In this document: piece by piece, positions 1 through 64,000 of the stretch
How positions within the stretch are numbered: the first letter of the stretch is position 1
Layout of the letters: every line of letters begins with the position of its first letter
Notes under the pieces: model-generated
What the model was told of the DNA's origin: nothing
Databases searched by the model: none
What the model saw: only the letters and a program-made list of their open reading frames with translations
Source: an uncultured Gammaproteobacteria bacterium
GTDB taxonomy: Bacteria > Patescibacteriota > Microgenomatia > Woykebacterales > RBG-16-39-9b
Direction: 5' to 3'
DNA length: 64,000 nucleotides
Assembly: GCA_965231125.1 (NCBI GenBank)
Contig: OZ246414.1
Span: 757,440 to 821,439, forward strand
Program-made: the position numbers and the translations under genes

Positions 1-2
1 CC

Positions 3-197
3 GGGAAATATTTTTACGCAGATTATTGCACGGGCGAAGTGTTCATGGCCGAACAAAAAGAGGGCAAATGGGAAGCGACGGTAGTTTTAGACACACCATA
101 CCAGATTACTACTTTTGGCCAAGACGGGGCTGGTGAGCTTTACTTAGCGGATTTCGCCACCGGCAGCATTTACCTAATTCAAGACATAGCTAATTAA
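3..197 (+). CDS. 3' end of a gene truncated by the window edge; C-terminus resembles the beta-propeller sugar dehydrogenase (glucose/sorbosone dehydrogenase) family
   Basis: Frame 3 is open from the window edge to TAA at 195-197. Its translation ends ...YADYCTGEVF...FGQDGAGELYLADFATGSIYLIQDIAN. The xDGxLYxxD...G.IYRI ending is typical of that family. Confidence 0.35.
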   Translation, partial: GKYFYADYCTGEVFMAEQKEGKWEATVVLDTPYQITTFGQDGAGELYLADFATGSIYLIQDIAN

Positions 198-230
198 ATA
201 GATGGAAATAAGGCAACTAAAAATTATTAC

Positions 231-240
231 GGGGGGGGGG
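231..240. repeat. G10 homopolymer tract
   Basis: gggggggggg at 231-240 in an otherwise AT-rich intergenic stretch, 34 nt past the stop of the truncated upstream gene. Confidence 0.9.
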
Positions 241-464
241 TCAGAACCTGATAAAGAGCCAGCCGGAGTTCTAGTTAGGTTTAGCGGAAAGTCTTTTGTT
301 GTAAATTATCAATATAGTAAAGATAACGAAGAGATTATGGACCAAGTCCTACCAACCTTCAGGTTCGATTAATACTTCGACAGGCTCAGAACAAGACTCT
401 CACTACAAGCACAGATTCCTCGACTGGTACGAGCTTTAGCATGTAAACCGGGGGTTTACAGAGG

Positions 465-1235
465 CTAATCAAACGAAGCCAGATTTTCAGGGGTTGCTTC
501 CATTATAGCTACCACCTTGTAGGCAACTGCATCTGGATTTTGGGCCCATACAACCGCAACCTTCTGGAGAAAAATTATCTCCTCCTGGCCACTTTTGTAG
601 ATAGGTACCCCGCCCTCTGGCAGAAGCGAGTCATCTATCCCCACGAGAGAGAGTTCTCCATTAGTCTGACCATTTGGCGCTTTGCCGAATAGCACTTGTG
701 TGTAGCTTACGTGCGGCGCTGGTCCAAACTGGCAAACAAAACACAAATCAACCCGACCGACAACTACCAGATCTGCGTTTTCATTCGGGTGGTTGAGGGG
801 TGCACCGGACCAAGATTTAGGTGTCGGGGTTGGGGTTAGAGTTTGTGTAAGTGTAGAATTAGGAATGGTTCCACTAATTGGATCAGTTGTGGTCGAGGTT
901 TGTAGAGGCGTTGAATTTTGATCGCCAGTTGACGGACTTGAAATGTCTGGTGCAGCGGATAAGTTTTCAGGTGAACTATTGAGATTGTTGGCTGAAACCT
1001 CTGCTGGCTGATTTTGCAAACTTTGTGGTCTGCTCGCTTGGGTATTTTGCGCAGTTTGGTTGCCGCTAGCAAAGACGATGCTACCTAAAACCAACAATAA
1101 AGTAGCCGCTACGAAGGTAGCTTTGAGCTGTTTTGAAAAAAATCTAATTTTAGAAATTAAACTTGATATCATAAATAGTTCAAAAAAACTACTGCTTTTG
1201 GTGCAGTAGTAATTTTTATAGGGCCAATATATCAA
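465..1235 (-). CDS. hypothetical exported protein with an N-terminal hydrophobic anchor and a low-complexity S/T/P/N/Q-rich linker
   Basis: 256-aa ORF. A TM/signal segment (ATFVAATLLLVLGSIVFA) is followed by a long low-complexity STPQN linker and a C-terminal globular part. No family recognised. Confidence 0.45.
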   Translation of the reverse strand: MIYWPYKNYYCTKSSSFFELFMISSLISKIRFFSKQLKATFVAATLLLVLGSIVFASGNQTAQNTQASRPQSLQNQPAEVSANNLNSSPENLSAAPDISSPSTGDQNSTPLQTSTTTDPISGTIPNSTLTQTLTPTPTPKSWSGAPLNHPNENADLVVVGRVDLCFVCQFGPAPHVSYTQVLFGKAPNGQTNGELSLVGIDDSLLPEGGVPIYKSGQEEIIFLQKVAVVWAQNPDAVAYKVVAIMEATPENLASFD

Positions 1236-1387
1236 AGTAGTTCAAACTTGTCAACACTCAAATTGCCGCCTGTCGCATTCCTTGTAACCTACATCCTATA
1301 ACGCTTCAACCCCAGGGGTTGAAGATTGCAGGATGCTCAAACAGAAACTACCAAATTACTTCCTCAAGATGACAGGGTAGAATATCC

Positions 1388-1421
1388 CACTTTGCGTGCT
1401 GCGACCACTTCGTGGTCTAAG
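1388..1421. repeat. partial inverted copy of the 75-nt intergenic palindromic repeat (family A)
   Basis: gcgtgctgcgaccacttcgtggtctaa is the reverse complement of ttagaccacgaagtggtcgcagcacgc, which starts the full copies at 18061 and 36440. Confidence 0.6.
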
Positions 1422-1500
1422 TCCTCACAAAGTTAGGACGCAAAGTGCTTTACATTTTTAGTCGTCACGAAGTGAAGACGCAAAACGCTTTAGCGTTTTA
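1421..1500. repeat. two imperfect tandem ~40-bp direct repeats, each with a short hairpin
   Basis: gtcctcacaaagttaggacgcaaagtgctttacattttt is followed directly by agtcgtcacgaagtgaagacgcaaaacgctttagcgtttta. Confidence 0.55.
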
Positions 1501-1734
1501 CTTACCCTGCATGCTTTGCATTTCCATCCAAAGCACCATAAAGGCGCAAAGACCAACTATTAAGTAGACAATATTTTCAACTGCTGGCCAGTTGCCAAGA
1601 ATTAAATTAATAACGTTGAGATTTGTATTGAGAAAATACCCCAGGGCAACTAAACTCCAGTTGAGTCCACCGATAACAAGAATCCAAACACCCCACTTTT
1701 TTTCCATGCCCATTTTTTGCTCACCTCCCTTCAT
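1498..1734 (-). CDS. DUF378-family small membrane protein
   Basis: 78 aa with two TM helices and the GGLNWSLVALGYF motif characteristic of DUF378. Confidence 0.5.
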   Translation of the reverse strand: MKGGEQKMGMEKKWGVWILVIGGLNWSLVALGYFLNTNLNVINLILGNWPAVENIVYLIVGLCAFMVLWMEMQSMQGK

Positions 1735-1749
1735 TACTATTTAAGCGAG

Positions 1750-2475
1750 CTATTTAAATGGATTTGATGTACCAAGACGATTGTTTGCCGGCCTTGATAA
1801 GTACTTTATGTTGCTCATTATTGAGTTAACTAAATCTTTCTCTTGAAGGGTAAGTGATACAATTTCACCCGGAGTAACCGAAGCTGAAGACGCACCAAGA
1901 GGAACTTCTAAAGTTAGGTCGCCTTCCAGAGCGTTGTCGCCTTGAGTTATAGTAACATCCGTGACAGCCACTAGTCTATCCGCATTTTTGTAACTTGCGA
2001 TAAATTTGAGGATATTATCAAAATTACCAATTACTACAATTGATAACTTGTAAGATTTATTAGAAGTTTGATTTGGCACCTGGGTAGCAGGAGTTGCTTG
2101 AGTACTAGATGAAGGCACTCCGCTACTGGAAACATTAGTTTCTACATCCTTAACTTTAACACCAGCGGACTGGGCCAAAACCTCGTTTAGAGTTACTAAC
2201 TTTAAGGTATCCTGGGTACCTGGGATGTATTTATTTATAAACGACGAAACTTCTTGAATCTCAGATTTATCTAAACTTTTTGCTGCTGAAATCCCATCTT
2301 CCAACTGCTTTACATTTTGTTTAAGACCACTGTTCTCGGAACTCGTTTCAAAGTATGAAGTAAGTCTTGGGTAAATCAAAAAATAAATTATCGAGACGCT
2401 AAAAACAAGCGTCACCAAAATGCTAATTGCAATAAAAAATGAAGTCTTTTTAAAAATTTTCTTTAATTCTTTCAT
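1750..2475 (-). CDS. pilO: PilO-like type IV pilus assembly protein
   Basis: 241 aa with an N-terminal TM, then a coiled-coil/periplasmic domain. Overlaps the upstream PilN-like gene by 4 nt, indicating translational coupling. The position and architecture match PilO. Confidence 0.45.
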   Translation of the reverse strand: MKELKKIFKKTSFFIAISILVTLVFSVSIIYFLIYPRLTSYFETSSENSGLKQNVKQLEDGISAAKSLDKSEIQEVSSFINKYIPGTQDTLKLVTLNEVLAQSAGVKVKDVETNVSSSGVPSSSTQATPATQVPNQTSNKSYKLSIVVIGNFDNILKFIASYKNADRLVAVTDVTITQGDNALEGDLTLEVPLGASSASVTPGEIVSLTLQEKDLVNSIMSNIKYLSRPANNRLGTSNPFK

Positions 2476-3023
2476 TTCAGCTTAAAACTAAAAATAAAGT
2501 CGTACGAGGCTGCTCCCAACTTTGAAATACCTACAATCTTAGGGGAATCAAAATCTTGCTTATTTTCATTTAAGTAATTAAGCGACTGATAAACTATTGC
2601 TGGTCTTTGAGCCTCCCCCTCTAGTTGAACTGAACCATCACCCGTAACTGAAAGGGTCTTCACCCTTATTCCGACTGGCAATGAATCTTGAATTTTTTTA
2701 ACTCTAGCTTCTTGAGCTGGATGAGTGCTTAAAAAACTTTGGTAAAGGCTAATCTTTCCCTTTGCGGCTTTTAGAGTAGCGGCTGGGGTGGATACCTCTT
2801 GCCATTCTAAGTTATCGGCTGAAAGCTGATATTGGAGCTTTTTTTGTTGGGATTTTTCTTTATTGTCGACGAGGAATACACCTACATATGCCAAAACTTC
2901 ACCGGCCAGTATTGCTGCCAAAACAACTAGAACAGCTGATCGGATTTTTTTAGTTCGTAACTTCTGCTCCTCTTCGGGTATTAAGTTTATATCGGAAGAC
3001 TTGCCAAATAATCCAAACAGCAT
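2472..3023 (-). CDS. pilN: PilN-like type IV pilus assembly protein
   Basis: 183 aa. The N-terminal INLIPEEE matches the conserved INLLP PilM-binding motif of PilN, followed by a single TM and a periplasmic domain. Confidence 0.55.
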   Translation of the reverse strand: MLFGLFGKSSDINLIPEEEQKLRTKKIRSAVLVVLAAILAGEVLAYVGVFLVDNKEKSQQKKLQYQLSADNLEWQEVSTPAATLKAAKGKISLYQSFLSTHPAQEARVKKIQDSLPVGIRVKTLSVTGDGSVQLEGEAQRPAIVYQSLNYLNENKQDFDSPKIVGISKLGAASYDFIFSFKLK

Positions 3024-3032
3024 AGGCAGTTT

Positions 3033-3195
3033 TAATAAACTTCCGAGGGCTAAAACCCTCGGTATTGTTCTTTAAGTTTACACGAGCGCAGAAAACCCTT
3101 GAAAGTCTAACTTACATTTCCCCTCAGAAGTGTGTAATCACTCTTAGCATTCATCCCCACTTTAAGAAAGTGGATTTTCTGCTAGCGATTATAAC
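3033..3195. repeat. 163-bp intergenic repeat family B, copy 1 (exact duplicate of 55949-56111)
   Basis: The two copies are identical by eye over about 163 bp. It contains the hairpins ccgagggctaaaaccctcgg and cactttaagaaagtg. Its minus-strand end carries a perfect TATAAT (gttataatcgctagc). Confidence 0.85.
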
Positions 3196-3235
3196 AATTT
3201 AATCGTAGCACCTCTACCTCACTCGCACAAGAGCT

Positions 3236-5059
3236 TTAATAAATTTCCTTCCAACTAGTTATTTCAAAGCCGCCGCCGGGGCCTGACGAAAAGCCACTGT
3301 CGGCAAACCCGCTCGTGTAGTTCACAGTAGCATTTTGATCGATGGCGAGCTTATAACCGGTTATTTGACCAGAACCAGCCCTATTTTTTAAATGAATCTC
3401 TCCCTTTGGTGCGTAAAGAATTACAAGCCCTGCATTATTCGATAAATCCAAGGCAGCATTACTGGCTGTACAAGGCAAACCAGAAGGGCTAATGCTGGTA
3501 TTACCATCACAATCGTTTGTTGTTATCAACATAAAGTAACTACTAGGTTGGCCAGAACCAGAAAATTGGACATTAGTTCCTAAATCCACGTAGCCGTCAG
3601 AAAGCAAAATTCCTCCTTCTGATCCGTACGATGGGTCTAAATTCAAGATTGCCCCACCACCAACTTGGATATTACCATGCACCCAGACAGTACCAGTCAG
3701 AGTAAAGTTATGACCAACCGGTATAGTAAAGTCACCCGTGATTTCCTTTGGCCCCAAACTTGAGGATGTGCCTGATGGTGTATAGTCGCCACTTATAGTC
3801 CCACCGTCCTTAGCCTGACTCTTAAAATCGGAAATATTGGCATCTGAAAGCGGGAAACTTTGAGGGGCAGGTACAGCTTGAGATGTATCGCAAGGTTTGT
3901 TGTTTCCAGAACCGACTTTACAATAATTATTACCAGCGATGGTAGAGCCATCCACCTCATACGCCTTTGCATCACCCACCCCGGCAGTACCGACTTCTAT
4001 ACTATTGATTAAATTTTGGACCCCGCTAAGTGAAAGTTTGAAGTAACCATCTAAGCCGGTATTAGACCACGGGCCGGCGGAATACTGGCCTATCTTTGCT
4101 AAACCAGAAGTGTAGGAATTATTCGCCGCCCAAACGTAATATTTACTTGAGCTATTGCTCCCATCTAAAACTAGCCAGTAAGTTATCCCTGTTGAAAGCT
4201 GTGGATTAGAAGTGAAGTTTACCGTAACCCAACCATAACTCGTACTCACACTTGAGTCATTCAAAGAACCACTTGCATATGTTGTTGACCCGGGATTTCC
4301 AGAAGAATTATTTGTTATTCTAACTGTCACATTCGAAGGATTACCAACTTTCTTTATATAAAGATCAACACTTTTTGCCTGATCCGTAGTTGAAACTTGA
4401 AAACTTTGGCCCGTATCTTCGGAGGAGTTGTTGTCGCCAAAGGTAATTGAGCTACCCGGTATAGCTGGAGTGGAATTGTCTTGATCCACGCTACCAATAC
4501 CAGTAGCCGCAAAGGCGGATCCTGTTATTACCGATTTGGTCACACCACCACTAATGCTCCCATTTGAATAAACGTTGCCATCTATTGTTGAATTATTCAA
4601 CATCACCACTCCTCCATAACCAACTTGGACTCCATAGTTAAACGAGACTTTATTTGAGTGGGCGGTTGCATTTAGATCTACTTCTATCTCACGCACCCTG
4701 CCATCTACGTCTGCCTTAGAAGTAACCACTGTGGCCGACAGCGGACCACTAATGTTCACGGCAGTACTTCCTCCGCCAACGCTAAGAGTGTAACTTGCGC
4801 TGTACTTCATCCGATTTTTCAATCTTAGAACTGCATCCTCGGCGCCCGACTCGGCAACGTAATAACTTTGGGCAGATTTTACAACGTTATTAACCTTTTT
4901 AATTTCGTTAAAGGTTAAAAGGCCGACGGCGGCGGCAAGTACAGCTGCTGCCGACAAAACCACTGCAATTGTCGCCAGTGTCACCTGCCCTCCCTCTGGC
5001 AGTACTTTGATAAATGATCGTTTGATTTTATCCGTAGCTTTGAAACTTTTGATTATCAT
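3236..5059 (-). CDS. large Gly/Ser/Thr/Asn-rich surface protein with an N-terminal hydrophobic anchor, encoded within the minor-pilin operon
   Basis: 607-aa ORF. The N-terminal TM is VTLATIAVVLSAAAVLAAAVGLL, followed by G/S/T/N-rich beta-rich sequence. It lies immediately downstream of three prepilin-type genes. Confidence 0.4.
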   Translation of the reverse strand: MIIKSFKATDKIKRSFIKVLPEGGQVTLATIAVVLSAAAVLAAAVGLLTFNEIKKVNNVVKSAQSYYVAESGAEDAVLRLKNRMKYSASYTLSVGGGSTAVNISGPLSATVVTSKADVDGRVREIEVDLNATAHSNKVSFNYGVQVGYGGVVMLNNSTIDGNVYSNGSISGGVTKSVITGSAFAATGIGSVDQDNSTPAIPGSSITFGDNNSSEDTGQSFQVSTTDQAKSVDLYIKKVGNPSNVTVRITNNSSGNPGSTTYASGSLNDSSVSTSYGWVTVNFTSNPQLSTGITYWLVLDGSNSSSKYYVWAANNSYTSGLAKIGQYSAGPWSNTGLDGYFKLSLSGVQNLINSIEVGTAGVGDAKAYEVDGSTIAGNNYCKVGSGNNKPCDTSQAVPAPQSFPLSDANISDFKSQAKDGGTISGDYTPSGTSSSLGPKEITGDFTIPVGHNFTLTGTVWVHGNIQVGGGAILNLDPSYGSEGGILLSDGYVDLGTNVQFSGSGQPSSYFMLITTNDCDGNTSISPSGLPCTASNAALDLSNNAGLVILYAPKGEIHLKNRAGSGQITGYKLAIDQNATVNYTSGFADSGFSSGPGGGFEITSWKEIY

Positions 5060-5082
5060 TTTTTATCGCTATCTACTAGTGG

Positions 5083-5628
5083 CTAATACGACCTCAGCGA
5101 CGCCGTCGACGTTAAACTAATCGGTGTCTTCGGCCCAAAAAACGCATCTTTATACTCCACTGTTAAATTTATCTGAACATCTTTACTGCCTGAGGCAGAT
5201 AAATTTGTAAAACCTAAATTAGTCACCTTAACTTTCTGAGATGTAACCGCAGCGGTAGCAACCCCCTCTTTCTTTTCATAAAGCACTCCGTCATCAATGT
5301 AGAAATCTACGTAAGTTGTATCTTCATCCGCCGGTAAATCTTGAGTCGTTTCAAGAGAAAGTTGCCCAGGATTTGTACTAAAAACACTGGTCGGTGTATA
5401 AATAGCGGTTGCGTGACGAGCCTCAAAACTCATTACATCCATAGCCCGATTAGCATTATCCAAAGCTTCTCTACTTCTTCTACCAGTTTCGGCCAAGTTA
5501 CTAATTTGAATAAAAAATGTACTAGCTACTACACCGATAATCACAAAAAGTCCTGCGTAAACCAAAATCTCAATCAACGTAAACCCAGTATTTTTACTTG
5601 ATACTTGATACTTGATACTTGATACCAT
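5083..5628 (-). CDS. type IV pilin/pseudopilin with prepilin-type N-terminal cleavage/methylation domain
   Basis: N-terminus ...KNTGFTLIEILVYAGLFVIIGVVAS: the G/FTLIE class-III signal with Glu at +5 and a hydrophobic helix. Confidence 0.7.
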   Translation of the reverse strand: MVSSIKYQVSSKNTGFTLIEILVYAGLFVIIGVVASTFFIQISNLAETGRRSREALDNANRAMDVMSFEARHATAIYTPTSVFSTNPGQLSLETTQDLPADEDTTYVDFYIDDGVLYEKKEGVATAAVTSQKVKVTNLGFTNLSASGSKDVQINLTVEYKDAFFGPKTPISLTSTASLRSY

Positions 5629-5631
5629 TTT

Positions 5632-6129
5632 CTAGTTTCCTAAGAAATTAGTTACATAGCTTGTTAAAGTTACATTCTTTGTCTGTTGATTTTCCTTCCA
5701 GTTAACCGTCACAGTTACTTTTTTTGTATTTGGGTCGGCTGTACCAGAAGAAGCAATATCATCATTTGCATCTCGGTTTACGCTGGCTAAAACTACCGTC
5801 CGAGTGTACAGATTTTTTACTAAACCAGGATTGGTGGTTGACAATGTCCATTTGTTAGCCGAAATTACTGGATAATAAGTTGTTCCCGGGCTTAAAGTGA
5901 CAATATTGCTAGTCCAACTTGCGTCCCGTAAAGACCGTACTGCTTCCATCCCTTCCTCGGCCAATGAGGTTGCTTGACTACTTCGAGAAACTTGAAAAAT
6001 AATCCCTCGAGAAGAAAGTAAAAAAGAAAAAATCCCGACGAAAGCAACCGCTATAACGGCCGAAACAATAAGAATCTCAATTAAACCAAAACCTTTTTTC
6101 TGTTTTATTGCTTTAAACTCGCTTCTCAT
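5632..6129 (-). CDS. type IV pilin/pseudopilin (prepilin-type N-terminal domain)
   Basis: N-terminus ...KKGFGLIEILIVSAVIAVAFVGIFS, a prepilin peptidase site. The gene is 3 nt from the next pilin gene. Confidence 0.7.
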   Translation of the reverse strand: MRSEFKAIKQKKGFGLIEILIVSAVIAVAFVGIFSFLLSSRGIIFQVSRSSQATSLAEEGMEAVRSLRDASWTSNIVTLSPGTTYYPVISANKWTLSTTNPGLVKNLYTRTVVLASVNRDANDDIASSGTADPNTKKVTVTVNWKENQQTKNVTLTSYVTNFLGN

Positions 6130-6181
6130 GACAAATTCAACTAATTCACCAATTAACTAATCATCTAATCCACTATGTTAA

Positions 6182-7096
6182 CTACTGCACACTCATAGTT
6201 CCACCAAAACTTCCCACAGTGGCCGCGCCGGCAGCTGTATAGGAAACAATTCCCTTGCCATCAATCGAGATTTGGACGGCTTTAGTGTTTTTTTGTCTAT
6301 CTCGGTGCACACTAAGCAAAGTGTTAGTTGCGTCCAGCGAGTGGGTGTGAATCCGCGGTGTTTGGCTTGAGCCATTAACATCAATGCTACCGCTCCAATC
6401 AAACACAGTTTTGCCGGAGTTAAAATACGGTGCCATTGAAATATTTTGCGTCACATCTGGATTTGGCGGGTCGCTGAATACTAGGGTAAGTGTGGACGAA
6501 CTCTGGATACTCCAGCCAAGATTGAAATGTAAGTGGCGAGTGTCTGTTATCCTTGTACCGGCTGGTGCGGAAGAGCCCTGAAGAGAAGCTTCACCAAGAA
6601 AGTTTACAGTAATAGTTGCGATCTTCGCTGTATCTAATGTTGATCGAATAACAACATTTCCAGAATCGGCAGTTGTGCCCTTGACCCGATCGAAAACAAC
6701 GTCAGTGGCACCGCCGGCTAGATTTATTTGGTAAATCTCCACCCTAGATAAATTATATACCTTATTGCTCGAGTCGGCTGAGTTATAAGTCGTCCCTTTA
6801 AAGAAAACGTATTTGCTTGTCTCAAAGTGGACACCATAGCTCGTCTCATTTTCCGAGGCAAGCGTGCGGTTTTGAGCCAGTTGAAGTGTGCTTATTATTT
6901 GCTGGGCAGTGGAATCTACGTCAACTTGTTTGGAAAATATTCTGAAGCCAGCGAAGGCAATAGCCATTAGAATGGCCAAAATACCAGTGGCTACCAAAAG
7001 TTCAATTAAAGTGAAACCTTTTGCAAATTTTGTTTTGATGGTAGGCAGAGGCAGCATAAATCTTAATCTATACCTTAATCTTACACCTACTATCAA
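6182..7096 (-). CDS. type IV pilin-like protein (prepilin-type N-terminal domain); the true start is probably the internal Met near 7057
   Basis: ...MLPLPTIKTKFAKGFTLIELLVATGILAILMAIAF carries the prepilin motif GFTLIEL. The longest ORF adds 13 N-terminal residues that are probably not translated. Confidence 0.65.
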   Translation of the reverse strand: MIVGVRLRYRLRFMLPLPTIKTKFAKGFTLIELLVATGILAILMAIAFAGFRIFSKQVDVDSTAQQIISTLQLAQNRTLASENETSYGVHFETSKYVFFKGTTYNSADSSNKVYNLSRVEIYQINLAGGATDVVFDRVKGTTADSGNVVIRSTLDTAKIATITVNFLGEASLQGSSAPAGTRITDTRHLHFNLGWSIQSSSTLTLVFSDPPNPDVTQNISMAPYFNSGKTVFDWSGSIDVNGSSQTPRIHTHSLDATNTLLSVHRDRQKNTKAVQISIDGKGIVSYTAAGAATVGSFGGTMSVQ

Positions 7097-7142
7097 CCTT
7101 GGGCAACCGAAAGTAAATTGACAATAATCTTCCCTTTCTTTT

Positions 7143-8630
7143 TTATCCGATAATCTTTTTCAACTTCGGGCCAGAATCAGTATCAACCACTTCGAAGCCT
7201 TTTTGCGCAATTTCTTTTCGCAACTGGTCGGCTCTTGCAAAATTATTTTCTTTTCTCGCCAATTCTCTCTCCTTCACTAACTTGTTAACTTTTTCCGGCG
7301 CGACGGCCGCCTCGGTTGCTACTTTTTCAAGATCTAGACCAAGCACCTCGTCAAATTTAAATAAACTTTTTAGTTTTGCGCTGGGCGGGTAGTTGCTGCC
7401 GACTAGTTCCCAAACAATAGCCAAGGCTTTTGGGGTATCCAAATCACTGTTTACGGCTTCTTGAAATCGACTTTCATATTCAGCACAGCCAATTTTTGCG
7501 GCGGATTCCGAGGCGTAGCCGGAAACTTCACGGTAAAGATTGTTTAAGGCAGTTTGCGCCGCCTCCAAACTCCTCCAAGTAAAATTTAGTCGGCTTTTAT
7601 AATGAGCAGTGAGGCATAAATAACGAAACGATAAAGGCTGGTACCCCTTGCTAATTATATCTTCCAGAGTATAAAAATTGTTTGCACTTCTCGCCATCTT
7701 TTGTCCGTCAACTGTCAAAAATCCGCCGTGAAACCAAAGCTTCACAAACTTTTTCCCGGTCGCTCCCTCACTTTGCGCGATTTCATCTTCATGGTGCGGA
7801 AAAACAAGGTCTTCGCCACCGGTGTGAATGTCGATGGTTCGGCTTGCCTCGGCGCTGAACTTCCCACCTTTGAATGCATCTGTCAAATACCGCAGAGCCA
7901 TTGCCGAACACTCAATGTGCCAACCGGGAAAGCCTTTCCCCCACGGGCTATTCCACATCATTGCTCGATCATCCTTAGCTTTTTTCCAAAGAGCGAAATC
8001 CGCGGTATCTTTTTTGTCGGTTTCGGCGGAGACTCGCACCGCCTTTAACAAATCCCCCATCTTATCCAAAGTATTTCCCGAAAGCTGACCATAATTCTTA
8101 AACTTTTTCACGTTGAAGTAAATCGTTCGGGAGCCGTCATCTCTCTCACGCTTTGCGCCGCCTTCGGCGTCTAAAACATTCCCCTCTGCTTCGTAAGCCA
8201 GGCCATTATCGATAAGCTTTTTAATAAGCTCGATCATTTCCTTAATGTTATCTGTCGCCTTAGGATTTTCGTCTGCTCTCTCGATATTGAGCTTTTTCTG
8301 GTCTTCCTCGTACGCTTTGGTGTAAATAGCCGCTATTTCAGCTGGTGTCTTTCCTTCTTTAATCGCTTCGTTAACAATCGGGTCGTACGCTTCGTCGGCA
8401 CCAGTTGTGCGCATGTGGCCAACGTCCGTAATATTTTTGACGTGAAAAGTTTGGATACCATTGTACTTCAAAGTCCGCAAAAGAATATCCACACTTACGT
8501 AAGTGCGTAAATTGCCAATGTGGACATTGCGGTACACAGTCGGCCCACAACTGTAAATGGTTGTCGGTTTGCCCCCCGCAAACTTTTCTTTTTTCCGGCT
8601 CAACGTGTTGGTGAGAATGACATTCGCCAT
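7143..8630 (-). CDS. cysS: cysteinyl-tRNA synthetase
   Basis: 495 aa. The CGPTVY and HIGN (HIGH-class) motifs are near the N-terminus. KMARS is a KMSKS-like variant. GWHIECS is a CysRS zinc-site motif. Confidence 0.9.
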   Translation of the reverse strand: MANVILTNTLSRKKEKFAGGKPTTIYSCGPTVYRNVHIGNLRTYVSVDILLRTLKYNGIQTFHVKNITDVGHMRTTGADEAYDPIVNEAIKEGKTPAEIAAIYTKAYEEDQKKLNIERADENPKATDNIKEMIELIKKLIDNGLAYEAEGNVLDAEGGAKRERDDGSRTIYFNVKKFKNYGQLSGNTLDKMGDLLKAVRVSAETDKKDTADFALWKKAKDDRAMMWNSPWGKGFPGWHIECSAMALRYLTDAFKGGKFSAEASRTIDIHTGGEDLVFPHHEDEIAQSEGATGKKFVKLWFHGGFLTVDGQKMARSANNFYTLEDIISKGYQPLSFRYLCLTAHYKSRLNFTWRSLEAAQTALNNLYREVSGYASESAAKIGCAEYESRFQEAVNSDLDTPKALAIVWELVGSNYPPSAKLKSLFKFDEVLGLDLEKVATEAAVAPEKVNKLVKERELARKENNFARADQLRKEIAQKGFEVVDTDSGPKLKKIIG

Positions 8631-8765
8631 GGCCTAAATTGTATCACACACTTGGTGTGTCAATAAAATGCTTAGCTAGGCAGAAGTTGCCTAGCGCAGC
8701 GCGCGAGAATACCTGAGAAACCAAAAAGCTTGCAGGTTTCGAAGTTATGGAGCGAGCTATAGGGT

Positions 8766-9098
8766 TTGTGGTATAATGTCCTAGTCAAAATAGACTTCAA
8801 TTGCACCTGTAAAATCTATCTGAAAGAAAGGACCGATATGAAGAAAAGCGACATCCGGTTTCTAGTCATCACTACGGTGATTGGCGCTACGTGCTTGGCG
8901 CTTGGCATCGCGACTGCCGTCGTGACGGGCCCGACTGACTATTTAAGTAAGTGGGCGAGTTGGGAGCAGAATTTCACTTGGCAGCAAGTTGCAGCCACGG
9001 AAGCCATTTGCATCGGAGCTGCATTTCTAACTATCGTGGCGGGGCTTCTCTGGCTAGAGAATGACCAGCCAAGAAACAACCACAACCACGCCAGCTAA
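8766..9098 (+). CDS. small membrane protein (hypothetical); the likely start is the internal MKKSD near 8838
   Basis: Two predicted TM helices. A GA-rich stretch sits before the internal ATG. No family recognised. Confidence 0.3.
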   Translation: MWYNVLVKIDFNCTCKIYLKERTDMKKSDIRFLVITTVIGATCLALGIATAVVTGPTDYLSKWASWEQNFTWQQVAATEAICIGAAFLTIVAGLLWLENDQPRNNHNHAS

Positions 9099-9140
9099 CG
9101 CTGGTTAGGAAAGGAGAGCAATGGATCTGCAAGACCACGG

Positions 9141-9356
9141 GTGGAACAGGCTTTGAACACCTGGTCAATGTTGTTTACGTCGCTGGTCATAGTCATCACT
9201 CTCAGCATCGGAATACTATTGATGATGAGTGGCGCAGGTAGCTTGGGGGTAGACTTCCCAACCCCAGCCTACATCGCTCTTGGGTCAATAACAGTTCTGA
9301 TTACCCTCGTGACTGGGTGGATCAACCGCCCCCGCCGAAATGGGACTAGTAAGTAA
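9141..9356 (+). CDS. small membrane protein (hypothetical)
   Basis: 71 aa with two TM helices. aggaaaggagag is upstream. Followed by a rho-independent terminator. Confidence 0.3.
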   Translation: MEQALNTWSMLFTSLVIVITLSIGILLMMSGAGSLGVDFPTPAYIALGSITVLITLVTGWINRPRRNGTSK

Positions 9357-9363
9357 GTCGTAG

Positions 9364-9404
9364 GTGCCGTGAGGAAAATCTTTTCCCGCGGCACTTCTTT
9401 TTTC
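9364..9404 (+). terminator. rho-independent terminator
   Basis: gtgccgtgagg...cccgcggcac stem followed by ttctttttt. Confidence 0.5.
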
Positions 9405-9444
9405 CATTTACTCCTACCATTCACTACTCACCATTCACCAATGA

Positions 9445-9954
9445 CTATTGACCAGATTTCTTTTTCTTCGTCGGAAAATTCAAGGGGACGTTGCCTCTCT
9501 GGGTCACATGCGTCTCAAGCCTTTCAATAAGAGAGCGCATTGTTTCAAGATCAGCGTGCAAAGAATCAAAGTCCTCCTGAATGTCTTCCAATTCTTCTTC
9601 AAGGTCTTCCCTAGCCTCTTCTTCTTCTTGGTCTTCCTCTTCGGCCCGTTCCTCCGCAATTTCCATTTGCCTGTTTTGGTTTACCAAAATAAAGGTGGAA
9701 AGGAAAATTGCCTCAAGAGAAACTGCTAAGGTGAGAAGACCGTAGGGAAAGGGGTCTCCAATTTTGTGGGCGAAAATTAGCCAAGCTATAAACCAGACTA
9801 CGTGAATGTAAACGAAAAACATACTACCGGAAAACTTAGTGATGAAGTCGGCAATTTTCGTTTCGGCTTCACGAATTTTTCTGCCAAAAAGTGTAAACAT
9901 GCATTCACCCCCTTTCCGAACAACAAAGTTTACCAACAAAAAACACACCCTCAC
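9445..9954 (-). CDS. DUF1003-like membrane protein with two TM helices and an acidic coiled-coil C-terminus
   Basis: FFVYIHVVWFIAWLIF...LTLAVSLEAIFLSTFILVNQNR is followed by an E/D-rich coiled coil. The start is probably the internal MFTLFGRK. Confidence 0.45.
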   Translation of the reverse strand: MRVCFLLVNFVVRKGGECMFTLFGRKIREAETKIADFITKFSGSMFFVYIHVVWFIAWLIFAHKIGDPFPYGLLTLAVSLEAIFLSTFILVNQNRQMEIAEERAEEEDQEEEEAREDLEEELEDIQEDFDSLHADLETMRSLIERLETHVTQRGNVPLNFPTKKKKSGQ

Positions 9955-11439
9955 TCAAGGCGTGGCAAAAAACATTCCACAAAGCCTGCAGTATTTAGAT
10001 GTGTTCTTACACTATACGCCTAATAAAAAGGAAAATCAACCCCGCTGTGTTATCCCGAACTAGTTTCTGGATCTCTCATAGCTTCACTCTTCGAGATGAT
10101 GGCTGACGATTGGAAGGGTCGAGGGGTGGAGCAAAAAACTGCACCCCTCGACATAGGACCGCTGAAGATGCAGATGGCTCGTCAGATCTACATCTAAAGC
10201 GGAGAGGTTGGCCAACCGCTTGCGAGAATGACTGGTGGTCGGTTAACCAACCTAGTCAACCACACCTGAGTTAGGACGCTAACGTTCCTGGTGTGGTTCG
10301 GTTACAAACTTTTCAACGGGAGGGCGATGGCGGTACGAACCGATTCTAAGTCTCAGGGAACGTAGACTTTCTCCTGGAGGTCCTGGGAGTTGAATCAGCC
10401 GACCACCATCACCGCCCTACAGAACAAACCGACTGGGCCCTCGCCTTATGTGCGCCCTATCGAATTGCTCACGAAAAAATAAATACAGTAAGTTCTCTCC
10501 TCTAAATAAAACATATTCTCTTTTTACCGACGTGTCAAGCGATTGATTGTTTGTTGGAAAATTGAAAATGGTCCCTAAAAAGGTGGAGGAGAAGTAGAGG
10601 GGTCCAACTAGTGCTGGTAGGGGACGGCGCTTTCTTCTCCTCCGGGGTTGCTACACCAGGTTCGTGGGGAAGCATGAACCTAGCGATAGCCAAGTTTGGT
10701 GACTAAGAATGTCTGGCTGACAATCCTAGCCGTTGCACGTATTTTGACCTCCTACCGAGAAGTTCATTCACTTCCCAATTCACGCGCCTTCTTCCTTCAT
10801 TCAAATGCATCACCCCTTTCTCCAAAAAGAGAGTTTGACGATGAGGGAGGGGACTCACTGTGGAAAAACCATCAGCGGTTCATCGTCATTGTTCAAACCG
10901 TTGCAGCGCTTATGCGGGACTGGATACCGGCGGTGGTTGCCGTGATACAACTATACTCCAACTTACAACCGCTATGGCGATCGTACAGCCAGAGACCTGC
11001 AACCTTGCCCCTCCCCTTTCAAGGTGCAATAGATAAAATTTAAACTTTCTTTTGGAAAAAGTCAAATGAAGTAGAGGAAAAAAATTTGGGCTAGGGAAAA
11101 CTATCCTGTTTTACCCTAGCCCGACCGGTTAGACTCGTCACCTCCGCAACTTAAGTCAGGTTACGAAGAACTCTCCATGTAGTCCGCTTAGGCCTTCTGG
11201 TCGCCAGAAGCGAACCGGGATTCGGGAACAGCTCGGGCAGCACCCCCCACGCCGATCCTTCTTGATGTTGATAACGACAATTCATATGTTCGTCATCCTT
11301 TCACAATCGAAAAGCACACGCCACTAGCGTATGCACCGTTGGGATTGCTCTTTTCTGCCCTCCTTTCTCATTTGCTCACTGCAGGTTTACTTAACCCACT
11401 GAATTCTAAGTTACAGCTTTTTTAGGGAAAAATCAATAG

Positions 11440-11474
11440 CTTAAGCATATAGTCGTAGACTATGCTTAAGCGCA
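11440..11474. other. perfect 11-bp stem hairpin in an ORF-free region
   Basis: gcttaagcata tagtcgtagac tatgcttaagc. The adjacent cccgccagctggcggg is a second perfect palindrome. Confidence 0.6.
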
Positions 11475-12037
11475 GGATCCGCAATACCTGGCCCGCCAGC
11501 TGGCGGGGCAAAAGGTATGAGGATTCTATAGGAAGGATAAGGCAAGGGAAGTGCTTCGAAGGTAAAGCCCTACCCTTGCCAGTTGCTTGGGCTCGTTTTT
11601 TTTTTTGCTCCACGCAGCAGACCTAACTAAGTATTACCTTGTCCTCACTCCCTTCCGTCAATTTGGTAAAAGTGTGTTCCCCTTCACGTCACACACTGTA
11701 TTTGGCTGGCAGCCGGAGAGGTTAGTAGCAAGCTGCCCCGTGCCTCATGTCGCCGTGGATAACGGGATGTCGGCGTCGCTGTACCCGATTCAGTAAGGGC
11801 TCGTTGTCACACCTTTTGAATTTAGCCGGCACAAGACCCTCTCCTCAATGCTACTGCCTCGACCAACCGCCCTAATGATAGATCGAATTTATGAAAAAAT
11901 CAAGAGTATTGGTGTACATTCTAACAACACAATCAGTCATTCTGGCTTGTCCAGAATCAGGTTGGTTTAGACGCGGATTCTGGAATCACTCCGACAAGTC
12001 ATACTAGCCTTCGCTCACCAGAATGACAAAAGTTGGT

Positions 12038-12475
12038 TTAGGAAAGCCTCTTCTTAACCAGAGAACTAACAACACCCATGTCGGCTTTTCCCTTTAACTC
12101 TCCGGAAAGTTTACCCATCACTTTTCCCATGTCGGTAATGCTTGAAGCTGATAGATCTTTCACTGTTTTATCAACCAATTGTTCTATTTCTGTTTCGCTT
12201 AATTGTTCAGGAAGATATTCTTGAAGAATGGAAAGTTCTTTCTGCTCTTTCTCTGCCAGGTCTACTCGCCCACCCTTTTCAAATCCTTCAATAGATTCTT
12301 TTCTTTGTTTTATTTGCCTCTGGACAGCACTGACAATATCTTCGTCGGAAAGTTCTTGCCTTTTTTCAATTTTAGCGTTGTGCAAAGCGGCAAGTAAAAA
12401 GCGGAGCGTAGAAAGCCGTAGTTCCTCTTTATTTTTCATAGCTTGCCTCATGTCTTCCTGAATTTTTTCTAGCAT
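12038..12475 (-). CDS. yqeY: GatB/YqeY domain protein
   Basis: 145 aa. The pattern MLEKIQEDMRQAMKNKEELRLSTLRFLLAALHNAKIE...ILQEYLPEQLSE is typical of the family. Confidence 0.75.
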   Translation of the reverse strand: MLEKIQEDMRQAMKNKEELRLSTLRFLLAALHNAKIEKRQELSDEDIVSAVQRQIKQRKESIEGFEKGGRVDLAEKEQKELSILQEYLPEQLSETEIEQLVDKTVKDLSASSITDMGKVMGKLSGELKGKADMGVVSSLVKKRLS

Positions 12476-12488
12476 ATTTCAAAGTATA

Positions 12489-13046
12489 TCAAATTTCGCT
12501 CTCAATTTTCTTGAGAACTTTTTCTATTTTCAAATAAAACTGCGTTAAGTTTTTGGTGTTAGTAATTGAAAAATCGGCCATTTGCATAACCTTCCGAGTC
12601 TCTTGGCCATATTCGTTTTTCTCATCTAAATCCCGCTCTTCCATCTTTAAAAATCCCTCCCAGGTTTTTGGGTCGCGGCTGCTGCCGCGGATTTTCATTG
12701 CTTTGAAACGGGCTTTTTTATTTCGATCAACGGAAATTAAGGAAGAGCCGCCTTTACCTCGGAAAAATTCCACTTCACCCCTATTTCTTAACCCGTCGAT
12801 TACCACTTTTTTAGATTTCGATTTGTTAATTTTTTCCCAAACTTCTCTCGCCAAAATATCCGTACCAAATTTTTTTCTTAACTGGTTGCCTAGATCTTGC
12901 CGCGTGGCGCGTGAAGGAGGGTTCTTCAAATGATGTTTCTCGAGAATGATGTCAGAGAGTTTGTAGTAATCAAAACCTCTAGAAACTAAATATTCGACTG
13001 CGGTGCTTTTCCCCGCACCCAACGTGCCAACCACTCCTATAATCAT
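12489..13046 (-). CDS. P-loop nucleotide/nucleoside kinase (dephospho-CoA kinase / NMP kinase-like)
   Basis: N-terminal Walker A MIIGVVGTLGAGKSTAVEYL. The ~185-aa size fits a small kinase. Exact specificity not determinable. Confidence 0.45.
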   Translation of the reverse strand: MIIGVVGTLGAGKSTAVEYLVSRGFDYYKLSDIILEKHHLKNPPSRATRQDLGNQLRKKFGTDILAREVWEKINKSKSKKVVIDGLRNRGEVEFFRGKGGSSLISVDRNKKARFKAMKIRGSSRDPKTWEGFLKMEERDLDEKNEYGQETRKVMQMADFSITNTKNLTQFYLKIEKVLKKIESEI

Positions 13047-13126
13047 AGATCAACTCAGATATGAACTCCTAACTCTAAATTCTGCATTCTTCATTCCCAT
13101 TTATCACTTATTACTTGTTACTTATT

Positions 13127-13720
13127 TTAGTATTCTCTTCTTCCTTCGATCGCGCGGGAAAGGGTTACTTCGTCGGCGTATTCTACATCGCCACCGACCG
13201 GAAGTCCATGGGCAAGTCGCGTGACGCGTACGCCAAGAGGAGAAATAAGTTTTTGGATGTACATCGCGGTGGATTCTCCCTCAACGGAAGGGTTTGTCGC
13301 CAAAATAATTTCTTTAACGCCGTCTTTTAGACGAGGGAAAAGTTCTTTAATGTGGAGTTCCTCCGGGCCAATATTGTCCAAGGGTGCGATCGCCCCGTGA
13401 AGAACGTGGTAAAGGCCTGTGTAGCTGTGCGAGCGTTCCAGAGCCAAAACATCCAAAGGCTCCTCCACTATCATTATTTGGGAGCGGTCGCGGCCGGCCG
13501 AGGCACAGACAGAGCAAGGGTTTTCCTCGGCAATGTTAAAACAAGTGGTACAAATAATGGTTTTTTCTTTCAGCTCAGAAATGGCAGCCGCTAGTACATC
13601 TGAACGTTCTTTTGGGGCGTGAAGTAAAAAATAAGTAAGCCGTTGCGCGCTCTTTGGCCCAATTCCCGGAAGTTTTTCAAATTCGGCAATTACGGCCTCA
13701 ACTGATTTGGGAATTCTCAT
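13127..13720 (-). CDS. recR: recombination protein RecR
   Basis: 197 aa. Helix-hairpin-helix GIGPKSAQRL, Cys4 zinc finger CTTCFNIAEENPCSVC, and a Toprim-like C-terminus. Confidence 0.9.
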   Translation of the reverse strand: MRIPKSVEAVIAEFEKLPGIGPKSAQRLTYFLLHAPKERSDVLAAAISELKEKTIICTTCFNIAEENPCSVCASAGRDRSQIMIVEEPLDVLALERSHSYTGLYHVLHGAIAPLDNIGPEELHIKELFPRLKDGVKEIILATNPSVEGESTAMYIQKLISPLGVRVTRLAHGLPVGGDVEYADEVTLSRAIEGRREY

Positions 13721-13795
13721 TATAAATATTTTACCACATCAAAAAGAAAGCGCCCAAGGGAAAAATCTTGGACGCTCGCGACAACACTGCGATGT

Positions 13796-14377
13796 TCACG
13801 GCTTCGTAACTAGACTGTTGTAGAATTTTAACACTATAACAATCAGTCCGATGGTGCCAAGAACCACCAGGATAAGATTACCGGGTGGAGACCAATAGGT
13901 CCCGAATGTTCCAAAAAGGGCTCGATCGGTCGTAATCTTGATAGCGCTGCCAGCGCCTACGGCATTTCCGGGGATCTCCACGCTGTCCACCGACCTACCA
14001 AATCCGGACTTGTAGATCGTTTCGGTTGAGATGTAGTAGTCTACACCATCGCCAGGCGGAGCGATTGCGAATTTTGTCAAGTACACCTTCGCATCGGTGT
14101 AGGACAAAGTTACCACCCTGGGCTTGAGATTCTTACTGGCAAACTCCGCTGGTTTAAGCCTCTGGCTAATTCCATCGCTAGGAAAAGTTACATCGTTGCT
14201 GATTGCATACGGAATCCCCTGAATGTCTGGGCGCTTGATACTCACCTCGGCCTTACCTGTCTTTGGGAAAACCTGCCACCCGGAAATCCCACCCAAGACC
14301 AGCAACAAAACCACTGTGATCACCCGCCCAGTACGGACAAAAAATGGGTCAACCTCGGAAAGTGTCGTTGCGTTCAT
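13796..14377 (-). CDS. hypothetical exported/membrane-anchored protein (G+C higher than neighbours)
   Basis: 193 aa with an N-terminal TM helix. Also a C-terminal hydrophobic segment GNLILVVLGTIGLIVIVL. Confidence 0.35.
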   Translation of the reverse strand: MNATTLSEVDPFFVRTGRVITVVLLLVLGGISGWQVFPKTGKAEVSIKRPDIQGIPYAISNDVTFPSDGISQRLKPAEFASKNLKPRVVTLSYTDAKVYLTKFAIAPPGDGVDYYISTETIYKSGFGRSVDSVEIPGNAVGAGSAIKITTDRALFGTFGTYWSPPGNLILVVLGTIGLIVIVLKFYNSLVTKP

Positions 14378-14513
14378 CTCCCCTTCTTTCTAGACGTGAA
14401 AACGCCAAGCGATTGGAACTCTTCCTTTTGTGGGTAATTATACCATTGAAAAGCAAAGTGGAGAAATAATTGAAGAAAAAGTGAGGGCGTCCTGACAAAA
14501 GTCAAAAGACGCC

Positions 14514-14963
14514 CTAGGTTAGTACTCGTGGGCCAAGTTGCCTTTCGATCTCGACGCTAAGCTTTTCCAAACTCACATCGAAACCCGCAATAAGCGAAAC
14601 TCCAAGGCCCCGGTCGTTGATTATTAAGCCGAGCAAAAGGTAGGCCGGGCTAATTTTCCCGCCAAAACGTTCTGCTTCTTGGCCGGCGTACTGTATACTT
14701 TTCCAAACAGCCGGCGAAGGTCTTATTTCTCCCGGAGCAGTCTGACCGTTACGATCTAACTTGCCAAGCCTCTTGCGCACCTGCCTGAGCTGGACGCCTG
14801 CCTCAGTGAGAACTTTTTCCGGCAAGCTCCCCTCCTGGCGCAGTAAAGCGACCAGCAAGTTTTCGGTCCGAACGCGGCCGTTACCAACTCGGCGGGCCTC
14901 CTTTTCGGCAAACTGCAAGGTGACACACGCCTCTTCGTCGAAGTTGTCAAGATTTACTTGCAT
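14514..14963 (-). CDS. Clp N-terminal (Clp_N) repeat domain protein
   Basis: Two Clp R-domain repeats (...TENLLVALLRQEGSLPEKVLTEAGV... and ...PAYLLLGLIINDRGLGVSLIAGFDV...). G+C higher than flanks. Confidence 0.5.
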   Translation of the reverse strand: MQVNLDNFDEEACVTLQFAEKEARRVGNGRVRTENLLVALLRQEGSLPEKVLTEAGVQLRQVRKRLGKLDRNGQTAPGEIRPSPAVWKSIQYAGQEAERFGGKISPAYLLLGLIINDRGLGVSLIAGFDVSLEKLSVEIERQLGPRVLT

Positions 14964-15876
14964 GACTAACCTTCGGTTTTAGGAAAAGGCTTGCCGCTTG
15001 CATCCACTCGCCTGGGGACCCGAGAATTCGCTGGATTGCGTGCTGTCCCAACTGCTCTGTTACCCGACGGACATCTGCCTCCTGGTCATCCGTCCAGTTG
15101 CAAGGAAACGGAGAAGCGTCTAAATCCAGCGTTGCGGTTTCTGGATCCCAATCTAGCTCGAGTGTGTAGATTTTGGCCTGGTACTTTCTGGCAAGTCGCG
15201 CCGGAAACGTAACTACACCGACTTCAGCATTACCCACTTGGCAAACAACGTCGTCCGGCCTTGGGTCACGAAAGATGTCAATCAAAACCATAGTGACATC
15301 TCCCAACAAAAGGCGTTGCTCGGCTCTTTCGGAAGTTCCCCTGCCCCTGATGTGCTCCAGATGCGCACCGTGATACTCTCGCGAACGGTCGAAAATCCGA
15401 CCTACAAAACGGATGGATTCGACCACAACCGTAAGATTCAGATCGAGTTCTTTTATTTTTGGTGCAGCTGCGTCGAAACGGCCAACATGGTTGGCCACTA
15501 AAACGATCGGTTGTCCAGCTTTGTGGAGTCTCGATACCTCGAACATGCCCAAACCAACCCGGACTGTATCTTTGAACAGATCTGGATCCTTGTGGAAAAG
15601 CACAAAAGTGCAATCTTCAGCAATTGTGCGCGCCACTTGTCTCGCTTGTTCGCGAATCTCATCACCATCTAAATCGGGCCGCAGTAGCGAAAGGTTTTTT
15701 TCAATCTGGCGCCGCCTTCGTCGCCAAATCCTAAATATCCGATCGGCCCAAACCCGAGCTTTAGTGAGCCTCTTTCTTCCCCTGGCAGTAAAAAGGAAGA
15801 ATAAAGCCACCAACACTACTACTATCACAAAGGCAAGCTCCAAAAAGCCCACCAATTTGCGGATCCTCCCAGTCAT
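14947..15876 (-). CDS. lysophospholipid/lipid A-type acyltransferase (LPLAT superfamily)
   Basis: 309 aa. N-terminal TM, then an HX4D-like motif VANHVGRFD and the general layout of LpxL/HtrB-PlsC acyltransferases. G+C higher than flanks. Confidence 0.45.
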   Translation of the reverse strand: MTGRIRKLVGFLELAFVIVVVLVALFFLFTARGRKRLTKARVWADRIFRIWRRRRRQIEKNLSLLRPDLDGDEIREQARQVARTIAEDCTFVLFHKDPDLFKDTVRVGLGMFEVSRLHKAGQPIVLVANHVGRFDAAAPKIKELDLNLTVVVESIRFVGRIFDRSREYHGAHLEHIRGRGTSERAEQRLLLGDVTMVLIDIFRDPRPDDVVCQVGNAEVGVVTFPARLARKYQAKIYTLELDWDPETATLDLDASPFPCNWTDDQEADVRRVTEQLGQHAIQRILGSPGEWMQAASLFLKPKVSHASKS

Positions 15877-15966
15877 GATTTCTCCTCCCTTTATGAATCC
15901 ATTGGATTTGCATTATTATCTTGGCTAGTAGCCAAGATATTATCAATTTTTTGGGAAAAAGAAAAC

Positions 15967-16248
15967 TCAGCCTTTTAGAAGGTCTTGAAGGCCGCCGAGA
16001 CCGCCCATCATGCCTTGCATTTTTTTGGCGGCCACTTTTTGGGCTTCGTCCATGGCTTTATTAATCGCGTCTTTCAGTTTATCCGGCTCAATATCCGCTG
16101 GGTAAGAAAGATTCAAGATTTTTTGCGCGCCATTAATTTTTACTTTTACGTCCCCGTGCTCCACTTCGATAATTTCAGTTTCCAGCTCTTTTTTCATCTG
16201 GTCCGCCTGCTTTTTTAAATCATACATTTGTTTTAATTTGTCAAACAT
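15967..16248 (-). CDS. ybaB: YbaB/EbfC nucleoid-associated protein
   Basis: 93 aa, MFDKLKQMYDLKKQADQMKKELE...GMMGGLGGLQDLL. Directly downstream of dnaX, as in many bacteria. Confidence 0.85.
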   Translation of the reverse strand: MFDKLKQMYDLKKQADQMKKELETEIIEVEHGDVKVKINGAQKILNLSYPADIEPDKLKDAINKAMDEAQKVAAKKMQGMMGGLGGLQDLLKG

Positions 16249-16269
16249 TTTCCTCCTAAAATAATTTTG

Positions 16270-17982
16270 TTAATCTAATTTTCCAAATATCCCGGCAGGG
16301 TCTACTTCGTCTCTGGTTTCTAGCTTCGGCTCTTGCTCCACCTTTTTCGGTCTCTCAACTAGTACCGATTTTATTTTAACAGAAGTCTGCAACTGCTTTT
16401 CCAATATCGCTTCCAGAATAGAACGATATTTTGGTTCTTCCACCATGTCTTTATGAAATCGGTAGGAAAATTTTAGAAAAAGGGTGTCTTCTTCCACTCT
16501 GTCCGGGATGGCGGCGCGGAGAAATATTTCTAAAGATTTATTTTGGCTGCGAATTTCTTTTAAAATAGCCGGCCACGCATCCTTAACTTTTTTTAAAATC
16601 TTCTCTTCGGAAACTTCTGTTTTCTTGCCGTTAAAACTGTCATCCTGAACTTTATAGTCCGAAGGACGCAAGCTCTGCTTATTCAGGATCTGCTTCTCAC
16701 TCTTGCGAGAACCACTCGACTTAATTTTTTTTTGTTCTTCCTTTGCTCGATTCCTTAATAGCTTGATCGCTGGCTCTTCCTTCTCCTCTGTCCCTTTTGC
16801 TTGCCCCGCGGAGCCCTGGCGAAGTGGGGTCTCCTTCCCAAATTGCTCTCCTGATGGCTCGATTGCTCGATCACTTTCTACCTGAAAATCGCAGGCTTCA
16901 ACCAAAGCAAGTTCAAGTGGAAGCTGGGGAATAGTCGCCATCGCTAGCTCTTCAATAGCTTTCGTGAATAGACCAATTAATTTATTCAATCTTCCACTGT
17001 TTATTTGATTAGACAGCAAAATAATATTAGAATAAACTTCTGGGTTTACGTCTTTAACCAACTCTTCCCCTAGTCCATTTTTGATAAGCAATATTTTCCG
17101 TAATATTTCGATAATTGCCTCGTTTAGAACTCGTACATTACCGCCACCATTGATAAAATCATCGAGCCACAAAAGCGCCTCTTTAATTTTACGCCCCTCG
17201 GTAGCCTCCAAAAGCTCTAGAACTTGGGAAATATCTTTTTTCCCAAGCAGTTCCAAAACTTCTTCCTTAGTAGCCAGCGGGTTTACTCCGGCCACCTTTT
17301 CTAAAAGCACTTCGGCATCGCGAAAGGCGCCATCACCGGCTTTGGCAATTTCGGTAAGTGCCTCTGCCCCAATTTTCCAACCTTCGGCTTTGACTTCTTT
17401 TTCTAACTTTTCCTGGATACTTGCCGCCTTTGGGCGGACAAAATTAAAACGCTGCGATCGGGAAATAATAGTTCCCGGTAGTTTATGAGGCTCGGTTGTC
17501 GCCAAAATAAAAACGGCGTGGGCCGGCGGCTCTTCTAAAGTTTTTAGCAAAGCGTTGAAAGCTTCGGCCGTAAGCATGTGGGCTTCGTCAATTATGTAAA
17601 CTTTGTAACGGCCGGAACTCGGGGACAGCTTAATTTTTTCGCGCAGTTCCCGCACATCGTCAATACCACGGTTGGAAGCGGCGTCAATTTCAATCAAATC
17701 TAGAAACCGGCCGGCAGCGATCGCCTCGCAATTTTCGCATTTGCCACATGGTTCTCCAAATTTTTCTTCACCCTTTCCCCTGCCCCCTAAACCCTTGCAG
17801 TTCAAAGCTTTCGCGAGAATTCTTGCGGTTGAAGTTTTCCCGGTTCCTTTTGGGCCGGAAAAAAGATAGGCGTGGTGGATTTTTCCGGATTCAAGTTGTT
17901 TAACTAAAGTTTCGGTTACCTGCGGCTGGCCAACAACTTCGGAAAGTTTTTGCGGTCGGTATTTGCGGTATAAAACATCCAT
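16270..17982 (-). CDS. dnaX: DNA polymerase III subunit gamma/tau
   Basis: 570 aa. N-terminus MDVLYRKYRPQKLSEVVGQ. Walker A GPKGTGKTSTARILAKALNC. Zinc module CGKCENCEAI. DEAH-like IIDEAHMLT. Confidence 0.9.
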   Translation of the reverse strand: MDVLYRKYRPQKLSEVVGQPQVTETLVKQLESGKIHHAYLFSGPKGTGKTSTARILAKALNCKGLGGRGKGEEKFGEPCGKCENCEAIAAGRFLDLIEIDAASNRGIDDVRELREKIKLSPSSGRYKVYIIDEAHMLTAEAFNALLKTLEEPPAHAVFILATTEPHKLPGTIISRSQRFNFVRPKAASIQEKLEKEVKAEGWKIGAEALTEIAKAGDGAFRDAEVLLEKVAGVNPLATKEEVLELLGKKDISQVLELLEATEGRKIKEALLWLDDFINGGGNVRVLNEAIIEILRKILLIKNGLGEELVKDVNPEVYSNIILLSNQINSGRLNKLIGLFTKAIEELAMATIPQLPLELALVEACDFQVESDRAIEPSGEQFGKETPLRQGSAGQAKGTEEKEEPAIKLLRNRAKEEQKKIKSSGSRKSEKQILNKQSLRPSDYKVQDDSFNGKKTEVSEEKILKKVKDAWPAILKEIRSQNKSLEIFLRAAIPDRVEEDTLFLKFSYRFHKDMVEEPKYRSILEAILEKQLQTSVKIKSVLVERPKKVEQEPKLETRDEVDPAGIFGKLD

Positions 17983-18060
17983 TGGTTAGAGTATTTTACC
18001 TGCATTTTCTTTGGTTGACAATCCGCTCTTGTCAACTTGACACATGATATTTGGCTACTT

Positions 18061-18135
18061 TTAGTCCACGAAGTGGTCGCAGCACGCGGAGTATTCGGCT
18101 TCGGCACAAGGTGCGGAAGGCGTAGAATACGAGCG
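18061..18135. repeat. 75-nt intergenic palindromic repeat family A, full copy
   Basis: ttagtccacgaagtggtcgcagcacgcggagtattcggcttcggcacaaggtgcggaaggcgtagaatacgagcg is near-identical to 36440-36514 (a few mismatches). It contains a GACCAC/GTGGTC hairpin and further imperfect stems. Confidence 0.8.
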
Positions 18136-18151
18136 TGCTATACTTGAATTA

Positions 18152-18517
18152 ATGACCGTCGAGGAAGCGTTTACCAAAAGACTTCACAACGTTCCGGTAA
18201 CTACTAGTGGCATAGTTATAAAAATTCTGGCTGATGACAACGGTGAAACCCCTCACCAACGGTTTATTATTGAGCTGCACCGCGGCCATACGCTGTTAGT
18301 CGCGCACAATCTTCTCCGGGCTTACCGGGTGCCCGTGAAACTCGGCGATAAAGTCGAAATTCACGGCACTTACGTTTGGAATAAATACGGTGGCATTGTT
18401 CACAACACCCATCATTACGGCGGCGAGTGCGTGGGCGGCACATGCGACCCTCACGAAGACGGCTACATAAATTTCTTTGGATTAAAAAAACCCAACGTAG
18501 AAAAAATTGCCTCTTAA
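18152..18517 (+). CDS. DUF3465-family protein
   Basis: 121 aa. HQRFIIEL, LLVAHN and GGIVHNTHHYGG match the conserved blocks of DUF3465. Confidence 0.55.
   Translation: MTVEEAFTKRLHNVPVTTSGIVIKILADDNGETPHQRFIIELHRGHTLLVAHNLLRAYRVPVKLGDKVEIHGTYVWNKYGGIVHNTHHYGGECVGGTCDPHEDGYINFFGLKKPNVEKIAS
18439..18489. repeat. 51-bp direct repeat, copy 1 (inside the 3' end of the DUF3465 CDS)
   Basis: cacatgcgaccctcacgaagacggctacataaatttctttggattaaaaaa recurs exactly at 20284-20334. Confidence 0.85.
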
Positions 18518-18652
18518 AAGTGAGAGCCCCGATTTTAGGTTAAACCGAGGGCTCGATCACTCTCTTTCTTGCTATAGTAGTTTGTTTTGAGTTCTCTTCC
18601 CTTCTGCCTGGTTAGAGAGACGGATCCAGTACTGGTGATTCTTGTTACATTT

Positions 18653-19216
18653 CTAGCAGCTCCAAACTCCCTCCCAGCTGCTGCCTCCCCCGTGACACTC
18701 ACATTTGCAGAGGGTGAGACGCTCGACCAAAGCCTTGCCTCGTGCCGTTGTTACCAGGTCGAAGAAGGGTCTGTCTATCCAGGACAGTACTATCAGCAAA
18801 CACTCTCGACAAGCGAGACTATCCTCCCAACCGAAACGACCACTTCTTCTGGCCTCGGTGTGACGGGCCTCTTTATGGAAGGATAAGACCCAGTCAAAGA
18901 TCGCTAGGTCGTATTCGCGCACCACTTCTCCGAAGCACTTCGGGCAAAAGCTGACCTCTTCTCCACTACTAAGTTCGACGGTCTCAATTTCACAGAGACC
19001 TGGATGGCTGGCTTTCTCCAGGACCCACTGATAATCATCAGGAAACTCCTCCTTACTGATAACCAGAAGGCAGGCGCTGCAGACGCGAACTTGATCGCCA
19101 AGAAAGAGACACTTCGTCGGGGCACCTCCAGAACAATCTTTGGCTATCTGTACGTTGCACCAGTCCCCACCTTTCGCAAGCTTAACTACTTCGTCCAAAG
19201 TATCTTCCTTCCTCAA
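18653..19216 (-). CDS. cysteine-rich hypothetical protein (multiple CxxC pairs), paralog 1
   Basis: 187 aa. DWC..IAK.C, GDQVRVCSACL, FCPKCFGE, ACRECLL and LVTTARGKALVE are shared with the adjacent paralog. Confidence 0.45.
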   Translation of the reverse strand: MRKEDTLDEVVKLAKGGDWCNVQIAKDCSGGAPTKCLFLGDQVRVCSACLLVISKEEFPDDYQWVLEKASHPGLCEIETVELSSGEEVSFCPKCFGEVVREYDLAIFDWVLSFHKEARHTEARRSGRFGWEDSLACRECLLIVLSWIDRPFFDLVTTARGKALVERLTLCKCECHGGGSSWEGVWSC

Positions 19217-19817
19217 AACTCTCTACCAACGCTTTACCGCGGACTGTTGTCACCAGACTGAAGAAAGTCGGATCTACTTTCCACAAAGCCAACAGTAGGC
19301 AGTCTCGGCAAGCCCGAAGAGACAGTTCTGTATCATCCAGACCACCCTTTGGCTCGGTGTGATGGTTCTCGTCGTGATACGACAAGACCCAATCAAGAGC
19401 GGCCGGATCTTGGCTTAGAAGTACCTTACGTAGGCACCCCGGACAGAAGGTTACTTCTTCGTTGCCAACGTCCGCTGTAACTCTCTTACAAGAGCCTTCA
19501 TGACTAGTTCCCTTTAAGGTCCATTCCTCATCATCGTTAAGATCTTGAAGACAAGGGTCGCAGATTCGCACTTGCCCGTCGAGAAGAATGCACGGTGCAG
19601 GTATACCAACCTTCCCAGGACAATACTTAGCTATTTTTAAGGTGCACCAATCTGAACCTCCTTCGAACTCAACCTTTTCTCCCATGGATCTCCTCCTAGG
19701 CCAATTTTGGCCAAAAAAATACCCCCAAGATGGGGGTCGCAGAACCGAGTATTCACCTGTTGCTGGTGGTCTCATTCTGAGTTTTAATTCTAACACAAGC
19801 AAAGGAGGCTTTGTCAA
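19182..19817 (-). CDS. cysteine-rich hypothetical protein, paralog 2 of 18653-19216
   Basis: 211 aa. DWC.LKIAKYC, DGQVRICDPCL, FCPGCLRKV, ACRDCLL and LVTTVRGKALVE align with paralog 1 along the whole length. Confidence 0.45.
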   Translation of the reverse strand: MTKPPLLVLELKLRMRPPATGEYSVLRPPSWGYFFGQNWPRRRSMGEKVEFEGGSDWCTLKIAKYCPGKVGIPAPCILLDGQVRICDPCLQDLNDDEEWTLKGTSHEGSCKRVTADVGNEEVTFCPGCLRKVLLSQDPAALDWVLSYHDENHHTEPKGGLDDTELSLRACRDCLLLALWKVDPTFFSLVTTVRGKALVESFEEGRYFGRSS

Positions 19818-19919
19818 GACAAACTTTGAAAAAGAAAGCCCCGAAACGAAAAGAGCTTGAGTAATAATTTATTTGAGTAATTTAACCTTGGGTACAGCGA
19901 TTAATTGCAATACCCAAGG

Positions 19920-20225
19920 TTACCTAGCCACTCCCTTTATCAGTAATAAAGGAAAGGCAACAGCTGCAAGAAAACACACTAGTGCGATTGAAACCTCGAT
20001 CACCCTATTTTCCCATTCATCAAAGTTTAGAATGTCTCTGGCGAGTCTTCCCCACCACCAGAAAAAGGCCCCTGTTAAACCAACCCAGAAAATTAAGAAA
20101 GCTAGCCCCAACGGCACTGGATAAACCACCAACAACCGAAGGAGCAACCCCGTAACCAGTATGACCAGGAGAAGACCAACCCCAGCTAGTAAGACCTTCA
20201 AAGGTCCCGTATTGAAGAAAATCAT
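19920..20225 (-). CDS. small membrane protein (hypothetical)
   Basis: 101 aa with three hydrophobic helices and W-rich loops. Confidence 0.3.
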   Translation of the reverse strand: MIFFNTGPLKVLLAGVGLLLVILVTGLLLRLLVVYPVPLGLAFLIFWVGLTGAFFWWWGRLARDILNFDEWENRVIEVSIALVCFLAAVAFPLLLIKGVAR

Positions 20226-20283
20226 CTCGCCTCCTTAAAACCGTTTCGCCTCTGACTAACTTCCAACTTACCGTTTATTTTAA

Positions 20284-20334
20284 CACATGCGACCCTCACG
20301 AAGACGGCTACATAAATTTCTTTGGATTAAAAAA
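20284..20334. repeat. 51-bp direct repeat, copy 2 (displaced original 3' end of DUF3465)
   Basis: Exact match to 18439-18489. In the DUF3465 frame it would read ...TCDPHEDGYINFFGLKKSTTA-stop. Confidence 0.85.
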
Positions 20335-20414
20335 GTCTACTACTGCCTGAAAACATTTAGAGCCCCGAGAAAAGGCGTTCCTCGAGGCTCTTTTACTAAC
20401 CTACTTTCACCTGG

Positions 20415-20657
20415 TCAAGGTATTAGCCAGACCAATATTGCTGGTATCACGACTAACAACCCGAGAGAGTAGATCAGAAACCCGGTGCCTTTCATGGCAT
20501 TACTAATCCCAACAGTCGGTACATACCCCGACGCAAGGAAGAATATTAGTCCAAGGACAACCACCGGGATCCCCACAGCAAGAGCTCCAACCACCTCTCT
20601 TCTATTCTTTCTTGCTAGCCTCATCGAGTTCGTCTCAAAGGCGATTTCTCGTGCCAT
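20415..20657 (-). CDS. small membrane protein (hypothetical)
   Basis: 80 aa with two TM helices. Confidence 0.3.
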   Translation of the reverse strand: MAREIAFETNSMRLARKNRREVVGALAVGIPVVVLGLIFFLASGYVPTVGISNAMKGTGFLIYSLGLLVVIPAILVWLIP

Positions 20658-20831
20658 TACACTCCTTCGGAAATTAATCTCTATCCTCTAAGCTGAGTTT
20701 AATCAATTTGGGCTTTGGTGTCAAATAAATTTCTTAGTTACCTTTTGCTGTTTTTAATTCTCCAACTGCTTGGTGAAGTAGTTGAACATCTATTTCGAAG
20801 AATGAAGCCTCGCAACAAAATGCTACGAGGC

Positions 20832-21131
20832 CTAAACGAAACGGTCCAGTGCAAGAAAAATTGTGGCGAAGACAAAAGACGCCACCAAGTACACCGTGAC
20901 TCGGGTATCTTTCTTTGTCTTCAAGATGTCGAGCAAGTAAGCACCAACTAGGAAACAAAGCAGCGCTATCCCCCAACTCGGTACTACGAGAACCCAGTAG
21001 GGAAATTTTAGTGTTTCTATCCTCCCGATTCCCCACAAAGCTACTTGTACACTGCCAAAGATCACGATCGCCCAGTGAACCACCCCCGGCCTGGATGGTT
21101 CAGATGAGGTGGGCGGTTTGGCTGCCGTCAT
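20832..21131 (-). CDS. small membrane protein (hypothetical)
   Basis: 99 aa with three TM helices. It ends 10 nt before the MBL hydrolase start. Confidence 0.35.
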   Translation of the reverse strand: MTAAKPPTSSEPSRPGVVHWAIVIFGSVQVALWGIGRIETLKFPYWVLVVPSWGIALLCFLVGAYLLDILKTKKDTRVTVYLVASFVFATIFLALDRFV

Positions 21132-21140
21132 TTCTCCCTC

Positions 21141-21818
21141 CTAACCATTTTCTTGATCCTCGATCCAGCTTCTAACCGAGTAGTTATTGAAACGCTCGTA
21201 ACGAATCGTGGTTGCCTTTTGGTGACCGGGTTGGACGATCGTTTCGTCAGGCAGTTGAAAGAGCTTTTCGGCGATGCTGCGCATCTCTGTGTCGAAATCG
21301 CCAGGCCTAGTAATTCCGACTGCTCCAGCAAAAAGCGTATCTCCGCTGAAGAGCACATTTACATCTGGGCAGAATAGGCAGATGCTGCCGGGCGTGTGCC
21401 CTGGAGTCTCCAACACCAGCAACTGCAGACCTTCAACTTCAATTAGGTCTCCCTCTTGAGGGTGAAAATCCGGCTGGCGAATCGGTTGTGTCTTGCCGAC
21501 TGCACTTGGCGACCTGTTATGAGCCTTAGTGAGAAGCGGTAGATCAGCCCGATGCAGAAGGAATGGTGCCGCGGTCTTTTCCACTATTTCATTGACACCA
21601 ATCACGTGGTCGAAATGACCATGTGTTGACACAATCCTTTTGATAACCACACCGAGATCTGCTGCTAAACTTAGTATTTTATCAGCTTGTTCGGTCCGAA
21701 AATTAAAAGGATCGATACAGATTGCCTCGCGACTCGCCCGAGAACCAATTATGTAGCAGTTGGTCATGTAACCAACTACAACCTTACCGAAAGCAAGCTC
21801 GCTGACTTCTTCGGTCAT
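21141..21818 (-). CDS. MBL-fold metallo-hydrolase (glyoxalase II-like)
   Basis: 225 aa. HxHxDH motif STHGHFDHVIG. Also ETPGHTPGSICLF and a C-terminal QPGHQ. Confidence 0.8.
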   Translation of the reverse strand: MTEEVSELAFGKVVVGYMTNCYIIGSRASREAICIDPFNFRTEQADKILSLAADLGVVIKRIVSTHGHFDHVIGVNEIVEKTAAPFLLHRADLPLLTKAHNRSPSAVGKTQPIRQPDFHPQEGDLIEVEGLQLLVLETPGHTPGSICLFCPDVNVLFSGDTLFAGAVGITRPGDFDTEMRSIAEKLFQLPDETIVQPGHQKATTIRYERFNNYSVRSWIEDQENG

Positions 21819-22003
21819 TTCTTATCTCCTTTCTCTTCCACCGGCTTGGGTTCTCTTTCAGTCTGCCGACGCGTCATGTATATGAAGTCGATCTTCGTGA
21901 AGCTCTTACACTTCGAGCAGATCACGGGATGCCCATCGCAACTACCCGTCTCGTGACAGCTGCATGTGCACATCTCTTTCCTTTTTGGCACAACCTCCTC
22001 CAT
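21815..22003 (-). CDS. small Cys-rich protein (putative metal-binding)
   Basis: 62 aa, ...CTCSCHETGSCDGHPVICSKCKSF. Overlaps the MBL hydrolase start by 4 nt. Confidence 0.3.
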   Translation of the reverse strand: MEEVVPKRKEMCTCSCHETGSCDGHPVICSKCKSFTKIDFIYMTRRQTEREPKPVEEKGDKK

Positions 22004-22028
22004 TTCTGAGAACCTTCGAAATATTATA

Positions 22029-24005
22029 TCATGCCTTCAGTTCCTCAACTGCTTGGGAAAGTAGCTGGACGTAGAGCTCGAAACCAACCAGGGCGATGTT
22101 ACCGGACTGTTGTACTCCAAGCAAATTCCCCGCGCCGCGAATTTCCAGATCTTTCTTGGCGATTTTAAAACCAGCGCCAAGTTCCTTGGCCTGCGCCATT
22201 GTTACTAGGCGTTCCAGCGCATCACCGGCCGGCACGTAACCTTTGGGGTAAAAAAGGTAGGCATAAGCTTGCTGGCTACTTCGACCTACTCGACCGCGCA
22301 ATTGATACAGATCGGCCAAACCAAACTTTTGGGCGTTCTCGATGATTATTGTGTTGACATTGGGCATGTCCAAACCAGAACCAATAATAGTAGTGCAAAC
22401 TAAAACATCCGCCGCGCAACTATAAAACTCCTCCATCACCATCTCTAGATTTTGACTTTTTACTTTTACCTTTTGACTTATCTTATCCATCTGTCCGTGA
22501 GCAAAAACCACTTTCGCCTTGGGAATCAGTTGCTGAATTTCTAAAGCCTTCCCCGCAATCCCGGCAATATTGTTGTAAACATAATAGACTTGGCCTCCCC
22601 TACTTAATTCATTCTCGATCGCCTCTTTAATTTTTTCTGGCTGATACACCTCAACAAAAGTTTTTATTGGCAGCCGTCCTGCCGGAGCCGTATTTAAAGT
22701 TGAAACGTCGCGAATTTTTGTCAGGGCCATATGAAGAGTCCGAGGGATCGGAGTCGCACTCATGCTTAAAATGTCCACTTGTTCCCGCGCTTTTTTAAGT
22801 TTTTCTTTGGCGGCTACTCCAAAACGGTGTTCCTCATCAATTATTAAAAGCCCCAGGTTTTTGAATTCGACATCGCTACTTAGTAGACGGTGAGTTCCGA
22901 CAACAATATCCGCCTTCCCCATCTTCAAATTTTTCAAAGTCTTATTTTGTTCTTCTTCATCTTTAAAGCGAGAAAGCATTTCCACTTCAACGGGAAATGC
23001 GGCTAGACGATTTTTAAAAATATGGTAGTGTTGCTCCGCTAAGATAGTTGTGGGCACAAGAACGGCTACTTGCTTACTTTCTTGAACCACTTTAAAAGCG
23101 GCTCGCACGGCAATTTCGGTTTTACCAAAACCGACGTCCCCAACCAGCAATCTATCCATCGGTTTATCAGACTCCAGGTCCTTCTTAATTTCGCCAGTCG
23201 CTCTTATCTGATCTCTCGTCTCATCAAACTCAAAACTTTCTTCAAGCTCTCTTTGCCAAGGAGTGTCCGGAGCGTGTTTTGGACGTTTCAAAGTTTCTCT
23301 TTTGGCGTAAAGAGCAAGGAGTTCCTTGGCAATGTCGACGATGGACTCTCTTACTTTTTGTTTAGTGCGTTCCCAAGCACCGGTGCCAAGATAGGAAAGG
23401 GGTGGCTTTCTGCCCGGCGTGCCGATGTATTTGGTAACCCGCTCGATTTGATCTATTGGAACATAAAGCCGGTCACCTTTTGCGTATTCCAAAATTAAAT
23501 AAGTTTTACCGGCATTTTTTTCTATCTCGCGGTACTCGACATTAATAAACTTGCCGATACCGTGATCGATATGGACAACGAAGTCCCCTTTTTCTATTTC
23601 CGAAAGGAAAAGCCTCTGTGTCTCTCCGATTTGCTTTTTGACCCATTTCGGTGCAAAAGCCGGCGTGGATTTATAAGGGATAATAAACAAACTGTTCAAG
23701 CGTTTTATTTTTTCGCCGGTTAGAGAATTGAACAAGTATATTCCTTCAATTTTATCGCCGATTAAATCGATTCTTGCGGGAACCTTGTAACGCTCCAGCC
23801 ACAGATCGACAAGCCCGCCACGGGTTGAAAATTGCCCTTGTTGGTAAGCGTTGCCAGTACCAACAGACTCATAACCAAATTCAACTAATTTTTCAGAAAG
23901 TTCGCGGGGCAAGATTTTTTGGCCTACGGAAATAGTGTATCCTCCCAAACTCGTTTTCGAGGGGTTTTGTGCGTCGGCTCTCTTGATTGTTTTTGAGCGA
24001 GCCAC
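22029..24005 (-). CDS. mfd: transcription-repair coupling factor, short form (CarD/TRCF domain + SF2 helicase)
   Basis: 658 aa. CarD-like RNAP-interacting block [15 protein letters not shown]...[19 protein letters not shown]. Helicase motif [17 protein letters not shown]. Motif [12 protein letters not shown]. Motif [11 protein letters not shown]. It lacks the long UvrB-like N-terminus of canonical Mfd. Confidence 0.75.
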
Positions 24006-24320
24006 TTGCCTTATAGTACACTATCAAGTAAAATTCGACAAAAGAAAGGAGGATAAACTTGGAGAGACGTTATGTCGCGGCTGCTGTTGCAATTCCTTTC
24101 ATCATAGTAGCGTTGTTTTGTTTTTCCATGGTAGGACAACTCACCTACGACATTCAATACCATGTTGTCACCAAATACGATACCCGTTATCTACTCGGAA
24201 TCTTTTCCTTTCTAGGGGTTGTATCGTTTTTAGTGACAATTGAAACCTTGCACATAGCCTTCACGGGAAGAGGGTGGGTTTCGAGGAAAATAATAGGGTG
24301 ACTAATCGGGCCACTGTAAG

Positions 24321-24890
24321 TTAATTCTTCGGTGGCTCTTCTTTTAGCCAGTCTGCGATTAAATCAACTGCTTTTTGAAGGGCCTGCCGCAGTTTTTCTT
24401 TTTCGCCACCGGAAAACTTTTGCAAAACCCAAGCATCTAGTTCCTGCCTGCCGGCAGGAAGGTCCAAATTGCCGTGGACTTCTGGGTCTGGCCGACCGAC
24501 GCCAACCCGAACGCGGTTGAACCCATCGGTTTTTAAAGAATCCATGATGGATTCCACTCCTCGGTGACCGGCAGCACCGCGGGCAAACTGCTTCTTTATT
24601 TCACCAAAAGCAAGATCCACATCATCGTGCACCACTAAAACATTTTCCGGTTTTATTTTGTAAAAGCGGACAATATTGGCCACTGGCCCACCAGAACGGT
24701 TCATAAAAGTCTGCGGCTTGAGCAAAAGGCGTTCCTTATCCAAATAATATAAAATTGCACCCAGCTTTTTGTTTACGTGAGGCGACGCAACATACTTCCT
24801 GATAATTTCATCAATCACCATGAAACCAACATTATGCCGGCTCTGCGCGTACCGCTCACCCGGATTTCCCAATCCAACTACAATCTTCAT
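24321..24890 (-). CDS. pth: peptidyl-tRNA hydrolase
   Basis: 189 aa. MKIVVGLGNPGERYAQSRHNVGF and the conserved HNG/D layout. Confidence 0.9.
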   Translation of the reverse strand: MKIVVGLGNPGERYAQSRHNVGFMVIDEIIRKYVASPHVNKKLGAILYYLDKERLLLKPQTFMNRSGGPVANIVRFYKIKPENVLVVHDDVDLAFGEIKKQFARGAAGHRGVESIMDSLKTDGFNRVRVGVGRPDPEVHGNLDLPAGRQELDAWVLQKFSGGEKEKLRQALQKAVDLIADWLKEEPPKN

Positions 24891-24939
24891 CGTAAATTTA
24901 GATTAACAGTTTAGTAAGAATCTTTGCAAGAAAGGTGAG

Positions 24940-25425
24940 TTATTTTATTATCTCCGGGATTGCTTTCGGGGAAAGACTCGCGAGAATGGCGTCTTCAAGT
25001 TTTTCCATTGCGTTTGCTTCTTCACCTTTTTCGTGATCATAACCAAGCAAGTGCATCAGGCCATGCACAACCAAAAGATTTGCCATATCATCTACAAGAG
25101 TGTTTTCTTTCGCGGCTCTATCCAAAAGCTGGGGATAAGAAATTAGAATCTCGCCCAAGTTTAAATATTTTTGGTCTGGCGGGTTTACAAAATCACGTGG
25201 TCGGGAATTGTCCAAAGTGTAGGGAAAAGCTAAAACATCGGTTGGGGCATCGATACCGCGAAACTGCATGTTCATATCCTTCATTTTCCTGTCGCCAATT
25301 ATCGAAATGCTAACTTCCACTTTGCCCTTCACTTTCATAAATTCTAAAGTTTTTATGCAAGCCCGTGCCAGTTGTGCACGGCGGAGTGGATAATGAGGTT
25401 CAACGTAAACGTCTACTTTAAACAT
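24940..25425 (-). CDS. ybeY: rRNA maturation endoribonuclease YbeY
   Basis: 161 aa. Zinc motif HGLMHLLGYDH. Confidence 0.85.
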   Translation of the reverse strand: MFKVDVYVEPHYPLRRAQLARACIKTLEFMKVKGKVEVSISIIGDRKMKDMNMQFRGIDAPTDVLAFPYTLDNSRPRDFVNPPDQKYLNLGEILISYPQLLDRAAKENTLVDDMANLLVVHGLMHLLGYDHEKGEEANAMEKLEDAILASLSPKAIPEIIK

Positions 25426-25510
25426 AATTTAGAATTTAGAGTTTAGAATTAAGAATTAAATAACTTTGTGGGCAGGGGGAACTAACAACAAGCTAATCTG
25501 AAAAATAACT

Positions 25511-25720
25511 CTACTCGTACTGTTGTCGAAGTTTGGATTTTCTTTCTCGAGCAGATTTTTCCCGTTTGCGAACTACCGAAGGTTTTTCGTAAAATTCGCG
25601 CTTTTTTAGTTCGTTCAAAATCCCTTCGGCTAAAACTTTTTTATTAAATTTTCGAATGAGGACATCCACTGATTCACCCTCTTGCGCTTTAACCTTGGCC
25701 ATAAATTTGTAAAAAAACAC
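25511..25720 (-). CDS. rpsU: 30S ribosomal protein S21; the likely start is the second Met near 25702
   Basis: ...MAKVKAQEGESVDVLIRKFNKKV...KREFYEKPSVVRKREKSAR is a typical bS21. Confidence 0.8.
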   Translation of the reverse strand: MFFYKFMAKVKAQEGESVDVLIRKFNKKVLAEGILNELKKREFYEKPSVVRKREKSARERKSKLRQQYE

Positions 25721-25735
25721 CCCCAGACTTTAGAT

Positions 25736-26053
25736 TCAGTCTCCTAAAATGTGCCAATGCAAATGTGGTACATGTTGGCGTTTTCCACCATTTAAAACTA
25801 GTTGATAACCACCCTGCAATTTTTGCCCCTCTATAATTGTTTGTACCACTTTTACCATTTTTGTCAACAGCTCAAAATGATTGTTAGATAAATCTAAAAA
25901 GCTATTTACGTGCACACGCGGAACAACTAAAAAATGCACTCTTGCTTTTGGATTTACATCCTTAAAAACAACCACATCTTTGTCTTCGTAGACAAAATCC
26001 GTCAGAATTTCTTTATCAATTATCCTACAGAAAAGACATTCATTCTTTGACAT
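25736..26053 (-). CDS. HIT-family (histidine triad) hydrolase
   Basis: 105 aa with the C-terminal HVPHLHWHI histidine-triad motif. Confidence 0.85.
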   Translation of the reverse strand: MSKNECLFCRIIDKEILTDFVYEDKDVVVFKDVNPKARVHFLVVPRVHVNSFLDLSNNHFELLTKMVKVVQTIIEGQKLQGGYQLVLNGGKRQHVPHLHWHILGD

Positions 26054-26071
26054 ACTAAAAAGCTAAGTCTA

Positions 26072-26163
26072 TCCAATTTTTGAGGCTTCACTGGCACAAG
26101 CGCCGATGACTATACTTATAACTTGACTTAATTCGCGCGGATTTGAAGCCGAAAAAATTGTTG
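26072..26163. repeat. 92-bp intergenic repeat family C, copy 1 (exact duplicate of 31564-31655)
   Basis: tccaatttttgaggcttcactggcacaagcgccgatgactatacttataacttgacttaattcgcgcggatttgaagccgaaaaaattgttg is identical in both copies. Each sits between a minus-strand stop and the next minus-strand start. Confidence 0.85.
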
Positions 26164-26169
26164 ATAGTC

Positions 26170-27108
26170 TTAGCGTTTCATACCACCTTTCAACTCATCT
26201 AGTATCTTATACGGAACTTTTAAATAAAATCCTTCAAAGCCTAAGTTCTTCCCAGCACTTCCAAATCCGTGAAAATCACTACCACCGGTAATTAATAAAT
26301 TATATTTTTTGGCTGCCTCTGTAAAGTGGCGGACGCACTCCCTTGTATCTTCTTCGTTTTCTCGATGCGCCAAAGCTTCTACTCCATCAATACCGTCTTT
26401 AACTAAAGCGTCAAAGCCTTTGTCGTCGAACACCAACCGCCCGGCAACTTTTTCAACTAAAGTCCAACAAGGGTGCGCGACTATCGCTACGCCACCGGCT
26501 TTGTGAATCAAATTTATTGCCTCTTTAGGCGTCAGTGCTTTTCTTGGTTCGTAAGCGGCCCCACCGGGAGTTAAATAGCGGCGGATAAATTCTCCCGTGG
26601 ATGGAATGGCGCCAAATTCCTTTTTTAGCTTTTCTTTATTTTCAGCGTCATTAATTACCACCCACGCAATGTGCGGCGCAACTATTGTGCCAGAGGCTAG
26701 AGACTTCACGTCACCAAAATTTATTTGGTACCCTAAACCCACTAGATTTTTAACTACTTTTTTGGACCGCTCTTCCCGGCCGGCGCGAATCTTTGCTAAA
26801 GACTTTTGAAGTTTTGGTTCTTTATAATCTATAAAATAGCCCAGAATATGGTGTTCGGATTCAGGCTCTGGGTGAGCAGTGATTTCTACTGCCGGTACTA
26901 TCTCGATTCTAAGTTTTTTACCAACCTTCCCCGCCTCCTCAATGCCAACAGTATTTTCATGATCTGCAATGGCCACGGCCGAAAGTCCAATTTCACTTGC
27001 CTTTTTAACCAACTCGCCCGGCGTCAAAACACCATCTGAGTGAATCGTATGGGTGTGCAGATCAATATTTCGATTGTCCTTAAGTTTAGTGATAGTGTTT
27101 TTAACCAT
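26170..27108 (-). CDS. PHP-domain phosphoesterase (TrpH/YciV-like)
   Basis: 312 aa. N-terminal IDLHTHTIHSDG PHP motif and further His/Asp metal ligands. Confidence 0.8.
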   Translation of the reverse strand: MVKNTITKLKDNRNIDLHTHTIHSDGVLTPGELVKKASEIGLSAVAIADHENTVGIEEAGKVGKKLRIEIVPAVEITAHPEPESEHHILGYFIDYKEPKLQKSLAKIRAGREERSKKVVKNLVGLGYQINFGDVKSLASGTIVAPHIAWVVINDAENKEKLKKEFGAIPSTGEFIRRYLTPGGAAYEPRKALTPKEAINLIHKAGGVAIVAHPCWTLVEKVAGRLVFDDKGFDALVKDGIDGVEALAHRENEEDTRECVRHFTEAAKKYNLLITGGSDFHGFGSAGKNLGFEGFYLKVPYKILDELKGGMKR

Positions 27109-27253
27109 CAGGGGATTTTACTACTTTTAGCAAAAGAAGACAAATGTGGTAAAATGCACGCAAAGAGAGGTCTTGCCTGATAATCTATTAATCCAAGTCG
27201 GAAAAGGAGGGACAGGTGACTTCGGATGATATGGATGTCCGCCAAACTACTTT

Positions 27254-27466
27254 TTGGTACACAGTCCGAAGTGGCACAATAGGCGGTTTTTGGATTCGGC
27301 AAATGTAGTCCAGCAGCAAGAATTTCCTAAACCGGTATCCCTAGTACTAATGGTAGTGGTCACTAGCGCATTTGGGCTAATTCTTGCCTGCTTAGGAGCA
27401 GCTGCTGGCTCAATAATAGGCTTTGGCATCGCAGTTGCTAATTTCCGCTACAACCATAGCAGGTGA
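27254..27466 (+). CDS. small membrane ORF (hypothetical), ends 2 nt before a G9 tract
   Basis: 70 aa with one strong TM (PVSLVLMVVVTSAFGLILACLGAAAGSIIGFGIAVA). Weak as a gene call. Confidence 0.25.
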   Translation: MVHSPKWHNRRFLDSANVVQQQEFPKPVSLVLMVVVTSAFGLILACLGAAAGSIIGFGIAVANFRYNHSR

Positions 27467-27467
27467 A

Positions 27468-27476
27468 GGGGGGGGG
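27468..27476. repeat. G9 homopolymer tract
   Basis: ggggggggg immediately after TGA at 27464-27466. A further TM-like ORF continues in a different frame across and beyond the tract. Confidence 0.9.
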
Positions 27477-27628
27477 TTTGCTGTGTTGCACCTTGCCATC
27501 ACTAGTTCCAATGCTCTAACCATTAGCGCAGTGGCAGCAGCGGTTCTTATACTGATGTTTGTCTTTGGAGAGCATTGGGAATGATACCCAAACTTACTAA
27601 GAAAAGGTGAGAGGAGGTTTCAAGAAAA

Positions 27629-27787
27629 ATGGAGGACCCAGACCGAGCAGCGGCGATTCAGACATTAAGAAACACTTTCGGTTGGGGCTGCTACCCGCCC
27701 TTTGCCGACTGGATGAATAAGCTGCTGCCTAAAATCCAAAGGCGCGGTTCGAATAAAAAGAAGGAGGGAGGAAAAGGTTGTCCCTAG
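27629..27787 (+). CDS. small ORF (52 aa) with a strong SD, not in the supplied ORF track (below 60 aa)
   Basis: gagaggagg sits 9 nt before ATG. Translation MEDPDRAAAIQTLRNTFGWGCYPPFADWMNKLLPKIQRRGSNKKKEGGKGCP. Hypothetical. Confidence 0.25.
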   Translation: MEDPDRAAAIQTLRNTFGWGCYPPFADWMNKLLPKIQRRGSNKKKEGGKGCP

Positions 27788-28008
27788 GAATAGCTCGTCG
27801 GCAGTGGCTAGTGGTGCTTATCACACCACTAATACTACCTGCCTTGACACTCATCCCGCTGCTCAACTCAGCACCAAACTCAGTGTCTTGGTGGTTCTTA
27901 ATAATCTACCTACCGTCCATGGCGCTGTTTGTCGGTACTGCGTTTTATTGCATGGCGAGGTTCCCGAAATGGCTCGCCGAAGATGTCTTTGGAAGGCACA
28001 AACATTAA
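27778..28008 (+). CDS. small membrane protein (hypothetical), TTG start with aaggaggga SD
   Basis: 76 aa with two TM helices (LVVLITPLILPALTLIPLL and WWFLIIYLPSMALFVGTAFY). Confidence 0.3.
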   Translation: MSLGIARRQWLVVLITPLILPALTLIPLLNSAPNSVSWWFLIIYLPSMALFVGTAFYCMARFPKWLAEDVFGRHKH

Positions 28009-28057
28009 CAACTATCAGCGTCGGTGGTTCGAAGTTTATTCGCGCCACCGACTCTTT

Positions 28058-28468
28058 TTAACGATTCAACCATCGAGCGCGAGCTTTACCACGCCACGTT
28101 AGCGGTGGAACATGTTTTAGCACAGCGTTTAATTTTTCCTCAAATTCCCTCGCATTTTCCATCTCAGCTAGCTTCTGCAAACCAACCTCAACACCCCTTT
28201 TGTACGCAAGTTGATGCTTCATCGAGTTAATTGTTGTCTTACTTACTTTTAAGATATCTCTAATATCGCTTGAGCTAAAACCCCGCTTTAACATCCACAT
28301 TAAAAATAGTCTTTTGGAAAGCATTAATTTTTCTTCGGGGGTTAAGAAATCCGTGAGGAAAATCTTTATTTCTTCCTCATTATCTAACTCAGCAACTAAA
28401 GAGGTGAAAAAATCGACTAACTGTCTGTGGACATCTTTCTCAACTGGAATCCTGGAAACTCTCGGCAT
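28058..28468 (-). CDS. TrpR-related YerC/YecD-like DNA-binding protein
   Basis: 136 aa with a central helix-turn-helix-like segment (...LMLSKRLFLMWMLKRGFSSSDIRDILKVSKTTINSMKHQL...). Size and pattern are consistent with the TrpR-like family common in small-genome bacteria. Confidence 0.4.
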   Translation of the reverse strand: MPRVSRIPVEKDVHRQLVDFFTSLVAELDNEEEIKIFLTDFLTPEEKLMLSKRLFLMWMLKRGFSSSDIRDILKVSKTTINSMKHQLAYKRGVEVGLQKLAEMENAREFEEKLNAVLKHVPPLTWRGKARARWLNR

Positions 28469-28530
28469 TAGTCCAGTATACTGGTATATTGGACTCCTGT
28501 CAATTTAAATATTTTATAAATCAGTGCGCC

Positions 28531-29796
28531 CTAATCCAAAATGGTGGAAATTTTAATAAGTTTTGCAGAATTCTCGGAGCGTTTTTTTACTTCGACAGAA
28601 TCTTCTTTAATAGTCTTCTCGCTTACTACCCAACGCTCGGGAATTCCGATAAGGTCCGCATCAGCAAGTTTCACTCCAGCCGATTCTTCTCGGTCGTCGT
28701 AAAGTACTTCGACGCCTTTTTTACTCAGTTTTTCAAAAATTTCATCCGCTTTTATACGAGCCTCCCCATCACCTAAGTTAATTAAATGAATTTCGTAAGG
28801 AGCAACCGACTGCGGCCAGATTATACCTGCCTCGTCGCTACTAACTTCGACAATTGCCGCCATTGAGCGAGTGATACCAATTCCGTAACTTCCTAAAAAC
28901 ACTGGTTTTTCTTTACCGTCTTTATTAGTGAATTTGAAACCCATCTGCTTGCTCATCGAATCCCCAAAACGGAAAATGTTACCAACCTCAATTGCGCGGC
29001 CCTCGTAGACAATGTGGTCGTGTCCAGAACCAGCACATTTTGGGCATTTGTCTCCAGCCGCAACAGTCGCAATCTCTTTATTTTGAGCAAAGCCACAACC
29101 TTTACCTTTGCAATAAAAAATCGTGTCTTCGCCACCTTCCGCAAGCACCTGAAACTCATGGGTGTGCTCTTTGGTAAAAACTCCTCCGGCCGCTTCAGTG
29201 TAGATTGTCGGCAGCCCCAGTCTGTCAAAGATTTTTTTATACGCTTTGGCCACCGTCTCGTAATACTCATCCAGTTCTTCTTTGCTTTTGGTGAATGAGT
29301 AAAGATCTTTCATTAAAAATTCTCGGCCCCGGATTAACCCACTTCTCGGCCTTGGCTCGTCTCGAAACTTTGTTTGGATTTGGTAAAGGTACGTTGGTAA
29401 ATCTTTGTAGGAGGAGACTCTTTCGCGAGCCAAAGCAATCATCGCCTCTTCGTGAGTAAAACCAAGACCAATTTCTTTTTCGGACGAGTCTTTTAGCTGG
29501 TACATGACTCCTTTCAATTTTTCCCAACGCCCAGTTTCTTCCCAAAGCTCGTGCGGCTGCAGAACACTCATGTAAACTTCTTGTCCGCCAACAGAGTTCA
29601 TTCCGTCCCGCACAACCCTCTTTATCTTTTCGATAACTCGGACCCCGAGCGGAAGAATTTCATAGACCCCGGCCATACGTTTATTGATAAAACCAGCCTT
29701 GGCTAAAAATTTTGCGTTTTTTGATGTTTCTTCAGAAGGAAAACTGCGGACGGTTTTTCCAAAAAGTTTGCTGTAGCGGATCTGTGAGTCTTGCAT
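28531..29796 (-). CDS. proS: prolyl-tRNA synthetase (short form without large editing insertion)
   Basis: 421 aa. Class II motif 2 FRDEPRPRSGLIRGREFLMKD. Motif 3 region GSYGIGITR. The zinc-binding CxxC pair is found in archaeal/eukaryotic-like ProRS. Confidence 0.9.
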   Translation of the reverse strand: MQDSQIRYSKLFGKTVRSFPSEETSKNAKFLAKAGFINKRMAGVYEILPLGVRVIEKIKRVVRDGMNSVGGQEVYMSVLQPHELWEETGRWEKLKGVMYQLKDSSEKEIGLGFTHEEAMIALARERVSSYKDLPTYLYQIQTKFRDEPRPRSGLIRGREFLMKDLYSFTKSKEELDEYYETVAKAYKKIFDRLGLPTIYTEAAGGVFTKEHTHEFQVLAEGGEDTIFYCKGKGCGFAQNKEIATVAAGDKCPKCAGSGHDHIVYEGRAIEVGNIFRFGDSMSKQMGFKFTNKDGKEKPVFLGSYGIGITRSMAAIVEVSSDEAGIIWPQSVAPYEIHLINLGDGEARIKADEIFEKLSKKGVEVLYDDREESAGVKLADADLIGIPERWVVSEKTIKEDSVEVKKRSENSAKLIKISTILD

Positions 29797-29849
29797 CTAT
29801 AACATTTAACCGCAAGGCCAGCGAAAAAGCAAGCAACTAAAAATGAGGC

Positions 29850-30983
29850 TTAAAAATAGTTGTGGATGTTAATAATGTCATTAAAGGCTACCAAAATAAA
29901 AAGAACAATTAGAAGAATAAAAAAGGCTCCGTGAATTACCCGTTCCAGCCTCGGGTTAATTTTTTTTCCAAACAAGGCTTCAGCCAGTATAAAATAAAAT
30001 CGGCCGCCGTCCAAAGCCGGAATCGGCAGTATATTTATAAACGACAGAACCAAACTGATTAGAGCCACAAGACTAATGATAGTGAAAGTTGCCGCCAGGC
30101 CGCCCAAACCAAGGAATTTGGCAAGTAGTGTAACAATCGCTATTGGGCCGGCGACATTCTTTGCTATAGGCGCAGCGGACTTTTCTTGGACCGATTTCCC
30201 AACCAAGCCGGAAATACCCACTATCTGAAATTGCAATGTATTGGCGGCCTGCATAAAACCGGCGAAGGCTTTCTCTGCGGGTCTGTCGAAACTTACCTGG
30301 GTAAAATCTCCGGCAAGAGCAACTCCGATGGCGCCCTGCCCCTTAGGCGGGCTAATTCGAGGAATAAGTTTTACGGCTCGTGTATTATTTTCCTTGATAT
30401 TTTGTAAGTCTAAGCTGACTTCTTCGCCAAGATGTTTTGAGATTAAATCTTTAAGAGCTACGGAATTTTCAATTGCTACGCCATCAAGAGATAAAATCTT
30501 GTCACCTTGCTTGACCCCGGCAAAATAGGCCGGGGAATCCTTATCGACATCGGCCACAAAAGTGTAATTTTGCTCTTCTCCGAATAGATAATGAATTTTA
30601 ATATCTGGTTGCTGCGTCGTTAATTTAAAACCATTAAATCCTAAAAGAATATAAAAAAGAAAAACAGCAAAAAGAAAATTAATTACAACGCCAGAGACAA
30701 CAACTATCAACCGAATCCACGGCGATTTTTTTTGAAAACTTGCTGGATCGTCACTCTCTTCTTCCTCGCCAAGAAGCCGCACAAAACCTCCGGCTGGTAT
30801 CCAGTTTATCGAGTAAACCGTCTCGCCGATTTTTTTACCCCAGGCCTTGGGCGGGAACCCAAAACCAAATTCCAAAACTTTTATACCAAAGATTTTTGCG
30901 GCAGTGAAATGCCCTAATTCGTGAATGAAAACGAGAAAAAGAAGAATTAATATTCCGACAATAATCGCGACAGCAATAGCCAT
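29850..30983 (-). CDS. rseP: RseP-like site-2 protease (M50 family) with PDZ domain
   Basis: 377 aa. HELGH in the first TM (FIHELGHFTAAKIFGIKV). Central PDZ (GDKILSLDGVAIEN). C-terminal LDGG motif. Confidence 0.85.
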   Translation of the reverse strand: MAIAVAIIVGILILLFLVFIHELGHFTAAKIFGIKVLEFGFGFPPKAWGKKIGETVYSINWIPAGGFVRLLGEEEESDDPASFQKKSPWIRLIVVVSGVVINFLFAVFLFYILLGFNGFKLTTQQPDIKIHYLFGEEQNYTFVADVDKDSPAYFAGVKQGDKILSLDGVAIENSVALKDLISKHLGEEVSLDLQNIKENNTRAVKLIPRISPPKGQGAIGVALAGDFTQVSFDRPAEKAFAGFMQAANTLQFQIVGISGLVGKSVQEKSAAPIAKNVAGPIAIVTLLAKFLGLGGLAATFTIISLVALISLVLSFINILPIPALDGGRFYFILAEALFGKKINPRLERVIHGAFFILLIVLFILVAFNDIINIHNYF

Positions 30984-31537
30984 TAGATCTGACTAAGTTC
31001 CGTTTCTTTAGATTTTAAAATAGATTCAATCTCTTTACCCACCTCATCTGTAACTTTTTGGACTTGCTCGTGCAACCTGTGTTTTTCGTCTTCCGATATT
31101 TCCTTGGATTTTTCTTTTTTATCAATATCTCCCATCGCCTCGTGGCGGACCGAACGAACCGCCACTCGAGCAGTTTCCACCTTTTCGTGAACCAACCTTG
31201 TTAGCTCTTTTCGTCTTTCTTCTGTTAATGCCGGTACCGGCACGCGGATAACGCCACCTTCCTCAATTGGATTTAGACCCATCCCCGCTTCACGAATAGA
31301 TTTAACAATCGAAGCAACGTTACCAGCATCCCAAGCTTGGACAATTAAAAGTCTAGGTTCCGGGGCATTGATAGAGGCAACGTCGCGGATGGCCATGGTA
31401 GATCCATAGGCTTCCACTTTGACCTGTTCAATTAAAGAAGGAACCGCACGCCCCGTCCGAACACTAGTCAGCTCTTGCTTAAGATGCTCAACCACCTTTT
31501 CCATTTTTTGCTTTGTGTCGGAAATTAATTGTTCCAT
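30983..31537 (-). CDS. frr: ribosome recycling factor
   Basis: 184 aa, typical RRF sequence (...VRTGRAVPSLIEQVKVEAYGSTMAIRDVASI...). Confidence 0.9.
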   Translation of the reverse strand: MEQLISDTKQKMEKVVEHLKQELTSVRTGRAVPSLIEQVKVEAYGSTMAIRDVASINAPEPRLLIVQAWDAGNVASIVKSIREAGMGLNPIEEGGVIRVPVPALTEERRKELTRLVHEKVETARVAVRSVRHEAMGDIDKKEKSKEISEDEKHRLHEQVQKVTDEVGKEIESILKSKETELSQI

Positions 31538-31563
31538 TATTAAGTAAGAGCCTGTCCAATTTT

Positions 31564-31655
31564 TGAGGCTTCACTGGCACAAGCGCCGATGACTATACTT
31601 ATAACTTGACTTAATTCGCGCGGATTTGAAGCCGAAAAAATTGTTGGCAGGCGAC
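31564..31655. repeat. 92-bp intergenic repeat family C, copy 2
   Basis: Exact match to 26072-26163. Lies between the tsf stop and the frr start. Confidence 0.85.
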
Positions 31656-31664
31656 TACTTCTAA

Positions 31665-32123
31665 TCACTCTCCAAGTGAAAATCTAGCAATTCTCTTAAT
31701 CTGAACATTTTCTCCAGTTTTCGTAATCACCTCGTCAACCAAATTTTTCACTGTCTTGCCAGGATCGCGAATGTATTCTTGCTTTAAAAGTTCTTCTTCG
31801 GTTGCGGGGTTCATTGCCGCCACCTGCATTGAGAGTTCTCTCGCCAGATTTTTGAATTCCTCGGTCTTGGCGACAAAATCCGTCTCGCAAGCTAAATATA
31901 CCATTGAACCCACTTTTCCGCCAGTGTGGACATAAGTTTCAATAACCCCCTGGGCTGTCTGACGCTCGGCCTTTTTAGCCACAATTTCGGCACCACGCGA
32001 TTTTATAATTTCTTTTGCCTTTTCAAAATTTCCCTCTGCCTCCATCAAGGCACGGCGGGCGTCCATCACACCTGCGCCAGTTTCGTCTCGTAGTTTTTTA
32101 ACTTGTTCGGCTGATATATCCAT
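31665..32123 (-). CDS. tsf: elongation factor Ts (short form)
   Basis: 152 aa. N-terminal UBA-like MDISAEQVKKLRDETGAGVMDARRALMEAEGNFEKA. Dimerisation core LACETDFVAKTEEF. Confidence 0.8.
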   Translation of the reverse strand: MDISAEQVKKLRDETGAGVMDARRALMEAEGNFEKAKEIIKSRGAEIVAKKAERQTAQGVIETYVHTGGKVGSMVYLACETDFVAKTEEFKNLARELSMQVAAMNPATEEELLKQEYIRDPGKTVKNLVDEVITKTGENVQIKRIARFSLGE

Positions 32124-32125
32124 AA

Positions 32126-32893
32126 TTATGAAGTTTCAACTGCCTGCCTCTTGGCTTCTTTCGCCTCTGCCCTCTCCTTCTCTTTTGTATCTTTATCTAA
32201 TTTTTTCTCAAAAATTCTGTGGCCTTCTTCGATCGCATCAGCAACCGCCTTAACAATTATAGAAATGGATTTTATAGCGTCGTCATTGGCCGGAATTGGG
32301 TAAGTTACTTTGGTTGGATCGGCATTTGTATCCACGATTGCGGCGACAGGAACTCCCATTTTTGAGGCTTCTCGCACGGCGTTGTCTTCCTTTCTAGAAT
32401 CCACAACAAACAAAGCATCCGGCAACTTTTCTAAACTGCGCACCCCGCCAATAAATTCTTTAAGTTTGGCAATTTCCTTTTGGATCAAAAGTTGTTCTTT
32501 TTTTGTTAGGCCCAAGCTTTGCGCCTCTTTTAACTCTTCTTCAAGTTTTGGAAGTTTTTGAATAGTTTTTTGGACCGATTCCCAGTTGGTTAAAATCCCC
32601 CCAACCCAGCGATGGGTTAAATAAAGCGCGCCTACTCTTTCTGCTTCACCTTTGACGATTTCGGCTGCTTGTTTTTTGGTGGCAACAAAAATTACTGTCC
32701 CGCCGCGGCTGGCAATTTCTTTCAAAAATTCAGCCGCTTCTTTCAGCCGCGTCTCCGTCTGTTCCAAATCAATAATATGAATTCCCTCTTTCGAGGAAAA
32801 TATGTAGCTGCCCATTTTTGGGTTCCACCGTTTGGTTTGGTGGCCAAAATGCGCCCCTGCTTCCAAAAGATCTTTTAAAGTTGGTAACTTCAT
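32126..32893 (-). CDS. rpsB: 30S ribosomal protein S2
   Basis: 255 aa. LLEAGAHFGHQTKRWNPKM is the uS2 signature. Confidence 0.9.
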   Translation of the reverse strand: MKLPTLKDLLEAGAHFGHQTKRWNPKMGSYIFSSKEGIHIIDLEQTETRLKEAAEFLKEIASRGGTVIFVATKKQAAEIVKGEAERVGALYLTHRWVGGILTNWESVQKTIQKLPKLEEELKEAQSLGLTKKEQLLIQKEIAKLKEFIGGVRSLEKLPDALFVVDSRKEDNAVREASKMGVPVAAIVDTNADPTKVTYPIPANDDAIKSISIIVKAVADAIEEGHRIFEKKLDKDTKEKERAEAKEAKRQAVETS

Positions 32894-33077
32894 AAACTGA
32901 AAACGCCCTTTTTGACCTCCGCCTAGAATGTCGCCTGTCTTGTTAAATAAGAAACGAGGCGCAGGGTGTAAACGCTAGACGTGTGAACTAGAAATTTTAG
33001 TATATCAAGTTTTGTCAAGTAGATACAGCTTGATAAGATTGGGCAAAGTAAGAGTCGTAGAGGGGTTATCCATAAAA

Positions 33078-33452
33078 TTACAAATAACCCCTCTTTCTCA
33101 TGACTGCGATTGCCTGAGCTGTAGCAGGTGCCAGATTGAGAGTTTCCGGCTCATTAGTCCACATCAACTCAGCGAGCTCTGTCCCAAGCGTAAACTTGCC
33201 TCTAAAAGCCACCCTATAGACAATTAGCATTATCAGATACCCACTACTTGGAGCAAAGTCTCGATATATTCCTATAAGCGAAGTCCCCGTTACTTTTAGC
33301 CCCGACAATTCTTCATTTATCTCTCGAACCAAACCGTACTCTGGAGTTTCGTCCTCCTTCAACTTACCTCCAGGAAAGATCCATGTATCGTCTTTCCTAA
33401 CAAGTAAGATTTCTCCCTTACGGATAATTGCCGCACCAACGACAAGTTCCAC
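33078..33452 (-). CDS. NUDIX hydrolase
   Basis: 124 aa. Nudix box GGKLKEDETPEYGLVREINEELSG (GX5EX7REUXEEXGU). Confidence 0.75.
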   Translation of the reverse strand: MELVVGAAIIRKGEILLVRKDDTWIFPGGKLKEDETPEYGLVREINEELSGLKVTGTSLIGIYRDFAPSSGYLIMLIVYRVAFRGKFTLGTELAELMWTNEPETLNLAPATAQAIAVMRKRGYL

Positions 33453-33640
33453 AGCAGCCCTCTCCTTTCTTGGTAACTGTTACCTCCCCACCTTAGGAAG
33501 GTAAGCTGGACCCGAAAACCCACCTTAGGTAATCAGGTGCAACTGTCTTCCTACGATGCGCGGATTATAGCGCTATAGGTTCAAAAAGTCAATCCTCCAC
33601 CCCAATAGTCCAATATACCAGTATATTGGACTTAATGAGG

Positions 33641-34300
33641 TTAAATCATGTGTCGTTTTTTTAAAACTTTTAAAATTTCTTTGTGAATTTTTTCTTTGGG
33701 CCGCATAAGCCCGTTTTTACTTACACAATTTATCCTCGCCCAATGTTTGAACCCGCTAGCGAGTTTTTCGTACATCTGCCCGGATTTATCTAAAAATTCG
33801 CTGTCTTTTTCGTGAAGGTCTTGCCGGCCTCGTTTTTTTGTAAGAGCCTTCGAAGCAGAAGTCGGCACATGCAGGTAGATAACCAGATCTTCTTTGGGAA
33901 TTTTATTTATTTTATACTCAAGCTCTGTAACCCACTTTAAAAAATCCTCTTGCGCGTCTTCTGGTAGCTTCGCCGCTTGATGAGCCATGTTGGAAGTGGC
34001 GTAGCGGTTTGCCAAAATTATTTTGCCCTCGCGAAGCCACGCGTTCATTTCCCTTTTTGCACTCGCTCTGTCCAAAGCGTAAGCAAGAGAAATTAAATAA
34101 GGGCTAACGGAGTTTACTTCTCCGAACTCTCCGGCTAGATATTTTGCCACAGTCCTCGCGTGAAAACTTTCCGCGTAGCGGGGAAAATCGATTGTTTCAA
34201 CTGAGTAATTATTTTTCTCTAAGTAGTGTTTTAAGATTGAAAGCTGGGTAGTTTTCCCACTACCATCCGTGCCTTCAATAACTATTAATTTTCCTCTCAT
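33641..34300 (-). CDS. tmk: thymidylate kinase
   Basis: 219 aa. MRGKLIVIEGTDGSGKTTQ P-loop and DFPRY motif. Confidence 0.85.
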   Translation of the reverse strand: MRGKLIVIEGTDGSGKTTQLSILKHYLEKNNYSVETIDFPRYAESFHARTVAKYLAGEFGEVNSVSPYLISLAYALDRASAKREMNAWLREGKIILANRYATSNMAHQAAKLPEDAQEDFLKWVTELEYKINKIPKEDLVIYLHVPTSASKALTKKRGRQDLHEKDSEFLDKSGQMYEKLASGFKHWARINCVSKNGLMRPKEKIHKEILKVLKKRHMI

Positions 34301-34353
34301 GGGTGGATTTTACTTGAAAAATTAAGAGTATTCAAGAAGTTGGGATAACTAAG

Positions 34354-35298
34354 TTAAAACCCTCCGACGACGGTTACTTCGGCTTTTATAGAAGGGTGGG
34401 GATCGTAGTTTTCGATTTCAATATCTTCAAATTTAAAATCATCAATGCTCTTTATTTCTGGGTTGAGCTTTAGAGTTGGAAATTGCTTTGGCTCTCGTGT
34501 CAGCTGCTCTTTCACAGCGTCAAAATGATTTTCGTAAATATGGACATCACCCCAAGCCAAAATAAATTCACCAACTGCTAGGCCCGCCACTTGAGCAATC
34601 ATATGAGTAAGCAATGAATAACTGGCAATGTTAAACGGCACGCCTAAGAAAACGTCCGCGCTTCTCATGTAAAGCTCCAGCGAAAGCCGGTTCTTGTCAT
34701 CAACATTCAGGTGGAAAAACGTGTGACAAGCCGGCAGTACCACGGATTGTCCGGGAAGAGCCATCTCGTAAATATACTCTGGGTTCCAAGCCGAAACTAA
34801 AATGTGCTTTCTTTGCGGTGTCTTTTTAAGTTTTTCAATTGCCCAGGCAAGCTGGTCTATTTTTCGTCCATCGGAAGCTTTCCAAGCTCTCCAATTCACT
34901 CCGTAAACTGGCCCTAAATCACCCCATTTTTTTGCAAATTTACTGTCACTCTTTATTTTCTGGATAAATTCTTCTTGGGTCATTTCTTGAACCTCACCAT
35001 TTTCCATTTTCTTACCATAACCTTTATAAGCCCACTCGTTCCATATGTGCACGTCTCTGTCTACCAAATATTTTATGTTCGGATCACCCTTCAAAAACCA
35101 CAGGAGCTCATGGGTTATGCCTCTCATAAAAACTTTTTTGGTTGTTAGCAACGGAAAACCTTGGGAAAGATCAAAACGAATCATTCGGCCGAAGACACTT
35201 CTAATCCCAATACCGGAGTTGAATTCACGTTTAAGGTGCCCATTCTTAAGAATGTCTTTTAACAGATCTAGGTATTGTTGTTCCGGATGATCTTTCAT
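34354..35298 (-). CDS. thyA: thymidylate synthase (ThyA type)
   Basis: 314 aa. Catalytic-Cys motif LPACHTFFHLNV. Also RSADVFLGVPFNIASYSLLTHMIA and GDVHIY. Confidence 0.9.
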   Translation of the reverse strand: MKDHPEQQYLDLLKDILKNGHLKREFNSGIGIRSVFGRMIRFDLSQGFPLLTTKKVFMRGITHELLWFLKGDPNIKYLVDRDVHIWNEWAYKGYGKKMENGEVQEMTQEEFIQKIKSDSKFAKKWGDLGPVYGVNWRAWKASDGRKIDQLAWAIEKLKKTPQRKHILVSAWNPEYIYEMALPGQSVVLPACHTFFHLNVDDKNRLSLELYMRSADVFLGVPFNIASYSLLTHMIAQVAGLAVGEFILAWGDVHIYENHFDAVKEQLTREPKQFPTLKLNPEIKSIDDFKFEDIEIENYDPHPSIKAEVTVVGGF

Positions 35299-35326
35299 TT
35301 TTTACTTTTTACTTTTGCCTTTTTAC

Positions 35327-35866
35327 TTAAACCTGTTTCTCTTCCCCTTTCGTCGTCACTCGACCGCCTTGCCATTGGCCTCGATAAGCGGCGCCTTTGC
35401 CCGCAATTTCGTAGAAAATTATGTGGGCCACTCTGGCACCAAGTTCTACTTTAAAAGAGGAGCTTCCCATATTCTTCAGACCGAAAGTCAAAATTCCTTT
35501 ATATCCTGGAGCAACTTGCGTCGACAGTAACCAGACGCCACTACGCAACAGCGTAGAGCGCGGATACGGAATAGCGACTACATTTTCCGGCAAATTTATT
35601 TTCTCGACTGTCTGCATCAAGTAAAACTTTTCCGGTTTTATTGTGAACGTGGAGGAGGCTTCTGGATCATATTTGGCGACGGATTCGTGATCCACAGTAT
35701 TACGCTTTTCCAGACCGAGGAAAGTCTCACCCTTGATTTTGAAAAGTTCGCCCAGCCGAAAATCCAGCCCGGCTCCTTCTGGGTTTTCGAGATCCCGCTC
35801 ACCCAAACCCTCAACGAGTTTAACCTCTTTGATTAAATTTTTAATAGTTTCTTGGCTTAAAACCAT
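35327..35866 (-). CDS. dUTPase/dCTP-deaminase superfamily protein (dUTPase-like paralog 2)
   Basis: 179 aa. YPRSTLLRSGV (dUTPase motif 2-like), APGYKG (motif 3-like), RVAHIIF (motif 4-like), and a Gly-rich C-terminal tail. It lacks the Dcd catalytic Glu equivalent. Confidence 0.5.
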   Translation of the reverse strand: MVLSQETIKNLIKEVKLVEGLGERDLENPEGAGLDFRLGELFKIKGETFLGLEKRNTVDHESVAKYDPEASSTFTIKPEKFYLMQTVEKINLPENVVAIPYPRSTLLRSGVWLLSTQVAPGYKGILTFGLKNMGSSSFKVELGARVAHIIFYEIAGKGAAYRGQWQGGRVTTKGEEKQV

Positions 35867-35936
35867 AATTTACCTCTTCTGTCATTCTCGCGAAAGCGAG
35901 GATCTGGATTCTCAGTCAAGCCGAGAATGACAAAAT

Positions 35937-36410
35937 TTAAAGTTTACTTGCCTCGGGTTTTGTATGGTCGTATCTTGAACTGTACCCCGAAACCGATTTA
36001 TCAACTTCCTCAAAAATTATCTGGCAGATTGAAAGTCCACTTTTAAGCAAAATAGGTTTGCGCGAAAGGTTTTTCAAAGTTAGTATTGGCCGGCCGGAAT
36101 AATTTGGCGGCAAAAGATCCGCTTCAAAAATAGTTAGAACACCAAGACGAGCCAAGGATGATTTGGACACTAGCCTACCGATTAAGTTCCCAGGAAGAGT
36201 TACTTTTTCGGCGGTATTGGTGAGCAAAAACTCATCCAGCGAAAAATGGTAGTCGGAGAGATCCACCTCTTCTCCAGAATCAGGTAGAAGGGCGGTCTGC
36301 CCCAGATGCAAATCCACACTTACAAAACGGACGTTGTCCGCTTCGTACGGATCGATTTTTAATTTTCCTTCTTTTATTAAATTTTTGATGGTTTCCCCAG
36401 ATAATACCAT
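35937..36410 (-). CDS. dUTPase/dCTP-deaminase superfamily protein (dUTPase-like paralog 1)
   Basis: 157 aa. The N-terminus MVLSGETIKNLIKEGKLKIDP parallels that of Dcd. VSKSSLARLGV, PPNYSGRP and SICQIIF are dUTPase-like motifs. Confidence 0.5.
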   Translation of the reverse strand: MVLSGETIKNLIKEGKLKIDPYEADNVRFVSVDLHLGQTALLPDSGEEVDLSDYHFSLDEFLLTNTAEKVTLPGNLIGRLVSKSSLARLGVLTIFEADLLPPNYSGRPILTLKNLSRKPILLKSGLSICQIIFEEVDKSVSGYSSRYDHTKPEASKL

Positions 36411-36439
36411 GGTTAATCAGTTAATCCGCTTGCCCGACA

Positions 36440-36514
36440 TTAGACCACAAAGTGGTCGCAGCACGCGGAGTATTCGGCTTCGGCACGAAGTGCGGAAGGC
36501 ATAGAATACGAGCG
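36440..36514. repeat. 75-nt intergenic palindromic repeat family A, full copy
   Basis: Near-identical to 18061-18135. Lies between the dUTPase-like paralog start and the dcd stop. Confidence 0.8.
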
Positions 36515-36516
36515 GG

Positions 36517-37116
36517 CTATTTTACCTCCTTGAGTTTCTTCTGGGCTGAAAACTCTTCTCCCAACTTACTAGCGATTGGGGTCTTCTGACCAATGTACTT
36601 GGCCCCTTTTCTTTTTCGATAAGGATTTTCAACTGGGGAAGAAACTTGTTCGAAAGTGAAAGAACAGATTCTCATACCAGGATAAAGTGCCACCGGCATT
36701 ACGCCAATATTTCCCAGTTCCATCACTGGTCTCCCTTTCCACCCCGGGTCGAAACGGGCGGCAGTTGAATGAACTATAATTCCCAAACGACCCAGACTAC
36801 TGCGACCCTCGAGCCGTCCCAGCAAATCATCAGAAATCGAAAGATCCTCCACCGTTGTCGCCAAGCAAAACTCTCCCGGCCGCATAATAAAAGCTTCGTT
36901 TTTGCCAACAACTATTTCTTTCATGATCTCGCCGGCGGCAGACATATTCCTTGGATCTATATAAGGGTACTTAGAATGGTTAAAAATCTTAAAGGTGCTG
37001 CCTAAGTGAAAATCGATTGAACAACTACCGAGTTGTACAGAAAGGTTGGGCTGCGGAGTAATCTTAATTTTTCCTTCTTTAATTGACTTGCGTATGTCCG
37101 TATCAGAAAGAATCAT
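36517..37116 (-). CDS. dcd: dCTP deaminase
   Basis: 199 aa, colinear with E. coli Dcd. Shared blocks include IDFHLG, GRLEGRSSLGRLGIIVH, DPGWKGRPVMELGN (catalytic Glu present) and YPGMRICSFTFE. Confidence 0.8.
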   Translation of the reverse strand: MILSDTDIRKSIKEGKIKITPQPNLSVQLGSCSIDFHLGSTFKIFNHSKYPYIDPRNMSAAGEIMKEIVVGKNEAFIMRPGEFCLATTVEDLSISDDLLGRLEGRSSLGRLGIIVHSTAARFDPGWKGRPVMELGNIGVMPVALYPGMRICSFTFEQVSSPVENPYRKRKGAKYIGQKTPIASKLGEEFSAQKKLKEVK

Positions 37117-37242
37117 TTGGATTTTTATATTAACAACGGATTAAATTAATAACAAGAGGATCAAAATAGGTCAGAAAAAGTAGGAGCCACGCGGGAGTGC
37201 GGAACGTGGCCCCTATACAATCGCGATCTTGTCTATAGGAGG

Positions 37243-37677
37243 CTAAGGATCCCTCGGGGTGCTGAATAGGGTGAGGACTTGTGACACCTCGAAGGACGGT
37301 CCATCCCCTACCACCAGAAGATCGGCGTCTTCGTCTGTAAGAGCTTCCGCCTTCTTTGATAGAGCGTCGTGGCGCTTGTTCATCTCCTTACCCTTGAAAC
37401 GGTTAACATGGCACCAGACGCGGGCTGGGTGTTCTGGGTGTCCGTGTAGAGAAAGGCACAATTTGTGTGGAACAGACGCCGGCCGCAGGCCGCGTATCCG
37501 TCCAAAGGGTATGTCGCGCACCTCCCCACACGCCCTGACCGCTATGTAATCCAGCCTTTCAACGACCGGAAGTTCGCTCAAAGTGTTAACCTCCTCGTTA
37601 TCTCCCGTGATAAGCACTCCCTCATGGCTTGAACAGCCTGATTTGTCTATTATATATAAACAAATCACACCATTCAA
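37243..37677 (-). CDS. hypothetical protein (G+C higher than flanks)
   Basis: 144 aa ORF with no recognisable family. Gene status uncertain. Confidence 0.25.
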   Translation of the reverse strand: MNGVICLYIIDKSGCSSHEGVLITGDNEEVNTLSELPVVERLDYIAVRACGEVRDIPFGRIRGLRPASVPHKLCLSLHGHPEHPARVWCHVNRFKGKEMNKRHDALSKKAEALTDEDADLLVVGDGPSFEVSQVLTLFSTPRDP

Positions 37678-37721
37678 GCAAGCAACTTATACTCTAAGAA
37701 TTTTACAGGATGATGTCAAAT

Positions 37722-37768
37722 TTTAGAAAAAATTGCGGGGTGAAGTTTTCGAATTTTCTTCACCCCGC
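37722..37768 (-). terminator. rho-independent terminator for the small membrane gene at 37776-37979
   Basis: Perfect 11-bp stem gcggggtgaag / cttcaccccgc. On the minus strand it is followed by ttttttct. Confidence 0.55.
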
Positions 37769-37775
37769 TTCTGCT

Positions 37776-37979
37776 TCAGATTTCGGACCGTGCCACCACC
37801 ACAGACAAAAAGGCGAAAAATATCGCCAAAAGGAACGCCGTGACAACATCCGCCCTCATCCAGGCCTGTGAATCGTGCACAATTGTTGTCTCACCAGCGA
37901 GTGCCAAAGCACTCAGAACACCAATGATAAGATAACCAGCTGCGCCAAGAGCTGATATAGCCACTCCCCATGTCTTCAT
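37776..37979 (-). CDS. small membrane protein (hypothetical)
   Basis: 67 aa with two TM helices. An additional unlisted ~44-aa TM ORF lies just upstream on the same strand (~38001-38135). Confidence 0.35.
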   Translation of the reverse strand: MKTWGVAISALGAAGYLIIGVLSALALAGETTIVHDSQAWMRADVVTAFLLAIFFAFLSVVVARSEI

Positions 37980-38276
37980 CGACCCCTCCTTTCTGTCAAT
38001 TACTTTCCTTGACTTGCTTCTTGTAGCGCCTGCGCTGCATGGGTTATCCCGTGAAACCCAGGCGTGTTAAAGGCCAGCACTGCGAGGACGATGAAAATCA
38101 CCAGTGCGCTGACCAACGCTAGTCTTGCAAACATCTCTCTCCCCCTCTTTTTTTAGTAGGATCTCGCGACCCCCTCTCTAAAAATTTTAGACAAAATTGC
38201 TAGAGAGGAGGGCCGGACAATTTCTGCTGAAAGCAGTGTCCGGCCCACGACCTGTTTTGGGAGGCAGGTCTTTTCG

Positions 38277-38888
38277 TTACGTTGTTACCTTGTACCGCGA
38301 CCCGAAGGGTGAACGGAACCTTGGTAACGGTATTCGAACCCAGATGCGGTCTCGGAACAAGAACGCAGTTATGGCTAGTAGAACTGCCATCACAATTCCT
38401 GCTCCGAATGAGTAAATGAGAAACCCCGGGGGGCTTCCTCCACTCTTCGCCATCTGTTCACCAGCTCCAACCGACGCCTGCGTAATCGCAGAAGTCAGCG
38501 GAGGCGGTAGGACTGTAGCCGATTCGCCGGTGAGCGCTGGGTAGCGGAACAATTGATGCCGCCCGGCATCCACAGTCGAAAAAGCTTGGGTCCATGTGAC
38601 CGGCAACCAGTAGGTGTCCCCCGCGACGATGATTGGATCGCCAGACGCAGAGAAGTGGATTTGCGGATTGACCGCAACCAACTCCTCGCACCTTTGCGCG
38701 AACCCGTCGTAGAAGACCTCTTCCGCTAGTCCCCAGCAACTGTTTCCAGGCTGCGCCTGGAAGTACCAGGGACTCGGATTAACCGGTACCGTTTGGGCGG
38801 CGCTTCCTCGGGCGCCAAAGAAAATCTGGGTCGCTACAAGCAACACCAGAATTCCCACCCCGCCAATCATGTGGCGGTTTCGCCGCAT
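38277..38888 (-). CDS. hypothetical exported protein with N-terminal signal/TM and C-terminal TM anchor (G+C higher than flanks)
   Basis: 203 aa. N-terminal IGGVGILVLLVATQIFFGA. C-terminal GFLIYSFGAGIVMAVLLAITAFLF. Confidence 0.4.
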   Translation of the reverse strand: MRRNRHMIGGVGILVLLVATQIFFGARGSAAQTVPVNPSPWYFQAQPGNSCWGLAEEVFYDGFAQRCEELVAVNPQIHFSASGDPIIVAGDTYWLPVTWTQAFSTVDAGRHQLFRYPALTGESATVLPPPLTSAITQASVGAGEQMAKSGGSPPGFLIYSFGAGIVMAVLLAITAFLFRDRIWVRIPLPRFRSPFGSRYKVTT

Positions 38889-39063
38889 GTGTTACCTCCT
38901 TGATAAGCGGCCTGACGATGTGACCTTCCTCCCAAAACTGCCCACAAACTTTTGTGTTCAGATTTGGAAGGAAGAATTTTTTACCCAATGTCTTTATTAT
39001 ATCCCGCTAAAGCGTGATGTAATTCTCGTTACTCTCGAATTATAGCAGAAATTAGTCCTATAG

Positions 39064-41208
39064 TCAAGTCGTACTGGATTCTGGGGTAGCAGGCTCCGGG
39101 GTTGTGTTTTGTAGAGCTGGATTCTTCCAACTCATCCATTTACATTTGGGGTAACCACTGCAACCGTAAAACGGTCGACCGCGGCGGGTTTTGCGTAAGA
39201 CTACTGCGTCGCCGGACTCTGGACAAACTGCATCTATTTTTTCTTCAAAAGATTTTGTGAATTTATGCTCAGGAAATTTTTCGCAAGCAAGGAACTTGCC
39301 GAACCGGCCGTAGCGAATTACCAGCGGGTGTCCTTCTGGACATTTTTCATCTGTAAGCTCGGCAAAAACTTTAACTCTTTCCGCTTGTTCCTCAACCTCA
39401 TCTAAATGTTCTGAAAAAGGTTTGTAAAACTCTCGAATCGTCGGCACCCACTGCCGCTGCCCATGCGCAATTTCGTCCAACTCATCCTCCATGCCGGCGG
39501 TAAAACCGTAGTCAAGTTCCTGCGGAAAATTCTTGACCAGAAAATCGGAAACGGCCGCTCCAAGCGGCGTCGGCCGCAACTTTCTTTCTTCCCTATCAAC
39601 ATAATTTCGTTCTAAAATTGTCGAGATGATTGGTGCGTAAGTACTCGGCCGGCCAATCCCTCGCTCTTCCAAAGCTTTTATAAGAGATGCTTCCGTGTAT
39701 CTTGGTGGCGGCTCGGTGAAATGTTGGGTCGGGATCAACTTAACCAAATCTAGATCAGTATCAATCGGCAACGGTGGAACAAGTTTTTCTTCGTCACCAA
39801 CCGCCTCGCCTTCTTCCCGACCGTAAACTTTGAGCCACCCCGGAAATTTCACAATTGACCCAACCGCTCTAAAAAGATAATTTTTTTCCTTTTGACTTTT
39901 TACTTTTGCATTTATTTCCAAAGTAACTTGGTCATAAACAGCTTCTGCCATTTGCCCGGCGACAAACCTTTTCCAAACGAGACTGTATAATTTTTTATGA
40001 TCATTTGGCATTTTTAATTTGTCGCTTGAAATTGCAATGCCCGTCGGCCGGATCGCTTCGTGAGCTTCCTGAGCTAACTTTGACTTTGTTTTGTAAACTC
40101 GAGGTACCCCTGGTAAATATTCTTTTCCATAATTTTCCTGAATAAACTTGCGGGCGGAGGAAAGAGCGATTGGCGCAAGGTTAACAGAATCGGTTCGGTG
40201 ATAAGTTATCAAACCTTCCTCGTAAAGATCTTGAGCAAGCTTCATTGTCTTTTTGGTGGTAAACCCAAAATTGTTCGCGGCCGCCTGAGTCATAGTAGAA
40301 GTAGTGAAAGGCGGATAGGGATATTTTTTAACGTCTTTTTGTTCTTGATTCGTAACTTCCCACTTAGTGTCCTTTGATTCCAAATCACTAACAATTTCTT
40401 TCGATTCCTTTTCGTTCTTAACCTCAGCCTTTTTATCCGCTATCCTAACCAACTCCGCCCCAAATTCATTTGTCCCTTCTGTTCCTTTTGTCGCCTTTGT
40501 CGCGCGAAGCAAAGCTTCAATACTCCAATACTCATCTGGTTTAAACTGCTCTATCTCCCGTTCGCGTTCCACGATTAGACGAACCGCGACGGATTGTACT
40601 CGACCAGCCGAAAGCCCTTTCTTAACTTTTTTCCAGAGAAGGGGTGAAAGTTTATAGCCTACCAAACGGTCCAAAACACGGCGCGCAGTTTGGGCGTCAA
40701 CTAATTGCAAATCAACGTCTCTTGGGCTTTTGAGAGCCGCCAGAATGGCCTCTTTTGTTATTTCGTGGAAAACAATCCGTCTGAATTTTGAATTTTGAAT
40801 TTTGAATGCAGAATTTACTTCAGAAGCTTTTTCTTTCTTTTTTTCATTCTTTAGTTCGTTAGAACGCAAGCTTCGCTTAATTCCTAATTCTGAATTCTGA
40901 ATTCCGCCTGTTAAGGCGGCGATATGCCACGCAATCGCTTCCCCTTCTCTATCAGGGTCGGTCGCCAAAATAATTATTTCGGATTTTTCTGCCAAATGTT
41001 TTAGGCCTTCAACAATTTTTCTTTTATCTTTGGGGATAACGTAGTCTGGTTCAAAATTGTGATCCACATCCACACCAAGTTTGGATTTTGGCAAATCCCG
41101 CACGTGACCCATTGAAGCTTCAATTTGAAAATCCTTATCAAGAAAACGGGAAAGGGTGCGCGCTTTGGTTGGGCTTTCAACAATTACTAAATTTTTAGCC
41201 ATCGCCAT
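39064..41208 (-). CDS. topA: DNA topoisomerase I
   Basis: 714 aa. Toprim N-terminus MAMAKNLVIVESPTKARTLSRFL...ATDPDREGEAIAWH. Active-site Tyr region. C-terminal Cys4 zinc ribbons (CPEGHP...C..C and YGCSGYPKC). Confidence 0.9.
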   Translation of the reverse strand: MAMAKNLVIVESPTKARTLSRFLDKDFQIEASMGHVRDLPKSKLGVDVDHNFEPDYVIPKDKRKIVEGLKHLAEKSEIIILATDPDREGEAIAWHIAALTGGIQNSELGIKRSLRSNELKNEKKKEKASEVNSAFKIQNSKFRRIVFHEITKEAILAALKSPRDVDLQLVDAQTARRVLDRLVGYKLSPLLWKKVKKGLSAGRVQSVAVRLIVEREREIEQFKPDEYWSIEALLRATKATKGTEGTNEFGAELVRIADKKAEVKNEKESKEIVSDLESKDTKWEVTNQEQKDVKKYPYPPFTTSTMTQAAANNFGFTTKKTMKLAQDLYEEGLITYHRTDSVNLAPIALSSARKFIQENYGKEYLPGVPRVYKTKSKLAQEAHEAIRPTGIAISSDKLKMPNDHKKLYSLVWKRFVAGQMAEAVYDQVTLEINAKVKSQKEKNYLFRAVGSIVKFPGWLKVYGREEGEAVGDEEKLVPPLPIDTDLDLVKLIPTQHFTEPPPRYTEASLIKALEERGIGRPSTYAPIISTILERNYVDREERKLRPTPLGAAVSDFLVKNFPQELDYGFTAGMEDELDEIAHGQRQWVPTIREFYKPFSEHLDEVEEQAERVKVFAELTDEKCPEGHPLVIRYGRFGKFLACEKFPEHKFTKSFEEKIDAVCPESGDAVVLRKTRRGRPFYGCSGYPKCKWMSWKNPALQNTTPEPATPESSTT
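40780..40910. repeat. short tandem repeats inside topA coding sequence
   Basis: (aattttga)x3 at ~40783-40817 and (attctga)x2 at ~40881-40906. They encode a low-complexity KIQNSKFR.../IQNSELGIK insertion. Confidence 0.6.
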
Positions 41209-41244
41209 AAACTATAGCATTCCAAGTAAATAAATAAAAATTTA

Positions 41245-41270
41245 GAATGCTGCGACCACATGTGGTCTAA
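41245..41270. repeat. partial inverted copy of repeat family A
   Basis: gaatgctgcgaccacatgtggtctaa is the reverse complement of ttagaccacatgtggtcgcagcattc. Confidence 0.55.
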
Positions 41271-41320
41271 CCAAACATTGCAAATTAAAAGGCCCGCCGG
41301 AGCAGCAGCGAGCCTTCAAC

Positions 41321-41881
41321 TTAATGACCTACAACAGCTTCCCAGGCTTTATTTTGTTGCTCGATAAAGCGGTCGAGTCGGTAAAAGACTGAGCAGAGCA
41401 AGTAGGCGTAGCGACGATTTTGCACGATTTCGTTGGCAACTCGTTGGTACAATCGAGCGTAGTGCTGCATCTGACGAAATCCAGTAGGAGGCCTTGCCAG
41501 GTAACGGCCTGTCTCGCTTCGCTGAAAGGCAGCAACTGGCACGTCGGTGCTCGCCCAAGGGGGAACGCTCTCCCCCCATCTGGATAAGATTTCTCTTAGA
41601 GCTATGGAGCGTTGCCCTGTCGATGACCCCAGAAGGGCTATTTCCAACCCAGTTTCTCTTTCGTAGTCGTTGCTGGGCTGGCTTGATCGGTAGATCACCT
41701 GGAGAAGGGATTCGTTGTGGTCCGTGTCGACCATAGCGTTGTACAGTTCGATCGTTGTTCGTAGCCCTCCGTGCGGGTACAAAGTACACTGCGGTATTAC
41801 CTCGATGAGAGAGCGGATGAAAAGTTGTCCCCATGGAATCCTCTCAAACCGCTCGACCGTTAACGCTTGTTTTTTGGGCAT
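41321..41881 (-). CDS. hypothetical protein (G+C higher than flanks)
   Basis: 186 aa with no recognisable family. Lies between topA and dprA. Confidence 0.35.
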   Translation of the reverse strand: MPKKQALTVERFERIPWGQLFIRSLIEVIPQCTLYPHGGLRTTIELYNAMVDTDHNESLLQVIYRSSQPSNDYERETGLEIALLGSSTGQRSIALREILSRWGESVPPWASTDVPVAAFQRSETGRYLARPPTGFRQMQHYARLYQRVANEIVQNRRYAYLLCSVFYRLDRFIEQQNKAWEAVVGH

Positions 41882-42053
41882 TTCTCTCCTTCCAATCGCC
41901 TAGGCTTTGCCATCGGCTATGGTATTTGTTATTCCCTGCTCGGAATAAGTGAAACCATTTTAACATAGAGTCAAAACCACTTGACTAGATCTTGACTGCT
42001 TGCTAGACTACTTTGTCGTATCGGGTAGGGATCTGGAAGAACCGGGAGGGTAA

Positions 42054-42461
42054 ATGTCAGCTTCCGCAAAAAGAGTTGTTCTCGCTTGTGTCGACCCCAG
42101 AATCCTGGATGTGCTCTACAGAAAAGCCAAGGAGGGTTTGGATGGAAATAAGCTAATCTTGTTAACCGAGCCTGGGGCGGCCATTTACTTCCAAATTTGT
42201 CTACCTAGGCTGGAGATGGCGGTGAATGTTCTTGGTGCAGATGAAGTGTGGCTAGTCCAACACGAGGATTGCCAGGGCTGTATCAAGAGATACGGCGAAG
42301 AAAAGAAAGATATGCATCTTCATCACCTTAACAAAGCCGGCTTGTACATCTCCGAGAATTTCCCAAGTGTGACGAGACTGCGACTCTTTTACATGGCCCT
42401 GGTTTCGGATGACGAATGGACTTTTGAAGAAATCCGAGATCATGTACCGGCCCGGATTTAG
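42054..42461 (+). CDS. hypothetical protein with a beta-carbonic-anhydrase-like CxDxR...HxxC pattern (weak)
   Basis: 135 aa. VVLACVDPRI (CxDxR) ... HEDCQGC (HxxC). One of the few plus-strand genes. G+C higher than flanks. Confidence 0.3.
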   Translation: MSASAKRVVLACVDPRILDVLYRKAKEGLDGNKLILLTEPGAAIYFQICLPRLEMAVNVLGADEVWLVQHEDCQGCIKRYGEEKKDMHLHHLNKAGLYISENFPSVTRLRLFYMALVSDDEWTFEEIRDHVPARI

Positions 42462-42584
42462 TGACCACTACGTGGTGTTTCATACGAGACACCACGTTTT
42501 CTTTTTCCAAAAGAAAACGCCGCGTCCAAATAAAATGTCAATCGCTCCGCGCTTAGCAATTCTCACTTCGTTCGAATTGTCAAT

Positions 42585-43670
42585 CTAGCGGTTCAGGGAA
42601 AAATTTCCGGCGCCTTGCGATTTTACTTTACCTTTTATCTCCATTAAAGAAATTAGGGAACCGATTTTTGCAGTGGGAAAGCCAGAGGCTCGAGCAATCT
42701 CGTCGATATGAACTACTCCACTTTCTAAAAGATCAATGATCTTTTGTTCCTCTTCGCTGTCCCCTTTTATTTCTTTTGATTCTGAATTCTTCATTCTCAT
42801 TTCTAAATTCAGCTCCTCAAGTATGTCATTAACGTTCGTAACAAGTTTTGCTCCTTGTTTTATTAAGGAAGACGGCCCGGCGGAAAACTTGGAATAAATT
42901 GGTCCGGGCACGGCAAAAACTTCCCGGCCTTGCTCTCCCGCAAGTCCAGCGGTGATTAAGGACCCAGAATCCTCCCCTGCCTCAGTCACGAGAACTCCGA
43001 GAGATAAACCGCTGATAATACGGTTGCGGGCGGGGAAATTCCCTGGTCGCGGATCCATACCAAGAGGAAACTCACTTATGACGGCGCCATAACCGCCTTC
43101 AATTTCTTTTGCCAAAGCCTCGTTTTCACGTGGATAAACCCGATCGACACCACCCCCAAGAACCGCAATGGTTTTGCCGCTGTTCCCAACTGCCACTCGG
43201 TGCGCGTGCGAATCCACCCCCAGCGCCAGCCCAGAAACTATGGTGAAACTCGCGGCGACTAAATCGCGAACCAAAACTTCAGTCACTTCCCGACCGTAAC
43301 CGGTCATCTTCCTCGTCCCCACAACACCAATAGTTTTACCCTCTTTTGGCAACTGCCCGCGGACGTACAAAACTGGTGGAGGATCCGCAATTTCTTTCAA
43401 AAGTTTTGGGTAAGTTTCATCTTCAATTGTTACCAAACTGATTTTTTTATCAATAATTTCTTCTAGATACTTTTCGGGATTAGTGTTCTTGCGGAAATTT
43501 AAAAAGGTTTCGGCGGTCTTGGGCCCGAGAATTTTTACAAGATTTCTTTCATTTTCTTCCCAAACGGCTCGGGCACTTTTGGCAAATTTCAAAAGAATTT
43601 TAAATTTCGCTGGCCCAATCCCAGGAGCAGCCGCCAAAGCAACGTAATATGGTAAATCTGTTTTTATCAT
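42585..43670 (-). CDS. dprA: DNA processing protein DprA (Smf)
   Basis: 361 aa. Rossmann-like core GVVGTRKMTGYGREVTE...IVSGLALGVDSHAHRVA. Its C-terminal wHTH resembles that of DprA. Confidence 0.85.
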   Translation of the reverse strand: MIKTDLPYYVALAAAPGIGPAKFKILLKFAKSARAVWEENERNLVKILGPKTAETFLNFRKNTNPEKYLEEIIDKKISLVTIEDETYPKLLKEIADPPPVLYVRGQLPKEGKTIGVVGTRKMTGYGREVTEVLVRDLVAASFTIVSGLALGVDSHAHRVAVGNSGKTIAVLGGGVDRVYPRENEALAKEIEGGYGAVISEFPLGMDPRPGNFPARNRIISGLSLGVLVTEAGEDSGSLITAGLAGEQGREVFAVPGPIYSKFSAGPSSLIKQGAKLVTNVNDILEELNLEMRMKNSESKEIKGDSEEEQKIIDLLESGVVHIDEIARASGFPTAKIGSLISLMEIKGKVKSQGAGNFSLNR

Positions 43671-43888
43671 TTCAGAAAGTTAATGCATTCGGCAGTTGTA
43701 AGATATGTTTGTTTAATTATGCTGTTCAAAGTGCCTCTCTTTAGAGGTTTATTGTGGAAGGGTAAGGTGACCCTTAGTTTATCTTTTTTGTAAAGTCTAT
43801 GGCTTCCTTTTTGCCTGACAAAGCTAAAACCGGCAGAAAGTAAAACTTTTTCTGCCTCCCTTGGCTTAACTTGCGGCGTTTTGGTCAT
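43667..43888 (-). CDS. hicA: HicA-family toxin (mRNA interferase)
   Basis: 73 aa, ...LLSAGFSFVRQKGSHRLYKK.... Overlaps hicB by 4 nt. Confidence 0.7.
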   Translation of the reverse strand: MTKTPQVKPREAEKVLLSAGFSFVRQKGSHRLYKKDKLRVTLPFHNKPLKRGTLNSIIKQTYLTTAECINFLK

Positions 43889-44124
43889 GCTTCAATTTCG
43901 ATAGGAGAGACTACTACTGGCTCTTGCTCGCTGGGGATTTTCTCATTGCTTGCTCTTAAATCATCTAAGTAAAGCGTGGCGGCTTCTTTTATGTTTTTTA
44001 ATGCGTCCTCAAAAGTTTCGCCCTCAGAAATACATCCAGGCAATGCTGGTATAGAGACTGCATAACCACCATCTTCACTGGCCTCAAAGACCGCCGTATA
44101 TTTAAAAACCTTTTCATTCCTCAT
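43885..44124 (-). CDS. hicB: HicB-family antitoxin (UPF0150)
   Basis: 79 aa, ...YTAVFEASEDGGYAVSIPALPGCISEGETFEDALKNIKEA.... Confidence 0.7.
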   Translation of the reverse strand: MRNEKVFKYTAVFEASEDGGYAVSIPALPGCISEGETFEDALKNIKEAATLYLDDLRASNEKIPSEQEPVVVSPIEIEA

Positions 44125-44194
44125 GTAAGCAAAGAATATATTATTGGAAAATTTTAGTCAAGAAAATTTAGTTAGCTAATCTAACAACCTAATA

Positions 44195-45331
44195 CTACCT
44201 ATCCACCGCATCTGCACCAACATTGACAGTACCAGAGACGGTTTGTCCGGAGGTAGGGTTAGTTATGTTAACAGTTGGTGCAAGAGTATCACCAGCTGCT
44301 GGACAAGTAAATCCTGCCGCATTGAGGGCTCCACAGGCATCAAGCCTTCCCCAGCCATAAGTTGAATCCCAACCAGGTGTTCCTAGATCCACGGCACTGT
44401 TGTAGATTGCCTGGACAGCAGCAGCTGGTGAGACTCCTTTGGAAAGTAAGAGCCCCAGCACACCAGACACGAGGGAGGAAGCCGGATACGTACCTGAGAC
44501 ATAACCATAGCCTCCAAAGTTTGTCGCAGCCATAATGTTAACACCCGGCGCCGTCAGGTCAATCGCTGCGCCTCGGCCCGAGAACGAGAGAACGCTATCT
44601 GTCTGGTCGGTAGCACCGACAGCCACAACGTTGGCTAGACGGGCCGGATAGGCAACAGTGTAGTCAGCGTTGCCGGTTGGCGCCACAACAATTACGCCTT
44701 TGCTGACGGCGTAGCTGACCGCTGCCTCTAGTTCAGGCAAAGTCGTGTCATACCCCCGGGTAACGATAACATCGGCGCCATGGTCCGTCGCCCAAGTGAT
44801 GCCTTCGGCAAGGTCAGTTAGGGTACACGTATTGGTAGATTCGACACATACTGTTACCGGCATAATCTTGCAGTTCCAACAGACTCCGGCTATGCCGATG
44901 CTGTTATTAGTGGCGGCAGCAGCTACCCCCGCCACCGCGGTTCCTTGATTGTAGCCTGTGCCTCTGTCGTCGGTATCACCACCGCTGACGGTGTTGATTC
45001 CGGGTACCAGCTTCCCCGCTAGGTCCGGGTGTTCCTGATCGACCCCGGTGTTGAGGACGGCGATGACTACGTCGCTAGTACCCGTTGTGATGTCCCAGGC
45101 AGCTGGTGCCCGGATCTTGTCAAGAGCCCACTGGTACCCAGCTTGAAAGTAGGGGTCGTTCGGTGTGGTCGCGGCTCTAGAGGTTGGTTCTCGACTCTGT
45201 TGGACTAAAGTAACGGTGAAAGGGATAGATAAGAAAATGATTAGAGTACCAATAATACTCAAGAGATGTCTTTTGTCTTTTAGATTAATTTCTTCTTTTA
45301 GGTAACTCATCTGGGCAAGCACTCTCATCAA
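44195..45331 (-). CDS. subtilisin-like (S8) pseudo-protease, exported, with shared N-terminal anchor and truncated Ig-like C-terminal tail
   Basis: 378 aa with an S8 fold (VIAVLNTGVDQEHPDL...NQGTAVAGVAAAATNNSIGIAGV...SGTYPASSLVSGVLGLLLS). The catalytic Asp/His/Ser positions read N/A/Y. The N-terminus is identical to that of the gene at 52696-54177. It ends PTVNITNPTSGQTVSGTVNVGADAVDR. Confidence 0.75.
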   Translation of the reverse strand: MMRVLAQMSYLKEEINLKDKRHLLSIIGTLIIFLSIPFTVTLVQQSREPTSRAATTPNDPYFQAGYQWALDKIRAPAAWDITTGTSDVVIAVLNTGVDQEHPDLAGKLVPGINTVSGGDTDDRGTGYNQGTAVAGVAAAATNNSIGIAGVCWNCKIMPVTVCVESTNTCTLTDLAEGITWATDHGADVIVTRGYDTTLPELEAAVSYAVSKGVIVVAPTGNADYTVAYPARLANVVAVGATDQTDSVLSFSGRGAAIDLTAPGVNIMAATNFGGYGYVSGTYPASSLVSGVLGLLLSKGVSPAAAVQAIYNSAVDLGTPGWDSTYGWGRLDACGALNAAGFTCPAAGDTLAPTVNITNPTSGQTVSGTVNVGADAVDR

Positions 45332-45360
45332 GTAAATTATATACCTAGTTAATTATCCGT
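45126..45360. repeat. 235-bp exact duplication, copy 1 (3' tail of metzincin gene + 17-nt spacer + first ~68 codons of S8 gene)
   Basis: Identical by eye to 53972-54206. Confidence 0.85.
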
Positions 45361-47334
45361 CGCACTAACCCCCACGTTAACTGTCCCCGAAACGGTTTGG
45401 TTGTTGGTTGGATTAGTGATGTTAACTGTGGGAGGAACGGTATCTCCACCCGATGCGAGGACTCCATAGCTAATCGTTTTTGAGCTAAAACTATTTGAGT
45501 TGGAGCCGTTCGTCGCGGTCACAATTGCGTCGTAAATATTACCGACGATGGCGCTGGCCGGTGAAGTGAGCGCCAGGGTTGAAGTGCTGGTTGCTCCCGG
45601 AGCCAATGAAAGTAGTATATTGGGCGTGAAACTAGCCGTAAAACCGATTTGCAGCAGATAATATAACGAGAAGGTTGAAGAGCCGCACTCGGGGCTATCA
45701 TTATTAGTAACCGTCACGGAATAGTTTAAAGTTGATCCGGCTTCACCCCAGGCAATTGTCGGCGAGACTACCATTGTTGGAGGCACTCTAGAGCAACCGA
45801 CGACCGTGGGGATTTGGATATCAAGACTAACTTGGCTGGCGCTGATCGAGGCAATTTGGACTGTGATTCCTTTGTCGCTATCCTCAAAGACGCTGCCGAC
45901 TTTTAATTGCGCATCTGGAAATTTGGTCGATGGTGAGGCGTCAATTAACTGAGTGTCTCCGCCACTAGCAGATTTTGGAGCGTAGTGGATCAAAACGCCG
46001 GACAGCTCGGGTCGGTACTCAAAATAAAGCCAGTTAATGATGTTACCGCCAGCGGTTTTGTCGCGCGGAATCTTGATGATTTTTGGACCACTCGACCCGT
46101 AATAATCACTGAGCGTATAAGTACCGCTTGAGCCGACCTGAAGGCTATCACCAGAAACAAAAAAGAACATTTTTTCTTTGTGATAAGCATTGTGTTGGTT
46201 ATTGCTACCTCCCATAATTGAGTACCAATCACCATATTCATCTGAAGTACAGCCACTAGTTTTGATGCTGACCCCGCTGCAGTCATAGTAATTGGCGTGT
46301 AAAGCTCCAAAATTGTGCCCGAGTTCATGACCGACAATGTGTAAACTAAAGTTGGTCGCGCCATTTATCCAAGAAGTACCGCCGCCTTGAACACTACTAA
46401 GAGTCGCCAACCCACTAAAACCACAGTCGCTCATATAAGGAAAAACTACCATTAATTTTCGATAGGCAGCCAAGTTTTCACCCGCGGCGGTAGCCGCTTG
46501 AGTGGCTAGAGAGTAAATTTGCGAAGTATTACAGGTTGCAGGCAGGTTGACAGTGTAACCGGCTGCTTTGCCAGAAAAGCGCATCTTGCCGTAGGAGTTA
46601 TCTTGATAAAAAGTGCTGACCTGGGAAAAAACAACCGATTGAGCACTAGCTACGCTAACAGTATTATTTAAAACCATCACCAAAATTGTTTGATCCAGTA
46701 CCCCCAAGACTGCGCCTTTTACCTGATCCTCCCCAGAGACTTTTTCGACCGCAACCTCTTGACCAATTTTAATACCGGAAACTTTTACCTCTTCGTTGGC
46801 CAAACTAATGAGGGCATCAACATTCTCCTGAGATGGGTAAAGGTTGAATCCAGTTCCGTTAGATTTTAATTTGTAGTAAAATCCTCCCTTTTTTCTCTCA
46901 AAATCATCCCAGTGGGAAACTCCCAGGTTTCCCTCTAGAGTAACCTGCTCTTCGGTATTGACTTGAATTTCAGAGGGTAAAATCCCCTTGGCTTTCTGAT
47001 CAAAGGCAACTCTTACTGCCAGGTCAGGATCTTTTTTAATTAAAGTGGCCATCTTCTCTTTTCTTTGCTCGGAAAGATCAACCATCTTTGCTAGCACTTG
47101 AGGTTTCCGATTGCTAGAAGATTCTCGGTATTTTGAATTTTCTTGAACGAGCTGCCTCGTTAATTGTAAAAGCAGTTCCTTGTCCGAAAGTATCGCAGCT
47201 CTACCGCTGGGTTCTCTTGAGCTCAAGGTCAAGACGACGGTGATTGGTATCGAAAGAAAGATAAAGAAAGTGGCCGCAAGGACAAGCAGATGTTTTTTAT
47301 TTTTTAAATCAACCGGTTCTTTTAGATGATTCAT
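45349..47334 (-). CDS. exported metzincin-type zinc metalloprotease with beta-sandwich (CARDB-like) domain and truncated Ig-like C-terminal tail
   Basis: 661 aa. The HEXXHXXGXXH motif HIVGHELGHNFGALHAN is intact. The N-terminal anchor KKHLLVLAATFFIFLSIPITVVLTLSSREPSGRAA belongs to the shared family. It ends PTVNITNPTNNQTVSGTVNVGVSATDN. Confidence 0.65.
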   Translation of the reverse strand: MNHLKEPVDLKNKKHLLVLAATFFIFLSIPITVVLTLSSREPSGRAAILSDKELLLQLTRQLVQENSKYRESSSNRKPQVLAKMVDLSEQRKEKMATLIKKDPDLAVRVAFDQKAKGILPSEIQVNTEEQVTLEGNLGVSHWDDFERKKGGFYYKLKSNGTGFNLYPSQENVDALISLANEEVKVSGIKIGQEVAVEKVSGEDQVKGAVLGVLDQTILVMVLNNTVSVASAQSVVFSQVSTFYQDNSYGKMRFSGKAAGYTVNLPATCNTSQIYSLATQAATAAGENLAAYRKLMVVFPYMSDCGFSGLATLSSVQGGGTSWINGATNFSLHIVGHELGHNFGALHANYYDCSGVSIKTSGCTSDEYGDWYSIMGGSNNQHNAYHKEKMFFFVSGDSLQVGSSGTYTLSDYYGSSGPKIIKIPRDKTAGGNIINWLYFEYRPELSGVLIHYAPKSASGGDTQLIDASPSTKFPDAQLKVGSVFEDSDKGITVQIASISASQVSLDIQIPTVVGCSRVPPTMVVSPTIAWGEAGSTLNYSVTVTNNDSPECGSSTFSLYYLLQIGFTASFTPNILLSLAPGATSTSTLALTSPASAIVGNIYDAIVTATNGSNSNSFSSKTISYGVLASGGDTVPPTVNITNPTNNQTVSGTVNVGVSATDN

Positions 47335-47335
47335 A

Positions 47336-49816
47336 TTATTGATCTACCGCATTGGCATTAACATTAACTGTACCAGAAACTGTTTGACCAGAGATAGGGT
47401 TAGTAAAATTCACGGTTGGGGCTTGAGTATCCGGTGCAGAATAGTTTAGTGGATTTTTGTAAATCATCACTCTTGGCCGGTTGATATCGGTGACATACAA
47501 ATTGTCAGAGCTATCAAAAGTAGCACCAAACGGCATCGAATAGTAATCGTCAAAATACCCGTCCGGCTGAGTTTTGTTCGGATCAAGAGGGTTTAAGTAA
47601 TAACCAAGGAAACGGCCTCCCACGTAACCGTTGTAGCCCGTCACCATATGATTTTGAGAGTCAAAAGCCACTTCCCAAGTGGCGTGTGCCTGGCCGACAT
47701 CAGGGTTTGGAGAACCATACCGTGGAAAAGTTTTGAAGGCAGTCTTATCAAAAATTACGCTGGTGCTGTCGCCAGGAAAATCGCTGGCGCGGAAAACCAA
47801 CAAGCGGAAATTTCCGCGAACCTCCAAGGAGTGGTCGGAAATGTAGGTGTTGCCAAAATTGTCGATCGAGACATGCCCAGGATAACACAAGTAGTTCAGG
47901 GGTGCTTCAACAGGCTTCGAATAAGTGCCGCCACGGTTACAAGCCGTCGAAGTAATATCTGCCTGGCCAAGGACAACATCAATCACAGGGCTGGTTAAAG
48001 GGTCTCGGATCCTAACAACCCGGCTATTGTCAGAATCTACTACCCAGAGAAAAAGCTTACCGCCAATTACCTGAGGCGCAAGTCCCATCAGGCCTTCATA
48101 GTCTTTTAAAACATCCATACTGCCCCCACCCAAAACCGGGATTGGGGCTCCCCCGCCGGCAACAGAGGCAATAGTTTTGATCAAAATTGGCGGTGCCTGG
48201 GTCGCGTCATAAACATAGATACCTTTGTAGGTCTTTGCCCAAACGCGGCCGCTGGCGTCGGCCTTGAGATTTTTTACAATGTTCATGTTGCAATCAATGG
48301 TATTAAAATCGGGCTGAATCAGCACAACATCGGCCGCCCTGCCGTTTGTTAAAGTTGTCAGATCGTTCCAGACCAAAATTCGACAGCCATCAGTCGCGAA
48401 GAGTTTATTGGCCGCAATCGCGACTCCGTGACCAACACCCATTCGTCGCTCATTAAATATTGTTTTGGAATCAAAAAGTTCCCGATCCCAACCACTGGCT
48501 TTGGTAAGAGGGTCCTTGATTAAAAGAACTCCCTGGGTAGGACTGGGAGCAACTAGGTTCCCATTTTTGGCTATTCCGGCACTTCCGGCCATTAGCTGGT
48601 TAGTGAATATATCATGCCTCAAGATTCCATCAAACCCATAAAGTTGTAGATGACCCCCGTTTGTTACCCAAATACCGCTATTCGCACTATCTACCTCAGA
48701 AACAAATCCACCTACACCAACAAAGACTGTGGCCACTCCGCCTATTGTTTGCTGGTCGGTGGTGAACTTTAAGATACGGGTGTTGCCACCGTCAGATACA
48801 TACAAATTGCCGCTGGGATCAAATCTTACTGAGTTGGGGTTAGCCATTTGGTTGATGGCGTTTCCGGGTTTGCCAGGCCCAGTCGTGAAGTTTGGCTGTC
48901 CAAGAACAACATCAGCTGTTTTTGAAATTGTCCCGTCAGCATTCTTTAGGAAACGCAGAACTCGATGGTTACCATTATCCGCCACCCAAAGGTTACCGCT
49001 TGGATCAAGGGCAACACCAGAACCAGAATTACCTGTATTGCTGTAGTCAACCAAACAGAGTGAAGAAGCTGAAGGTGTTGTACTAAGAATCCAAGCGTTC
49101 GTTTTGTTACAATAATTACCAGTAAAATTATCTTGACCAATGGCCTCATCGGCCACTTGATCATTCCAAGCATCATGGTAAATCAAAATCCGATGGTTTT
49201 CCGTATCGGGCACATAAAGGTTTCCACCTTGCGTGTACATACCGATGAAAGCCAGATTCTCAGCTGTGCTGAGCGAATCTTCTTTAACAAAACAAAGACT
49301 CGCGGCGCTGGCCGGGGCTCTGGTGGGATAGTTTTGAAAGCTACTATCTCCATTGCAGGCACTATAATCTGCCAAGTGGCCTTGCTGTCCAAAAACTTTT
49401 TCAGCCGAACAAGTATTGCCGGCAGGAATACAATTATCAAGGTTGAGGGCAATAATTCGACTCTCTCGCGTCGATTGCGCATAAAGTATTCCGAGTTTAG
49501 AAGTTGAATCAGACACTTCTCGATCAACCACCACACCTCCAGGCCGGTCAACCCACTGTGGGTTTACATAGCCCCTGGACAAAACATCCGTAAAATCCCT
49601 TCTTCCAATAATTACATCTGCCCACAAATCTCCAGCTACTCCCCTAATCCCAACGGCTTGAGTCTTGTAACCACGAAATTGGTAAACTAAGACAACTGTT
49701 AAGGGAATACTAATAAGGATGAGTATTGTGCCTGCTAAAGCTAGTAAATCCTTGGCAGTGTAAGGGGGGTTAATTGCTTGGCGGTACTTTTTAACTAGTT
49801 CTGAAACACTTTCCAC
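47336..49816 (-). CDS. exported NHL-repeat beta-propeller protein with shared N-terminal anchor and truncated Ig-like C-terminal tail
   Basis: 826 aa. NHL-type repeats (YVPDTENHRILIY, VADNGNHRVLRF, VSDGGNTRILKF, DSDNSRVVRI). Stop codon 1 nt from the metzincin start. It ends PTVNFTNPISGQTVSGTVNVNANAVDQ. Confidence 0.7.
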   Translation of the reverse strand: MESVSELVKKYRQAINPPYTAKDLLALAGTILILISIPLTVVLVYQFRGYKTQAVGIRGVAGDLWADVIIGRRDFTDVLSRGYVNPQWVDRPGGVVVDREVSDSTSKLGILYAQSTRESRIIALNLDNCIPAGNTCSAEKVFGQQGHLADYSACNGDSSFQNYPTRAPASAASLCFVKEDSLSTAENLAFIGMYTQGGNLYVPDTENHRILIYHDAWNDQVADEAIGQDNFTGNYCNKTNAWILSTTPSASSLCLVDYSNTGNSGSGVALDPSGNLWVADNGNHRVLRFLKNADGTISKTADVVLGQPNFTTGPGKPGNAINQMANPNSVRFDPSGNLYVSDGGNTRILKFTTDQQTIGGVATVFVGVGGFVSEVDSANSGIWVTNGGHLQLYGFDGILRHDIFTNQLMAGSAGIAKNGNLVAPSPTQGVLLIKDPLTKASGWDRELFDSKTIFNERRMGVGHGVAIAANKLFATDGCRILVWNDLTTLTNGRAADVVLIQPDFNTIDCNMNIVKNLKADASGRVWAKTYKGIYVYDATQAPPILIKTIASVAGGGAPIPVLGGGSMDVLKDYEGLMGLAPQVIGGKLFLWVVDSDNSRVVRIRDPLTSPVIDVVLGQADITSTACNRGGTYSKPVEAPLNYLCYPGHVSIDNFGNTYISDHSLEVRGNFRLLVFRASDFPGDSTSVIFDKTAFKTFPRYGSPNPDVGQAHATWEVAFDSQNHMVTGYNGYVGGRFLGYYLNPLDPNKTQPDGYFDDYYSMPFGATFDSSDNLYVTDINRPRVMIYKNPLNYSAPDTQAPTVNFTNPISGQTVSGTVNVNANAVDQ

Positions 49817-49869
49817 AGACAGTTGGGATAATTATCCCCTAACTAGCCCTGGATTGTCAAGCCACGGCC

Positions 49870-52251
49870 TTATGGCTTCACTGTTAATACAAGTCTCGGT
49901 GCGTAAGAGCTACCTTTTTCTTTTGAATAATAGACTGCCCCGTCGGAGGAGGTAGAGGTTACTCTTAAGCTTACAACCCCATCTTTAGTTATTTTTCCAG
50001 TTAGATTTATCGAATACCACTTCCCTGAGGAAACAGACCCCAACGAAGCCCACTTGGACCCTAAGGCGGGCCGGGTGTTCCAGGTCACCGTCTCCTCCTG
50101 CCAGGAAGTGGTTGTAGTTTTGTAGAAATAGCCACCCCGAACGGAGGGGTTCGTGCAGTAAATTTTTAGAACAGCACTTGTTACTGTGTTAGACCCCACG
50201 CCAGAAACCGAGAATTTCATAAGGAAGTTTCTGTAAGCGCTGTAATCGTCTATCAATGAGGTGGATGCACCATACTTAGTTGTTGGGTGGGTTTTATCAA
50301 TCGTGGCGTCATCAGCCGATCTTATGGTAAGAACCTTAAACACCTTATATGTTGCCTGGGCGGAGGCAGAGTAGGCTGGGTTGGAAGAATTAGTTGCAGT
50401 AGCACTTATTGTGTAGGAGCCTACTGCGGCCGAAGAGGAAGATGTAACTTTCAAGGTTGAAGTTGCAGCTGCCCCTGGAGCAAGACTCAATGATGTTGGT
50501 GTGAAGGAAGCAGACCACCCGGCTGGAATGGAACGCGTCAACGAAAAACTTGAACTACCACAGCCGTTGCTATCATTGTTAGTCACTGAAAAAGTGTAAT
50601 TTAGGCTGGTCCCAGCTTTACCAAACTGACTTGCGGGGATAAGGGACACCGTTGGATTTGCCCGGCTGCAAGCTAGCAGAGTTGTCACTGTCAATCCTAG
50701 CGAGGGATCAGAGACGTTGCTGGCGGCGTCGAAGGCTTGAACTGTGTAAACATAACGTGTATTTGGACTGACCGTACTATCACCAAAGGTGGTGGTGGTC
50801 ACGGTAGCGATACGCACCCCGTCGCGATTAACGTAGTAACCGGCGACCCCAACATTATCCGTTGAAGCATTCCAGGCAAGGTTTATTTGGTTAGCGGTAA
50901 CTAGTGTTGCTCTCAGGTTAGTTGGTATACTTGGCTTTTGGGTATCCGCCTGGTTTGGTGTAGTCACTGTGGCAGTATTGGACAAACCGGAAGTGTTTCC
51001 GGCAGCATCGCGCGCACTAGCGTTGTAATGGTAAGTAGTGTTTGGCAAGGCGCTTGTATCCGAGTATGAAGTAGTCGATGTTTGGGCAATTGTTACACCC
51101 TCACGGTTAATCAAATAGGCGGTAACACCAACATTATCTGTCGAAGGGCTCCAGGCTAAATCTACCCTTGTAGCCGAGATAGCTGTGGCGGTAAGGTTTG
51201 TGGGCGTAGTTGGAGGTATAGTGTCTAGCACTACATAAGTTGCGCTCGCGCTGGCTGTTTTGGTATTATCGACCTGGTTTGTTGCTTTAGCTGTAACTGT
51301 AAAATTACCGATGGCGGCGGAAGCAGACGAAGTGACCTTGAAAGTTGAGGTGCCGGCTGCCCCTGGAGCAAGACTCAATGATGTCGGTGTAAAGGTAGCG
51401 CTCCAGCCAGCCGGGATAGTTTGGGCTAAGGAAAATGTCGAGCTGGCGCAACTGGCACTGTCTTGGTTGGTCACGGAGAAAGTGTAGTTTAGACTAGTCC
51501 CAGGCCCACCAGATTGACTGGCTGGTGAAAGGGAGACCAGCGGGTTTGACCTGGTACAAGGAGCAACGTTATTGACATTCACAGAGACGGCTGCGGAGGT
51601 GGCTATATTCGCAGGATTTGCATTATCATAAGCTTTAGCAGAAAGAGTATGGCTGCCATTCGCTACGGTAGTAGAATCCCAGCTAGTACTGTAAGGAGAA
51701 GTTGTATCTGTACCAATCAGGGTGGTTGTATCGCGATAAAATTCAACCTTTTGAATACCAGCGGTATCGGAAGCATTAGCAGAAACTGTAACCGCTACCC
51801 CCGAAACTGTTGCACCGTTTGTGGGTGCGGTTACTGAAACCGACGGCGCGGTATTATCCACTGTAACCGTCGCTGAAGCTTGGCCGACATTAACTGGGCT
51901 GGCATTATCATAAGCTTTAGCCAGAATTGTATGAGACCCATCACCAATTGTTTTAGTGTCCCAAGAATAGTTGTAGGGACTAGTTGTATCAGTGCTCTTC
52001 AAGGCCCCATCAATGTAAAATTCGACTTTACTAACCCCGGTAGCTGCGGCTAAAACTTCCGCAATCAGCTTCCCCTCTTTTAGTTTTTTAATTGTAAGTG
52101 TCGGGTTGAGGGCTTTGTTGGTTTCTCTGCGCCCCTCACTTAAAAAGTTAGCAGCGACCAAAGACAATAAAATTACCGCCAGGAGAACTGCTAGACGGAG
52201 TCTTCTTTTTAAATTAACTTTTCCTTTTAATCTCGGCATCGGCAGATTCAT
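49870..52251 (-). CDS. exported multi-domain surface protein (Ig-like and fibronectin-III-like domains, duplicated beta-sandwich domain)
   Basis: 793 aa with a signal-like N-terminus. Two full Ig-like domains (...PSVSVTAPTNGATVSGVAVTVSANASDTAGIQKVEFY...). FN3-like segments (...LTATAISATRVDLAWSPSTDNVGVTAY...). An internally duplicated ~90-aa domain is also present in the metzincin. Confidence 0.6.
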   Translation of the reverse strand: MNLPMPRLKGKVNLKRRLRLAVLLAVILLSLVAANFLSEGRRETNKALNPTLTIKKLKEGKLIAEVLAAATGVSKVEFYIDGALKSTDTTSPYNYSWDTKTIGDGSHTILAKAYDNASPVNVGQASATVTVDNTAPSVSVTAPTNGATVSGVAVTVSANASDTAGIQKVEFYRDTTTLIGTDTTSPYSTSWDSTTVANGSHTLSAKAYDNANPANIATSAAVSVNVNNVAPCTRSNPLVSLSPASQSGGPGTSLNYTFSVTNQDSASCASSTFSLAQTIPAGWSATFTPTSLSLAPGAAGTSTFKVTSSASAAIGNFTVTAKATNQVDNTKTASASATYVVLDTIPPTTPTNLTATAISATRVDLAWSPSTDNVGVTAYLINREGVTIAQTSTTSYSDTSALPNTTYHYNASARDAAGNTSGLSNTATVTTPNQADTQKPSIPTNLRATLVTANQINLAWNASTDNVGVAGYYVNRDGVRIATVTTTTFGDSTVSPNTRYVYTVQAFDAASNVSDPSLGLTVTTLLACSRANPTVSLIPASQFGKAGTSLNYTFSVTNNDSNGCGSSSFSLTRSIPAGWSASFTPTSLSLAPGAAATSTLKVTSSSSAAVGSYTISATATNSSNPAYSASAQATYKVFKVLTIRSADDATIDKTHPTTKYGASTSLIDDYSAYRNFLMKFSVSGVGSNTVTSAVLKIYCTNPSVRGGYFYKTTTTSWQEETVTWNTRPALGSKWASLGSVSSGKWYSINLTGKITKDGVVSLRVTSTSSDGAVYYSKEKGSSYAPRLVLTVKP

Positions 52252-52262
52252 AAATTAATTTT

Positions 52263-52676
52263 TCATTTCACAACCACACTACCGTTAGTAGTTGGGTGGA
52301 GCTGATCGTGATACCCAAAAGTGCCACTCTTCTCAAACGTAAACGTGTAAATCTCGCCTTTTTTCAAAGGTTTTTTAGCATCAAATCCGGCAAGACCATT
52401 GTTGATCGGGTAAGGATTAGAGGCCGGCTGATGAGCCTTTGAGTCTTCATTAATCCAACCCACGGTTTCGCCCTTATTAATTAAAATTGTTTGGGGGTTG
52501 AAACCATTCTTGGTAATAGTTACGAAGGCGGTCGGTGCCGGCTTTTTGGGTAGTGCCGGGCCAAGCTTCAAATGACCTCTGGAAATTAATAGTGCAATAA
52601 TTAAAGCTAAACCGAGGATAATTACTACAACTAATTTTTGTTGTTTTTCCACTATTAAAATTATCTTATTTATCAT
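52263..52676 (-). CDS. small membrane-anchored cupredoxin-fold-like protein lacking Cys ligand
   Basis: 137 aa. N-terminal TM, then GETVGWINEDSKAHQP...YTFTFEKSGTFGYHDQLHP, reminiscent of the plastocyanin-like fold. No cysteine present. Confidence 0.35.
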   Translation of the reverse strand: MINKIILIVEKQQKLVVVIILGLALIIALLISRGHLKLGPALPKKPAPTAFVTITKNGFNPQTILINKGETVGWINEDSKAHQPASNPYPINNGLAGFDAKKPLKKGEIYTFTFEKSGTFGYHDQLHPTTNGSVVVK

Positions 52677-52695
52677 ATTAGGTTGTCAAGCTCAA

Positions 52696-54177
52696 TTACC
52701 TATCCACCGCATCTGCACCAACATTGACAGTACCAGAGACGGTTTGTCCCCCGGCAGGATTGGTGATGGTTACGCTTGGTGGTAAGGTATCTCCCCCACC
52801 AGTTACGTTAATTGGCAGGGTATCTGTGGCAAAAACTCCGGCTCTTTCAACTCTGACAGCAGCCAGATAGTTGCCGGCAGTCTGGTAGCTACAAAGGTCA
52901 TTAATCTGTTCTGGATTACTATCGGTGGTGAGGTTCGATTCATAAGTGCCATCGTTGGTACAGTCAAAGCGGTAGGTGATTCTGCCTATTGCAGTTCCAC
53001 CAACCGAGGCCTGAATGTCAACTCCATTGAGGGGGGCGGTGCCGGAAACCCCTGCTGATGAGAATGTTTGGCTTGAGAGTACTCTGCCTGAAAGTACAAC
53101 GGAGAGTGTTGGTGGTGGTGGTGGTGGTGGAGCTACACAGGCAAACCCGGCTTTGTTCAGAGCTCCACAGGCATCCAGCCTGCCCCAGCCATAAGTTGAA
53201 TCCCAACCGGCTGTTCCTAAATCTTTGGCTCCTTGATATAAAGCGTTAACAGCTGCAGTTGGTGAAACTCCTTTGGATAGCAGCAACCCCAGCACGCCAG
53301 CCACGTGCGCGGCTGCCAGCGTGTTTGTGGTGGCAACTGGGTAGTAGTACGGCACATGGCCAGTTGACATGATGACCTCGCCCGGCGCTGTGATATCCAG
53401 TTCTGGGCCGCTGCCCGAGTAAGGCGAGATCATGTCGTTTTGATCGGTATTGCCCACCGCCACAACTCCAGGGTAGGCTGCCGGGTAGCGCGCAGGGTTA
53501 TCGACTAAAGCTAAAGGCGCCACCACGATAGCCCCCTTTCCGATAGCGTAGTTAACTGCCGATTCTAGTGCCGTAGATGCTCTGAGTCCCTGATGGACGA
53601 AGAGAACGGATGCTCCGTGGTCTACTGCCCAGCGAATCCCAGTGGCCGTGTAACCATAGTCGTTCAGATCGCTGCATGGAAAATCGCAAACTACGACCGG
53701 CATGAGTCCAACCTGCCAGTTGATCCCGGCGATGCCAACTCCGTTGTTGGTGCTTGCTCCGATAACGCCTGCCTCCATCGAGCCACTCCCGATCGAATCG
53801 TAAGTTGGGGTGCCCGGCTTGAGTACGTTGTATCCAGGGATCAAATTGCTGTTGCTACCGAGATCCTCATTGGGCGTGGTGGTTCCGACCCCGCTGCCGA
53901 GCAGGGCGACTATAACACTGCGGCTGCCGGTGGTGATGTCCCAGGCCTCGGGAGCGTGAATCTTGGTTAGGGCCCACTGGTACCCAGCTTGAAAGTAGGG
54001 GTCGTTCGGTGTGGTCGCGGCTCTAGAGGTTGGTTCTCGACTCTGTTGGACTAAAGTAACGGTGAAAGGGATAGATAAGAAAATGATTAGAGTACCAATA
54101 ATACTCAAGAGATGTCTTTTGTCTTTTAGATTAATTTCTTCTTTTAGGTAACTCATCTGGGCAAGCACTCTCATCAA
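52696..54177 (-). CDS. subtilisin-like (S8) pseudo-protease, paralog 2, with C-terminal extension, poly-Pro linker and truncated Ig-like tail
   Basis: 493 aa. The first ~68 residues are identical to 44195-45331. Catalytic positions read G/M/T. PPPPPPP linker. It ends PSVTITNPAGGQTVSGTVNVGADAVDR. Confidence 0.75.
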   Translation of the reverse strand: MMRVLAQMSYLKEEINLKDKRHLLSIIGTLIIFLSIPFTVTLVQQSREPTSRAATTPNDPYFQAGYQWALTKIHAPEAWDITTGSRSVIVALLGSGVGTTTPNEDLGSNSNLIPGYNVLKPGTPTYDSIGSGSMEAGVIGASTNNGVGIAGINWQVGLMPVVVCDFPCSDLNDYGYTATGIRWAVDHGASVLFVHQGLRASTALESAVNYAIGKGAIVVAPLALVDNPARYPAAYPGVVAVGNTDQNDMISPYSGSGPELDITAPGEVIMSTGHVPYYYPVATTNTLAAAHVAGVLGLLLSKGVSPTAAVNALYQGAKDLGTAGWDSTYGWGRLDACGALNKAGFACVAPPPPPPPTLSVVLSGRVLSSQTFSSAGVSGTAPLNGVDIQASVGGTAIGRITYRFDCTNDGTYESNLTTDSNPEQINDLCSYQTAGNYLAAVRVERAGVFATDTLPINVTGGGDTLPPSVTITNPAGGQTVSGTVNVGADAVDR

Positions 54178-54206
54178 GTAAATTATATACCTAGTTAATT
54201 ATCCGT
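53972..54206. repeat. 235-bp exact duplication, copy 2
   Basis: Identical to 45126-45360, including the promoter-proximal spacer and the 5' coding region. Confidence 0.85.
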
Positions 54207-54317
54207 TGCATTAACATTGACATTAACAGTTCCCGAGACGGTTTGTCCGGAGGTTGGATTGGTTATTTTGGCTGTCCAGTTGGTGAGAGCTGCGGAGTTA
54301 TTTTCTTCCATGGGCAT
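54195..54317 (-). pseudogene. orphan 40-codon remnant encoding only the shared Ig-like C-terminal tail
   Basis: Translates MPMEENNSAALTNWTAKITNPTSGQTVSGTVNVNVNATDN-stop. It sits 17 nt upstream of the S8 paralog start, the same spacing as metzincin to S8 copy 1. No upstream body remains; the guaA stop is 39 nt away. Confidence 0.45.
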
Positions 54318-54356
54318 TTAATTTAATTATGGCCAACCTGAAATCTGTTGTCAAAC

Positions 54357-55883
54357 TTATTCGTATTCTATCGTCGCTGGCGGTTTTTGGGTTATGTCGT
54401 AAACCACCCGGTTTACACCTCTTACCTCATTAACAATCCTACTCGCGATTTTTTCTAAGACGTCTTGTGGAATTTTGAACCAATCAGCTGTCATCCCATC
54501 TACACTAGTTACTGCCCGCAAACTAATTATATACTGATAGGTTCTCGCATCCCCCATCACCCCAACCGTTTTCACTGGTAAAAGAGCAGCGAAGGCTTGC
54601 CAGATTTTGTTGTAAAGCTTGACCGTCTTAAGCTCTTCAATATAAATTGCATCCGCTTGTCGTAAAATCTCAAGACGATCTTGCGTTATTTCGCCTAAAA
54701 CGCGAATTGCCAGCCCCGGTCCGGGAAAAGGATGACGAAAAAGTTCTTCTTTGGAAAGACGCAGCTGCAAGCCCAATTGCCGCACTTCATCTTTATAAAA
54801 AGCAGCTAGCGGCTCAACGATTTTAAACTTAAGTTTCTCCGGCAAAGTTAGATTGTGATGACTTTTAATTTTAGCGGCCTGCTTGGATGAAGCCGCGGAC
54901 TCAACCCTATCTGGATAAATTGTTCCTTGGGCAAAAAAACGAATTTTTTCCTTTTTTTCCAAAGTCTTAGCTACATCTTCAAAAACTTTTATGAAGGTGT
55001 GCCCGATTATTTTTCTTTTACCTTCCGGATCCACCACCCCCTTCAACCTCTTTAGAAAGAGGGCTGACGCATCCACCTTAAGAAAATGTTTGAAACCTCG
55101 TTTCTCGTATATTTTTTCTACCTCGGCAGCTTCATTTTCGCGCAAAAGCCCGTGATCGATAAAAACCGCATGGAGCCTGTCACCGATTGCTTTGTGAAGA
55201 AGATTTGCGGCAACAAGCGAATCCACGCCACCAGAAACGCCAATTAAGACTTTCTCGCCACCAACTTCGCTCCTCAATCTCTCAACTAGCTGACCCTTTA
55301 GATCTTCGATTCGCCAATTCTTTTTTGCGCGACAGATACCAAAAACAAAATTTTTTAAAATCCTCGTACCGTTTTTAGTGTGAACAACTTCCGGGTGAAA
55401 TTGTATTGCATAAATTTTTTTATCAATATTGGAAAATCCACTGACAGGACAAGAAATGCTACTAGCAATAATTTCGAATTTTTGGGGAACTTTTTTTACC
55501 AAATCCCCATGGGAAAGCCAGACAATTTGGCTCTCTTCAAGACCTTTAAACAGCGGGTCGTTCGTCTTCACCTTAACAACTTCTTTTCCGTATTCCCCTT
55601 TTCCCCCAGCACCCACTTGCCCACCCAAGTTTTTTGCGAGAGCCTGTAAACCGTAACAGATACCAAGTATAGGTATGTTGAGACTGAGAATTGAGTTGGA
55701 GAAGGACGGGGCGCCCTTTTCATAAACTGAGGCTGGTCCACCGGAAAGAATTATACCCTCCAAATTATCTATTGTTGATAAAGAGTCTTTAGGGCTAAAA
55801 ATTTCAGCCGCAACATGAAGCTCACGGATACGACGGGCAATAAGATGAGTATACTGACTACCAAAATCGACAACAGCAATCAT
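54357..55883 (-). CDS. guaA: GMP synthase (glutamine-hydrolysing)
   Basis: 508 aa. MIAVVDFGSQYTHLIARRIRELHV. GATase GICYGLQ. ATP-PPase SGGVDS. C-terminal dimerisation domain ending ...IEYE. Confidence 0.9.
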   Translation of the reverse strand: MIAVVDFGSQYTHLIARRIRELHVAAEIFSPKDSLSTIDNLEGIILSGGPASVYEKGAPSFSNSILSLNIPILGICYGLQALAKNLGGQVGAGGKGEYGKEVVKVKTNDPLFKGLEESQIVWLSHGDLVKKVPQKFEIIASSISCPVSGFSNIDKKIYAIQFHPEVVHTKNGTRILKNFVFGICRAKKNWRIEDLKGQLVERLRSEVGGEKVLIGVSGGVDSLVAANLLHKAIGDRLHAVFIDHGLLRENEAAEVEKIYEKRGFKHFLKVDASALFLKRLKGVVDPEGKRKIIGHTFIKVFEDVAKTLEKKEKIRFFAQGTIYPDRVESAASSKQAAKIKSHHNLTLPEKLKFKIVEPLAAFYKDEVRQLGLQLRLSKEELFRHPFPGPGLAIRVLGEITQDRLEILRQADAIYIEELKTVKLYNKIWQAFAALLPVKTVGVMGDARTYQYIISLRAVTSVDGMTADWFKIPQDVLEKIASRIVNEVRGVNRVVYDITQKPPATIEYE

Positions 55884-55948
55884 TTGGAGAGATTATATTT
55901 AATATTTTGCAGCTTAGCAAGGAAACGTTTACTTAGTATTGAGGATCC

Positions 55949-56111
55949 TAATAAACTTCCGAGGGCTAAAACCCTCGGTATTGTTCTTTAAGTTTACACG
56001 AGCGCAGAAAACCCTTGAAAGTCTAACTTACATTTCCCCTCAGAAGTGTGTAATCACTCTTAGCATTCATCCCCACTTTAAGAAAGTGGATTTTCTGCTA
56101 GCGATTATAAC
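55949..56111. repeat. 163-bp intergenic repeat family B, copy 2
   Basis: Exact match to 3033-3195. Lies between the stop of the gene at 56124 and the guaA start. Confidence 0.85.
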
Positions 56112-56123
56112 CCCAATCAATTC

Positions 56124-58193
56124 CTAGGGTACAGTTATTGTTAGAGTTTGGGTGACTGTGTTGACGCCGTCACTGGCTCTTAGCGGTACAAAGTAAGTAG
56201 TGGCTGCTTGACCTAAACTTGGAGTCCATTTAAATTCCCCAGTAATAGAATTTAGAGTTGCACCTGACGGGCCAGTCATACTGTAAGTTATTGAGCTACC
56301 CTCTGGATCGGTGGCGCGGATGAAAAACCAAAGTAACTTACCAACGGCAAGATTATCAGGTGGCCAGTTTAAATTATAATCGTTATTAACTATATCTACA
56401 TCTGCCTGCGTAATTGAACCGTTTGCATTAAGGTCATAAGCGGGGTATAAACTTGCACTTTGTCCAACCTTTTGAACAACTGCTAGTATATCTGCTGAAG
56501 TAACTTTTCCATCACTACCAACAACATCTGGATCAAGAATGATTAGAGTAGGCGCCAAATTAACATTGGACACTGTAACCGCTATCGTCGAGGACACCCC
56601 GGTGTTTCCAGCAGCATCGTAAGCTTTGGCTGAGACATTGTGTAAACCATTAGACAAAGCTCTAGTATTCCAAGCGTAGGTGTATGGGAAGGACAAGTCG
56701 GACCCTTTAAGGAAACCATCAACGTAAAATTCCACTTTTGTGACCCCAATATTATCTGAAGCAGTGGCGGCAATATTTGTTATTCCAGATACAGATGAGC
56801 CATCGGCTGGTGAAGTTATTGAAACCGTTGGGCTGGTTATATCGACGTTATTATACTTTCGAACCCAAATATCATAACCTTGCCCGACACGATATTGACT
56901 GCCGATTACGTAAGTGTTATCCGATTTGTCAGCCACTACATCCGCACCGCTATCGTTTAAACTATCTGGGCTATTGTATGTGCCTTGCCACAAAAGACTT
57001 CCTTTACCAGTCATAACTCTTAACCAAACATCTTTATTTGTTAGGCTCACTTCCTTTTGGCCAATGACAAAAACATTTCCGAGATTGGGATTCTTATCAA
57101 CGTAGACCGAGGCCGCTGACTCGTCCAAATTGTCCGTTGTGCTGCTAACGTTCTGCCAGAGTCTTGTCCCAGCCGAGTTATACATTTGGATAATAGCGTT
57201 TGAATGATAAAGTCCGTCCCCCTCTTTACGGAAGCTCTTACCAGCGACGTAAGCATTTCCTACTAAATCGGTGGCCACACTGTGACCTGCGTCCAAATTA
57301 TTGGAAGGGCTATTGTATCGTTTAATCCACGAAGTTTTCCCGGCGGATGATATCTTTGCTAACCAAAGGTTACCCTTTTGTCCGATGGCGCTTCGGTCTT
57401 CGACACCAGTAGCGTAAATGCTTCCCGCCCCCGTAGCCGCAATGCCGTAGCCTTTATCATTGTTTCCAACTAAACTATTAGTTTTTGAAGGTGTTGGTGA
57501 AGTATATTTCTTTGACCAGACAGGGGTACCAGCTGAAGTATACTTTCGAACCCAAATGTCGTTCCCTTCTTTGGGGTAGTAAAGAAAGCCGATAACATAA
57601 ACATTCCCTGAATTGTCTAAGGCAATATCTTGGCCTTGATCGTTTTTATTGGCCGGGCCGTTCTGCGTCCGGGTCCAAAGTACCGTACCGCTGCTATTAT
57701 ACTTTCGAACCCAAACGTCTAACCTTTTCGTCGAACTCATCGTGGCCGCTCCAACGACATAAATATATCCAGAAGAATTCACAGCTATGTCCGCACCGTA
57801 ATCGTTTTTATTGGCCGGGCCGTTATAGGTTTTAGTCCAAAGTACACCGCCACTTGGATTATATTTGCGCAGCCAAATATCGTAATTACTCCCGTTATAA
57901 ACAGTGCCGACAGCATAAATATTTTTGCTGGAATCAATAGCGACCCCGCTACCCGTATCTTTACCGTTATGGGAGTCGTTATAACTTCTAGTCCAGGCAG
58001 GCTGAAGCAGAAAAGACACCGCGGATGACTGCGCTCGACTTGCTGGTTCTCTGGCCTGATTTGCGAGAAATATGGTGAGAGGAATCGCGGCAAGAATAAT
58101 TAGTGTGCCAATTAACGGAAGAACATCCTTGGAAGTATAAGGAGAGTTTATTGCTTGGCGGTATTTTTGAACTTGCTCTTTTAATGTCTCCAC
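56124..58193 (-). CDS. exported beta-propeller (SBBP-like repeat) protein with full Ig-like domain and C-terminal dockerin-like repeats
   Basis: 689 aa. Shared N-terminal anchor (LIGTLIILAAIPLTIFLANQAREPASRA). Repeated ...YDIWLRKYN.SG..LWT.TYNGPANKNDYG.DIA... units. Full Ig-like domain TVSITSPADGSSVSGITNIAATASDNIGVTKVEFYVDG. Two Ca-binding-like dockerin repeats (DPDVVGSDGKVTSADILAV and DLNANGSITQADVDIV). Confidence 0.6.
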   Translation of the reverse strand: METLKEQVQKYRQAINSPYTSKDVLPLIGTLIILAAIPLTIFLANQAREPASRAQSSAVSFLLQPAWTRSYNDSHNGKDTGSGVAIDSSKNIYAVGTVYNGSNYDIWLRKYNPSGGVLWTKTYNGPANKNDYGADIAVNSSGYIYVVGAATMSSTKRLDVWVRKYNSSGTVLWTRTQNGPANKNDQGQDIALDNSGNVYVIGFLYYPKEGNDIWVRKYTSAGTPVWSKKYTSPTPSKTNSLVGNNDKGYGIAATGAGSIYATGVEDRSAIGQKGNLWLAKISSAGKTSWIKRYNSPSNNLDAGHSVATDLVGNAYVAGKSFRKEGDGLYHSNAIIQMYNSAGTRLWQNVSSTTDNLDESAASVYVDKNPNLGNVFVIGQKEVSLTNKDVWLRVMTGKGSLLWQGTYNSPDSLNDSGADVVADKSDNTYVIGSQYRVGQGYDIWVRKYNNVDITSPTVSITSPADGSSVSGITNIAATASDNIGVTKVEFYVDGFLKGSDLSFPYTYAWNTRALSNGLHNVSAKAYDAAGNTGVSSTIAVTVSNVNLAPTLIILDPDVVGSDGKVTSADILAVVQKVGQSASLYPAYDLNANGSITQADVDIVNNDYNLNWPPDNLAVGKLLWFFIRATDPEGSSITYSMTGPSGATLNSITGEFKWTPSLGQAATTYFVPLRASDGVNTVTQTLTITVP

Positions 58194-58252
58194 GGGCAGC
58201 TCTCTAAATTATCCGTTAATCCCTTCAAATTGTCAAACACTCCAAATCAGTT

Positions 58253-60142
58253 TTAGGGTTTATGGTGAGCAAACCACCAATCAAAAATTTCTTTCGTGGC
58301 GGGGGCGCAAACTTCGGAACCATGACCGGCATTTTCCGCCATCACGGTCACCACAATTTGAGGTTTGTCAAAAGGTGCAAAAGCGGTATACCAAGCGTGG
58401 GGCCTCTGACCACCAGACTCAGCCGTGCCCGTCTTACCAGCGGTTTTTATTTTATAATTCCCAAAAAGCCAACCGACATTTCCATCGCCGATTTGGTCTT
58501 GGTACATCCCCTCTTTGACAATTTTAATCGTCTCTTTCGATAAAAATCCCGAGCGGATAACTTGAGGAGCATCCGTTTTTAAAACTGTCGGCCGGACCAG
58601 CTTGCCACCATTGGCATAAACGGAAGTTACTAATGAGAGTTGAAGAGGTGAGACCATTAAGTTTCCTTGGCCAATAGCCATGTTTAAAGTATCGCCGGGG
58701 TACCAAGGCTGCCGAAAAACTTTCTGCTTCCAACTCTCCGTAGGAAGTAATCCCGGAGTTTCCCCTGGTAAATCAATACCAGTAATAGACCCAATTGAAA
58801 ACTTTCTTGCCATATCTTGAATAACCTTTGGGCCAATCATTTGAGAAAGTTTGAAGAAAAATGTATCGTTAGACCGGGCGATTGCCCGAACCACGTTAAT
58901 CGCGCCTTCAGTTTTATGGTTACTTAGCCAAAGCCAATTATTAAAAATTTGGCTGCCTATTTGCACGTAACCAGTATCTAGAATTTTTGTATCAGGTTTT
59001 ATGCTACCCGATTCAAGCCCAGCGGCAGCTGTGATTAGCTTGAAAGTGGAACCTGATGGATAGGCAGACCCTATTACCCGGTTTATAAGAGGTTTCTCTT
59101 GGTCGTTAATTAGCTTGTTGTATTGAGTCTGTGTTAAACCCTCTTCAAAAAGATTGTCGTTAAAGGAAGGGACTGATACTAAAGCTAAAATTTCGCCGGT
59201 GGTCGGGTTCATCACAACAGCAGAACCAGCTTTTGCGCCGGCGTGCTTCAACCATTTCTTTAGAGTTGTATCTACTTTTTTCTGCAAGCCTAAATCGATA
59301 CTTAAAGTGACGTCCCCTCCGGCAACTGGACTAGTGGTAATCAAACTCCCAACCTTTTTACCAGTTGCATCCACTTTAAGAAGGTTGTAGCCGTCCTCCC
59401 CACGCAAAGTGTTCTCGAATGATTCTTCCACTCCAGACCTCCCAACCCTATCCCCTAGTTGGTACGGCGTGCCCGAAGGATTTCGAAGTTCTTGCTCGGA
59501 AACCTCGCTAGTGTAACCGAGGACAGCGGCTAAAATGGCTCCGTACGGGTATTTTCTCTTAGGGCTTATCTCCACTTCAACTCCCGGCAACCCACTTGTC
59601 TGAAGATTTAAAGCCACATCATGGCTCACACCGGATTTAATGGTCAAGGGGCTGTCGCTAGACCCGGTTTTAAGCTCACGAACAATTTCGGCGGTCGGTA
59701 CATTAATAATCTTTGAAAGTTTTTCCAAAACTGACTCCCTACCCTTTTCTGGAAGAGCAGACCCATCTATTGCTACTCTGAAAGCCGGGACGTTTCTTGC
59801 TAAGATAGCTCCGTTTCGATCGTAAACTACCCCTCGCGGCGCGTGGTCCACTTCCACTCTGTAATGATTGCCCTCGGCTTTTCCTAAAAATTTATCTCCT
59901 TGAATAACTTGCAAGTCAAAGATTCGCGACCCCAAAACAATAAAAAGTAAGGTAAAGATAATAAAAAGGAAAGCTAGTCTCCATCTGGAAACCTCATGGA
60001 AACTATCATCTTTGTTCAAAGCAAAGAAGCTGCCTCCCGACCACTGCTCGGAATCTTTAAGCCTGTGCTTTCCCGCGGGAGTTCTCCTAGCGCCATTTTT
60101 TTCAATACCCTCGGAAAATACCGGGCCTAAATCCTTCCTCAT
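58253..60142 (-). CDS. mrdA: penicillin-binding protein 2 (peptidoglycan D,D-transpeptidase)
   Basis: 629 aa. SXXK active site SGSTFKLITAAAGL. SXN. KTGTAE. Located in an mreBCD context. The N-terminus is probably shorter than the longest ORF. Confidence 0.85.
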   Translation of the reverse strand: MRKDLGPVFSEGIEKNGARRTPAGKHRLKDSEQWSGGSFFALNKDDSFHEVSRWRLAFLFIIFTLLFIVLGSRIFDLQVIQGDKFLGKAEGNHYRVEVDHAPRGVVYDRNGAILARNVPAFRVAIDGSALPEKGRESVLEKLSKIINVPTAEIVRELKTGSSDSPLTIKSGVSHDVALNLQTSGLPGVEVEISPKRKYPYGAILAAVLGYTSEVSEQELRNPSGTPYQLGDRVGRSGVEESFENTLRGEDGYNLLKVDATGKKVGSLITTSPVAGGDVTLSIDLGLQKKVDTTLKKWLKHAGAKAGSAVVMNPTTGEILALVSVPSFNDNLFEEGLTQTQYNKLINDQEKPLINRVIGSAYPSGSTFKLITAAAGLESGSIKPDTKILDTGYVQIGSQIFNNWLWLSNHKTEGAINVVRAIARSNDTFFFKLSQMIGPKVIQDMARKFSIGSITGIDLPGETPGLLPTESWKQKVFRQPWYPGDTLNMAIGQGNLMVSPLQLSLVTSVYANGGKLVRPTVLKTDAPQVIRSGFLSKETIKIVKEGMYQDQIGDGNVGWLFGNYKIKTAGKTGTAESGGQRPHAWYTAFAPFDKPQIVVTVMAENAGHGSEVCAPATKEIFDWWFAHHKP

Positions 60143-60486
60143 ATATATTTAAAGTAGATTAAGTTTAAAAATTTTGTTCCTACCTCCCAAAAAATTAAGC
60201 TTAAAAGAATAATAACAATTTCAATAACTTTTCTATCTGGCAAAAACCTCTTTAACAGAAGAAAAAACAACACTGCTGCCGTAAAACCCATTAAAACTAC
60301 TCCAAAGTAAAAACCACTAAAGATGGCTATAAAGAAGCTTGAAGCTAATATTAAAACTAGGTTTTTGGCGACTCCTTGCCTCGAAACGAAGAATAAAGTA
60401 GCCGCCAAGGCAAAATTAATTGGCAAAATTATAATTTGGGCGGCAGATAAAACTGCAGACAGCAAAGCTTTAACTAAAGTTTTCAT
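60139..60486 (-). CDS. mreD: rod shape-determining protein MreD-like membrane protein
   Basis: 115 aa, multi-TM. Overlaps PBP2 and MreC genes by 4 nt each. Assigned by position and topology. Confidence 0.5.
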   Translation of the reverse strand: MKTLVKALLSAVLSAAQIIILPINFALAATLFFVSRQGVAKNLVLILASSFFIAIFSGFYFGVVLMGFTAAVLFFLLLKRFLPDRKVIEIVIILLSLIFWEVGTKFLNLIYFKYI

Positions 60487-61283
60487 TTTTCCGTTAAAAC
60501 AAATACGCTTGTTAAATTCTCATACAAAATAAGAGGCGTAACAACTGCTTTCTGAAAAAGTTCTTTTTGGACACTTTTAACTTGGCTTACTTTTCCAATC
60601 ACCAAAGAAGACGGCAAATTATCCTCGCCCGTGGTCATTACTAGATCGCCTACTTTTAAAGTATCTCCCTGAACAACGTTTGTTAGCAAAATTTCAGCCC
60701 CAAACTGCCCTTGCACAATACCGTGGACTTTTCTGCTAGTTACAGCCGATATCTTCGTCTGGGGATCCGAAACAAGTTGCACATTAGCAGTCCTTGGTGT
60801 TGTCTGATAAATTCTGCCTAGGAGAATGTTTTGGAGTACAACTACCATTCCCTTTCTTAACCCGGACTTTTCTCCTTTATCAATCAAAAGAAGTTTATTC
60901 GACACGAATGGTGAGAGACCAATTACATCAGCAACAACTAAGTTTTCTTTTTCGGTTGGTAGTGCCCGGATTTGTTTGCGCAGGGCAGAGTTTTGTTCTT
61001 TAAGAAGGGAAATCTGCACGCTCTCGGCAGTAAGAAGCGCGGCTTCTTCGGAGAGTTTCGCGTTTTCGTCTCTCAAGTTTCCAATATCTTTTACTGTCGA
61101 GAGGGTGTTTTTGACATTTCGGCTAGCACTGTATAAGGAGATTTGAACCGGAATTGTAAAATCCTCGACAAGGCCTTTTAATGGGTTAAATAAGCCCCGC
61201 GCTTCGCCGAAGGAGATGATAGCTCCTAGGAGAAATATTATAATAAGGCTTCTGTAGCCGGGCTGCTTAAGAAACTGCCTCAC
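60483..61283 (-). CDS. mreC: rod shape-determining protein MreC
   Basis: 266 aa. N-terminal TM, coiled coil, and a beta-barrel core (...VVADVIGLSPFVSNKLLLIDKGEKSGLRKGMVV...GRIYQTTPRTANVQLVSDP...). Confidence 0.8.
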   Translation of the reverse strand: MRQFLKQPGYRSLIIIFLLGAIISFGEARGLFNPLKGLVEDFTIPVQISLYSASRNVKNTLSTVKDIGNLRDENAKLSEEAALLTAESVQISLLKEQNSALRKQIRALPTEKENLVVADVIGLSPFVSNKLLLIDKGEKSGLRKGMVVVLQNILLGRIYQTTPRTANVQLVSDPQTKISAVTSRKVHGIVQGQFGAEILLTNVVQGDTLKVGDLVMTTGEDNLPSSLVIGKVSQVKSVQKELFQKAVVTPLILYENLTSVFVLTEK

Positions 61284-62335
61284 GTTACCCCTGAAGTAAT
61301 TTTTACTCTTTCAAGTAAGTTTATATCCTCCATTACTTTGCCGGCACCGCGAACTACAGTAGTTAATGGGTCTTCAACTAATATCGCTGGCACTTTGGTT
61401 TCACGAGCAACAAGATCGCCAAGTCCAGAAAGCAAAGAGCCGCCGCCCGTTAGGTAAATCCCTTTTTCGAAAATGTCAGACATAAGTTCTGGCGGAGTCT
61501 CTTCGATAGTGTCTTTAATAACTTGAATAACTGTGCCGATTGTATTGCTCAAGGCCTCACGAATTTCTCCAGAGCCAATTGTAATTGTAGTCGGTAAACC
61601 ACTGGCAATATCGCGACCGCGCATTTGGACTCTCGCTTCTTCTCCAACTGGAAATGCGGAGCCAATATCTATTTTTATTGATTCGGCGGTTTTTTCGCCA
61701 ACCAAAGCGTTGTAGCGGGCTCGGACGTAATTGACTATATCTTGATCCATCTCATCGCCGGCAACTCTTATGGATTTATTGACTACAATTCCACCCAAAG
61801 AAATTACAGCTATTTCGGTAGTGCCGCCACCGATATCTACAATCATGTTACCAGTTGCCTCTTCAATCGGAAGGTTAGCTCCAATTGCTGCCGCCATTGG
61901 TTCCTCAATTAGAAATACTTCCCTAGCTCCCGCGTTTAAAGTGGCCTCTTGAACGGCTCTACGTTCAACTTCTGTAACATCTGAAGGAATTCCGATGACA
62001 ACTCTTGGTCGAGGTATCTTAGGGATGTTGGAGTCACGGTTCTCATGAACTTTATTTATGAAATGCTTCAGAATCGCCTCTGCCGCCTCTAAATCGTTTA
62101 TAACGCCGTCTTTTAGTGGGCTCTGGGCGACAATTGCCGCTGGAGTTTTTCCAACCATTTTCTTCGCCTCTTCGCCAACCGCAAGAACCTGCTTAGTTTT
62201 TTTGTGAAGGGAGATGACAGTCGGCTCGCGGATCATTATTCCTTTTCCGCGCACCAAAACCAAAGTATTGGCAGTTCCGAGATCTATAGCGATGTCGTGG
62301 GAAAAAGTTCCAAAAAATTGATCAAGAATATTCAC
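61280..62335 (-). CDS. mreB: rod shape-determining protein MreB
   Basis: 351 aa. IAIDLGTANTLV; actin-like ATPase motifs; DIGGGTTEIAVIS. Confidence 0.9.
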   Translation of the reverse strand: MNILDQFFGTFSHDIAIDLGTANTLVLVRGKGIMIREPTVISLHKKTKQVLAVGEEAKKMVGKTPAAIVAQSPLKDGVINDLEAAEAILKHFINKVHENRDSNIPKIPRPRVVIGIPSDVTEVERRAVQEATLNAGAREVFLIEEPMAAAIGANLPIEEATGNMIVDIGGGTTEIAVISLGGIVVNKSIRVAGDEMDQDIVNYVRARYNALVGEKTAESIKIDIGSAFPVGEEARVQMRGRDIASGLPTTITIGSGEIREALSNTIGTVIQVIKDTIEETPPELMSDIFEKGIYLTGGGSLLSGLGDLVARETKVPAILVEDPLTTVVRGAGKVMEDINLLERVKITSGVT

Positions 62336-62556
62336 CGGCTGTCCTCCGCATTCAGTCTAACACCGCCAAAAATCATTATCAACAGGTAAATTTTTGAATA
62401 GGGTCTAAACCTACTTTACTACCACCAAAATAGATCAGAATGACGTCCTCCCCGACTGAAGTCGGGGTTGCCGACGTTTTCTCGCCCCGCCGGTCGCGAG
62501 GCTTGAAAATAAATTAAGGTTTAACTACAGTCAGACGTTTGTGCTATTATCGAAGG

Positions 62557-64000
62557 GTGAAAACTGGACAGCTTACGGATACTGTTATTGAATACTCCTT
62601 TTATCTTTTAATTTTCTTCGTCCCGCTTATTTGGCTGCCGGCAAATTACGAGCTTTTTGAATTCAACAAAATCACTCTTACTTATATTTTAGCCTCTGTA
62701 ATTTTCGGAGCTTGGCTTCTTAAGTCTGCTGACGAACGCAAGCTTTATATAAAAAGAACGCCGCTTGATATACCAATTACTCTCTTCTTAATTGGGAATA
62801 TATTAGCTACCGTGGTATCGATGGACCGGCACACTTCTTTCTTTGGTTATTACTCAAGGTTTAACGGCGGTTTGTTATCGACAGTCACTTACATTTTTCT
62901 ATACTACGCATTTGTAACTCACTTCAAGAAAGAAAAGGTAACTACGTTTCTTTTAATTGGCTTTGTTTCAAGTGTTTTGGTGGCGATATACGCTGTCTTG
63001 CAGCACCCCACGCCTCTATTTAGAAATCCAGATGGAACTTTGCGTGGAATTGATGCCGGTTATTGGGCGCAGAATGCGCAGATCCGAGCTTTTTCGACTT
63101 TGGGTCAACCAAATTGGCTTGCCGCATACCTGACAATATTCTTCTTCATCGGCACCTCCCTTCTTTTTATTTTTAAAAGGTTTTGGCAAAAATTTTTAAT
63201 GCTAGTTTCACTCGGGCTAATTTTTCTTGGCTTCACTTTTGCCTATTCAAGAGCGGCAACGCTTGGTCTAGCGTCAGGAGTCTCGGTTTTCTTATTCTTT
63301 TTCTTTGTTAAAAAGGCAACTTTTGTTGACAAAATTAAAACTAGGTTGCTTTTTCTTAGCAGACAACACTTTAAAGTGCCAAAGCTTGGCTCTAACTGGG
63401 TATGGCTTGCCGGAATTGTTTTGGTAGTATTAGTCGTAAATTTTTTCTTCAGCAACGCCTTTTCCAAACGCGGGTTAGCGGTTGAAGTAAATGGTACTAG
63501 TATTACTGAACTAGATATTGAAGGCAAAGATACCGGCCAAATACGCTTACTCGTTTGGAAAGGTGCTTTAGAAATTTTTAAGGATCACCCGATTTTTGGT
63601 TCCGGGGTTGAAACTTTCGACTACGCTTACTATTTTTATCGACCAGTCGCGCACAATGTTACTTCAGAATGGGATTTTTCTTATAATAAGGCTCACAATG
63701 AATATCTAAACTATCTTGCCACTACTGGTCTGGTCGGTACTATCCCCTATTTGTGGATGATTGGACTTTTCCTTTACATTGCCTTTCGGCGAGTCTACGA
63801 ACAGGATTTATCCGAAAAGAAACTCTTACTAGTAACCATCCTCTCTGCATACATAAGTTACTTGGTCCAAAATTTCTTCGGCTTTTCAGTGGTGATAATT
63901 GCCATAATTTTTTATCTTGCGCCAGGCGTTTTCTTTATCTTGGAAGATATAGATCGCGGCTTATGGACAATTGCATCGGAAAAATTTTTCCCCGAACACG
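62557..64000 (+). CDS. O-antigen ligase/polymerase (Wzy_C) family membrane protein, truncated by the window edge
   Basis: The frame is open from 62518 to the window end. Many TM helices. ...SRAATLGLASG... and ...YNKAHNEYLNYLATTGLVGTIPY... match Wzy_C/WaaL-type motifs. GTG at 62557 or TTG at 62539 is a possible start. TTGAAA (62503) and TATTAT (62545) are promoter-like. Confidence 0.5.
   Translation, partial: MKTGQLTDTVIEYSFYLLIFFVPLIWLPANYELFEFNKITLTYILASVIFGAWLLKSADERKLYIKRTPLDIPITLFLIGNILATVVSMDRHTSFFGYYSRFNGGLLSTVTYIFLYYAFVTHFKKEKVTTFLLIGFVSSVLVAIYAVLQHPTPLFRNPDGTLRGIDAGYWAQNAQIRAFSTLGQPNWLAAYLTIFFFIGTSLLFIFKRFWQKFLMLVSLGLIFLGFTFAYSRAATLGLASGVSVFLFFFFVKKATFVDKIKTRLLFLSRQHFKVPKLGSNWVWLAGIVLVVLVVNFFFSNAFSKRGLAVEVNGTSITELDIEGKDTGQIRLLVWKGALEIFKDHPIFGSGVETFDYAYYFYRPVAHNVTSEWDFSYNKAHNEYLNYLATTGLVGTIPYLWMIGLFLYIAFRRVYEQDLSEKKLLLVTILSAYISYLVQNFFGFSVVIIAIIFYLAPGVFFILEDIDRGLWTIASEKFFPEH

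Follow-up and report, generated by a model that had tools for sequence, protein, structure and literature searches.

The repeat sequences described here probably constitute a family of non-autonomous, hairpin-dependent mobile elements, dispersed in the manner of REP sequences or the Rickettsia RPE and moved by a putative mobilising enzyme. At least eight members are present in the window, by which we mean the whole stretch of 64,000 nucleotides analysed. The DNA comes from a genome of Candidatus Woykebacteria, tiny uncultured bacteria that belong to the Candidate Phyla Radiation (CPR, or Patescibacteria). The family is apparently undescribed; full-text searches turned up no account of repeats resembling REP, MITE or RPE in CPR/Patescibacteria genomes, and an article dealing with group I introns in the tRNA genes of Patescibacteria makes no mention of these elements.

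The element is 40-120 nt long and consists, in order, of 5'-TTAG, a first hairpin (H1), CGC, a long second hairpin (P2/P3) and a ...GC-3' end. H1 is a hairpin of 5-13 bp preceded by an invariant (T/C/A)TAG tetranucleotide, while P2 pairs AGCAnnn with nnnUGCU and is succeeded by a conserved RRGA/GRA internal loop and then by P3; many copies carry a second tandem G-A motif (UGAGC...GCGAA). A canonical k-turn at the P2/P3 junction was considered and rejected, since inspection by hand showed the register to be incompatible with a 3-nt bulge followed by G-A/A-G, and the junction is instead a 4x3 or 3x2 purine loop. The initial annotation had described a palindromic, MITE-like repeat, and as a plain palindrome or inverted-repeat MITE this description fails: the two hairpins are different, and the ends (TTAG-TCCAC... 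and ...nnnTGC) carry no terminal inverted repeats, having only TAG/CTA in common even when the host TA is counted.

Woykebacteria MAGs and metagenomes yielded approximately 50 distinct copies, across which strong compensatory base changes are seen, H1 included. Covariation was measured on a MAFFT alignment of 14 copies, in which 94% of cells are pairing; two-sided changes affect 14 pairs, against 5.6 in shuffles (none of 500 reached 14) and 1-3 in slid controls. Copies found by covariance models have unrelated H1 sequences and still keep the pairing, and the internal-loop nucleotides and H1 are near-invariant even between genomes that share only about 60-80% protein identity. Both full copies that gave the family its first description are predicted to fold far better than shuffled sequence (z = -3.7 and -4.9). 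The earlier view of a structured element with a hairpin and further stems agrees with the folding and with the covariation across copies.

That first pair of copies (18061-18141 and 36440-36520) forms a direct repeat with 93% identity over 81 nt, slightly longer than the 75 nt originally claimed. The core motif GACCACNNNGTGGTCGCAGCA, allowing up to three mismatches, occurs three times in the window compared with a mean of 0.01 in dinucleotide shuffles, none of 100 of which reached three; a further site, 41249-41270 (-), is missed by the core pattern because its loop is only 2 nt. All four sites noted originally are real, although four proved too low a count (Table 1). Those at 8672-8760, 11436-11529 and 1458-1501 (+) and at 8118-8174 (-) are new; the site reported as a partial copy at 41245-41270 belongs to what both covariance models (R1 and R2) treat as a complete short copy, and the partial copy near 1388-1421 was recovered as 1382-1420. 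Five of the window copies are on the plus strand and three on the minus strand, and GC skew is uniform across the window.

Table 1. Members of the repeat family in the window, with covariance model scores and genomic setting.
Feature	Positions	Strand	Model evidence	Parts and setting
Full copy, class B (short-apex)	18061-18141	+	R1 50.7 bits; R2 68.5 bits, E = 3.6e-14	TTAG 18061-18064; H1 18064-18078; P2 18081-18087 / 18133-18139; between dnaX (16270-17982, -) and DUF3465 gene (18152-18517, +)
Full copy, class B	36440-36520	+	R2 61.7 bits	Antisense to dcd operon; between dCTP-deaminase paralogues 35937-36410 (-) and 36517-37116 (-)
Full copy, class A (long-apex)	8672-8760	+	R1 48.7 bits; R2 59.3 bits, E = 5e-12	Between cysS (-) and ORF 8766-9098 (+)
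Short variant	41214-41270	-	Both models 32-33 bits, E about 1e-5; sequence and fold	Directly upstream of topA (39064-41208, -)
Divergent full copy	11436-11529	+	R2 28.4 bits, E = 1e-4; predicted fold -47.5 kcal/mol	
Degenerate copy	8118-8174	-	R2 27 bits, E = 2e-4	Inside cysS, in frame and sense
Partial copy	1382-1420	-		TTAG-H1-CGCAGCACGC 5' half intact, 3' half decayed
Mini copy	1458-1501	+	R2 18.8 bits, E = 0.02; sequence and fold	
Possible H1 remnant (TTAGTGACCACTACGTGGTG), low confidence	42459-42480	+	Weak model matches only, E = 1.8-3.5	Between convergent genes

Individual copies depart from the common plan in several ways. The class A copy has a distinct H1 (CTAGGCA-GAAGT-TGCCTAG), with TGGTATAAT lying 10 nt downstream of the element. 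The divergent full copy, which occupies an ORF-poor stretch of 2.1 kb, runs ATAG, a 13-bp H1, CGCAG, P2/P3 and then TAT. In the short variant H1 and P2 are retained and an AT-rich loop replaces P3. The mini copy is composed of TTAG, H1 (GTCGTCAC-GAA-GTGAAGAC), GC, a P2 closed by a tetraloop and AC, a layout that matches the nested mini copies of loci L008 and L012, and the R2 alignment of the partial copy beside it extends to 1328.

Comparison with related loci indicates that these sequences insert. The dcd genes lie 4-5 nt apart in the relatives L060 and L062 (80-81% amino acid identity) and have an element between them in the window and in L059; in L060 the adjacent intergenic gap of that operon holds a copy instead, and L062 yielded no copies. 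Similarly, topA is preceded by a copy in the window and in L054, and by none in L060. A nested insertion in L008 relative to L014 is clean and 36 nt long. Exact-protein look-ups for strain variants lacking a window copy returned the same genome only.

Insertion is also seen in tRNA genes, which are split between position 21 and the 3' strand of the D-stem in four independent loci. The latter strand still matches at the split genes (GTTC/GAAC in L002; GCTC/GAGC in L005, L006 and L025), and the L002 remnant reads as tRNA-Cys(GCA) as far as the anticodon loop, being interrupted at position 21/22 and truncated beyond that loop. Several copies, read on the reverse strand, follow what resembles the acceptor and D arm of a tRNA. 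We rejected a tRNA that is unusual or contains an intron, there being no 3' acceptor strand and only the neighbouring, complete tRNAs being called by ARAGORN and Rfam; the split genes are best read as insertions into tRNA genes followed by decay. Wherever an uninterrupted site was available for comparison with a junction, the element lies directly 5' of a host TAY and there is no target-site duplication. This rule is based on four resolved junctions (a slash marking the boundary): AAAT/TAC at the nested copy, GCTC/TAT in the tRNA D-loop, GTN/TAY in cysS and ACTT/TAT at ssb. Every copy is followed by TAT, TAC or TAA and, because insertion is directly 5' of TAY, the conserved 'CTAT' end is made up of an element C and a host TAT or TAC. 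Duplication of a TA target would leave one T too many at each resolved junction and was rejected.

One copy resides within a coding sequence. The copy in cysS comprises 54 nt, or 18 codons, and encodes LDAEGGAKRERDDGSRTI (residues 153-170) before the host Tyr171 codon; cysS of L004 has a copy at the matching site (E = 2.4e-5). The translated element, of the LDAEGGAKR... type, is found at one site in 13 of 34 CysRS orthologues, as an insert 17-30 aa long, and the remainder have no insert. The element is open in one reading frame, which allows the cysS copy to persist as a peptide insert.

Inserted copies also contribute signals at their margins. The reverse strand of the element provides a TAG at which truncated genes upstream are terminated; the end (ATAG) of the 36440-36520 copy, for example, gives the upstream dCTP-deaminase paralogue its TAG stop. 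The TGCTA end and nnT of the flank compose a box of the extended -10 type (TGnTAnnnT), chiefly in copies that have a gene start 4-15 nt downstream. Among 12 copies that have a co-directional gene no more than 60 nt away, 10 have TAnnnT after TGC, compared with 13 of 32 others (Fisher p = 0.017). In the window, the 18061-18141 copy ends (TGCTATACT) 11 nt upstream of the DUF3465 ATG, while the 41214-41270 copy ends (TGCTATAGT) 2 nt ahead of the first topA ATG and 8 nt ahead of the second. From their sequence, such ends may be used as promoters.

A wider scan with a 24-nt motif matched 45 metagenome loci and, in the genome collection, 11 loci in seven MAGs, of which several bear the title Woykebacteria or Patescibacteria and others a different one. 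It had no match in viral contigs, and a phage origin was set aside on these grounds. Under the strict motif each representative genome has 1-4 matches, which is low for a REP or MITE burst. Local density reaches at least eight copies in the 64 kb of the window and, at several loci, 2-4 per 8-20 kb. Assemblies break at the element, with contigs encoding the same protein stopping there. Neighbouring genes are assorted housekeeping genes (77 Pfam families over 87 neighbouring ORFs) and, relative to the element, the upstream and downstream ORFs are oriented (-,-) in 18 cases, (+,+) in 12, (+,-) in eight and (-,+) in seven. With orientation mixed and the neighbours so various, we found neither the constant position and orientation nor the coherent gene set of a riboswitch-type context.

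Comparison with known RNAs was negative. Rfam gave no match in the window at gathering thresholds, none for 17983-18160 at E <= 10, and none on the element in L054, L017 or L021; ARAGORN predicted zero tRNAs in the window. The ffs gene, encoding SRP RNA, is often located upstream of dnaX, and SRP RNA was considered and rejected: a GNRA-capped domain IV is lacking, the apex varies from copy to copy, the sequence is present twice, and Rfam has no match.

In the mechanism that we propose, a single-stranded nucleic-acid intermediate would fold into both hairpins, and a putative enzyme would recognise the invariant unpaired nucleotides (TTAG, CGCAG and the GA loops), much as HUH/Y1 transposases act on REP elements and on IS200/IS605 ends. 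Judging from gene context, the element would then be co-transcribed in whichever orientation it had landed. A crude six-frame scan of 482 kb detected no Y1/HUH motifs, and there are no transposase families among the 25 listed of the 77 neighbour families. Several features count against a mobile element: purine-rich loops, a GAA triloop and tandem G-A pairs typify functional RNA, the internal loops and H1 are near-invariant between genomes, and the '+' strand is the better-folding one in most copies. The mechanism also does not account for the diverged direct repeats of 12-48 nt that flank about 10 of 48 copies and duplicate the 5' end of the adjacent gene. A bolder version, which we consider doubtful but worth stating, is that these are a hitherto unrecorded class of hairpin-guided mobile element in CPR bacteria, specific for N^TAY (repeatedly at 21/22 of the tRNA D-loop), inserting without duplication and moved by an enzyme other than a classical Y1/RAYT. 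The GA-loop architecture would then double as transposition signal and structured RNA, the element would distribute extended -10 promoters over a streamlined genome, to the benefit of leaderless genes, and the 12-48-nt duplications would be a footprint of the insertion chemistry.

Three explanations without mobility at their centre have to be weighed against the mobile element. A structured RNA module that acts in cis and has a function for the host, carried by numerous mRNAs and by the precursors of tRNA and rRNA, and gained or lost over time, might serve as a protein platform through its G-A or k-turn-like loops, or as a processing or stability signal. It would explain the strong covariation and the invariant unpaired purines, the presence of copies within operons, the 16S-23S spacer and tRNA clusters, the approximately 93% identity kept between genomes at non-orthologous sites, and the fact that in 23 of 29 copies the '+' strand folds better than the complementary one (p = 4e-4). 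Yet where the flanking genes are co-directional, 18 elements are antisense to them and 12 are sense, and therefore most transcripts would carry the pyrimidine-rich complement; the rRNA operon of L006 holds both orientations; stem G-U and A-C counts of 32 to 22 are nearly symmetric, with little to favour either strand; orthologous operons work without the element; and one copy is translated. On balance we regard this module as unlikely. Small RNAs transcribed on their own, or self-cleaving ribozymes, with the repeats as gene copies, would be favoured by compact and very stable predicted folds, internal loops conserved like ribozyme cores, an association with repeated DNA that is typical of small ribozymes, and the UUA-GUC that opens the '+' strand. 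The failure of Rfam to match even at E <= 10 speaks against them, as do the lack of a fixed-distance promoter upstream of TTAG or a terminator past the 3' end, the location of one copy within an ORF, and the dispensability of H1 or P3, either of which is wholly missing in some copies (L004:1104 and those at 41214 and 1458 in the window); this is the least probable of the explanations, and very unlikely. The initial annotation had been undecided between a REP/MITE-like and a small-RNA-like or 5' UTR element. The former half stands, in that the family is multi-copy, has covarying structure, is polymorphic between relatives and was inserted, while the latter is disfavoured by mixed orientation, unrelated housekeeping neighbours, flanks in which no conserved promoter or terminator was seen around copies, and the copy within a coding sequence.

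The promoter-like end raises a further explanation, namely a DNA regulatory cassette used by the host, a portable promoter or operator in which H1 is a palindromic operator and TGCTAT an extended -10, serving leaderless genes of DNA metabolism (topA, mutM, uvrD, the dnaX region and dcd). Enrichment of the extended -10 where a gene follows, the many copies 4-15 nt before gene starts, the copy preceding topA in two genomes and the several neighbour products that act on DNA are all consistent with this. A double-stranded operator does not explain compensatory changes in three helices, however; H1 sequences are wholly different between copies, many copies point away from gene starts or follow stop codons, and the neighbours overall are not a regulon, so that we consider such a cassette improbable.

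As a mobile family, the elements would matter in genomes that are regarded as highly streamlined, as those of CPR/Patescibacteria are. They add about 80 nt to operon spacers that measure 4-5 nt in relatives, supply stop codons and promoter-like ends with possible effects on gene expression, split tRNA genes, add a peptide to an aminoacyl-tRNA synthetase and break metagenome assemblies. The covariance model can be used to annotate such repeats, which could also be a marker for strain-level polymorphism in Woykebacteria, and the mobilising enzyme, if found, could open up a new single-strand transposition system in organisms that are as yet uncultured.

The structural features of the family have partial analogues among known mobile sequences. 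Like IS200/IS605 elements and PATEs, the present elements produce no target-site duplication, have a short specific target that stays at one end, and possess subterminal hairpins at both ends without terminal inverted repeats; but here the two hairpins are unlike each other, the length is much smaller, and none of the copies has a linked TnpA or TnpB. The lagging-strand bias of IS200/IS605 has no clear counterpart in replication strand here, the window copies being too few to judge. Correia/NEMIS, ERIC and BOX/RUP MITEs are similarly intergenic, co-transcribed and able to fold as RNA, and the ends of the Correia element can create promoters (-10/-35), as the promoter-like end of the present element might; MITEs of the Correia, ERIC and BOX type have long terminal inverted repeats and duplicate a TA or longer target, neither of which is seen here.

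The REP/BIME/REPIN sequences of Proteobacteria, which depend on RAYT (a Y1 HUH enzyme), are likewise short hairpin repeats between genes in both orientations, occurring in modular combinations and tandem units and co-transcribed with neighbours. GTAG lies just 5' of the REP hairpin and TTAG in the present family, both tetranucleotides ending in TAG. The REP palindrome is an imperfect one of 20-40 nt; here H1, of 5-13 bp, is joined by an invariant CGCAG to a second, unlike hairpin that is obligatory in most copies and is long, with conserved GA-rich internal loops; copies are found inside tRNA genes and a coding sequence, copy number seems modest, and the cognate RAYT gene, usually REP-flanked, has no counterpart in our crude scan. 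The Rickettsia RPE belong to another phylum, so that sequence homology to RPE-1 to RPE-8 is unlikely and the likeness is drawn by features; most copies of the present family are intergenic, and their TTAG...GC ends and target 5' of TAY are their own. Nevertheless, in both families a reduced genome carries repeats about 100 nt long that are predicted to form stable hairpins, and RPE insert in frame into protein genes and also into RNA genes, where the peptide insert is tolerated in the former much as it is in cysS here.

The initial annotation had placed the repeat correctly; its two full copies form a direct repeat of 81 nt with 93% identity, and each is much more stable when folded than its shuffled versions (z = -3.7 and -4.9). 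Three occurrences of the core, GACCAC-N3-GTGGTCGCAGCA, are present in the window, where shuffling predicts 0.01 on average, and a fourth site near 41250 has a loop of 2 nt; covariance models and sequence together give eight credible members in the window. Pattern searches beyond the window recovered copies elsewhere, so that this is a family rather than a local duplication. The pattern TTAGWCCACNNNGTGGTCGCAGCA lies at 11 loci in seven MAGs of a species-representative genome collection, and a slightly looser pattern matched 45 metagenome contigs and no viral contigs; several loci have 2-4 copies packed in 8-20 kb. Some matching MAGs are titled Woykebacteria or Patescibacteria, others Nanoarchaeia or Gammaproteobacteria; locus L006, from a MAG titled 'Nanoarchaeia', bears bacterial rRNA, and the named closest homologues of the dCTP deaminase and CysRS of the window are mostly from Candidatus Woykebacteria.

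Lined up on the '+' strand, copies share one order: TTAG, a hairpin H1 (GTCCAC-GAA-GTGGTC in most copies), CGC, a helix P2 in which AGCAnnn pairs with nnnUGCU, an internal loop (RRGA / GRA), a helix P3 comprising GUA/UAC and then a variable helix, and TAY (TAT or TAC). Class A copies have a long apex and a second tandem G-A motif (UGAGC...GCGAA), and class B copies a short apex, GGC-hairpin-GGCAUA. Covariation across copies, the check proposed by the initial annotation, is present: in 14 class A copies aligned with MAFFT (paired cells, 94%), 14 of 26 pairs show two-sided changes against 5.6 in shuffles, none of 500 shuffles reached 14, and slid controls gave 1-3. Covariance models built from this alignment (R1) and from 49 matches (R2) recovered extra copies in which H1 is unrelated in sequence and pairing is still kept; some copies are entirely without H1 or without P3.

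Element copies and other features of the window and compared loci (window coordinates unless a locus is named)
Feature	Coordinates	Strand	Remarks
Element copy 1, class B	18061-18141		DUF3465 gene starts 11 nt past it
Element copy 2, class B	36440-36520		between dcd paralogues
Full copy, unrelated H1 CTAGGCA/TGCCTAG	8672-8760		covariance model recovery; ORF 8766 starts 6 nt past it
Copy with 13-bp H1 stem	11436-11529		covariance model recovery
Copy inside cysS	8118-8174	-	R2, E = 2e-4
163-nt direct repeat, 100% identity	3033-3195; 55949-56111		intergenic, upstream of minus-strand ORFs 2472-3023 and 54357-55883
98-nt direct repeat, 98% identity	26066-26163; 31549-31646		intergenic, upstream of minus-strand genes; second precedes RRF gene
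26-nt near-perfect palindrome AGTCCAGTATACTGGTATATTGGACT	28470-28495; 33607-33632		one directly upstream of Trp-repressor-like gene (28058-28468, -; Pfam family via L059 gene table), other between NUDIX and thymidylate-kinase genes
51-nt exact direct repeat	18439-18489; 20284-20334		first is 3' end of DUF3465 ORF; second 1.8 kb downstream
2.1 kb without convincing ORF	9955-12037		no gene call in identical contig L064
Three tandem dCTP-deaminase/dUTPase-like paralogues	35327-37116		followed by thyA, tmk, NUDIX genes
Five large ORFs	44196-54293	-	diverged repeats common to 3' ends and elsewhere
tRNA genes/remnants with close -10-like box	L005 6369-6620; L021 400-545; L006 1000-1030; L002 1320-1345		
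NUDIX-like ORF in 16S-23S spacer	L006 600-1007		between 16S gene and interrupted tRNA remnant

The repeat had been described as REP/MITE-like, and the mobile-repeat part of that description is supported by empty sites, nesting and copies within genes; a classical MITE we reject, because both defining features, terminal inverted repeats and target duplication, are missing. In loci L060 and L062 (80-81% amino acid identity, operon order unchanged) 4-5 nt separate the two dcd genes and the element is absent; the same gap in the window and in L059, its 99% relative, is 106 nt with the element inside, the upstream dcd gene stopping at a TAG within it. In L060 the next gap along this operon does hold a copy, and two assemblies encoding an identical protein break off at the element. 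Relative to L014, locus L008 carries a clean insertion of 36 nt inside P3, itself a mini element with an H1 and a P2 hairpin. The cysS copy is in frame and sense, occupying codons 153-170 together with the codon of host Tyr171, and a fuller copy lies at the same site in L004 (CysRS 60% identical, E = 2.4e-5). Inserts of the VLDAEGGAKRGKAGIRGE...SFG type, 17-30 aa long, occur at this site in 13 of 34 CysRS orthologues; the remainder, including some 70-74% identical to that of the window, have an uninterrupted YExxG-TVYF.

Interrupted tRNAs are found in L002, L005, L026 and the homologous spacers of L006, L021 and L025. On the reverse strand a -10 box is followed after about 10 nt by the acceptor strand, D stem and D loop as far as ...ATA, then by the element and the matching 3' D-stem strand (GAAC against GTTC in L002; GAGC against GCTC in L005, L006 and L025). 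The L002 tRNA resumes as G-TCGGG-TTGCAAA, the Cys(GCA) anticodon arm, and then ends; an intact tRNA gene lies 15-23 nt past each interrupted one. We read these as tRNA gene copies struck at position 21/22 and truncated afterwards. As a separate matter, tRNA genes and remnants in the Woykebacteria loci L002, L005, L006 and L021 have a -10-like box only 7-13 nt ahead of the mature 5' terminus, which suggests that their 5' leaders are very short or absent.

For four junctions an uninterrupted counterpart is available for comparison (junction marked by a slash): AAAT/TAC at the nested copy, GCTC/TAT (element strand) in the tRNA D loop, GTN/TAY in cysS, whose TAY encodes the conserved Tyr of the YF motif, and ACTT/TAT in ssb of L009. 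At all four the element is TTAG...GC, TAY is host sequence, and there is no target-site duplication. Single-strand HUH transposons (IS200/IS605, REP/RAYT) have no terminal inverted repeats, make no target duplication, keep a short target at one end and have hairpins near both. Because the element shows this combination of ends and target, we propose that a hairpin-dependent single-strand mechanism would move the element; a crude Y1 motif scan of 482 kb of sequence returned no candidate enzyme. Diverged direct repeats, 12-48 nt in length, flank about 10 of 48 copies (p <= 0.01 relative to shuffled sequence); they copy the 5' end of the gene beyond H1: that of ssb in L009, of dcd in L060, and a promoter with the tRNA 5' part in L005 and L026. 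Selection could produce these, if a copy landing in an essential 5' end is tolerated only when that end is duplicated, as could one-sided deletions, or they may be a footprint of the insertion mechanism.

The initial annotation also entertained a small RNA or 5' UTR, and an RNA role stays a rival because in 23 of 29 copies the '+' strand forms a more stable fold than the complementary strand, and because its loops are rich in purines. The evidence nevertheless points away from an RNA gene or leader. Relative to the element, flanking ORF strands (upstream, downstream) are (-,-) in 18 cases, (+,+) in 12, (+,-) in 8 and (-,+) in 7, and L006 has both orientations in one rRNA operon. Neighbours are assorted, 87 ORFs matching 77 Pfam families, all ordinary housekeeping (among them DCD, TopA, CysRS, Obg, S6, UvrD and SSB), and the flank listings contain neither a promoter at constant distance 5' of TTAG nor a terminator 3' of the element. 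G-U and A-C counts in stems are nearly symmetrical (32 vs 22). Rfam gave no match in the window at gathering thresholds, nor around copy 1 even at E <= 10, and a tRNA search of the window found none. That the family is a mobile element we consider reasonably probable.

Copies bear on host genes. At its 3' end the element has TGCTA, which makes up two thirds of an extended -10 box. Where a co-directional gene lies no more than 60 nt away, the hexamer from that TA agrees with TAnnnT in 10 of 12 copies (mean match to TATAAT, 4.8 of 6); among the remaining copies 13 of 32 agree (Fisher p = 0.017). The topA gene of the window starts 2-8 nt past TATAGT, and topA, mutM and a UvrD-like gene are likewise placed after the element in other loci; in six cases the preceding gene takes its stop codon from the reverse-strand ATAG of the copy.

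Several other features of the window deserve mention. The 163-nt repeat, which holds the hairpin ccgagggctaaaaccctcgg and has TGTTATAAT on its minus strand, looks like a duplicated promoter with a leader of ~150 nt, and the 98-nt repeat, unrelated to the element in sequence, is another duplicated upstream region. The palindrome may, judging by its placement, be the operator of the Trp-repressor-like protein. The ORF-poor stretch, unusual in an otherwise tightly packed genome, contains one element copy and gave only two chance-level microRNA matches in Rfam (E = 0.2, 0.77). The five large ORFs appear to be a paralogous family, probably of surface proteins, and the dCTP-deaminase/thyA/tmk/NUDIX gene order is kept in L059, L060 and L062.

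No Rfam family is matched by the element, and full-text searching of the literature turned up no account of repeats like these in CPR bacteria. We rate the family as a newly found member of the small hairpin-forming non-autonomous repeats, in which the conserved GA-loop architecture and the targeting of tRNA D loops are the likeliest places for something new. In way of working it is closest to REP/REPIN and IS200/IS605-derived elements, and its behaviour in genomes resembles that of the Rickettsia RPEs.

Follow-up and report, generated by a model that had tools for sequence, protein, structure and literature searches.

Exact 51-bp direct repeats and an orphan gene end suggest 3′-end displacement at a DUF3465 gene beside a hypervariable islet of a CPR bacterium

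The locus described here lies in a window of 64,000 nucleotides, the whole stretch of DNA that was analysed, from contig OZ246414.1 of an uncultured, ultra-small CPR bacterium. It begins with a gene for a DUF3465 protein, followed by a block of three genes enclosed between two copies of a 51-bp direct repeat, then by four further small genes, and finally by the gene for the transcription-repair coupling factor Mfd (Table 1). The DUF3465 gene is the only gene of this region on the plus strand and is convergent with the genes that follow it. Its product is a clear member of the Pfam family PF11948 (81.7 bits against a cutoff of 25 bits). Compared with the family as defined in Pfam, the CPR proteins are shorter at the N-terminus than the gammaproteobacterial members, which have 147-151 aa, and they are characterized by a His/Cys-rich segment (HNTHH...C...C.PHEDG) and a hypervariable tail. 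The latter is a property of the family as collected here: among 49 homologs, mostly from CPR/Woykebacteria-like genomes, the C-terminal tail behind G-x-K-K is hypervariable. Literature searches on DUF3465 and on Woykebacteria turned up nothing of relevance to the present locus.

Table 1. Features of the region between the DUF3465 gene and mfd (positions are those of the window).
Feature	Position	Strand	Remarks
DUF3465 gene	18152..18517	+	121 aa; PF11948, E=5e-23; ends ...GLKKPNVEKIAS
Repeat copy 1	18439..18489	+	Codons 96-113 of DUF3465, (G)TCDPHEDGYINFFGLKK; attached to the intact gene
Tail 1	18490..18517	+	PNVEKIAS-stop, present end of the DUF3465 gene
Terminator-type hairpin 1	18522..18556		GAGCCC...GGGCTC; between the DUF3465 stop and the C1 stop
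C1, Cys-rich protein	18653..19198	-	181 aa from internal TTG, 14 Cys; 187 aa from TTG at 19216
C2, Cys-rich protein	19182..19685	-	167 aa, 10 Cys; ATG preceded by AGGAGG
Palindrome (inverted repeat I1)	19883..19922		20+20 nt, at the TM101 stop; 85% complementary, no spacer
TM101, hydrophobic membrane protein	19920..20225	-	101 aa, ~3-helix; first gene of the block
TM101 upstream region	20226..20283	-	Ends at the sharp left junction with copy 2
Orphan DUF3465 3′ fragment	20284..20350	+	Copy 2 (20284-20334) and displaced tail 2 (S-T-T-A-stop)
Terminator-type hairpin 2	20359..20391		14 bp stem; follows the orphan fragment and the TM80 stop
Islet genes outside the repeats	20415..22003	-	TM80, TM99, metallo-beta-lactamase-fold hydrolase, s62
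TM80	20415-20657	-	Islet, outside the repeats
TM99	20832-21131	-	Islet, outside the repeats
Metallo-beta-lactamase-fold hydrolase (MBL)	21141-21818	-	Islet, outside the repeats
s62	21815-22003	-	Cys-rich C-terminal module, same superfamily as C1/C2; outside the repeat-bounded block
Mfd (transcription-repair coupling factor)	22029..24005	-	Conserved right border of the islet

The two copies of the repeat (18439-18489 and 20284-20334, both on the plus strand) are identical without a single mismatch. The number of 51-mer matches expected by chance was zero (100 shuffles), and the 4-kb region contains no other repeat of that kind. Copy 1 includes the residues H101, D103, and G104, which are invariant in the DUF3465 alignment. 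Copy 2, also detected as a tblastn match to DUF3465 (20285-20335), reads on in the DUF3465 frame through AAG TCT ACT ACT GCC TGA, so that it ends in ...GLKKSTTA with a stop codon at 20348-20350; this tail is similar to the ...GVKKTATA of the homolog P0008. Both the exact repeat and the in-frame alternative ending had been claimed in the original prediction and were confirmed. To the left of the two copies, the flanking sequences have no similarity, and in particular the DNA upstream of TM101 does not resemble the DNA left of copy 1, while the core is identical at 51 of 51 positions. To the right, identity ends sharply at 18489/18490, falling from 100% to about 60%, and each copy is followed by a short tail and by a terminator hairpin related to that of the other copy, with a residual similarity of p ~0.005. 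The two hairpins are homologous and have the arms AGAGCCCCGA / CGAGG(G)CTC in common. Such geometry, with unrelated left flanks and an identical core, fits the predicted insertion into the 3′ end of the DUF3465 gene with supply of a replacement end. A larger tandem duplication, named beforehand as the arrangement that would speak against an insertion, was rejected, as the repeat search found no tandem structure around the repeats. In relatives, the core is matched at only 88-93% over 25-33 nt; since the two copies match at 51 of 51 positions, both appear to stem from one genome.

The two Cys-rich proteins of the block are encoded on the strand opposite to DUF3465 and, as had been noticed from their motifs, are paralogs: C1 and C2 are 46% identical (E=4e-43), contain 14 and 10 cysteines, respectively, and have in common the blocks named in the original prediction (DWC..IAK.C, GDQVR.C..CL, FCP.C, and LVTT.RGKALVE). 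C2 was also predicted by gene callers (as P0054), and its closest relative is P0056 in locus L022 (59%). C1 carries a C-terminal CKCECH extension, which it has in common with its closest relative, P0057 in L017 (47%). As each protein has a closer counterpart in another genome, C1 and C2 are old paralogs. In an alignment of 12 sequences of the family, C14, C22, C32, C42, C45, H62, C81, and C84 are invariant, C66 is nearly so, and the full-length members have a further conserved AC-R-x-C pair. The family thereby shows the paired Cys/His ligands of zinc-ribbon and treble-clef metal-binding proteins, and, judging from these sequence patterns, its members probably bind zinc. AlphaFold2 models of C1 and C2, built with 2-sequence and 12-sequence alignments, reached a mean pLDDT of only 44-45 and are unreliable. 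The third product, TM101, corresponds to the small membrane protein that had been predicted in the block; no homolog of it was found in the related loci. The palindrome at its stop codon is probably a terminator or an operator between TM101 and C2. Sequence searches of Pfam, PADLOC, PHROGs, and PDB gave no match for C1, C2, TM101, TM80, TM99, or s62, and no Rfam RNA family was detected in the region or in the whole window.

The Cys-rich family has very few members, about 12-16 among billions of proteins (12 in a word search of 5.8e9 proteins and 10 representatives in an exhaustive search of 1.84e9 proteins). All members of known context are located in the DUF3465-Mfd gap of relatives with Woykebacteria-like CPR genomes (L002, L007, L017, L018, L019, L021, and L022, with a remnant in L023), and a metagenome scan with the family profile returned only L002 and L020, both of which had already been found. 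In the usual layout of these relatives, a full-length Cys-rich gene adjoins the 3′ end of DUF3465 (L002, L007, L017, L021, and the remnant in L023). None of the family's loci, including that with the remnant, contains a duplicated DUF3465 end, and blastn-short and low-stringency tblastn revealed no remnant DUF3465 ends in the other cargo-bearing loci. The product s62, encoded outside the repeats, is a distant member of the family (E=2e-4 against its profile) and shares 60-64% identity with the C-terminal part of the fused members in L007, L018, and L019.

The surroundings of this gap are conserved. The order dnaX, DUF3465, variable gap, Mfd was observed in the related loci that extend over both DUF3465 and Mfd (15 of the 22 with Mfd), and Mfd itself has 57-74% amino acid identity across loci. 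The gap varies from 9 bp to 3.5 kb and contains unrelated cargo from locus to locus. In Woykebacteria-like CPR bacteria, it is a hypervariable islet of lineage-specific small genes. A small hypervariable islet is thus defined between two core genes, and it is the only known home of the orphan Cys-rich protein family. A coupling between the type of DUF3465 tail and the cargo beside it was considered and rejected, as the ...HKNPHIEYG tail type is found beside differing neighbours in L004, L006, L007, L021, and L022.

The arrangement with two repeat copies is present in a second strain. A JGI contig (L029, sample 3300010391) is 99.89% identical to the source contig over 20.5 kb, with 22 differing positions, and has the same arrangement with both copies intact. 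The density of SNPs is alike inside and outside the block (2 in 1,794 bp of the block and 20 in ~18.7 kb of the flanks). A chimeric join of two strain variants at a common k-mer could be suspected in a metagenome-assembled genome with a short and exact repeat. As the independently assembled L029 has the identical arrangement and both junctions, the two-copy layout is not an assembly artefact, and this explanation was rejected. Moreover, at the left junction of copy 2, sequences meet that would be non-adjacent in any simple two-variant graph. We consider the probability of an artefact to be next to nil.

The original prediction proposed that the block may be a decayed integrated element. The insertion geometry and the absence of an integrase, on which that proposal was based, were upheld: a domain search found no recombinase in the block or in 30 further ORFs of the window (the genome comprises 915 kb), and no integrase occurs in the DUF3465-Mfd interval of about 25 related loci. 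The idea of a decayed foreign mobile element found no support, the family being bound to this locus and s62 lying outside the block; the suggested search for the Cys-rich proteins among phage genomes, plasmids, and viral contigs found no relatives. A visibly higher G+C content of the block was also claimed, but its value of 0.478 equals that of the remaining DUF3465-Mfd interval beyond the repeats. The window as a whole has 0.449, and the block ranks at the 82nd percentile of same-size windows; C1 alone stands out (0.53), and the tetranucleotide distance of the block is at the 95th percentile. Of the hallmarks of integrative elements, the block shows flanking att-like repeats (51/51, with the gene kept intact by a substitute tail); the block, the 30 window ORFs, and the related loci contain no encoded or adjacent tyrosine or serine recombinase, and neither a foreign composition (by G+C) nor mobile-type cargo (no phage, plasmid, viral, PHROG, or PADLOC match) was detected. 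An empty site, i.e., a gene ending in ...GLKKSTTA and free of the block, was looked for and not found, the sole near-identical strain, L029, also being filled, and no ...KKSTTA variant is present in the DUF3465 protein cluster. The repeat is absent altogether from the more distant relatives. Likewise, neither a donor genome nor a circular junction was found among the DUF3465 homologs, the protein cluster, and the metagenome and viral contigs; a wobble-degenerate pattern of the core gave no match in the metagenome and viral contigs, where it also missed the source contig itself.

In our best explanation, to which we assign an about even chance, the block is the scar of a 3′-end displacement in a recombination hotspot and not a self-mobile element; its most likely route of entry is ordinary recombination with the version of this variable spot present in a relative. 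The ancestral resident locus would have had the order DUF3465 (with the tail ...KKSTTA), terminator, TM80, TM99, MBL, s62, Mfd. The incoming DNA would have been a related lineage's version of the islet, consisting of its DUF3465 3′ end, a terminator, C1, C2, and TM101; it resembles part of a relative's locus, since a Cys-rich gene usually adjoins the DUF3465 3′ end in relatives. Hairpin 1 is 87-95% identical over 22-46 nt to hairpins behind islet genes in L019 and L022. The crossover would have taken place within the conserved 51-bp patch of DUF3465, either as a single crossover of a small circular intermediate or as homologous recombination at one end combined with an illegitimate join at the other. 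The new tail (PNVEKIAS), which would have come in with the incoming module, and its terminator would thereby have been fused to the DUF3465 gene, while the old tail and terminator would have moved 1,845 bp downstream to become the orphan fragment. A crossover with recipient sequence on both sides would leave just such 51 identical bases, a new tail and terminator, and a displaced old end. Host recombination functions would provide the enzymes; the window contains genes for DprA and a pilin-like protein. Against this explanation, neither an empty site nor a donor nor a circular junction was found, 51 bp is short for a RecA-dependent crossover, and site-specific integration, too, has a short, exact, sharply bordered repeat as its classic signature.

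That signature agrees with the alternative in which the block is an integrative element of the non-autonomous type (CIME-like, or a decayed genomic island). With its site-specific recombinase encoded elsewhere, a 1,845-bp circle would have integrated via an attP that matched 51 bp of the DUF3465 3′ end exactly, so that the repeats would be attL and attR and the substitute gene end would have come on the element. The exact direct repeats of a gene 3′ end, the sharp borders, the truncated gene end on the element side, and the intact reading frame of the reconstituted gene agree with it, and a short segment that keeps attL and attR and is devoid of integration and transfer genes fits the definition of a CIME, in which att sites are retained and these genes are lost (ICEberg 2.0, PMC6323972). 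However, in none of the about 25 related loci does a related ICE or IME with an integrase occupy the site, and the 30 other window ORFs encode no integrase either. No cargo-family member of known context was found elsewhere than at this locus, nor any on viral or plasmid DNA, six other loci with the family have no att-like repeat or remnant, one member (s62) is located outside the supposed element, and the block gives no distinct compositional signal. We regard this alternative as unlikely, though worth keeping in mind. As a practical matter, direct repeats of a gene 3′ end are by themselves too little to diagnose a mobile element; in the present case, the comparison with relatives changed the reading of the block.

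A single filled state does not prove the direction of the event, and either block may be the incoming one. With reversed polarity, DUF3465 (PNVEKIAS), C1, C2, and TM101, continuing to Mfd, would be resident, and the right-hand block (the DUF3465 3′ fragment with the STTA tail, terminator, TM80, TM99, MBL, and s62) would have entered, anchored in Mfd and illegitimately joined upstream of TM101. In relatives, the layout seen most often has a full-length Cys-rich gene right behind the DUF3465 end, Mfd is a long and well-conserved anchor, and homology-facilitated illegitimate recombination is documented in transformable bacteria. Yet donor and recipient would have to be identical over 51 bases, including 17 wobble positions, and unalignable thereafter, whereas relatives are only 88-93% identical there; the identity is accounted for more simply by a crossover within the patch. 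The right-hand block, too, appears native, because the position of s62 beside Mfd matches that of P0061-type genes in L019. The reversed order of events is, in our view, distinctly unlikely. Even more improbable is a local duplication of the gene 3′ end, with diverging tail and terminator and a 51-bp patch held identical by gene conversion. It would account for the residual similarity of the right flanks, and the genome does contain several other exact or near-exact intergenic repeats, but the abrupt step in identity and the lack of surrounding tandem structure oppose it, a 51-bp conversion tract with non-homology at its left border is contrived, and the three genes between the copies are left unexplained.

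Orphan-tip arrays analogous to those of rhs loci occur in CDI, MafB, and T6SS effector-immunity loci. In rhs C-terminal displacement, homologous recombination with circular intermediates has been proposed, and no difference exists between the core fragments that attached and dissociated tips carry (Jackson et al. 2009, PMC2935791); for T6SS arrays, there is a model of homology-facilitated illegitimate recombination (Kirchberger et al. 2017, PMC5361080). The present locus resembles rhs in that an intact gene is followed by a dissociated fragment in the same orientation, with an identical conserved stretch and a different tip. The likeness extends to the proposed arrival of the intervening genes with the new tip, to the proposed pathway, which is integrase-free and involves homologous recombination with a circle or homology-facilitated illegitimate recombination, and to the restriction of donors to the same clade, as cargo-family members adjoin DUF3465 in homologous loci of that clade (L002, L007, L017, L021, and L023) and hairpin 1 resembles islet hairpins in L019 and L022. 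Unlike rhs, DUF3465 is a 121-aa non-toxin protein, the tips are tails of 8 and 4 residues and not toxin domains, and the co-transferred genes are on the opposite strand, with no toxin or immunity domain matches, in place of same-strand immunity genes. Furthermore, there is one displaced tip and no array, and the host is a CPR bacterium.

To our knowledge, homology-facilitated illegitimate recombination has not been demonstrated in CPR bacteria. The process combines one homologous anchor with one illegitimate join and places foreign DNA beside a conserved gene, as would be the case here, and the organism encodes DprA and pilin-like proteins. Its usual product, unlike the present one, is a deletion or a simple insertion and not a 51-bp duplication. 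It is known from bacteria with natural transformation (de Vries & Wackernagel 2002; Prudhomme et al. 2002, both cited in PMC5361080).

Little has been documented about the mechanisms of gene flow in CPR bacteria, a group thought to rely on competence. If 3′-end displacement by recombination is correct, the locus would be a clean and recent case of it at a non-toxin gene in a CPR bacterium. It is also conceivable, although we consider it a long shot, that the DUF3465-Mfd gap is a dedicated cassette-exchange site, with the 3′ patch as an anchor for modules of 1-3 kb, and that the products of these modules (orphan multi-zinc proteins and small membrane proteins, joined in relatives by ~100-aa proteins with a C-terminal Gly-Gly) form a new system of ubiquitin-like conjugation or of defence, diversified by displacement in the manner of polymorphic toxin loci. 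Recombination between the two repeats could now delete or circularise the block; loss of the block would produce an empty site reading ...GAGTGCGTGGGCGG, core, GTCTACTACTGCCTGA, and the circularised block would read ...CTTACCGTTTATTTTAA, core, ACCCAACGTAGAAAAA. The junction between the TM101 upstream region and copy 2 is spanned on the minus strand by the sequence TGT-TAAAAT (20285-20277), which may serve as a promoter of TM101.

The predicted feature exists, and the interpretation placed on it is supported in part: a genuine recombination scar of moderate age lies within a hypervariable islet and is best classified as a gene-end displacement, in a new form, and not as a mobile element. Two exact copies of the 51-mer CACATGCGACCCTCACGAAGACGGCTACATAAATTTCTTTGGATTAAAAAA, and no more, are present in the window, with a spacing of 1,845 bp; by chance, no match is expected. 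Copy 1 corresponds to codons 96-113 of the DUF3465 ORF, (G)TCDPHEDGYINFFGLKK, after which PNVEKIAS-stop closes the gene; read on through copy 2, this frame instead leads to S-T-T-A-stop and ends at 20350 (tblastn match 20285-20335). Both the direct repeat and the alternative short C-terminus described in the original prediction were thereby confirmed. Left of the two copies, the flanks are without similarity (score below the shuffle mean), and the core is identical at 51 of 51 positions. Right of it, identity drops sharply to ~60%, yet these flanks are significantly alike (p ~0.005 against shuffles and genomic 100-mers). The likeness resides in a short tail and, after it, terminator-type hairpins with common arms (AGAGCCCCGA / CGAGG(G)CTC) and different loops. 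Hairpins located 3' of islet genes in the related loci L019 and L022 resemble hairpin 1 at 87-95% identity over 22-46 nt, and hairpin 1 is therefore part of the islet's own repertoire. The geometry is the one first proposed, namely insertion into the 3' end of a gene with a replacement end.

In relatives, the core is matched only at 88-93% over 25-33 nt, and no other locus, including six with the cargo family, shows its DUF3465 3' end a second time, whole or as a recognizable remnant; the repeat is unique to the lineage of the window. A C1 variant that differs by one substitution was retrieved by cluster look-up; it is encoded on a 32-kb JGI contig (L029, sample 3300010391) that aligns with the window over 20.5 kb at 99.89% identity. 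Gene order on this contig is the same, and each of the two repeat copies is preserved intact. The 22 differing positions fall at equal density in the 1,794-bp block between the repeats (2) and in its flanks (20). Two independent assemblies therefore show this layout, which is older than the split of the two strains.

Coordinates of the features discussed (window positions unless a related locus is named)
Feature	Position	Strand	Details
81-nt element	18061-18141; 36440-36520		93% identity, 18 kb apart
Inverted 32-nt copy of it	1389-1420
DUF3465 ORF	18152-18517	+	121 aa; PF11948 E=5e-23
51-bp repeat, copy 1	18439-18489	+
Hairpin 1	18522-18556		after DUF3465 stop
C1	18653-19198	-	181 aa, 14 Cys
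C2	19182-19685	-	167 aa, 10 Cys; good AGGAGG ribosome-binding site
TM101-C2 stretch	19686-19919	-	234 nt, untranslated
Hairpin in this stretch	19737-19721		ACCCCCATCTTGGGGGT ATTTTTTT
TM101	19920-20225	-	hydrophobic 101-aa ORF
TGT-TAAAAT	20285-20277	-
51-bp repeat, copy 2	20284-20334	+
Hairpin 2	20359-20391		after orphan DUF3465 3' fragment
s62	21815-22003	-	62 aa, adjoins Mfd
Fused Cys-rich members	L007 8003-8341; L018 6640-7011; L022 1864-2247; L019/P0061
L023 family remnant	2239-2484	-	81 aa
Gly-Gly family	L019 6522-6833; L022 2266-2622, 2808-3137
Gly-Gly family	L002 6835-7149; L026 1085-1438; L015 7843-8163	-
DprA	42585-43670	-
Pilin-like protein	6182-7096	-	prepilin N-terminal methylation motif
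dCTP-deaminase-like paralogs	35327-35866; 36517-37116	-
163-nt stretch	3033-3195; 55949-56111		100% identical, 53 kb apart
98-nt intergenic repeat	26066-26163; 31549-31646		98% identical
26-nt near-palindromic pair	28470-28495; 33607-33632
Large paralogous genes	44195-58193	-

The block encodes two Cys-rich paralogs and a small membrane protein on the opposite strand, as predicted. C1 and C2 align at 46% identity (E=4e-43), share the motifs listed in the prediction, and contain neither a signal peptide nor a hydrophobic segment. In a 12-sequence alignment, C14, C22, C32, C42, C45, H62, C81, and C84 are invariant and C66 nearly so, and an AC-R-x-C pair is conserved in full-length members; this Cys/His arrangement hints at two or three zinc sites. 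AlphaFold2 gave no confident fold for either protein (pLDDT 44-45). TM101-C2-C1 might be transcribed from an extended -10 promoter formed by the TGT-TAAAAT motif, which spans the junction at the left of copy 2, ~50 nt ahead of the TM101 start codon. The stretch between TM101 and C2, which has no Rfam match, contains a terminator-like hairpin with a T-run ~20 nt before the C2 ribosome-binding site and could be an attenuator-type leader. The reportedly higher G+C of the block proved a weak signal: its value of 0.478 (window, 0.449) is at the 82nd percentile among equal-sized windows and is exactly that of the remaining interval up to Mfd, beyond the repeats. For tetranucleotide distance, the block ranks at the 95th percentile.

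A word-index search with C1 recovered only C1 itself, while tblastn against related loci revealed clear homologs immediately downstream of DUF3465 in L002 and L007. Profile searching of 5.8 billion proteins yielded 12 family members, and exhaustive HMMER searching of 1.84 billion cluster representatives only 10 (E<=0.001). All members with readable context (the window, L002, L007, L017, L018, L019/L020, L021, and L022) sit between Mfd and DUF3465, and the family gene adjoins the DUF3465 3' end in five of the six relatives whose DUF3465 side is visible (in L023 as a remnant), as C1 does in the window. The family is endemic to the islet. No relatives were found in viral contigs, phage genomes, or plasmids, where the original prediction had proposed to look, and comparison with PADLOC, PHROG, Pfam, and PDB sequences gave no match either.

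The family is modular, short members consisting of the N-terminal or middle Cys module alone. In four loci, the N-terminal module is fused to a C-terminal CxCxCH...CxxC...YMTRRQ module; s62, a Cys-rich ORF outside the repeats, is this module standing alone (60-64% identity to fused members; family profile match E=2e-4). The L023 remnant is internally deleted, with its N-terminal ...GSDW joined straight to VLVFH..., which suggests deletions between two DW motifs; this locus has the second-closest DUF3465 (73% identical). C1 groups with protein P0057 of L017 (47% identity, with a CKCECH..WEG.W.C extension in common) and C2 with P0056 of L022 (59%). They are therefore old paralogs and not the product of a recent tandem duplication.

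Homolog names and locus titles indicate that the window belongs to the core genome of a CPR (Patescibacteria) relative of Candidatus Woykebacteria. It contains dnaX, Mfd, Pth, YbeY, thymidylate synthase, topoisomerase I, MreB, and similar genes, nearly all on the - strand. The order dnaX(-) / DUF3465(+) / gap / Mfd(-) is kept in the related loci recovered, 15 of which span both DUF3465 and Mfd. The gap ranges from 9-34 bp (L014, L010) to 3.5 kb in the window, and in L024 and L025 the genes overlap. Its content is lineage-specific: L001 has an acetyltransferase here and L004 a 288-aa protein, and membrane proteins and several orphan families with no Pfam match also occur. The gap is a hypervariable islet flanked by two core genes.

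As the simplest account, we give roughly an even chance to 3'-end displacement by recombination with a relative's version of the same islet. The incoming piece would have carried the relative's DUF3465 end, terminator, C1, C2, and TM101, and would have recombined in the conserved DUF3465 patch, shunting the resident end (...KKSTTA and hairpin 2) downstream. Identity at 17 of 17 wobble positions is not as expected of two diverged alleles; the 51/51 identity fits a crossover inside the patch because both copies then come from the recipient. DprA and a pilin-like protein are encoded in the window, competence-type functions consistent with DNA uptake and relevant to gene import by recombination. 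In rhs C-terminal displacement, attached and dissociated fragments likewise have an identical core and different tips, and homologous recombination with a small circular intermediate, composed of core fragment, tip, and intervening genes, was proposed (PMC2935791). For T6SS effector-immunity arrays, a version of this mechanism was proposed in which one join is homologous and the other illegitimate (PMC5361080). Recombination between the two present copies could yield such a circle. Unlike in these precedents, the tips here are only 8 and 4 residues, the co-transferred genes are on the opposite strand, and there is no hint of toxin-immunity logic.

A CIME-like element (defined in PMC6323972) moved by a recombinase encoded elsewhere is rather unlikely. 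The predicted lack of an integrase was borne out, as no recombinase domain was found in the block, among 30 further ORFs of the window, or in any interval gene of any related locus. The suggestion of a decayed foreign mobile element is argued against by the islet context, the endemic cargo, the lineage-unique repeat, and the junction anatomy. The reverse polarity, in which the right-hand block came in, anchored in Mfd, is somewhat more doubtful still. Local duplication with gene conversion is improbable. Misassembly has hardly any probability left, since L029 shows the same arrangement.

The islet itself and its orphan families are the more intriguing leads. Among them is a second orphan family, the Gly-Gly-terminated small proteins encoded in this islet of relatives (100-118 aa; ...FGLVGG, ...VAIVGG, ...IGLIGG, ...VCIAGG, ...VLLVGG), whose ending recalls the C-termini of ubiquitin-like/ThiS/MoaD proteins. 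Their genes adjoin those of multi-Cys proteins; the family has no Pfam match and no member in the window.

Other repeats were also observed. The 81-nt element, directly upstream of the DUF3465 start, contains a promoter-like TCGGCA-16-TAGAAT; another copy lies between two closely spaced dCTP-deaminase-like paralogs, which belong to a nucleotide-metabolism cluster that also includes thymidylate synthase and thymidylate kinase. Each 163-nt copy is just upstream of a - strand gene (a 183-aa unknown ORF and GMP synthase, respectively). Neither element has an Rfam match. One copy of the 98-nt repeat is upstream of the ribosome recycling factor gene, and a 26-nt near-palindromic pair is present. Finally, large paralogous genes in a row, two of which encode subtilase (S8) domains, have 98-300 nt repeats in common at the 3' ends (D1, D2, D4, D5; up to 90% identity).

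What the first reader, a model, noticed from the sequence alone, without database searches (positions are those of the whole stretch)
44195..58193. Locus of large exported proteins sharing a conserved N-terminal signal-anchor and a conserved truncated Ig-like C-terminal tail
Five large genes carry near-identical N-terminal segments: 44195, 45349, 47336, 52696 and 56124 (two pseudo-subtilases, a metzincin, an NHL propeller and an SBBP/dockerin protein). Each has a charged leader and one TM helix, consensus ...K.KKHLL..(I/A)GTLII(F/L)LSIP(L/F)TV.LV.Q.REP(T/A)SRA. Four of them end, immediately before the stop codon, with the first two or three strands of an Ig-like domain (PTVNITNPTSGQTVSGTVNV.A.AVD-stop). 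A fifth copy of the tail survives as an orphan. The full ~85-aa version of the same domain occurs internally in the neighbouring 49870 and 56124 proteins. There is no room for the rest of the domain downstream; gaps of 1, 17 and 70 nt follow. A shared N-terminal anchor plus a shared incomplete beta-sandwich C-tail across enzymatically unrelated proteins looks like a dedicated sorting, tethering or strand-complementation tag system for surface proteins. The nearly identical DNA encoding the tails would also allow cassette shuffling.
Basis: partly seen in the sequence, partly recalled or inferred. Interest (0 to 1): 0.8.

Follow-up and report, generated by a model that had tools for sequence, protein, structure and literature searches.

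The report
Shared export leader and half-Ig tail
A cluster of unrelated secreted proteins in a tiny uncultured (Kazan-group CPR) bacterium all start with the same export leader, and most end in the same 30-residue fragment of an Ig-like domain; evolution has kept that fragment as a peptide, so it probably does something, most likely holding the proteins at the cell surface.

Summary
Five minus-strand genes share a homologous N-terminal leader. Four of them, plus one orphan 40-codon ORF, end in the first 26-29 positions of a Big_7 Ig domain and then a stop codon. No remainder of the domain lies downstream in any frame.

The two modules have different scopes:
- **Leader.** It is a broad, uncurated CPR export signal (YRxSINPPY ... 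IPLTV ... REPxSRA). It matches 251 cluster representatives, nearly always at residues 1-60. Only 3 of the 150 listed end in the tail; 34 of the 78 long ones end in dockerin repeats. It is probably cleaved after SRA.
- **Tail.** I found it only in a few Kazan-type genomes. There it sits on active and dead subtilases, a metzincin, an NHL propeller and a CAP protein, always stopping at the same position. Synonymous sites are saturated (pS 0.67) while pN is 0.18, so the peptide is under purifying selection. It is neither decay nor a DNA repeat: tail DNA is only 63-84% identical.

An independent assembly reproduces the locus at 99.94% identity. Recent gene-conversion tracts span tail-stop-leader junctions.

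The tail's function is inferred, not shown. My best guess is a β-hairpin tethering or association module, comparable in role to a dockerin. I found no strand-acceptor domain.

The parts
44195..45310 (-). sub1: leader + thermitase-like pseudo-subtilase (triad N/Q/Y) + tail; the likely start is the ATG at 45310
45170..45310 (-). sub1 leader (MSYLKEEINLKDKRHLL...IPFTV...REPTSRA)
44195..44293 (-). sub1 tail (GDTLAPTVNITNPTSGQTVSGTVNVGADAVDR-TAG), Big_7 positions 1-28
45349..47334 (-). Metzincin-type metallopeptidase (HELGHNFGALH) with leader, a NEW3/CARDB-like β-domain and the tail
47197..47334 (-). Metzincin leader
45349..45447 (-). Metzincin tail (…TVNITNPTNNQTVSGTVNVGVSATDN-TAA)
47336..49816 (-). 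NHL-repeat β-propeller protein with a KYRQAINPPY-type leader and the tail
49655..49816 (-). NHL protein leader
47336..47434 (-). NHL protein tail (…TVNFTNPISGQTVSGTVNVNANAVDQ-TAA); the next gene starts 1 nt later
49870..52251 (-). Membrane-anchored Ig-rich protein (2 Big_7, 2 NPCBM_assoc, 2 fn3, CBM96/DNRLRE). It has no tail, and the leader profile does not detect its N-terminus. Its first Big_7 has a non-canonical A-B region.
52263..52676 (-). Small membrane-anchored, cysteine-free cupredoxin-like protein. In four different genomes it is the gene directly after a tail-bearing gene.
52696..54156 (-). sub2: leader + pseudo-subtilase (G/S/T) + poly-Pro linker + extra β-domain + tail
54016..54156 (-). 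sub2 leader, identical to the sub1 leader
52696..52794 (-). sub2 tail (…SVTITNPAGGQTVSGTVNVGADAVDR-TAA)
54195..54317 (-). Orphan tail: a 40-codon ORF with no leader or passenger. It is probably what remains after the body of an upstream tail-bearing gene was deleted.
56124..58193 (-). SBBP propeller + complete Big_7 + dockerin + He_PIG protein; the leader (58032-58193) is present but there is no tail
45126..45360 (-). Recent gene-conversion tract, 235 nt and 100% identical to 53972-54206. It covers the last 9 nt of a tail, the stop, the intergenic spacer, the leader and about 20 codons of the S8 domain.

Best explanation
This is a surface and exoprotein gene cluster of a Kazan-3B-28-type CPR bacterium. 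Unrelated passenger domains are fitted with two lineage-specific terminal modules, and the two modules differ in age and scope.

(1) The leader. The N-terminal 46-55 residues have a conserved cytoplasmic motif (KYRxSINPPY, or its KExxNLKxKxHLL variant), a hydrophobic helix containing IPLTV, and REPxSRA. This is a long Sec-type signal sequence used widely in CPR lineages. It exports the protein and is probably cut by signal peptidase I after SRA. It is not specific to this locus or to the tail.

(2) The tail. The C-terminal 27-32 residues (DTxxPTVNITNPxxGQTVSGTVNVxxxAxDx-stop) are strands A and B of a Big_7 Ig domain. The truncation most likely arose once, in a subtilase whose relatives still end in a complete Big_7. 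It was then passed to neighbouring genes by recombination at the recurring tail-stop-leader junctions. Since then it has been kept as a peptide by purifying selection.

An isolated A-B hairpin would expose the face that is buried in the intact domain. I therefore infer that the tail is a small amphipathic β-hairpin that binds a partner non-covalently by β-sheet or edge association. The partner could be another tail or an Ig-rich, membrane-anchored protein of the same cluster. Binding would keep the exported (pseudo)enzymes at the cell surface. That is the role the dockerin plays at the same position in many other proteins carrying this leader.

Shown: anatomy, homology, distribution, selection and gene conversion. 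Inferred: cleavage after SRA, the single origin, and the tethering function.
For: Anatomy and significance:
- Five leaders at E = 4e-23 to 6e-30, with nothing else in the window.
- Five tails match Big_7 positions 1-26/29.

Leader scope:
- 251 cluster representatives at E <= 1e-3 and 83 at E <= 1e-10, almost all at residues 1-60, on proteins of 64-1630 aa.
- Named members come from Woykeibacteriota, 'Patescibacteria group' and Kazan-3B-28.
- 34 of 78 long members end in dockerin repeats and only 3 of 150 end in the tail.
- No Pfam or NCBIfam model matches the leader.

Cleavage: SRA lines up with ARA|E in homologues that have ordinary signal peptides (P0003, P0009), directly before the thermitase-like mature N-terminus.

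Origin of the tail: most of the roughly 100 more distant subtilase homologues listed, including leader-bearing P0014, carry a complete Big_7 after the S8 domain.

Conservation of the tail:
- 12 tails from the window, Kazan bacterium RIFCSPLOWO2_01_FULL_48_13 and four other metagenome contigs (L005, L010, L012, L014) all stop right after D-x.
- Passengers are pseudo-S8, active S8, metzincin, NHL and CAP.
- Pooled pS = 0.67 (saturated) against pN = 0.18.

Not an artefact: contig L016 from another metagenome is 99.94% identical over 8.9 kb.

Recombination: the 235-nt and 53-nt identical tracts at junctions. Tail-stop-(0-40 nt)-leader arrays recur in L013 and L014. A CAP protein replaces the S8 upstream of the cupredoxin in L010.

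Structure: AlphaFold2 models the sub1 tail as two β-strands at pLDDT 77-90.
Against: - No binding partner was identified, and nothing here tests binding.
- The only Big_7 with an odd A-B region (49870, domain 1) looks complete.
- I could not read coordinates from the AlphaFold2 model. The hairpin may simply pack on its own passenger domain.
- The tail follows five different kinds of domain, which argues against one common intramolecular docking site but does not prove an intermolecular one.
- The orphan tail has no leader, so that copy cannot act outside the cell.
- The tail searches were narrow. One was a strict DNA pattern. The other was a word-indexed protein search that missed known members. 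The true distribution is therefore underestimated.
- Cleavage after SRA rests on positional alignment and the -3/-1 rule only.
Confidence: 0.45

Rival explanations
1. Evolutionary leftover. A nonsense or truncation event removed two thirds of a C-terminal Big_7. The stump is tolerated and was copied around by duplication and gene conversion in a tandem array. Its similarity between genes reflects concerted evolution, not function.
For: - Distant homologues carry the full domain.
- Gene-conversion tracts exist at the junctions.
- An orphan copy shows that pieces get left behind.
- CPR genomes are generally streamlined (general knowledge).
Against: - Gene conversion would homogenise synonymous sites as well. 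Yet most tail pairs are saturated at synonymous sites (pS 0.5-0.9) while amino acids are kept (pN 0.03-0.29).
- The same stop position and motif persist across about five genomes and at least five passenger families.
- Two tail subtypes (…DAVDR and …NATDN) are each conserved between genomes.
Confidence: 0.2
2. Donor-strand tethering. The tail hairpin replaces or completes the A-B strands of an acceptor Ig domain. The acceptor could be the first Big_7 of the membrane-anchored 49870 protein, after its own weak A-B segment is displaced or removed by proteolysis. Client proteins would thereby lock onto a scaffold, as in pilus donor-strand exchange.
For: - Tails cover Big_7 HMM positions 1-27, and 49870 domain 1 matches only positions 28-67.
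- That domain sits right after the membrane anchor. Its A-B segment is Lys-rich, six residues shorter than canonical by my hand alignment, and modelled at pLDDT of about 55, against 79-96 for the rest.
- The order [X-tail]-cupredoxin-[this Ig protein] is conserved in four genomes.
- Proteases are encoded in the same cluster.
Against: - Domain 1 aligns along its full length with canonical Big_7, apart from the SDN loop.
- AlphaFold2 still predicts its own two N-terminal strands.
- Its A-B segment is well conserved among orthologues, as expected for a structural part of the domain.
- No headless Big_7 exists in the window.
- No complex prediction could be run.
Confidence: 0.1
3. Covalent sorting signal. 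The tail is recognised and cleaved by a dedicated transpeptidase or protease that attaches the protein to the envelope, in the way LPXTG, PEP-CTERM and T9SS CTD signals work.
For: - Its position at the extreme C-terminus.
- Its presence on many unrelated exported proteins.
- Its combination with a conserved signal peptide, which resembles YSIRK + LPXTG proteins (general knowledge).
Against: - The tail has no hydrophobic helix or basic end; it ends in D-x.
- No NCBIfam sorting-signal model matches it, even at E <= 10.
- None of the ORFs I annotated between 39 and 62 kb is a sortase, exosortase or rhombosortase, but some ORFs there and the rest of the window were not scanned.
- It is far shorter than a T9SS CTD.
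Confidence: 0.07
4. Assembly artefact: a repeat was collapsed or mis-joined in this one assembly.
For: The independent contig L016 breaks exactly inside the repeated junctions, which shows that these repeats do disturb assemblers.
Against: - L016 is 99.94% identical across three tails and their flanks.
- Tail copies differ by 16-37% in DNA.
- The same architecture occurs in NCBI, ENA, JGI and Logan assemblies of other organisms.
Confidence: 0.01

Closest known systems
Dockerin type I modules at the C-terminus of secreted enzymes (cohesin-dockerin tethering)
   Same: A short C-terminal module on otherwise unrelated exported enzymes. In the same leader family, 34 of 78 long proteins end in dockerin repeats, and the window's SBBP protein carries one. 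The tail occupies the position that a dockerin occupies in many other proteins of this leader family.
   Different: There is no sequence or fold relationship: the tail is a β-hairpin from an Ig domain, not a Ca-binding EF-hand-like duplicate. No cohesin-like partner is known for it, and binding is untested.
YSIRK-G/S and KxYKxGKxW signal peptides of Gram-positive surface proteins
   Same: Long signal peptides with a conserved motif on the cytoplasmic side. They are shared by many different surface proteins that also carry C-terminal anchoring modules.
   Different: The motif is different (YRxSINPPY … IPLTV … REPxSRA) and the phyla are different (CPR). No NCBIfam or Pfam model matches. The consequence for targeting is unknown.
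Big_7 bacterial Ig-like domain (PF17957)
   Same: The tail is clearly homologous to profile positions 1-28. Complete copies occur in neighbouring genes and at the C-terminus of homologous subtilases.
   Different: Only about 40% of the domain is present, so it cannot form the β-sandwich on its own. The truncation point is fixed and conserved.
Donor-strand complementation or exchange (chaperone-usher and type V pili) and split-Ig tags such as SpyTag/SpyCatcher
   Same: In concept, a terminal β-strand segment of an Ig-like fold that could complete or bind another Ig-like domain.
   Different: No acceptor with a missing strand was found. There are no usher or chaperone genes and no isopeptide-forming residues in evidence. 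This is purely an analogy.
T9SS C-terminal domain and sortase/exosortase sorting signals
   Same: A conserved C-terminal element on diverse exported proteins.
   Different: A T9SS CTD is a complete β-sandwich of 70-100 aa. Sortase-type signals have a motif, a TM helix and a basic tail. Neither describes this tail.

Membership tests
Big_7 (PF17957) Ig-like domain | A match over the whole 70-position profile, that is a complete β-sandwich, above the gathering score of 24.1 bits | tested here: not met
   The tails match positions 1-28/29 only. They score 17-21.5 bits within the full proteins and 26-28 bits when scanned alone. No remaining part lies downstream in any frame. They are homologous fragments, not domains.
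Peptidase S8 (active subtilases) | Catalytic Asp-His-Ser triad plus the oxyanion Asn | tested here: not met
   sub1 has N/Q/N/Y and sub2 has G/S/L/T at the D/H/N/S columns, whereas 89 of 104 aligned homologues have DHNS. The fold is nonetheless thermitase-like.
Sortase / exosortase / rhombosortase C-terminal sorting signals | A short motif followed by a hydrophobic TM helix and basic residues at the C-terminus | tested here: not met
   The tail sequence is polar and β-prone and ends in D-(R/N/Q). No NCBIfam sorting-signal model matches at E <= 10.
T9SS C-terminal domain (Por_Secre_tail) | A complete C-terminal β-sandwich of about 70-100 aa that matches the family model | tested here: not met
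   The tail is 27-32 aa and has no NCBIfam match.
Dockerin type I (PF00404) | A duplicated Ca-binding loop-helix motif | tested here: not met
   The tail gives no Dockerin_1 match. Only the 56124 protein has one, at residues 560-604.
YSIRK / KxYKxGKxW signal peptides | A match to the curated signal-peptide models | tested here: not met
   Three leader sequences scanned against NCBIfam at E <= 10 gave only weak Vlp-lipoprotein signal-peptide and membrane-protein noise.
Sec signal peptide cleaved by signal peptidase I | A basic n-region, a hydrophobic h-region, and small residues at -3/-1 before the mature N-terminus | tested here: inconclusive
   The n-, h- and c-regions are present. S-R-A fits the -3/-1 rule and aligns with A-R-A|E of homologues that have ordinary signal peptides. 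The c-region is long (about 10 aa), no predictor was available, and there is no proteomic evidence.
Donor-strand complementation systems | An acceptor Ig-like domain that lacks the strand(s) supplied by the donor | tested here: not met
   The window contains no headless Big_7. Domain 1 of 49870 aligns as complete and is predicted with its own A and B strands, though at low confidence. The rest of the 915-kb genome could not be searched.

The most novel reading that the evidence does not exclude
The half-Ig tail is the donor half of a split Big_7 domain. After export, the tail hairpin of each client protein inserts into an acceptor on a membrane-anchored Ig-rich scaffold. The scaffold is the conserved neighbour 49870, whose first Big_7 has a weak, Lys-rich A-B segment that could be displaced or clipped by the cluster's own proteases. 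This would be a natural strand-exchange docking system for building a surface enzyme array in CPR bacteria.
Probability: 0.1. Interest if true: 0.85.

Novelty: new variant of a known kind. Interest (0 to 1): 0.55.

Why it matters
CPR/Patescibacteria have tiny genomes and are thought to live attached to other cells, and how they display proteins on their surface is largely unknown.

This locus gives two concrete handles:
- An uncurated N-terminal export leader that marks hundreds of CPR surface and exoprotein families. It could be turned into an HMM to define CPR exoproteomes.
- A lineage-restricted C-terminal peptide derived from one third of an Ig domain, which selection has nevertheless preserved on unrelated passengers.

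If the tail is a tethering or strand-donating module, it would be a new and very small protein-protein docking tag, and an example of a domain fragment gaining a function of its own. If it is not, the locus still documents how recombination at conserved gene ends moves terminal modules between genes in a streamlined genome.

Tried and rejected
1. Word-indexed protein searches with the leader profile (one hit) and the tail profile (six short fragments) were nearly blind. The exhaustive profile search was needed for the leader. For the tail I had to rely on full-length subtilase hits and DNA patterns.
2. A strict back-translated tail-plus-stop pattern found only Kazan-type contigs among 185,579 species genomes and the JGI metagenomes. 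It also gave three chance matches: YchF in a Saccharibacteria MAG, L009 and L011. The pattern requires SGTVNV.[AV].A.D, so divergent tails would be missed.
3. I looked for a hidden continuation of the domain through frameshift, read-through or a second exon-like piece. No C-terminal Big_7 half occurs in any frame of the window.
4. I looked for a conserved DNA motif or RNA element after the stop codon. The spacers differ in length (0-70 nt) and in sequence. The saturated synonymous sites also argue against a nucleic-acid-level function.
5. The 49870 protein as a strand acceptor: rejected as unsupported.
6. The 49870 and cupredoxin N-termini as members of the leader family: the profile does not detect them.
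7. A literature search for the INPPY motif and for CPR + dockerin found nothing relevant.
8. I tried to identify the source genome by exact protein look-up. This returned only short Logan and JGI contigs. The 915-kb NCBI contig that carries sub2 (P0005) could not be fetched.

Full report
**What is there.** All genes between 42.5 and 62.3 kb lie on the minus strand. In transcription order the locus reads:
- mreB-mreC-(115-aa ORF, presumably mreD, not scanned)-PBP2
- SBBP protein (56124-58193)
- guaA (54357-55883)
- orphan tail (54195-54317)
- sub2 (52696-54156)
- cupredoxin (52263-52676)
- Ig-rich protein (49870-52251)
- NHL protein (47336-49816)
- metzincin (45349-47334)
- sub1 (44195-45310)
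- hicB-hicA
- dprA

(PBP2, guaA and dprA are named from their sequences by eye). A profile built from 11 leader N-termini, four of them from this window, matches exactly five ORFs in the window at E = 4e-23 to 6e-30, so those scores are partly circular; the next best hit has E = 0.85. Pfam places the last 26-29 residues of four of these proteins on positions 1-28/29 of the 70-position Big_7 profile. A Big_7 HMM I built locally scores the four tails and the orphan at E = 3e-9 to 4e-7 over positions 1-26/27. It finds no detached C-terminal half in any frame. Complete Big_7 domains occur in the 49870 and 56124 proteins. Both subtilases have lost the catalytic residues. The AlphaFold2 model of sub1 is still a confident thermitase-like fold: mean pLDDT 91.8, with 1THM at 41% identity as the best PDB match.

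**Corrections to the description.**
- Only the two subtilase leaders are near-identical. The others are 33-49% identical to them and form two subtypes.
- The DNA encoding the tails is 63-84% identical, not nearly identical.
- The subtilase genes probably start at the ATG (MSYLKEE), which aligns with the metzincin start.

**The locus is not an artefact.** Contig L016, from a different JGI metagenome, is 99.94% identical to window 45262-54206, with 4 mismatches and 1 gap. It contains three tails. Its ends fall inside the repeated junctions, which is what happens when an assembler meets a repeat.

**The leader is a broad CPR export signal.**
- The exhaustive profile search found 251 cluster representatives at E <= 1e-3 and 83 at E <= 1e-10. 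Nearly all matches are at residues 1-60, on proteins of 64 to 1630 aa.
- The consensus is MRAADLFxxYRxSINPPYxxKDxLxIxxTLFILLAIPLTVIxxxQxREPxSRA.
- Members that carry organism names come from Candidatus Woykeibacteriota (Microgenomates group), 'Patescibacteria group' and candidate division Kazan-3B-28.
- Of the 150 listed proteins, 119 have an INPPY-like motif. Among the 78 that are at least 400 aa long, 34 end in dockerin-type repeats. Only three, all subtilases already known, end in the tail.
- Neither Pfam nor NCBIfam has a model for the leader, and the motif does not appear in the searchable literature.
- In close pseudo-subtilase homologues from other organisms that have ordinary signal peptides (P0003, 78% identical to sub1; P0009), the predicted cleavage site ARA|ETRPND aligns exactly with SRA|ATTPND or SRA|ETIPND of the leader-bearing proteins. 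This is also the mature N-terminus of thermitase-type enzymes.

I infer that the leader is a long, cleavable Sec signal peptide rather than a permanent anchor. This is not proven.

**The tail is narrow in distribution, old and selected.**
- Close homologues of sub1 and sub2 keep both leader and tail and end at the same residue (…SGTVNVxVxAxDN-stop). These are P0004, P0006 from Kazan bacterium RIFCSPLOWO2_01_FULL_48_13, P0007, and the catalytically intact P0011.
- More distant homologues have a complete Big_7 after the S8 domain. They include P0014, which has a KYRQSINPPY leader. The tail therefore derives from a full domain.
- A back-translated tail-plus-stop pattern found only Kazan-type contigs in the species-representative genomes and the JGI metagenomes, apart from chance matches.
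- One new hit, L010, carries the tail on a CAP/SCP-domain protein.
- Further contigs show arrays in which a tail is followed within 0-40 nt by the next leader-bearing gene (L013, L014).

In total I collected 12 tails from about five genomes. They sit on pseudo-S8, active S8, metzincin, NHL and CAP passengers, and all stop directly after D-x. Nei-Gojobori counts over the last 27 codons give pooled pS = 0.67, which is essentially saturated, against pN = 0.18. The peptide has therefore been conserved while the DNA has randomised. That excludes a DNA repeat, a recent duplication or plain decay as the explanation for most copies.

**Recombination at the junctions is real.** The stretch 45126-45360 is 100% identical to 53972-54206. 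It covers the last three codons of the tail, the stop, the spacer, the leader and about 20 codons of S8. The flanking tails and S8 cores are much less similar, about 20-80% identical in adjacent 20-nt bins and unalignable further out. The 3' 53 nt of the sub1 and sub2 tails are also identical. The orphan tail is closest to the tail of P0004-type subtilases in another metagenome, which there precede a leader-bearing subtilase. It is best read as what remains after the body of such a gene was deleted next to guaA. In L010 a CAP protein with a tail occupies the position that a subtilase with a tail occupies in the window, L003 and L005, just upstream of the cupredoxin. Terminal modules and passengers are evidently reshuffled at these conserved ends.

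**Conserved neighbourhood.** The order [X-tail]-cupredoxin-[Ig-rich protein] recurs in four different organisms: the window (also recovered in L016, an independent assembly of the same strain), the Kazan MAG (L003), L005 and L010.

**Test of the strand-complementation idea.**
- My HMM matched the first Big_7 of the 49870 protein only over positions 28-67, which is the exact complement of the tails.
- However, MAFFT aligns its preceding segment PTLTIKKLKEGKLIAEVLAAAT with canonical A and B strands, minus the SDN loop.
- AlphaFold2 predicts two strands there, at pLDDT of about 55 compared with 79-96 for the rest.
- The segment is conserved in orthologues.

The window therefore has no clear acceptor domain. 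The idea is not excluded, but it is unsupported.

**Mechanism proposed.**
- Shown: a modular architecture, a leader that is a general CPR N-terminal signal, a tail that is a selected fragment of Big_7, and recombination at the junctions.
- Inferred: export by Sec and cleavage after SRA.
- Inferred: the tail is an amphipathic β-hairpin. AlphaFold2 gives two strands at pLDDT 77-90. Its normally buried face needs a partner, so it would mediate non-covalent association at the cell surface. This would match the role of the dockerin that many other proteins of this leader family carry at the C-terminus.

My confidence in the functional part is low. The main rival is a tolerated stump spread by gene conversion, and the synonymous/non-synonymous contrast argues against that. 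A covalent sorting signal is unlikely because the tail has no hydrophobic helix, matches no curated model, and I saw no processing enzyme among the ORFs annotated at 39-62 kb.

**Novelty and verdict.** Conserved signal-peptide families and C-terminal tethering modules are both known kinds of feature. This leader is an undescribed example of the first. A fixed one-third Ig domain kept as a C-terminal tag is an unusual variant of the second. The finding is real and moderately interesting. It becomes highly interesting only if the tail proves to be a docking or strand-donor tag.

Noticed in passing
window 43670-44124 (-); L002 139-739: A HicB/HicA toxin-antitoxin pair lies 70 nt downstream of the sub1 tail. 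In the Kazan MAG, a PemK-type toxin gene and an adjacent small unannotated ORF (possibly its antitoxin) sit between two tail-bearing subtilase genes. Toxin-antitoxin-type genes thus appear next to this array in two genomes.
   Followed up: partly
P0003 (Logan contig, 421 aa) versus window 44195-45310: A pseudo-subtilase with the same degenerate triad (N/Q/N/Y) is 78% identical to sub1. It has an ordinary signal peptide and a Pro/Thr-rich C-terminus in place of the leader and tail. This suggests that the passenger core moved between a CPR and a non-CPR lineage and was refitted with local termini.
   Followed up: partly
L016 4391-6870, equivalent to window 47336-49816: In the independent assembly, a single-base gap splits the NHL gene into ORFs of 569 and 260 aa. 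This is either a population frameshift variant or a sequencing error.
   Followed up: no
window 52263-52676 (-): The cupredoxin-like protein contains no cysteine, so it cannot form a classical type-1 copper site. It has conserved His-rich motifs (HQPASNPxPxxNG, GYHDxLxPT) and is tightly syntenic with tail-bearing genes in four genomes.
   Followed up: no
P0002 (JGI contig, 343 aa): This protein is 100% identical to sub1 from residue ~80 onward, but it has an N-terminus resembling a proton-antiporter or NuoN-type membrane subunit (PF00361). It is probably a chimeric contig or gene call that breaks inside the repeated leader region.
   Followed up: no
window 54321-54356 (-): TTGACA, then 17 nt, then TAATTA lies just upstream of the orphan-tail ORF, and a TATATAAT lies in the spacer before the sub2 start. 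These promoter-like sequences were seen by eye only.
   Followed up: no
window 52696-54156 (-), residues ~345-465 of sub2: Compared with sub1, sub2 carries a PPPPPPP linker and an extra β-domain of about 100 aa (PKD-like by eye) between the S8 domain and the tail. No Pfam family matched this domain.
   Followed up: no
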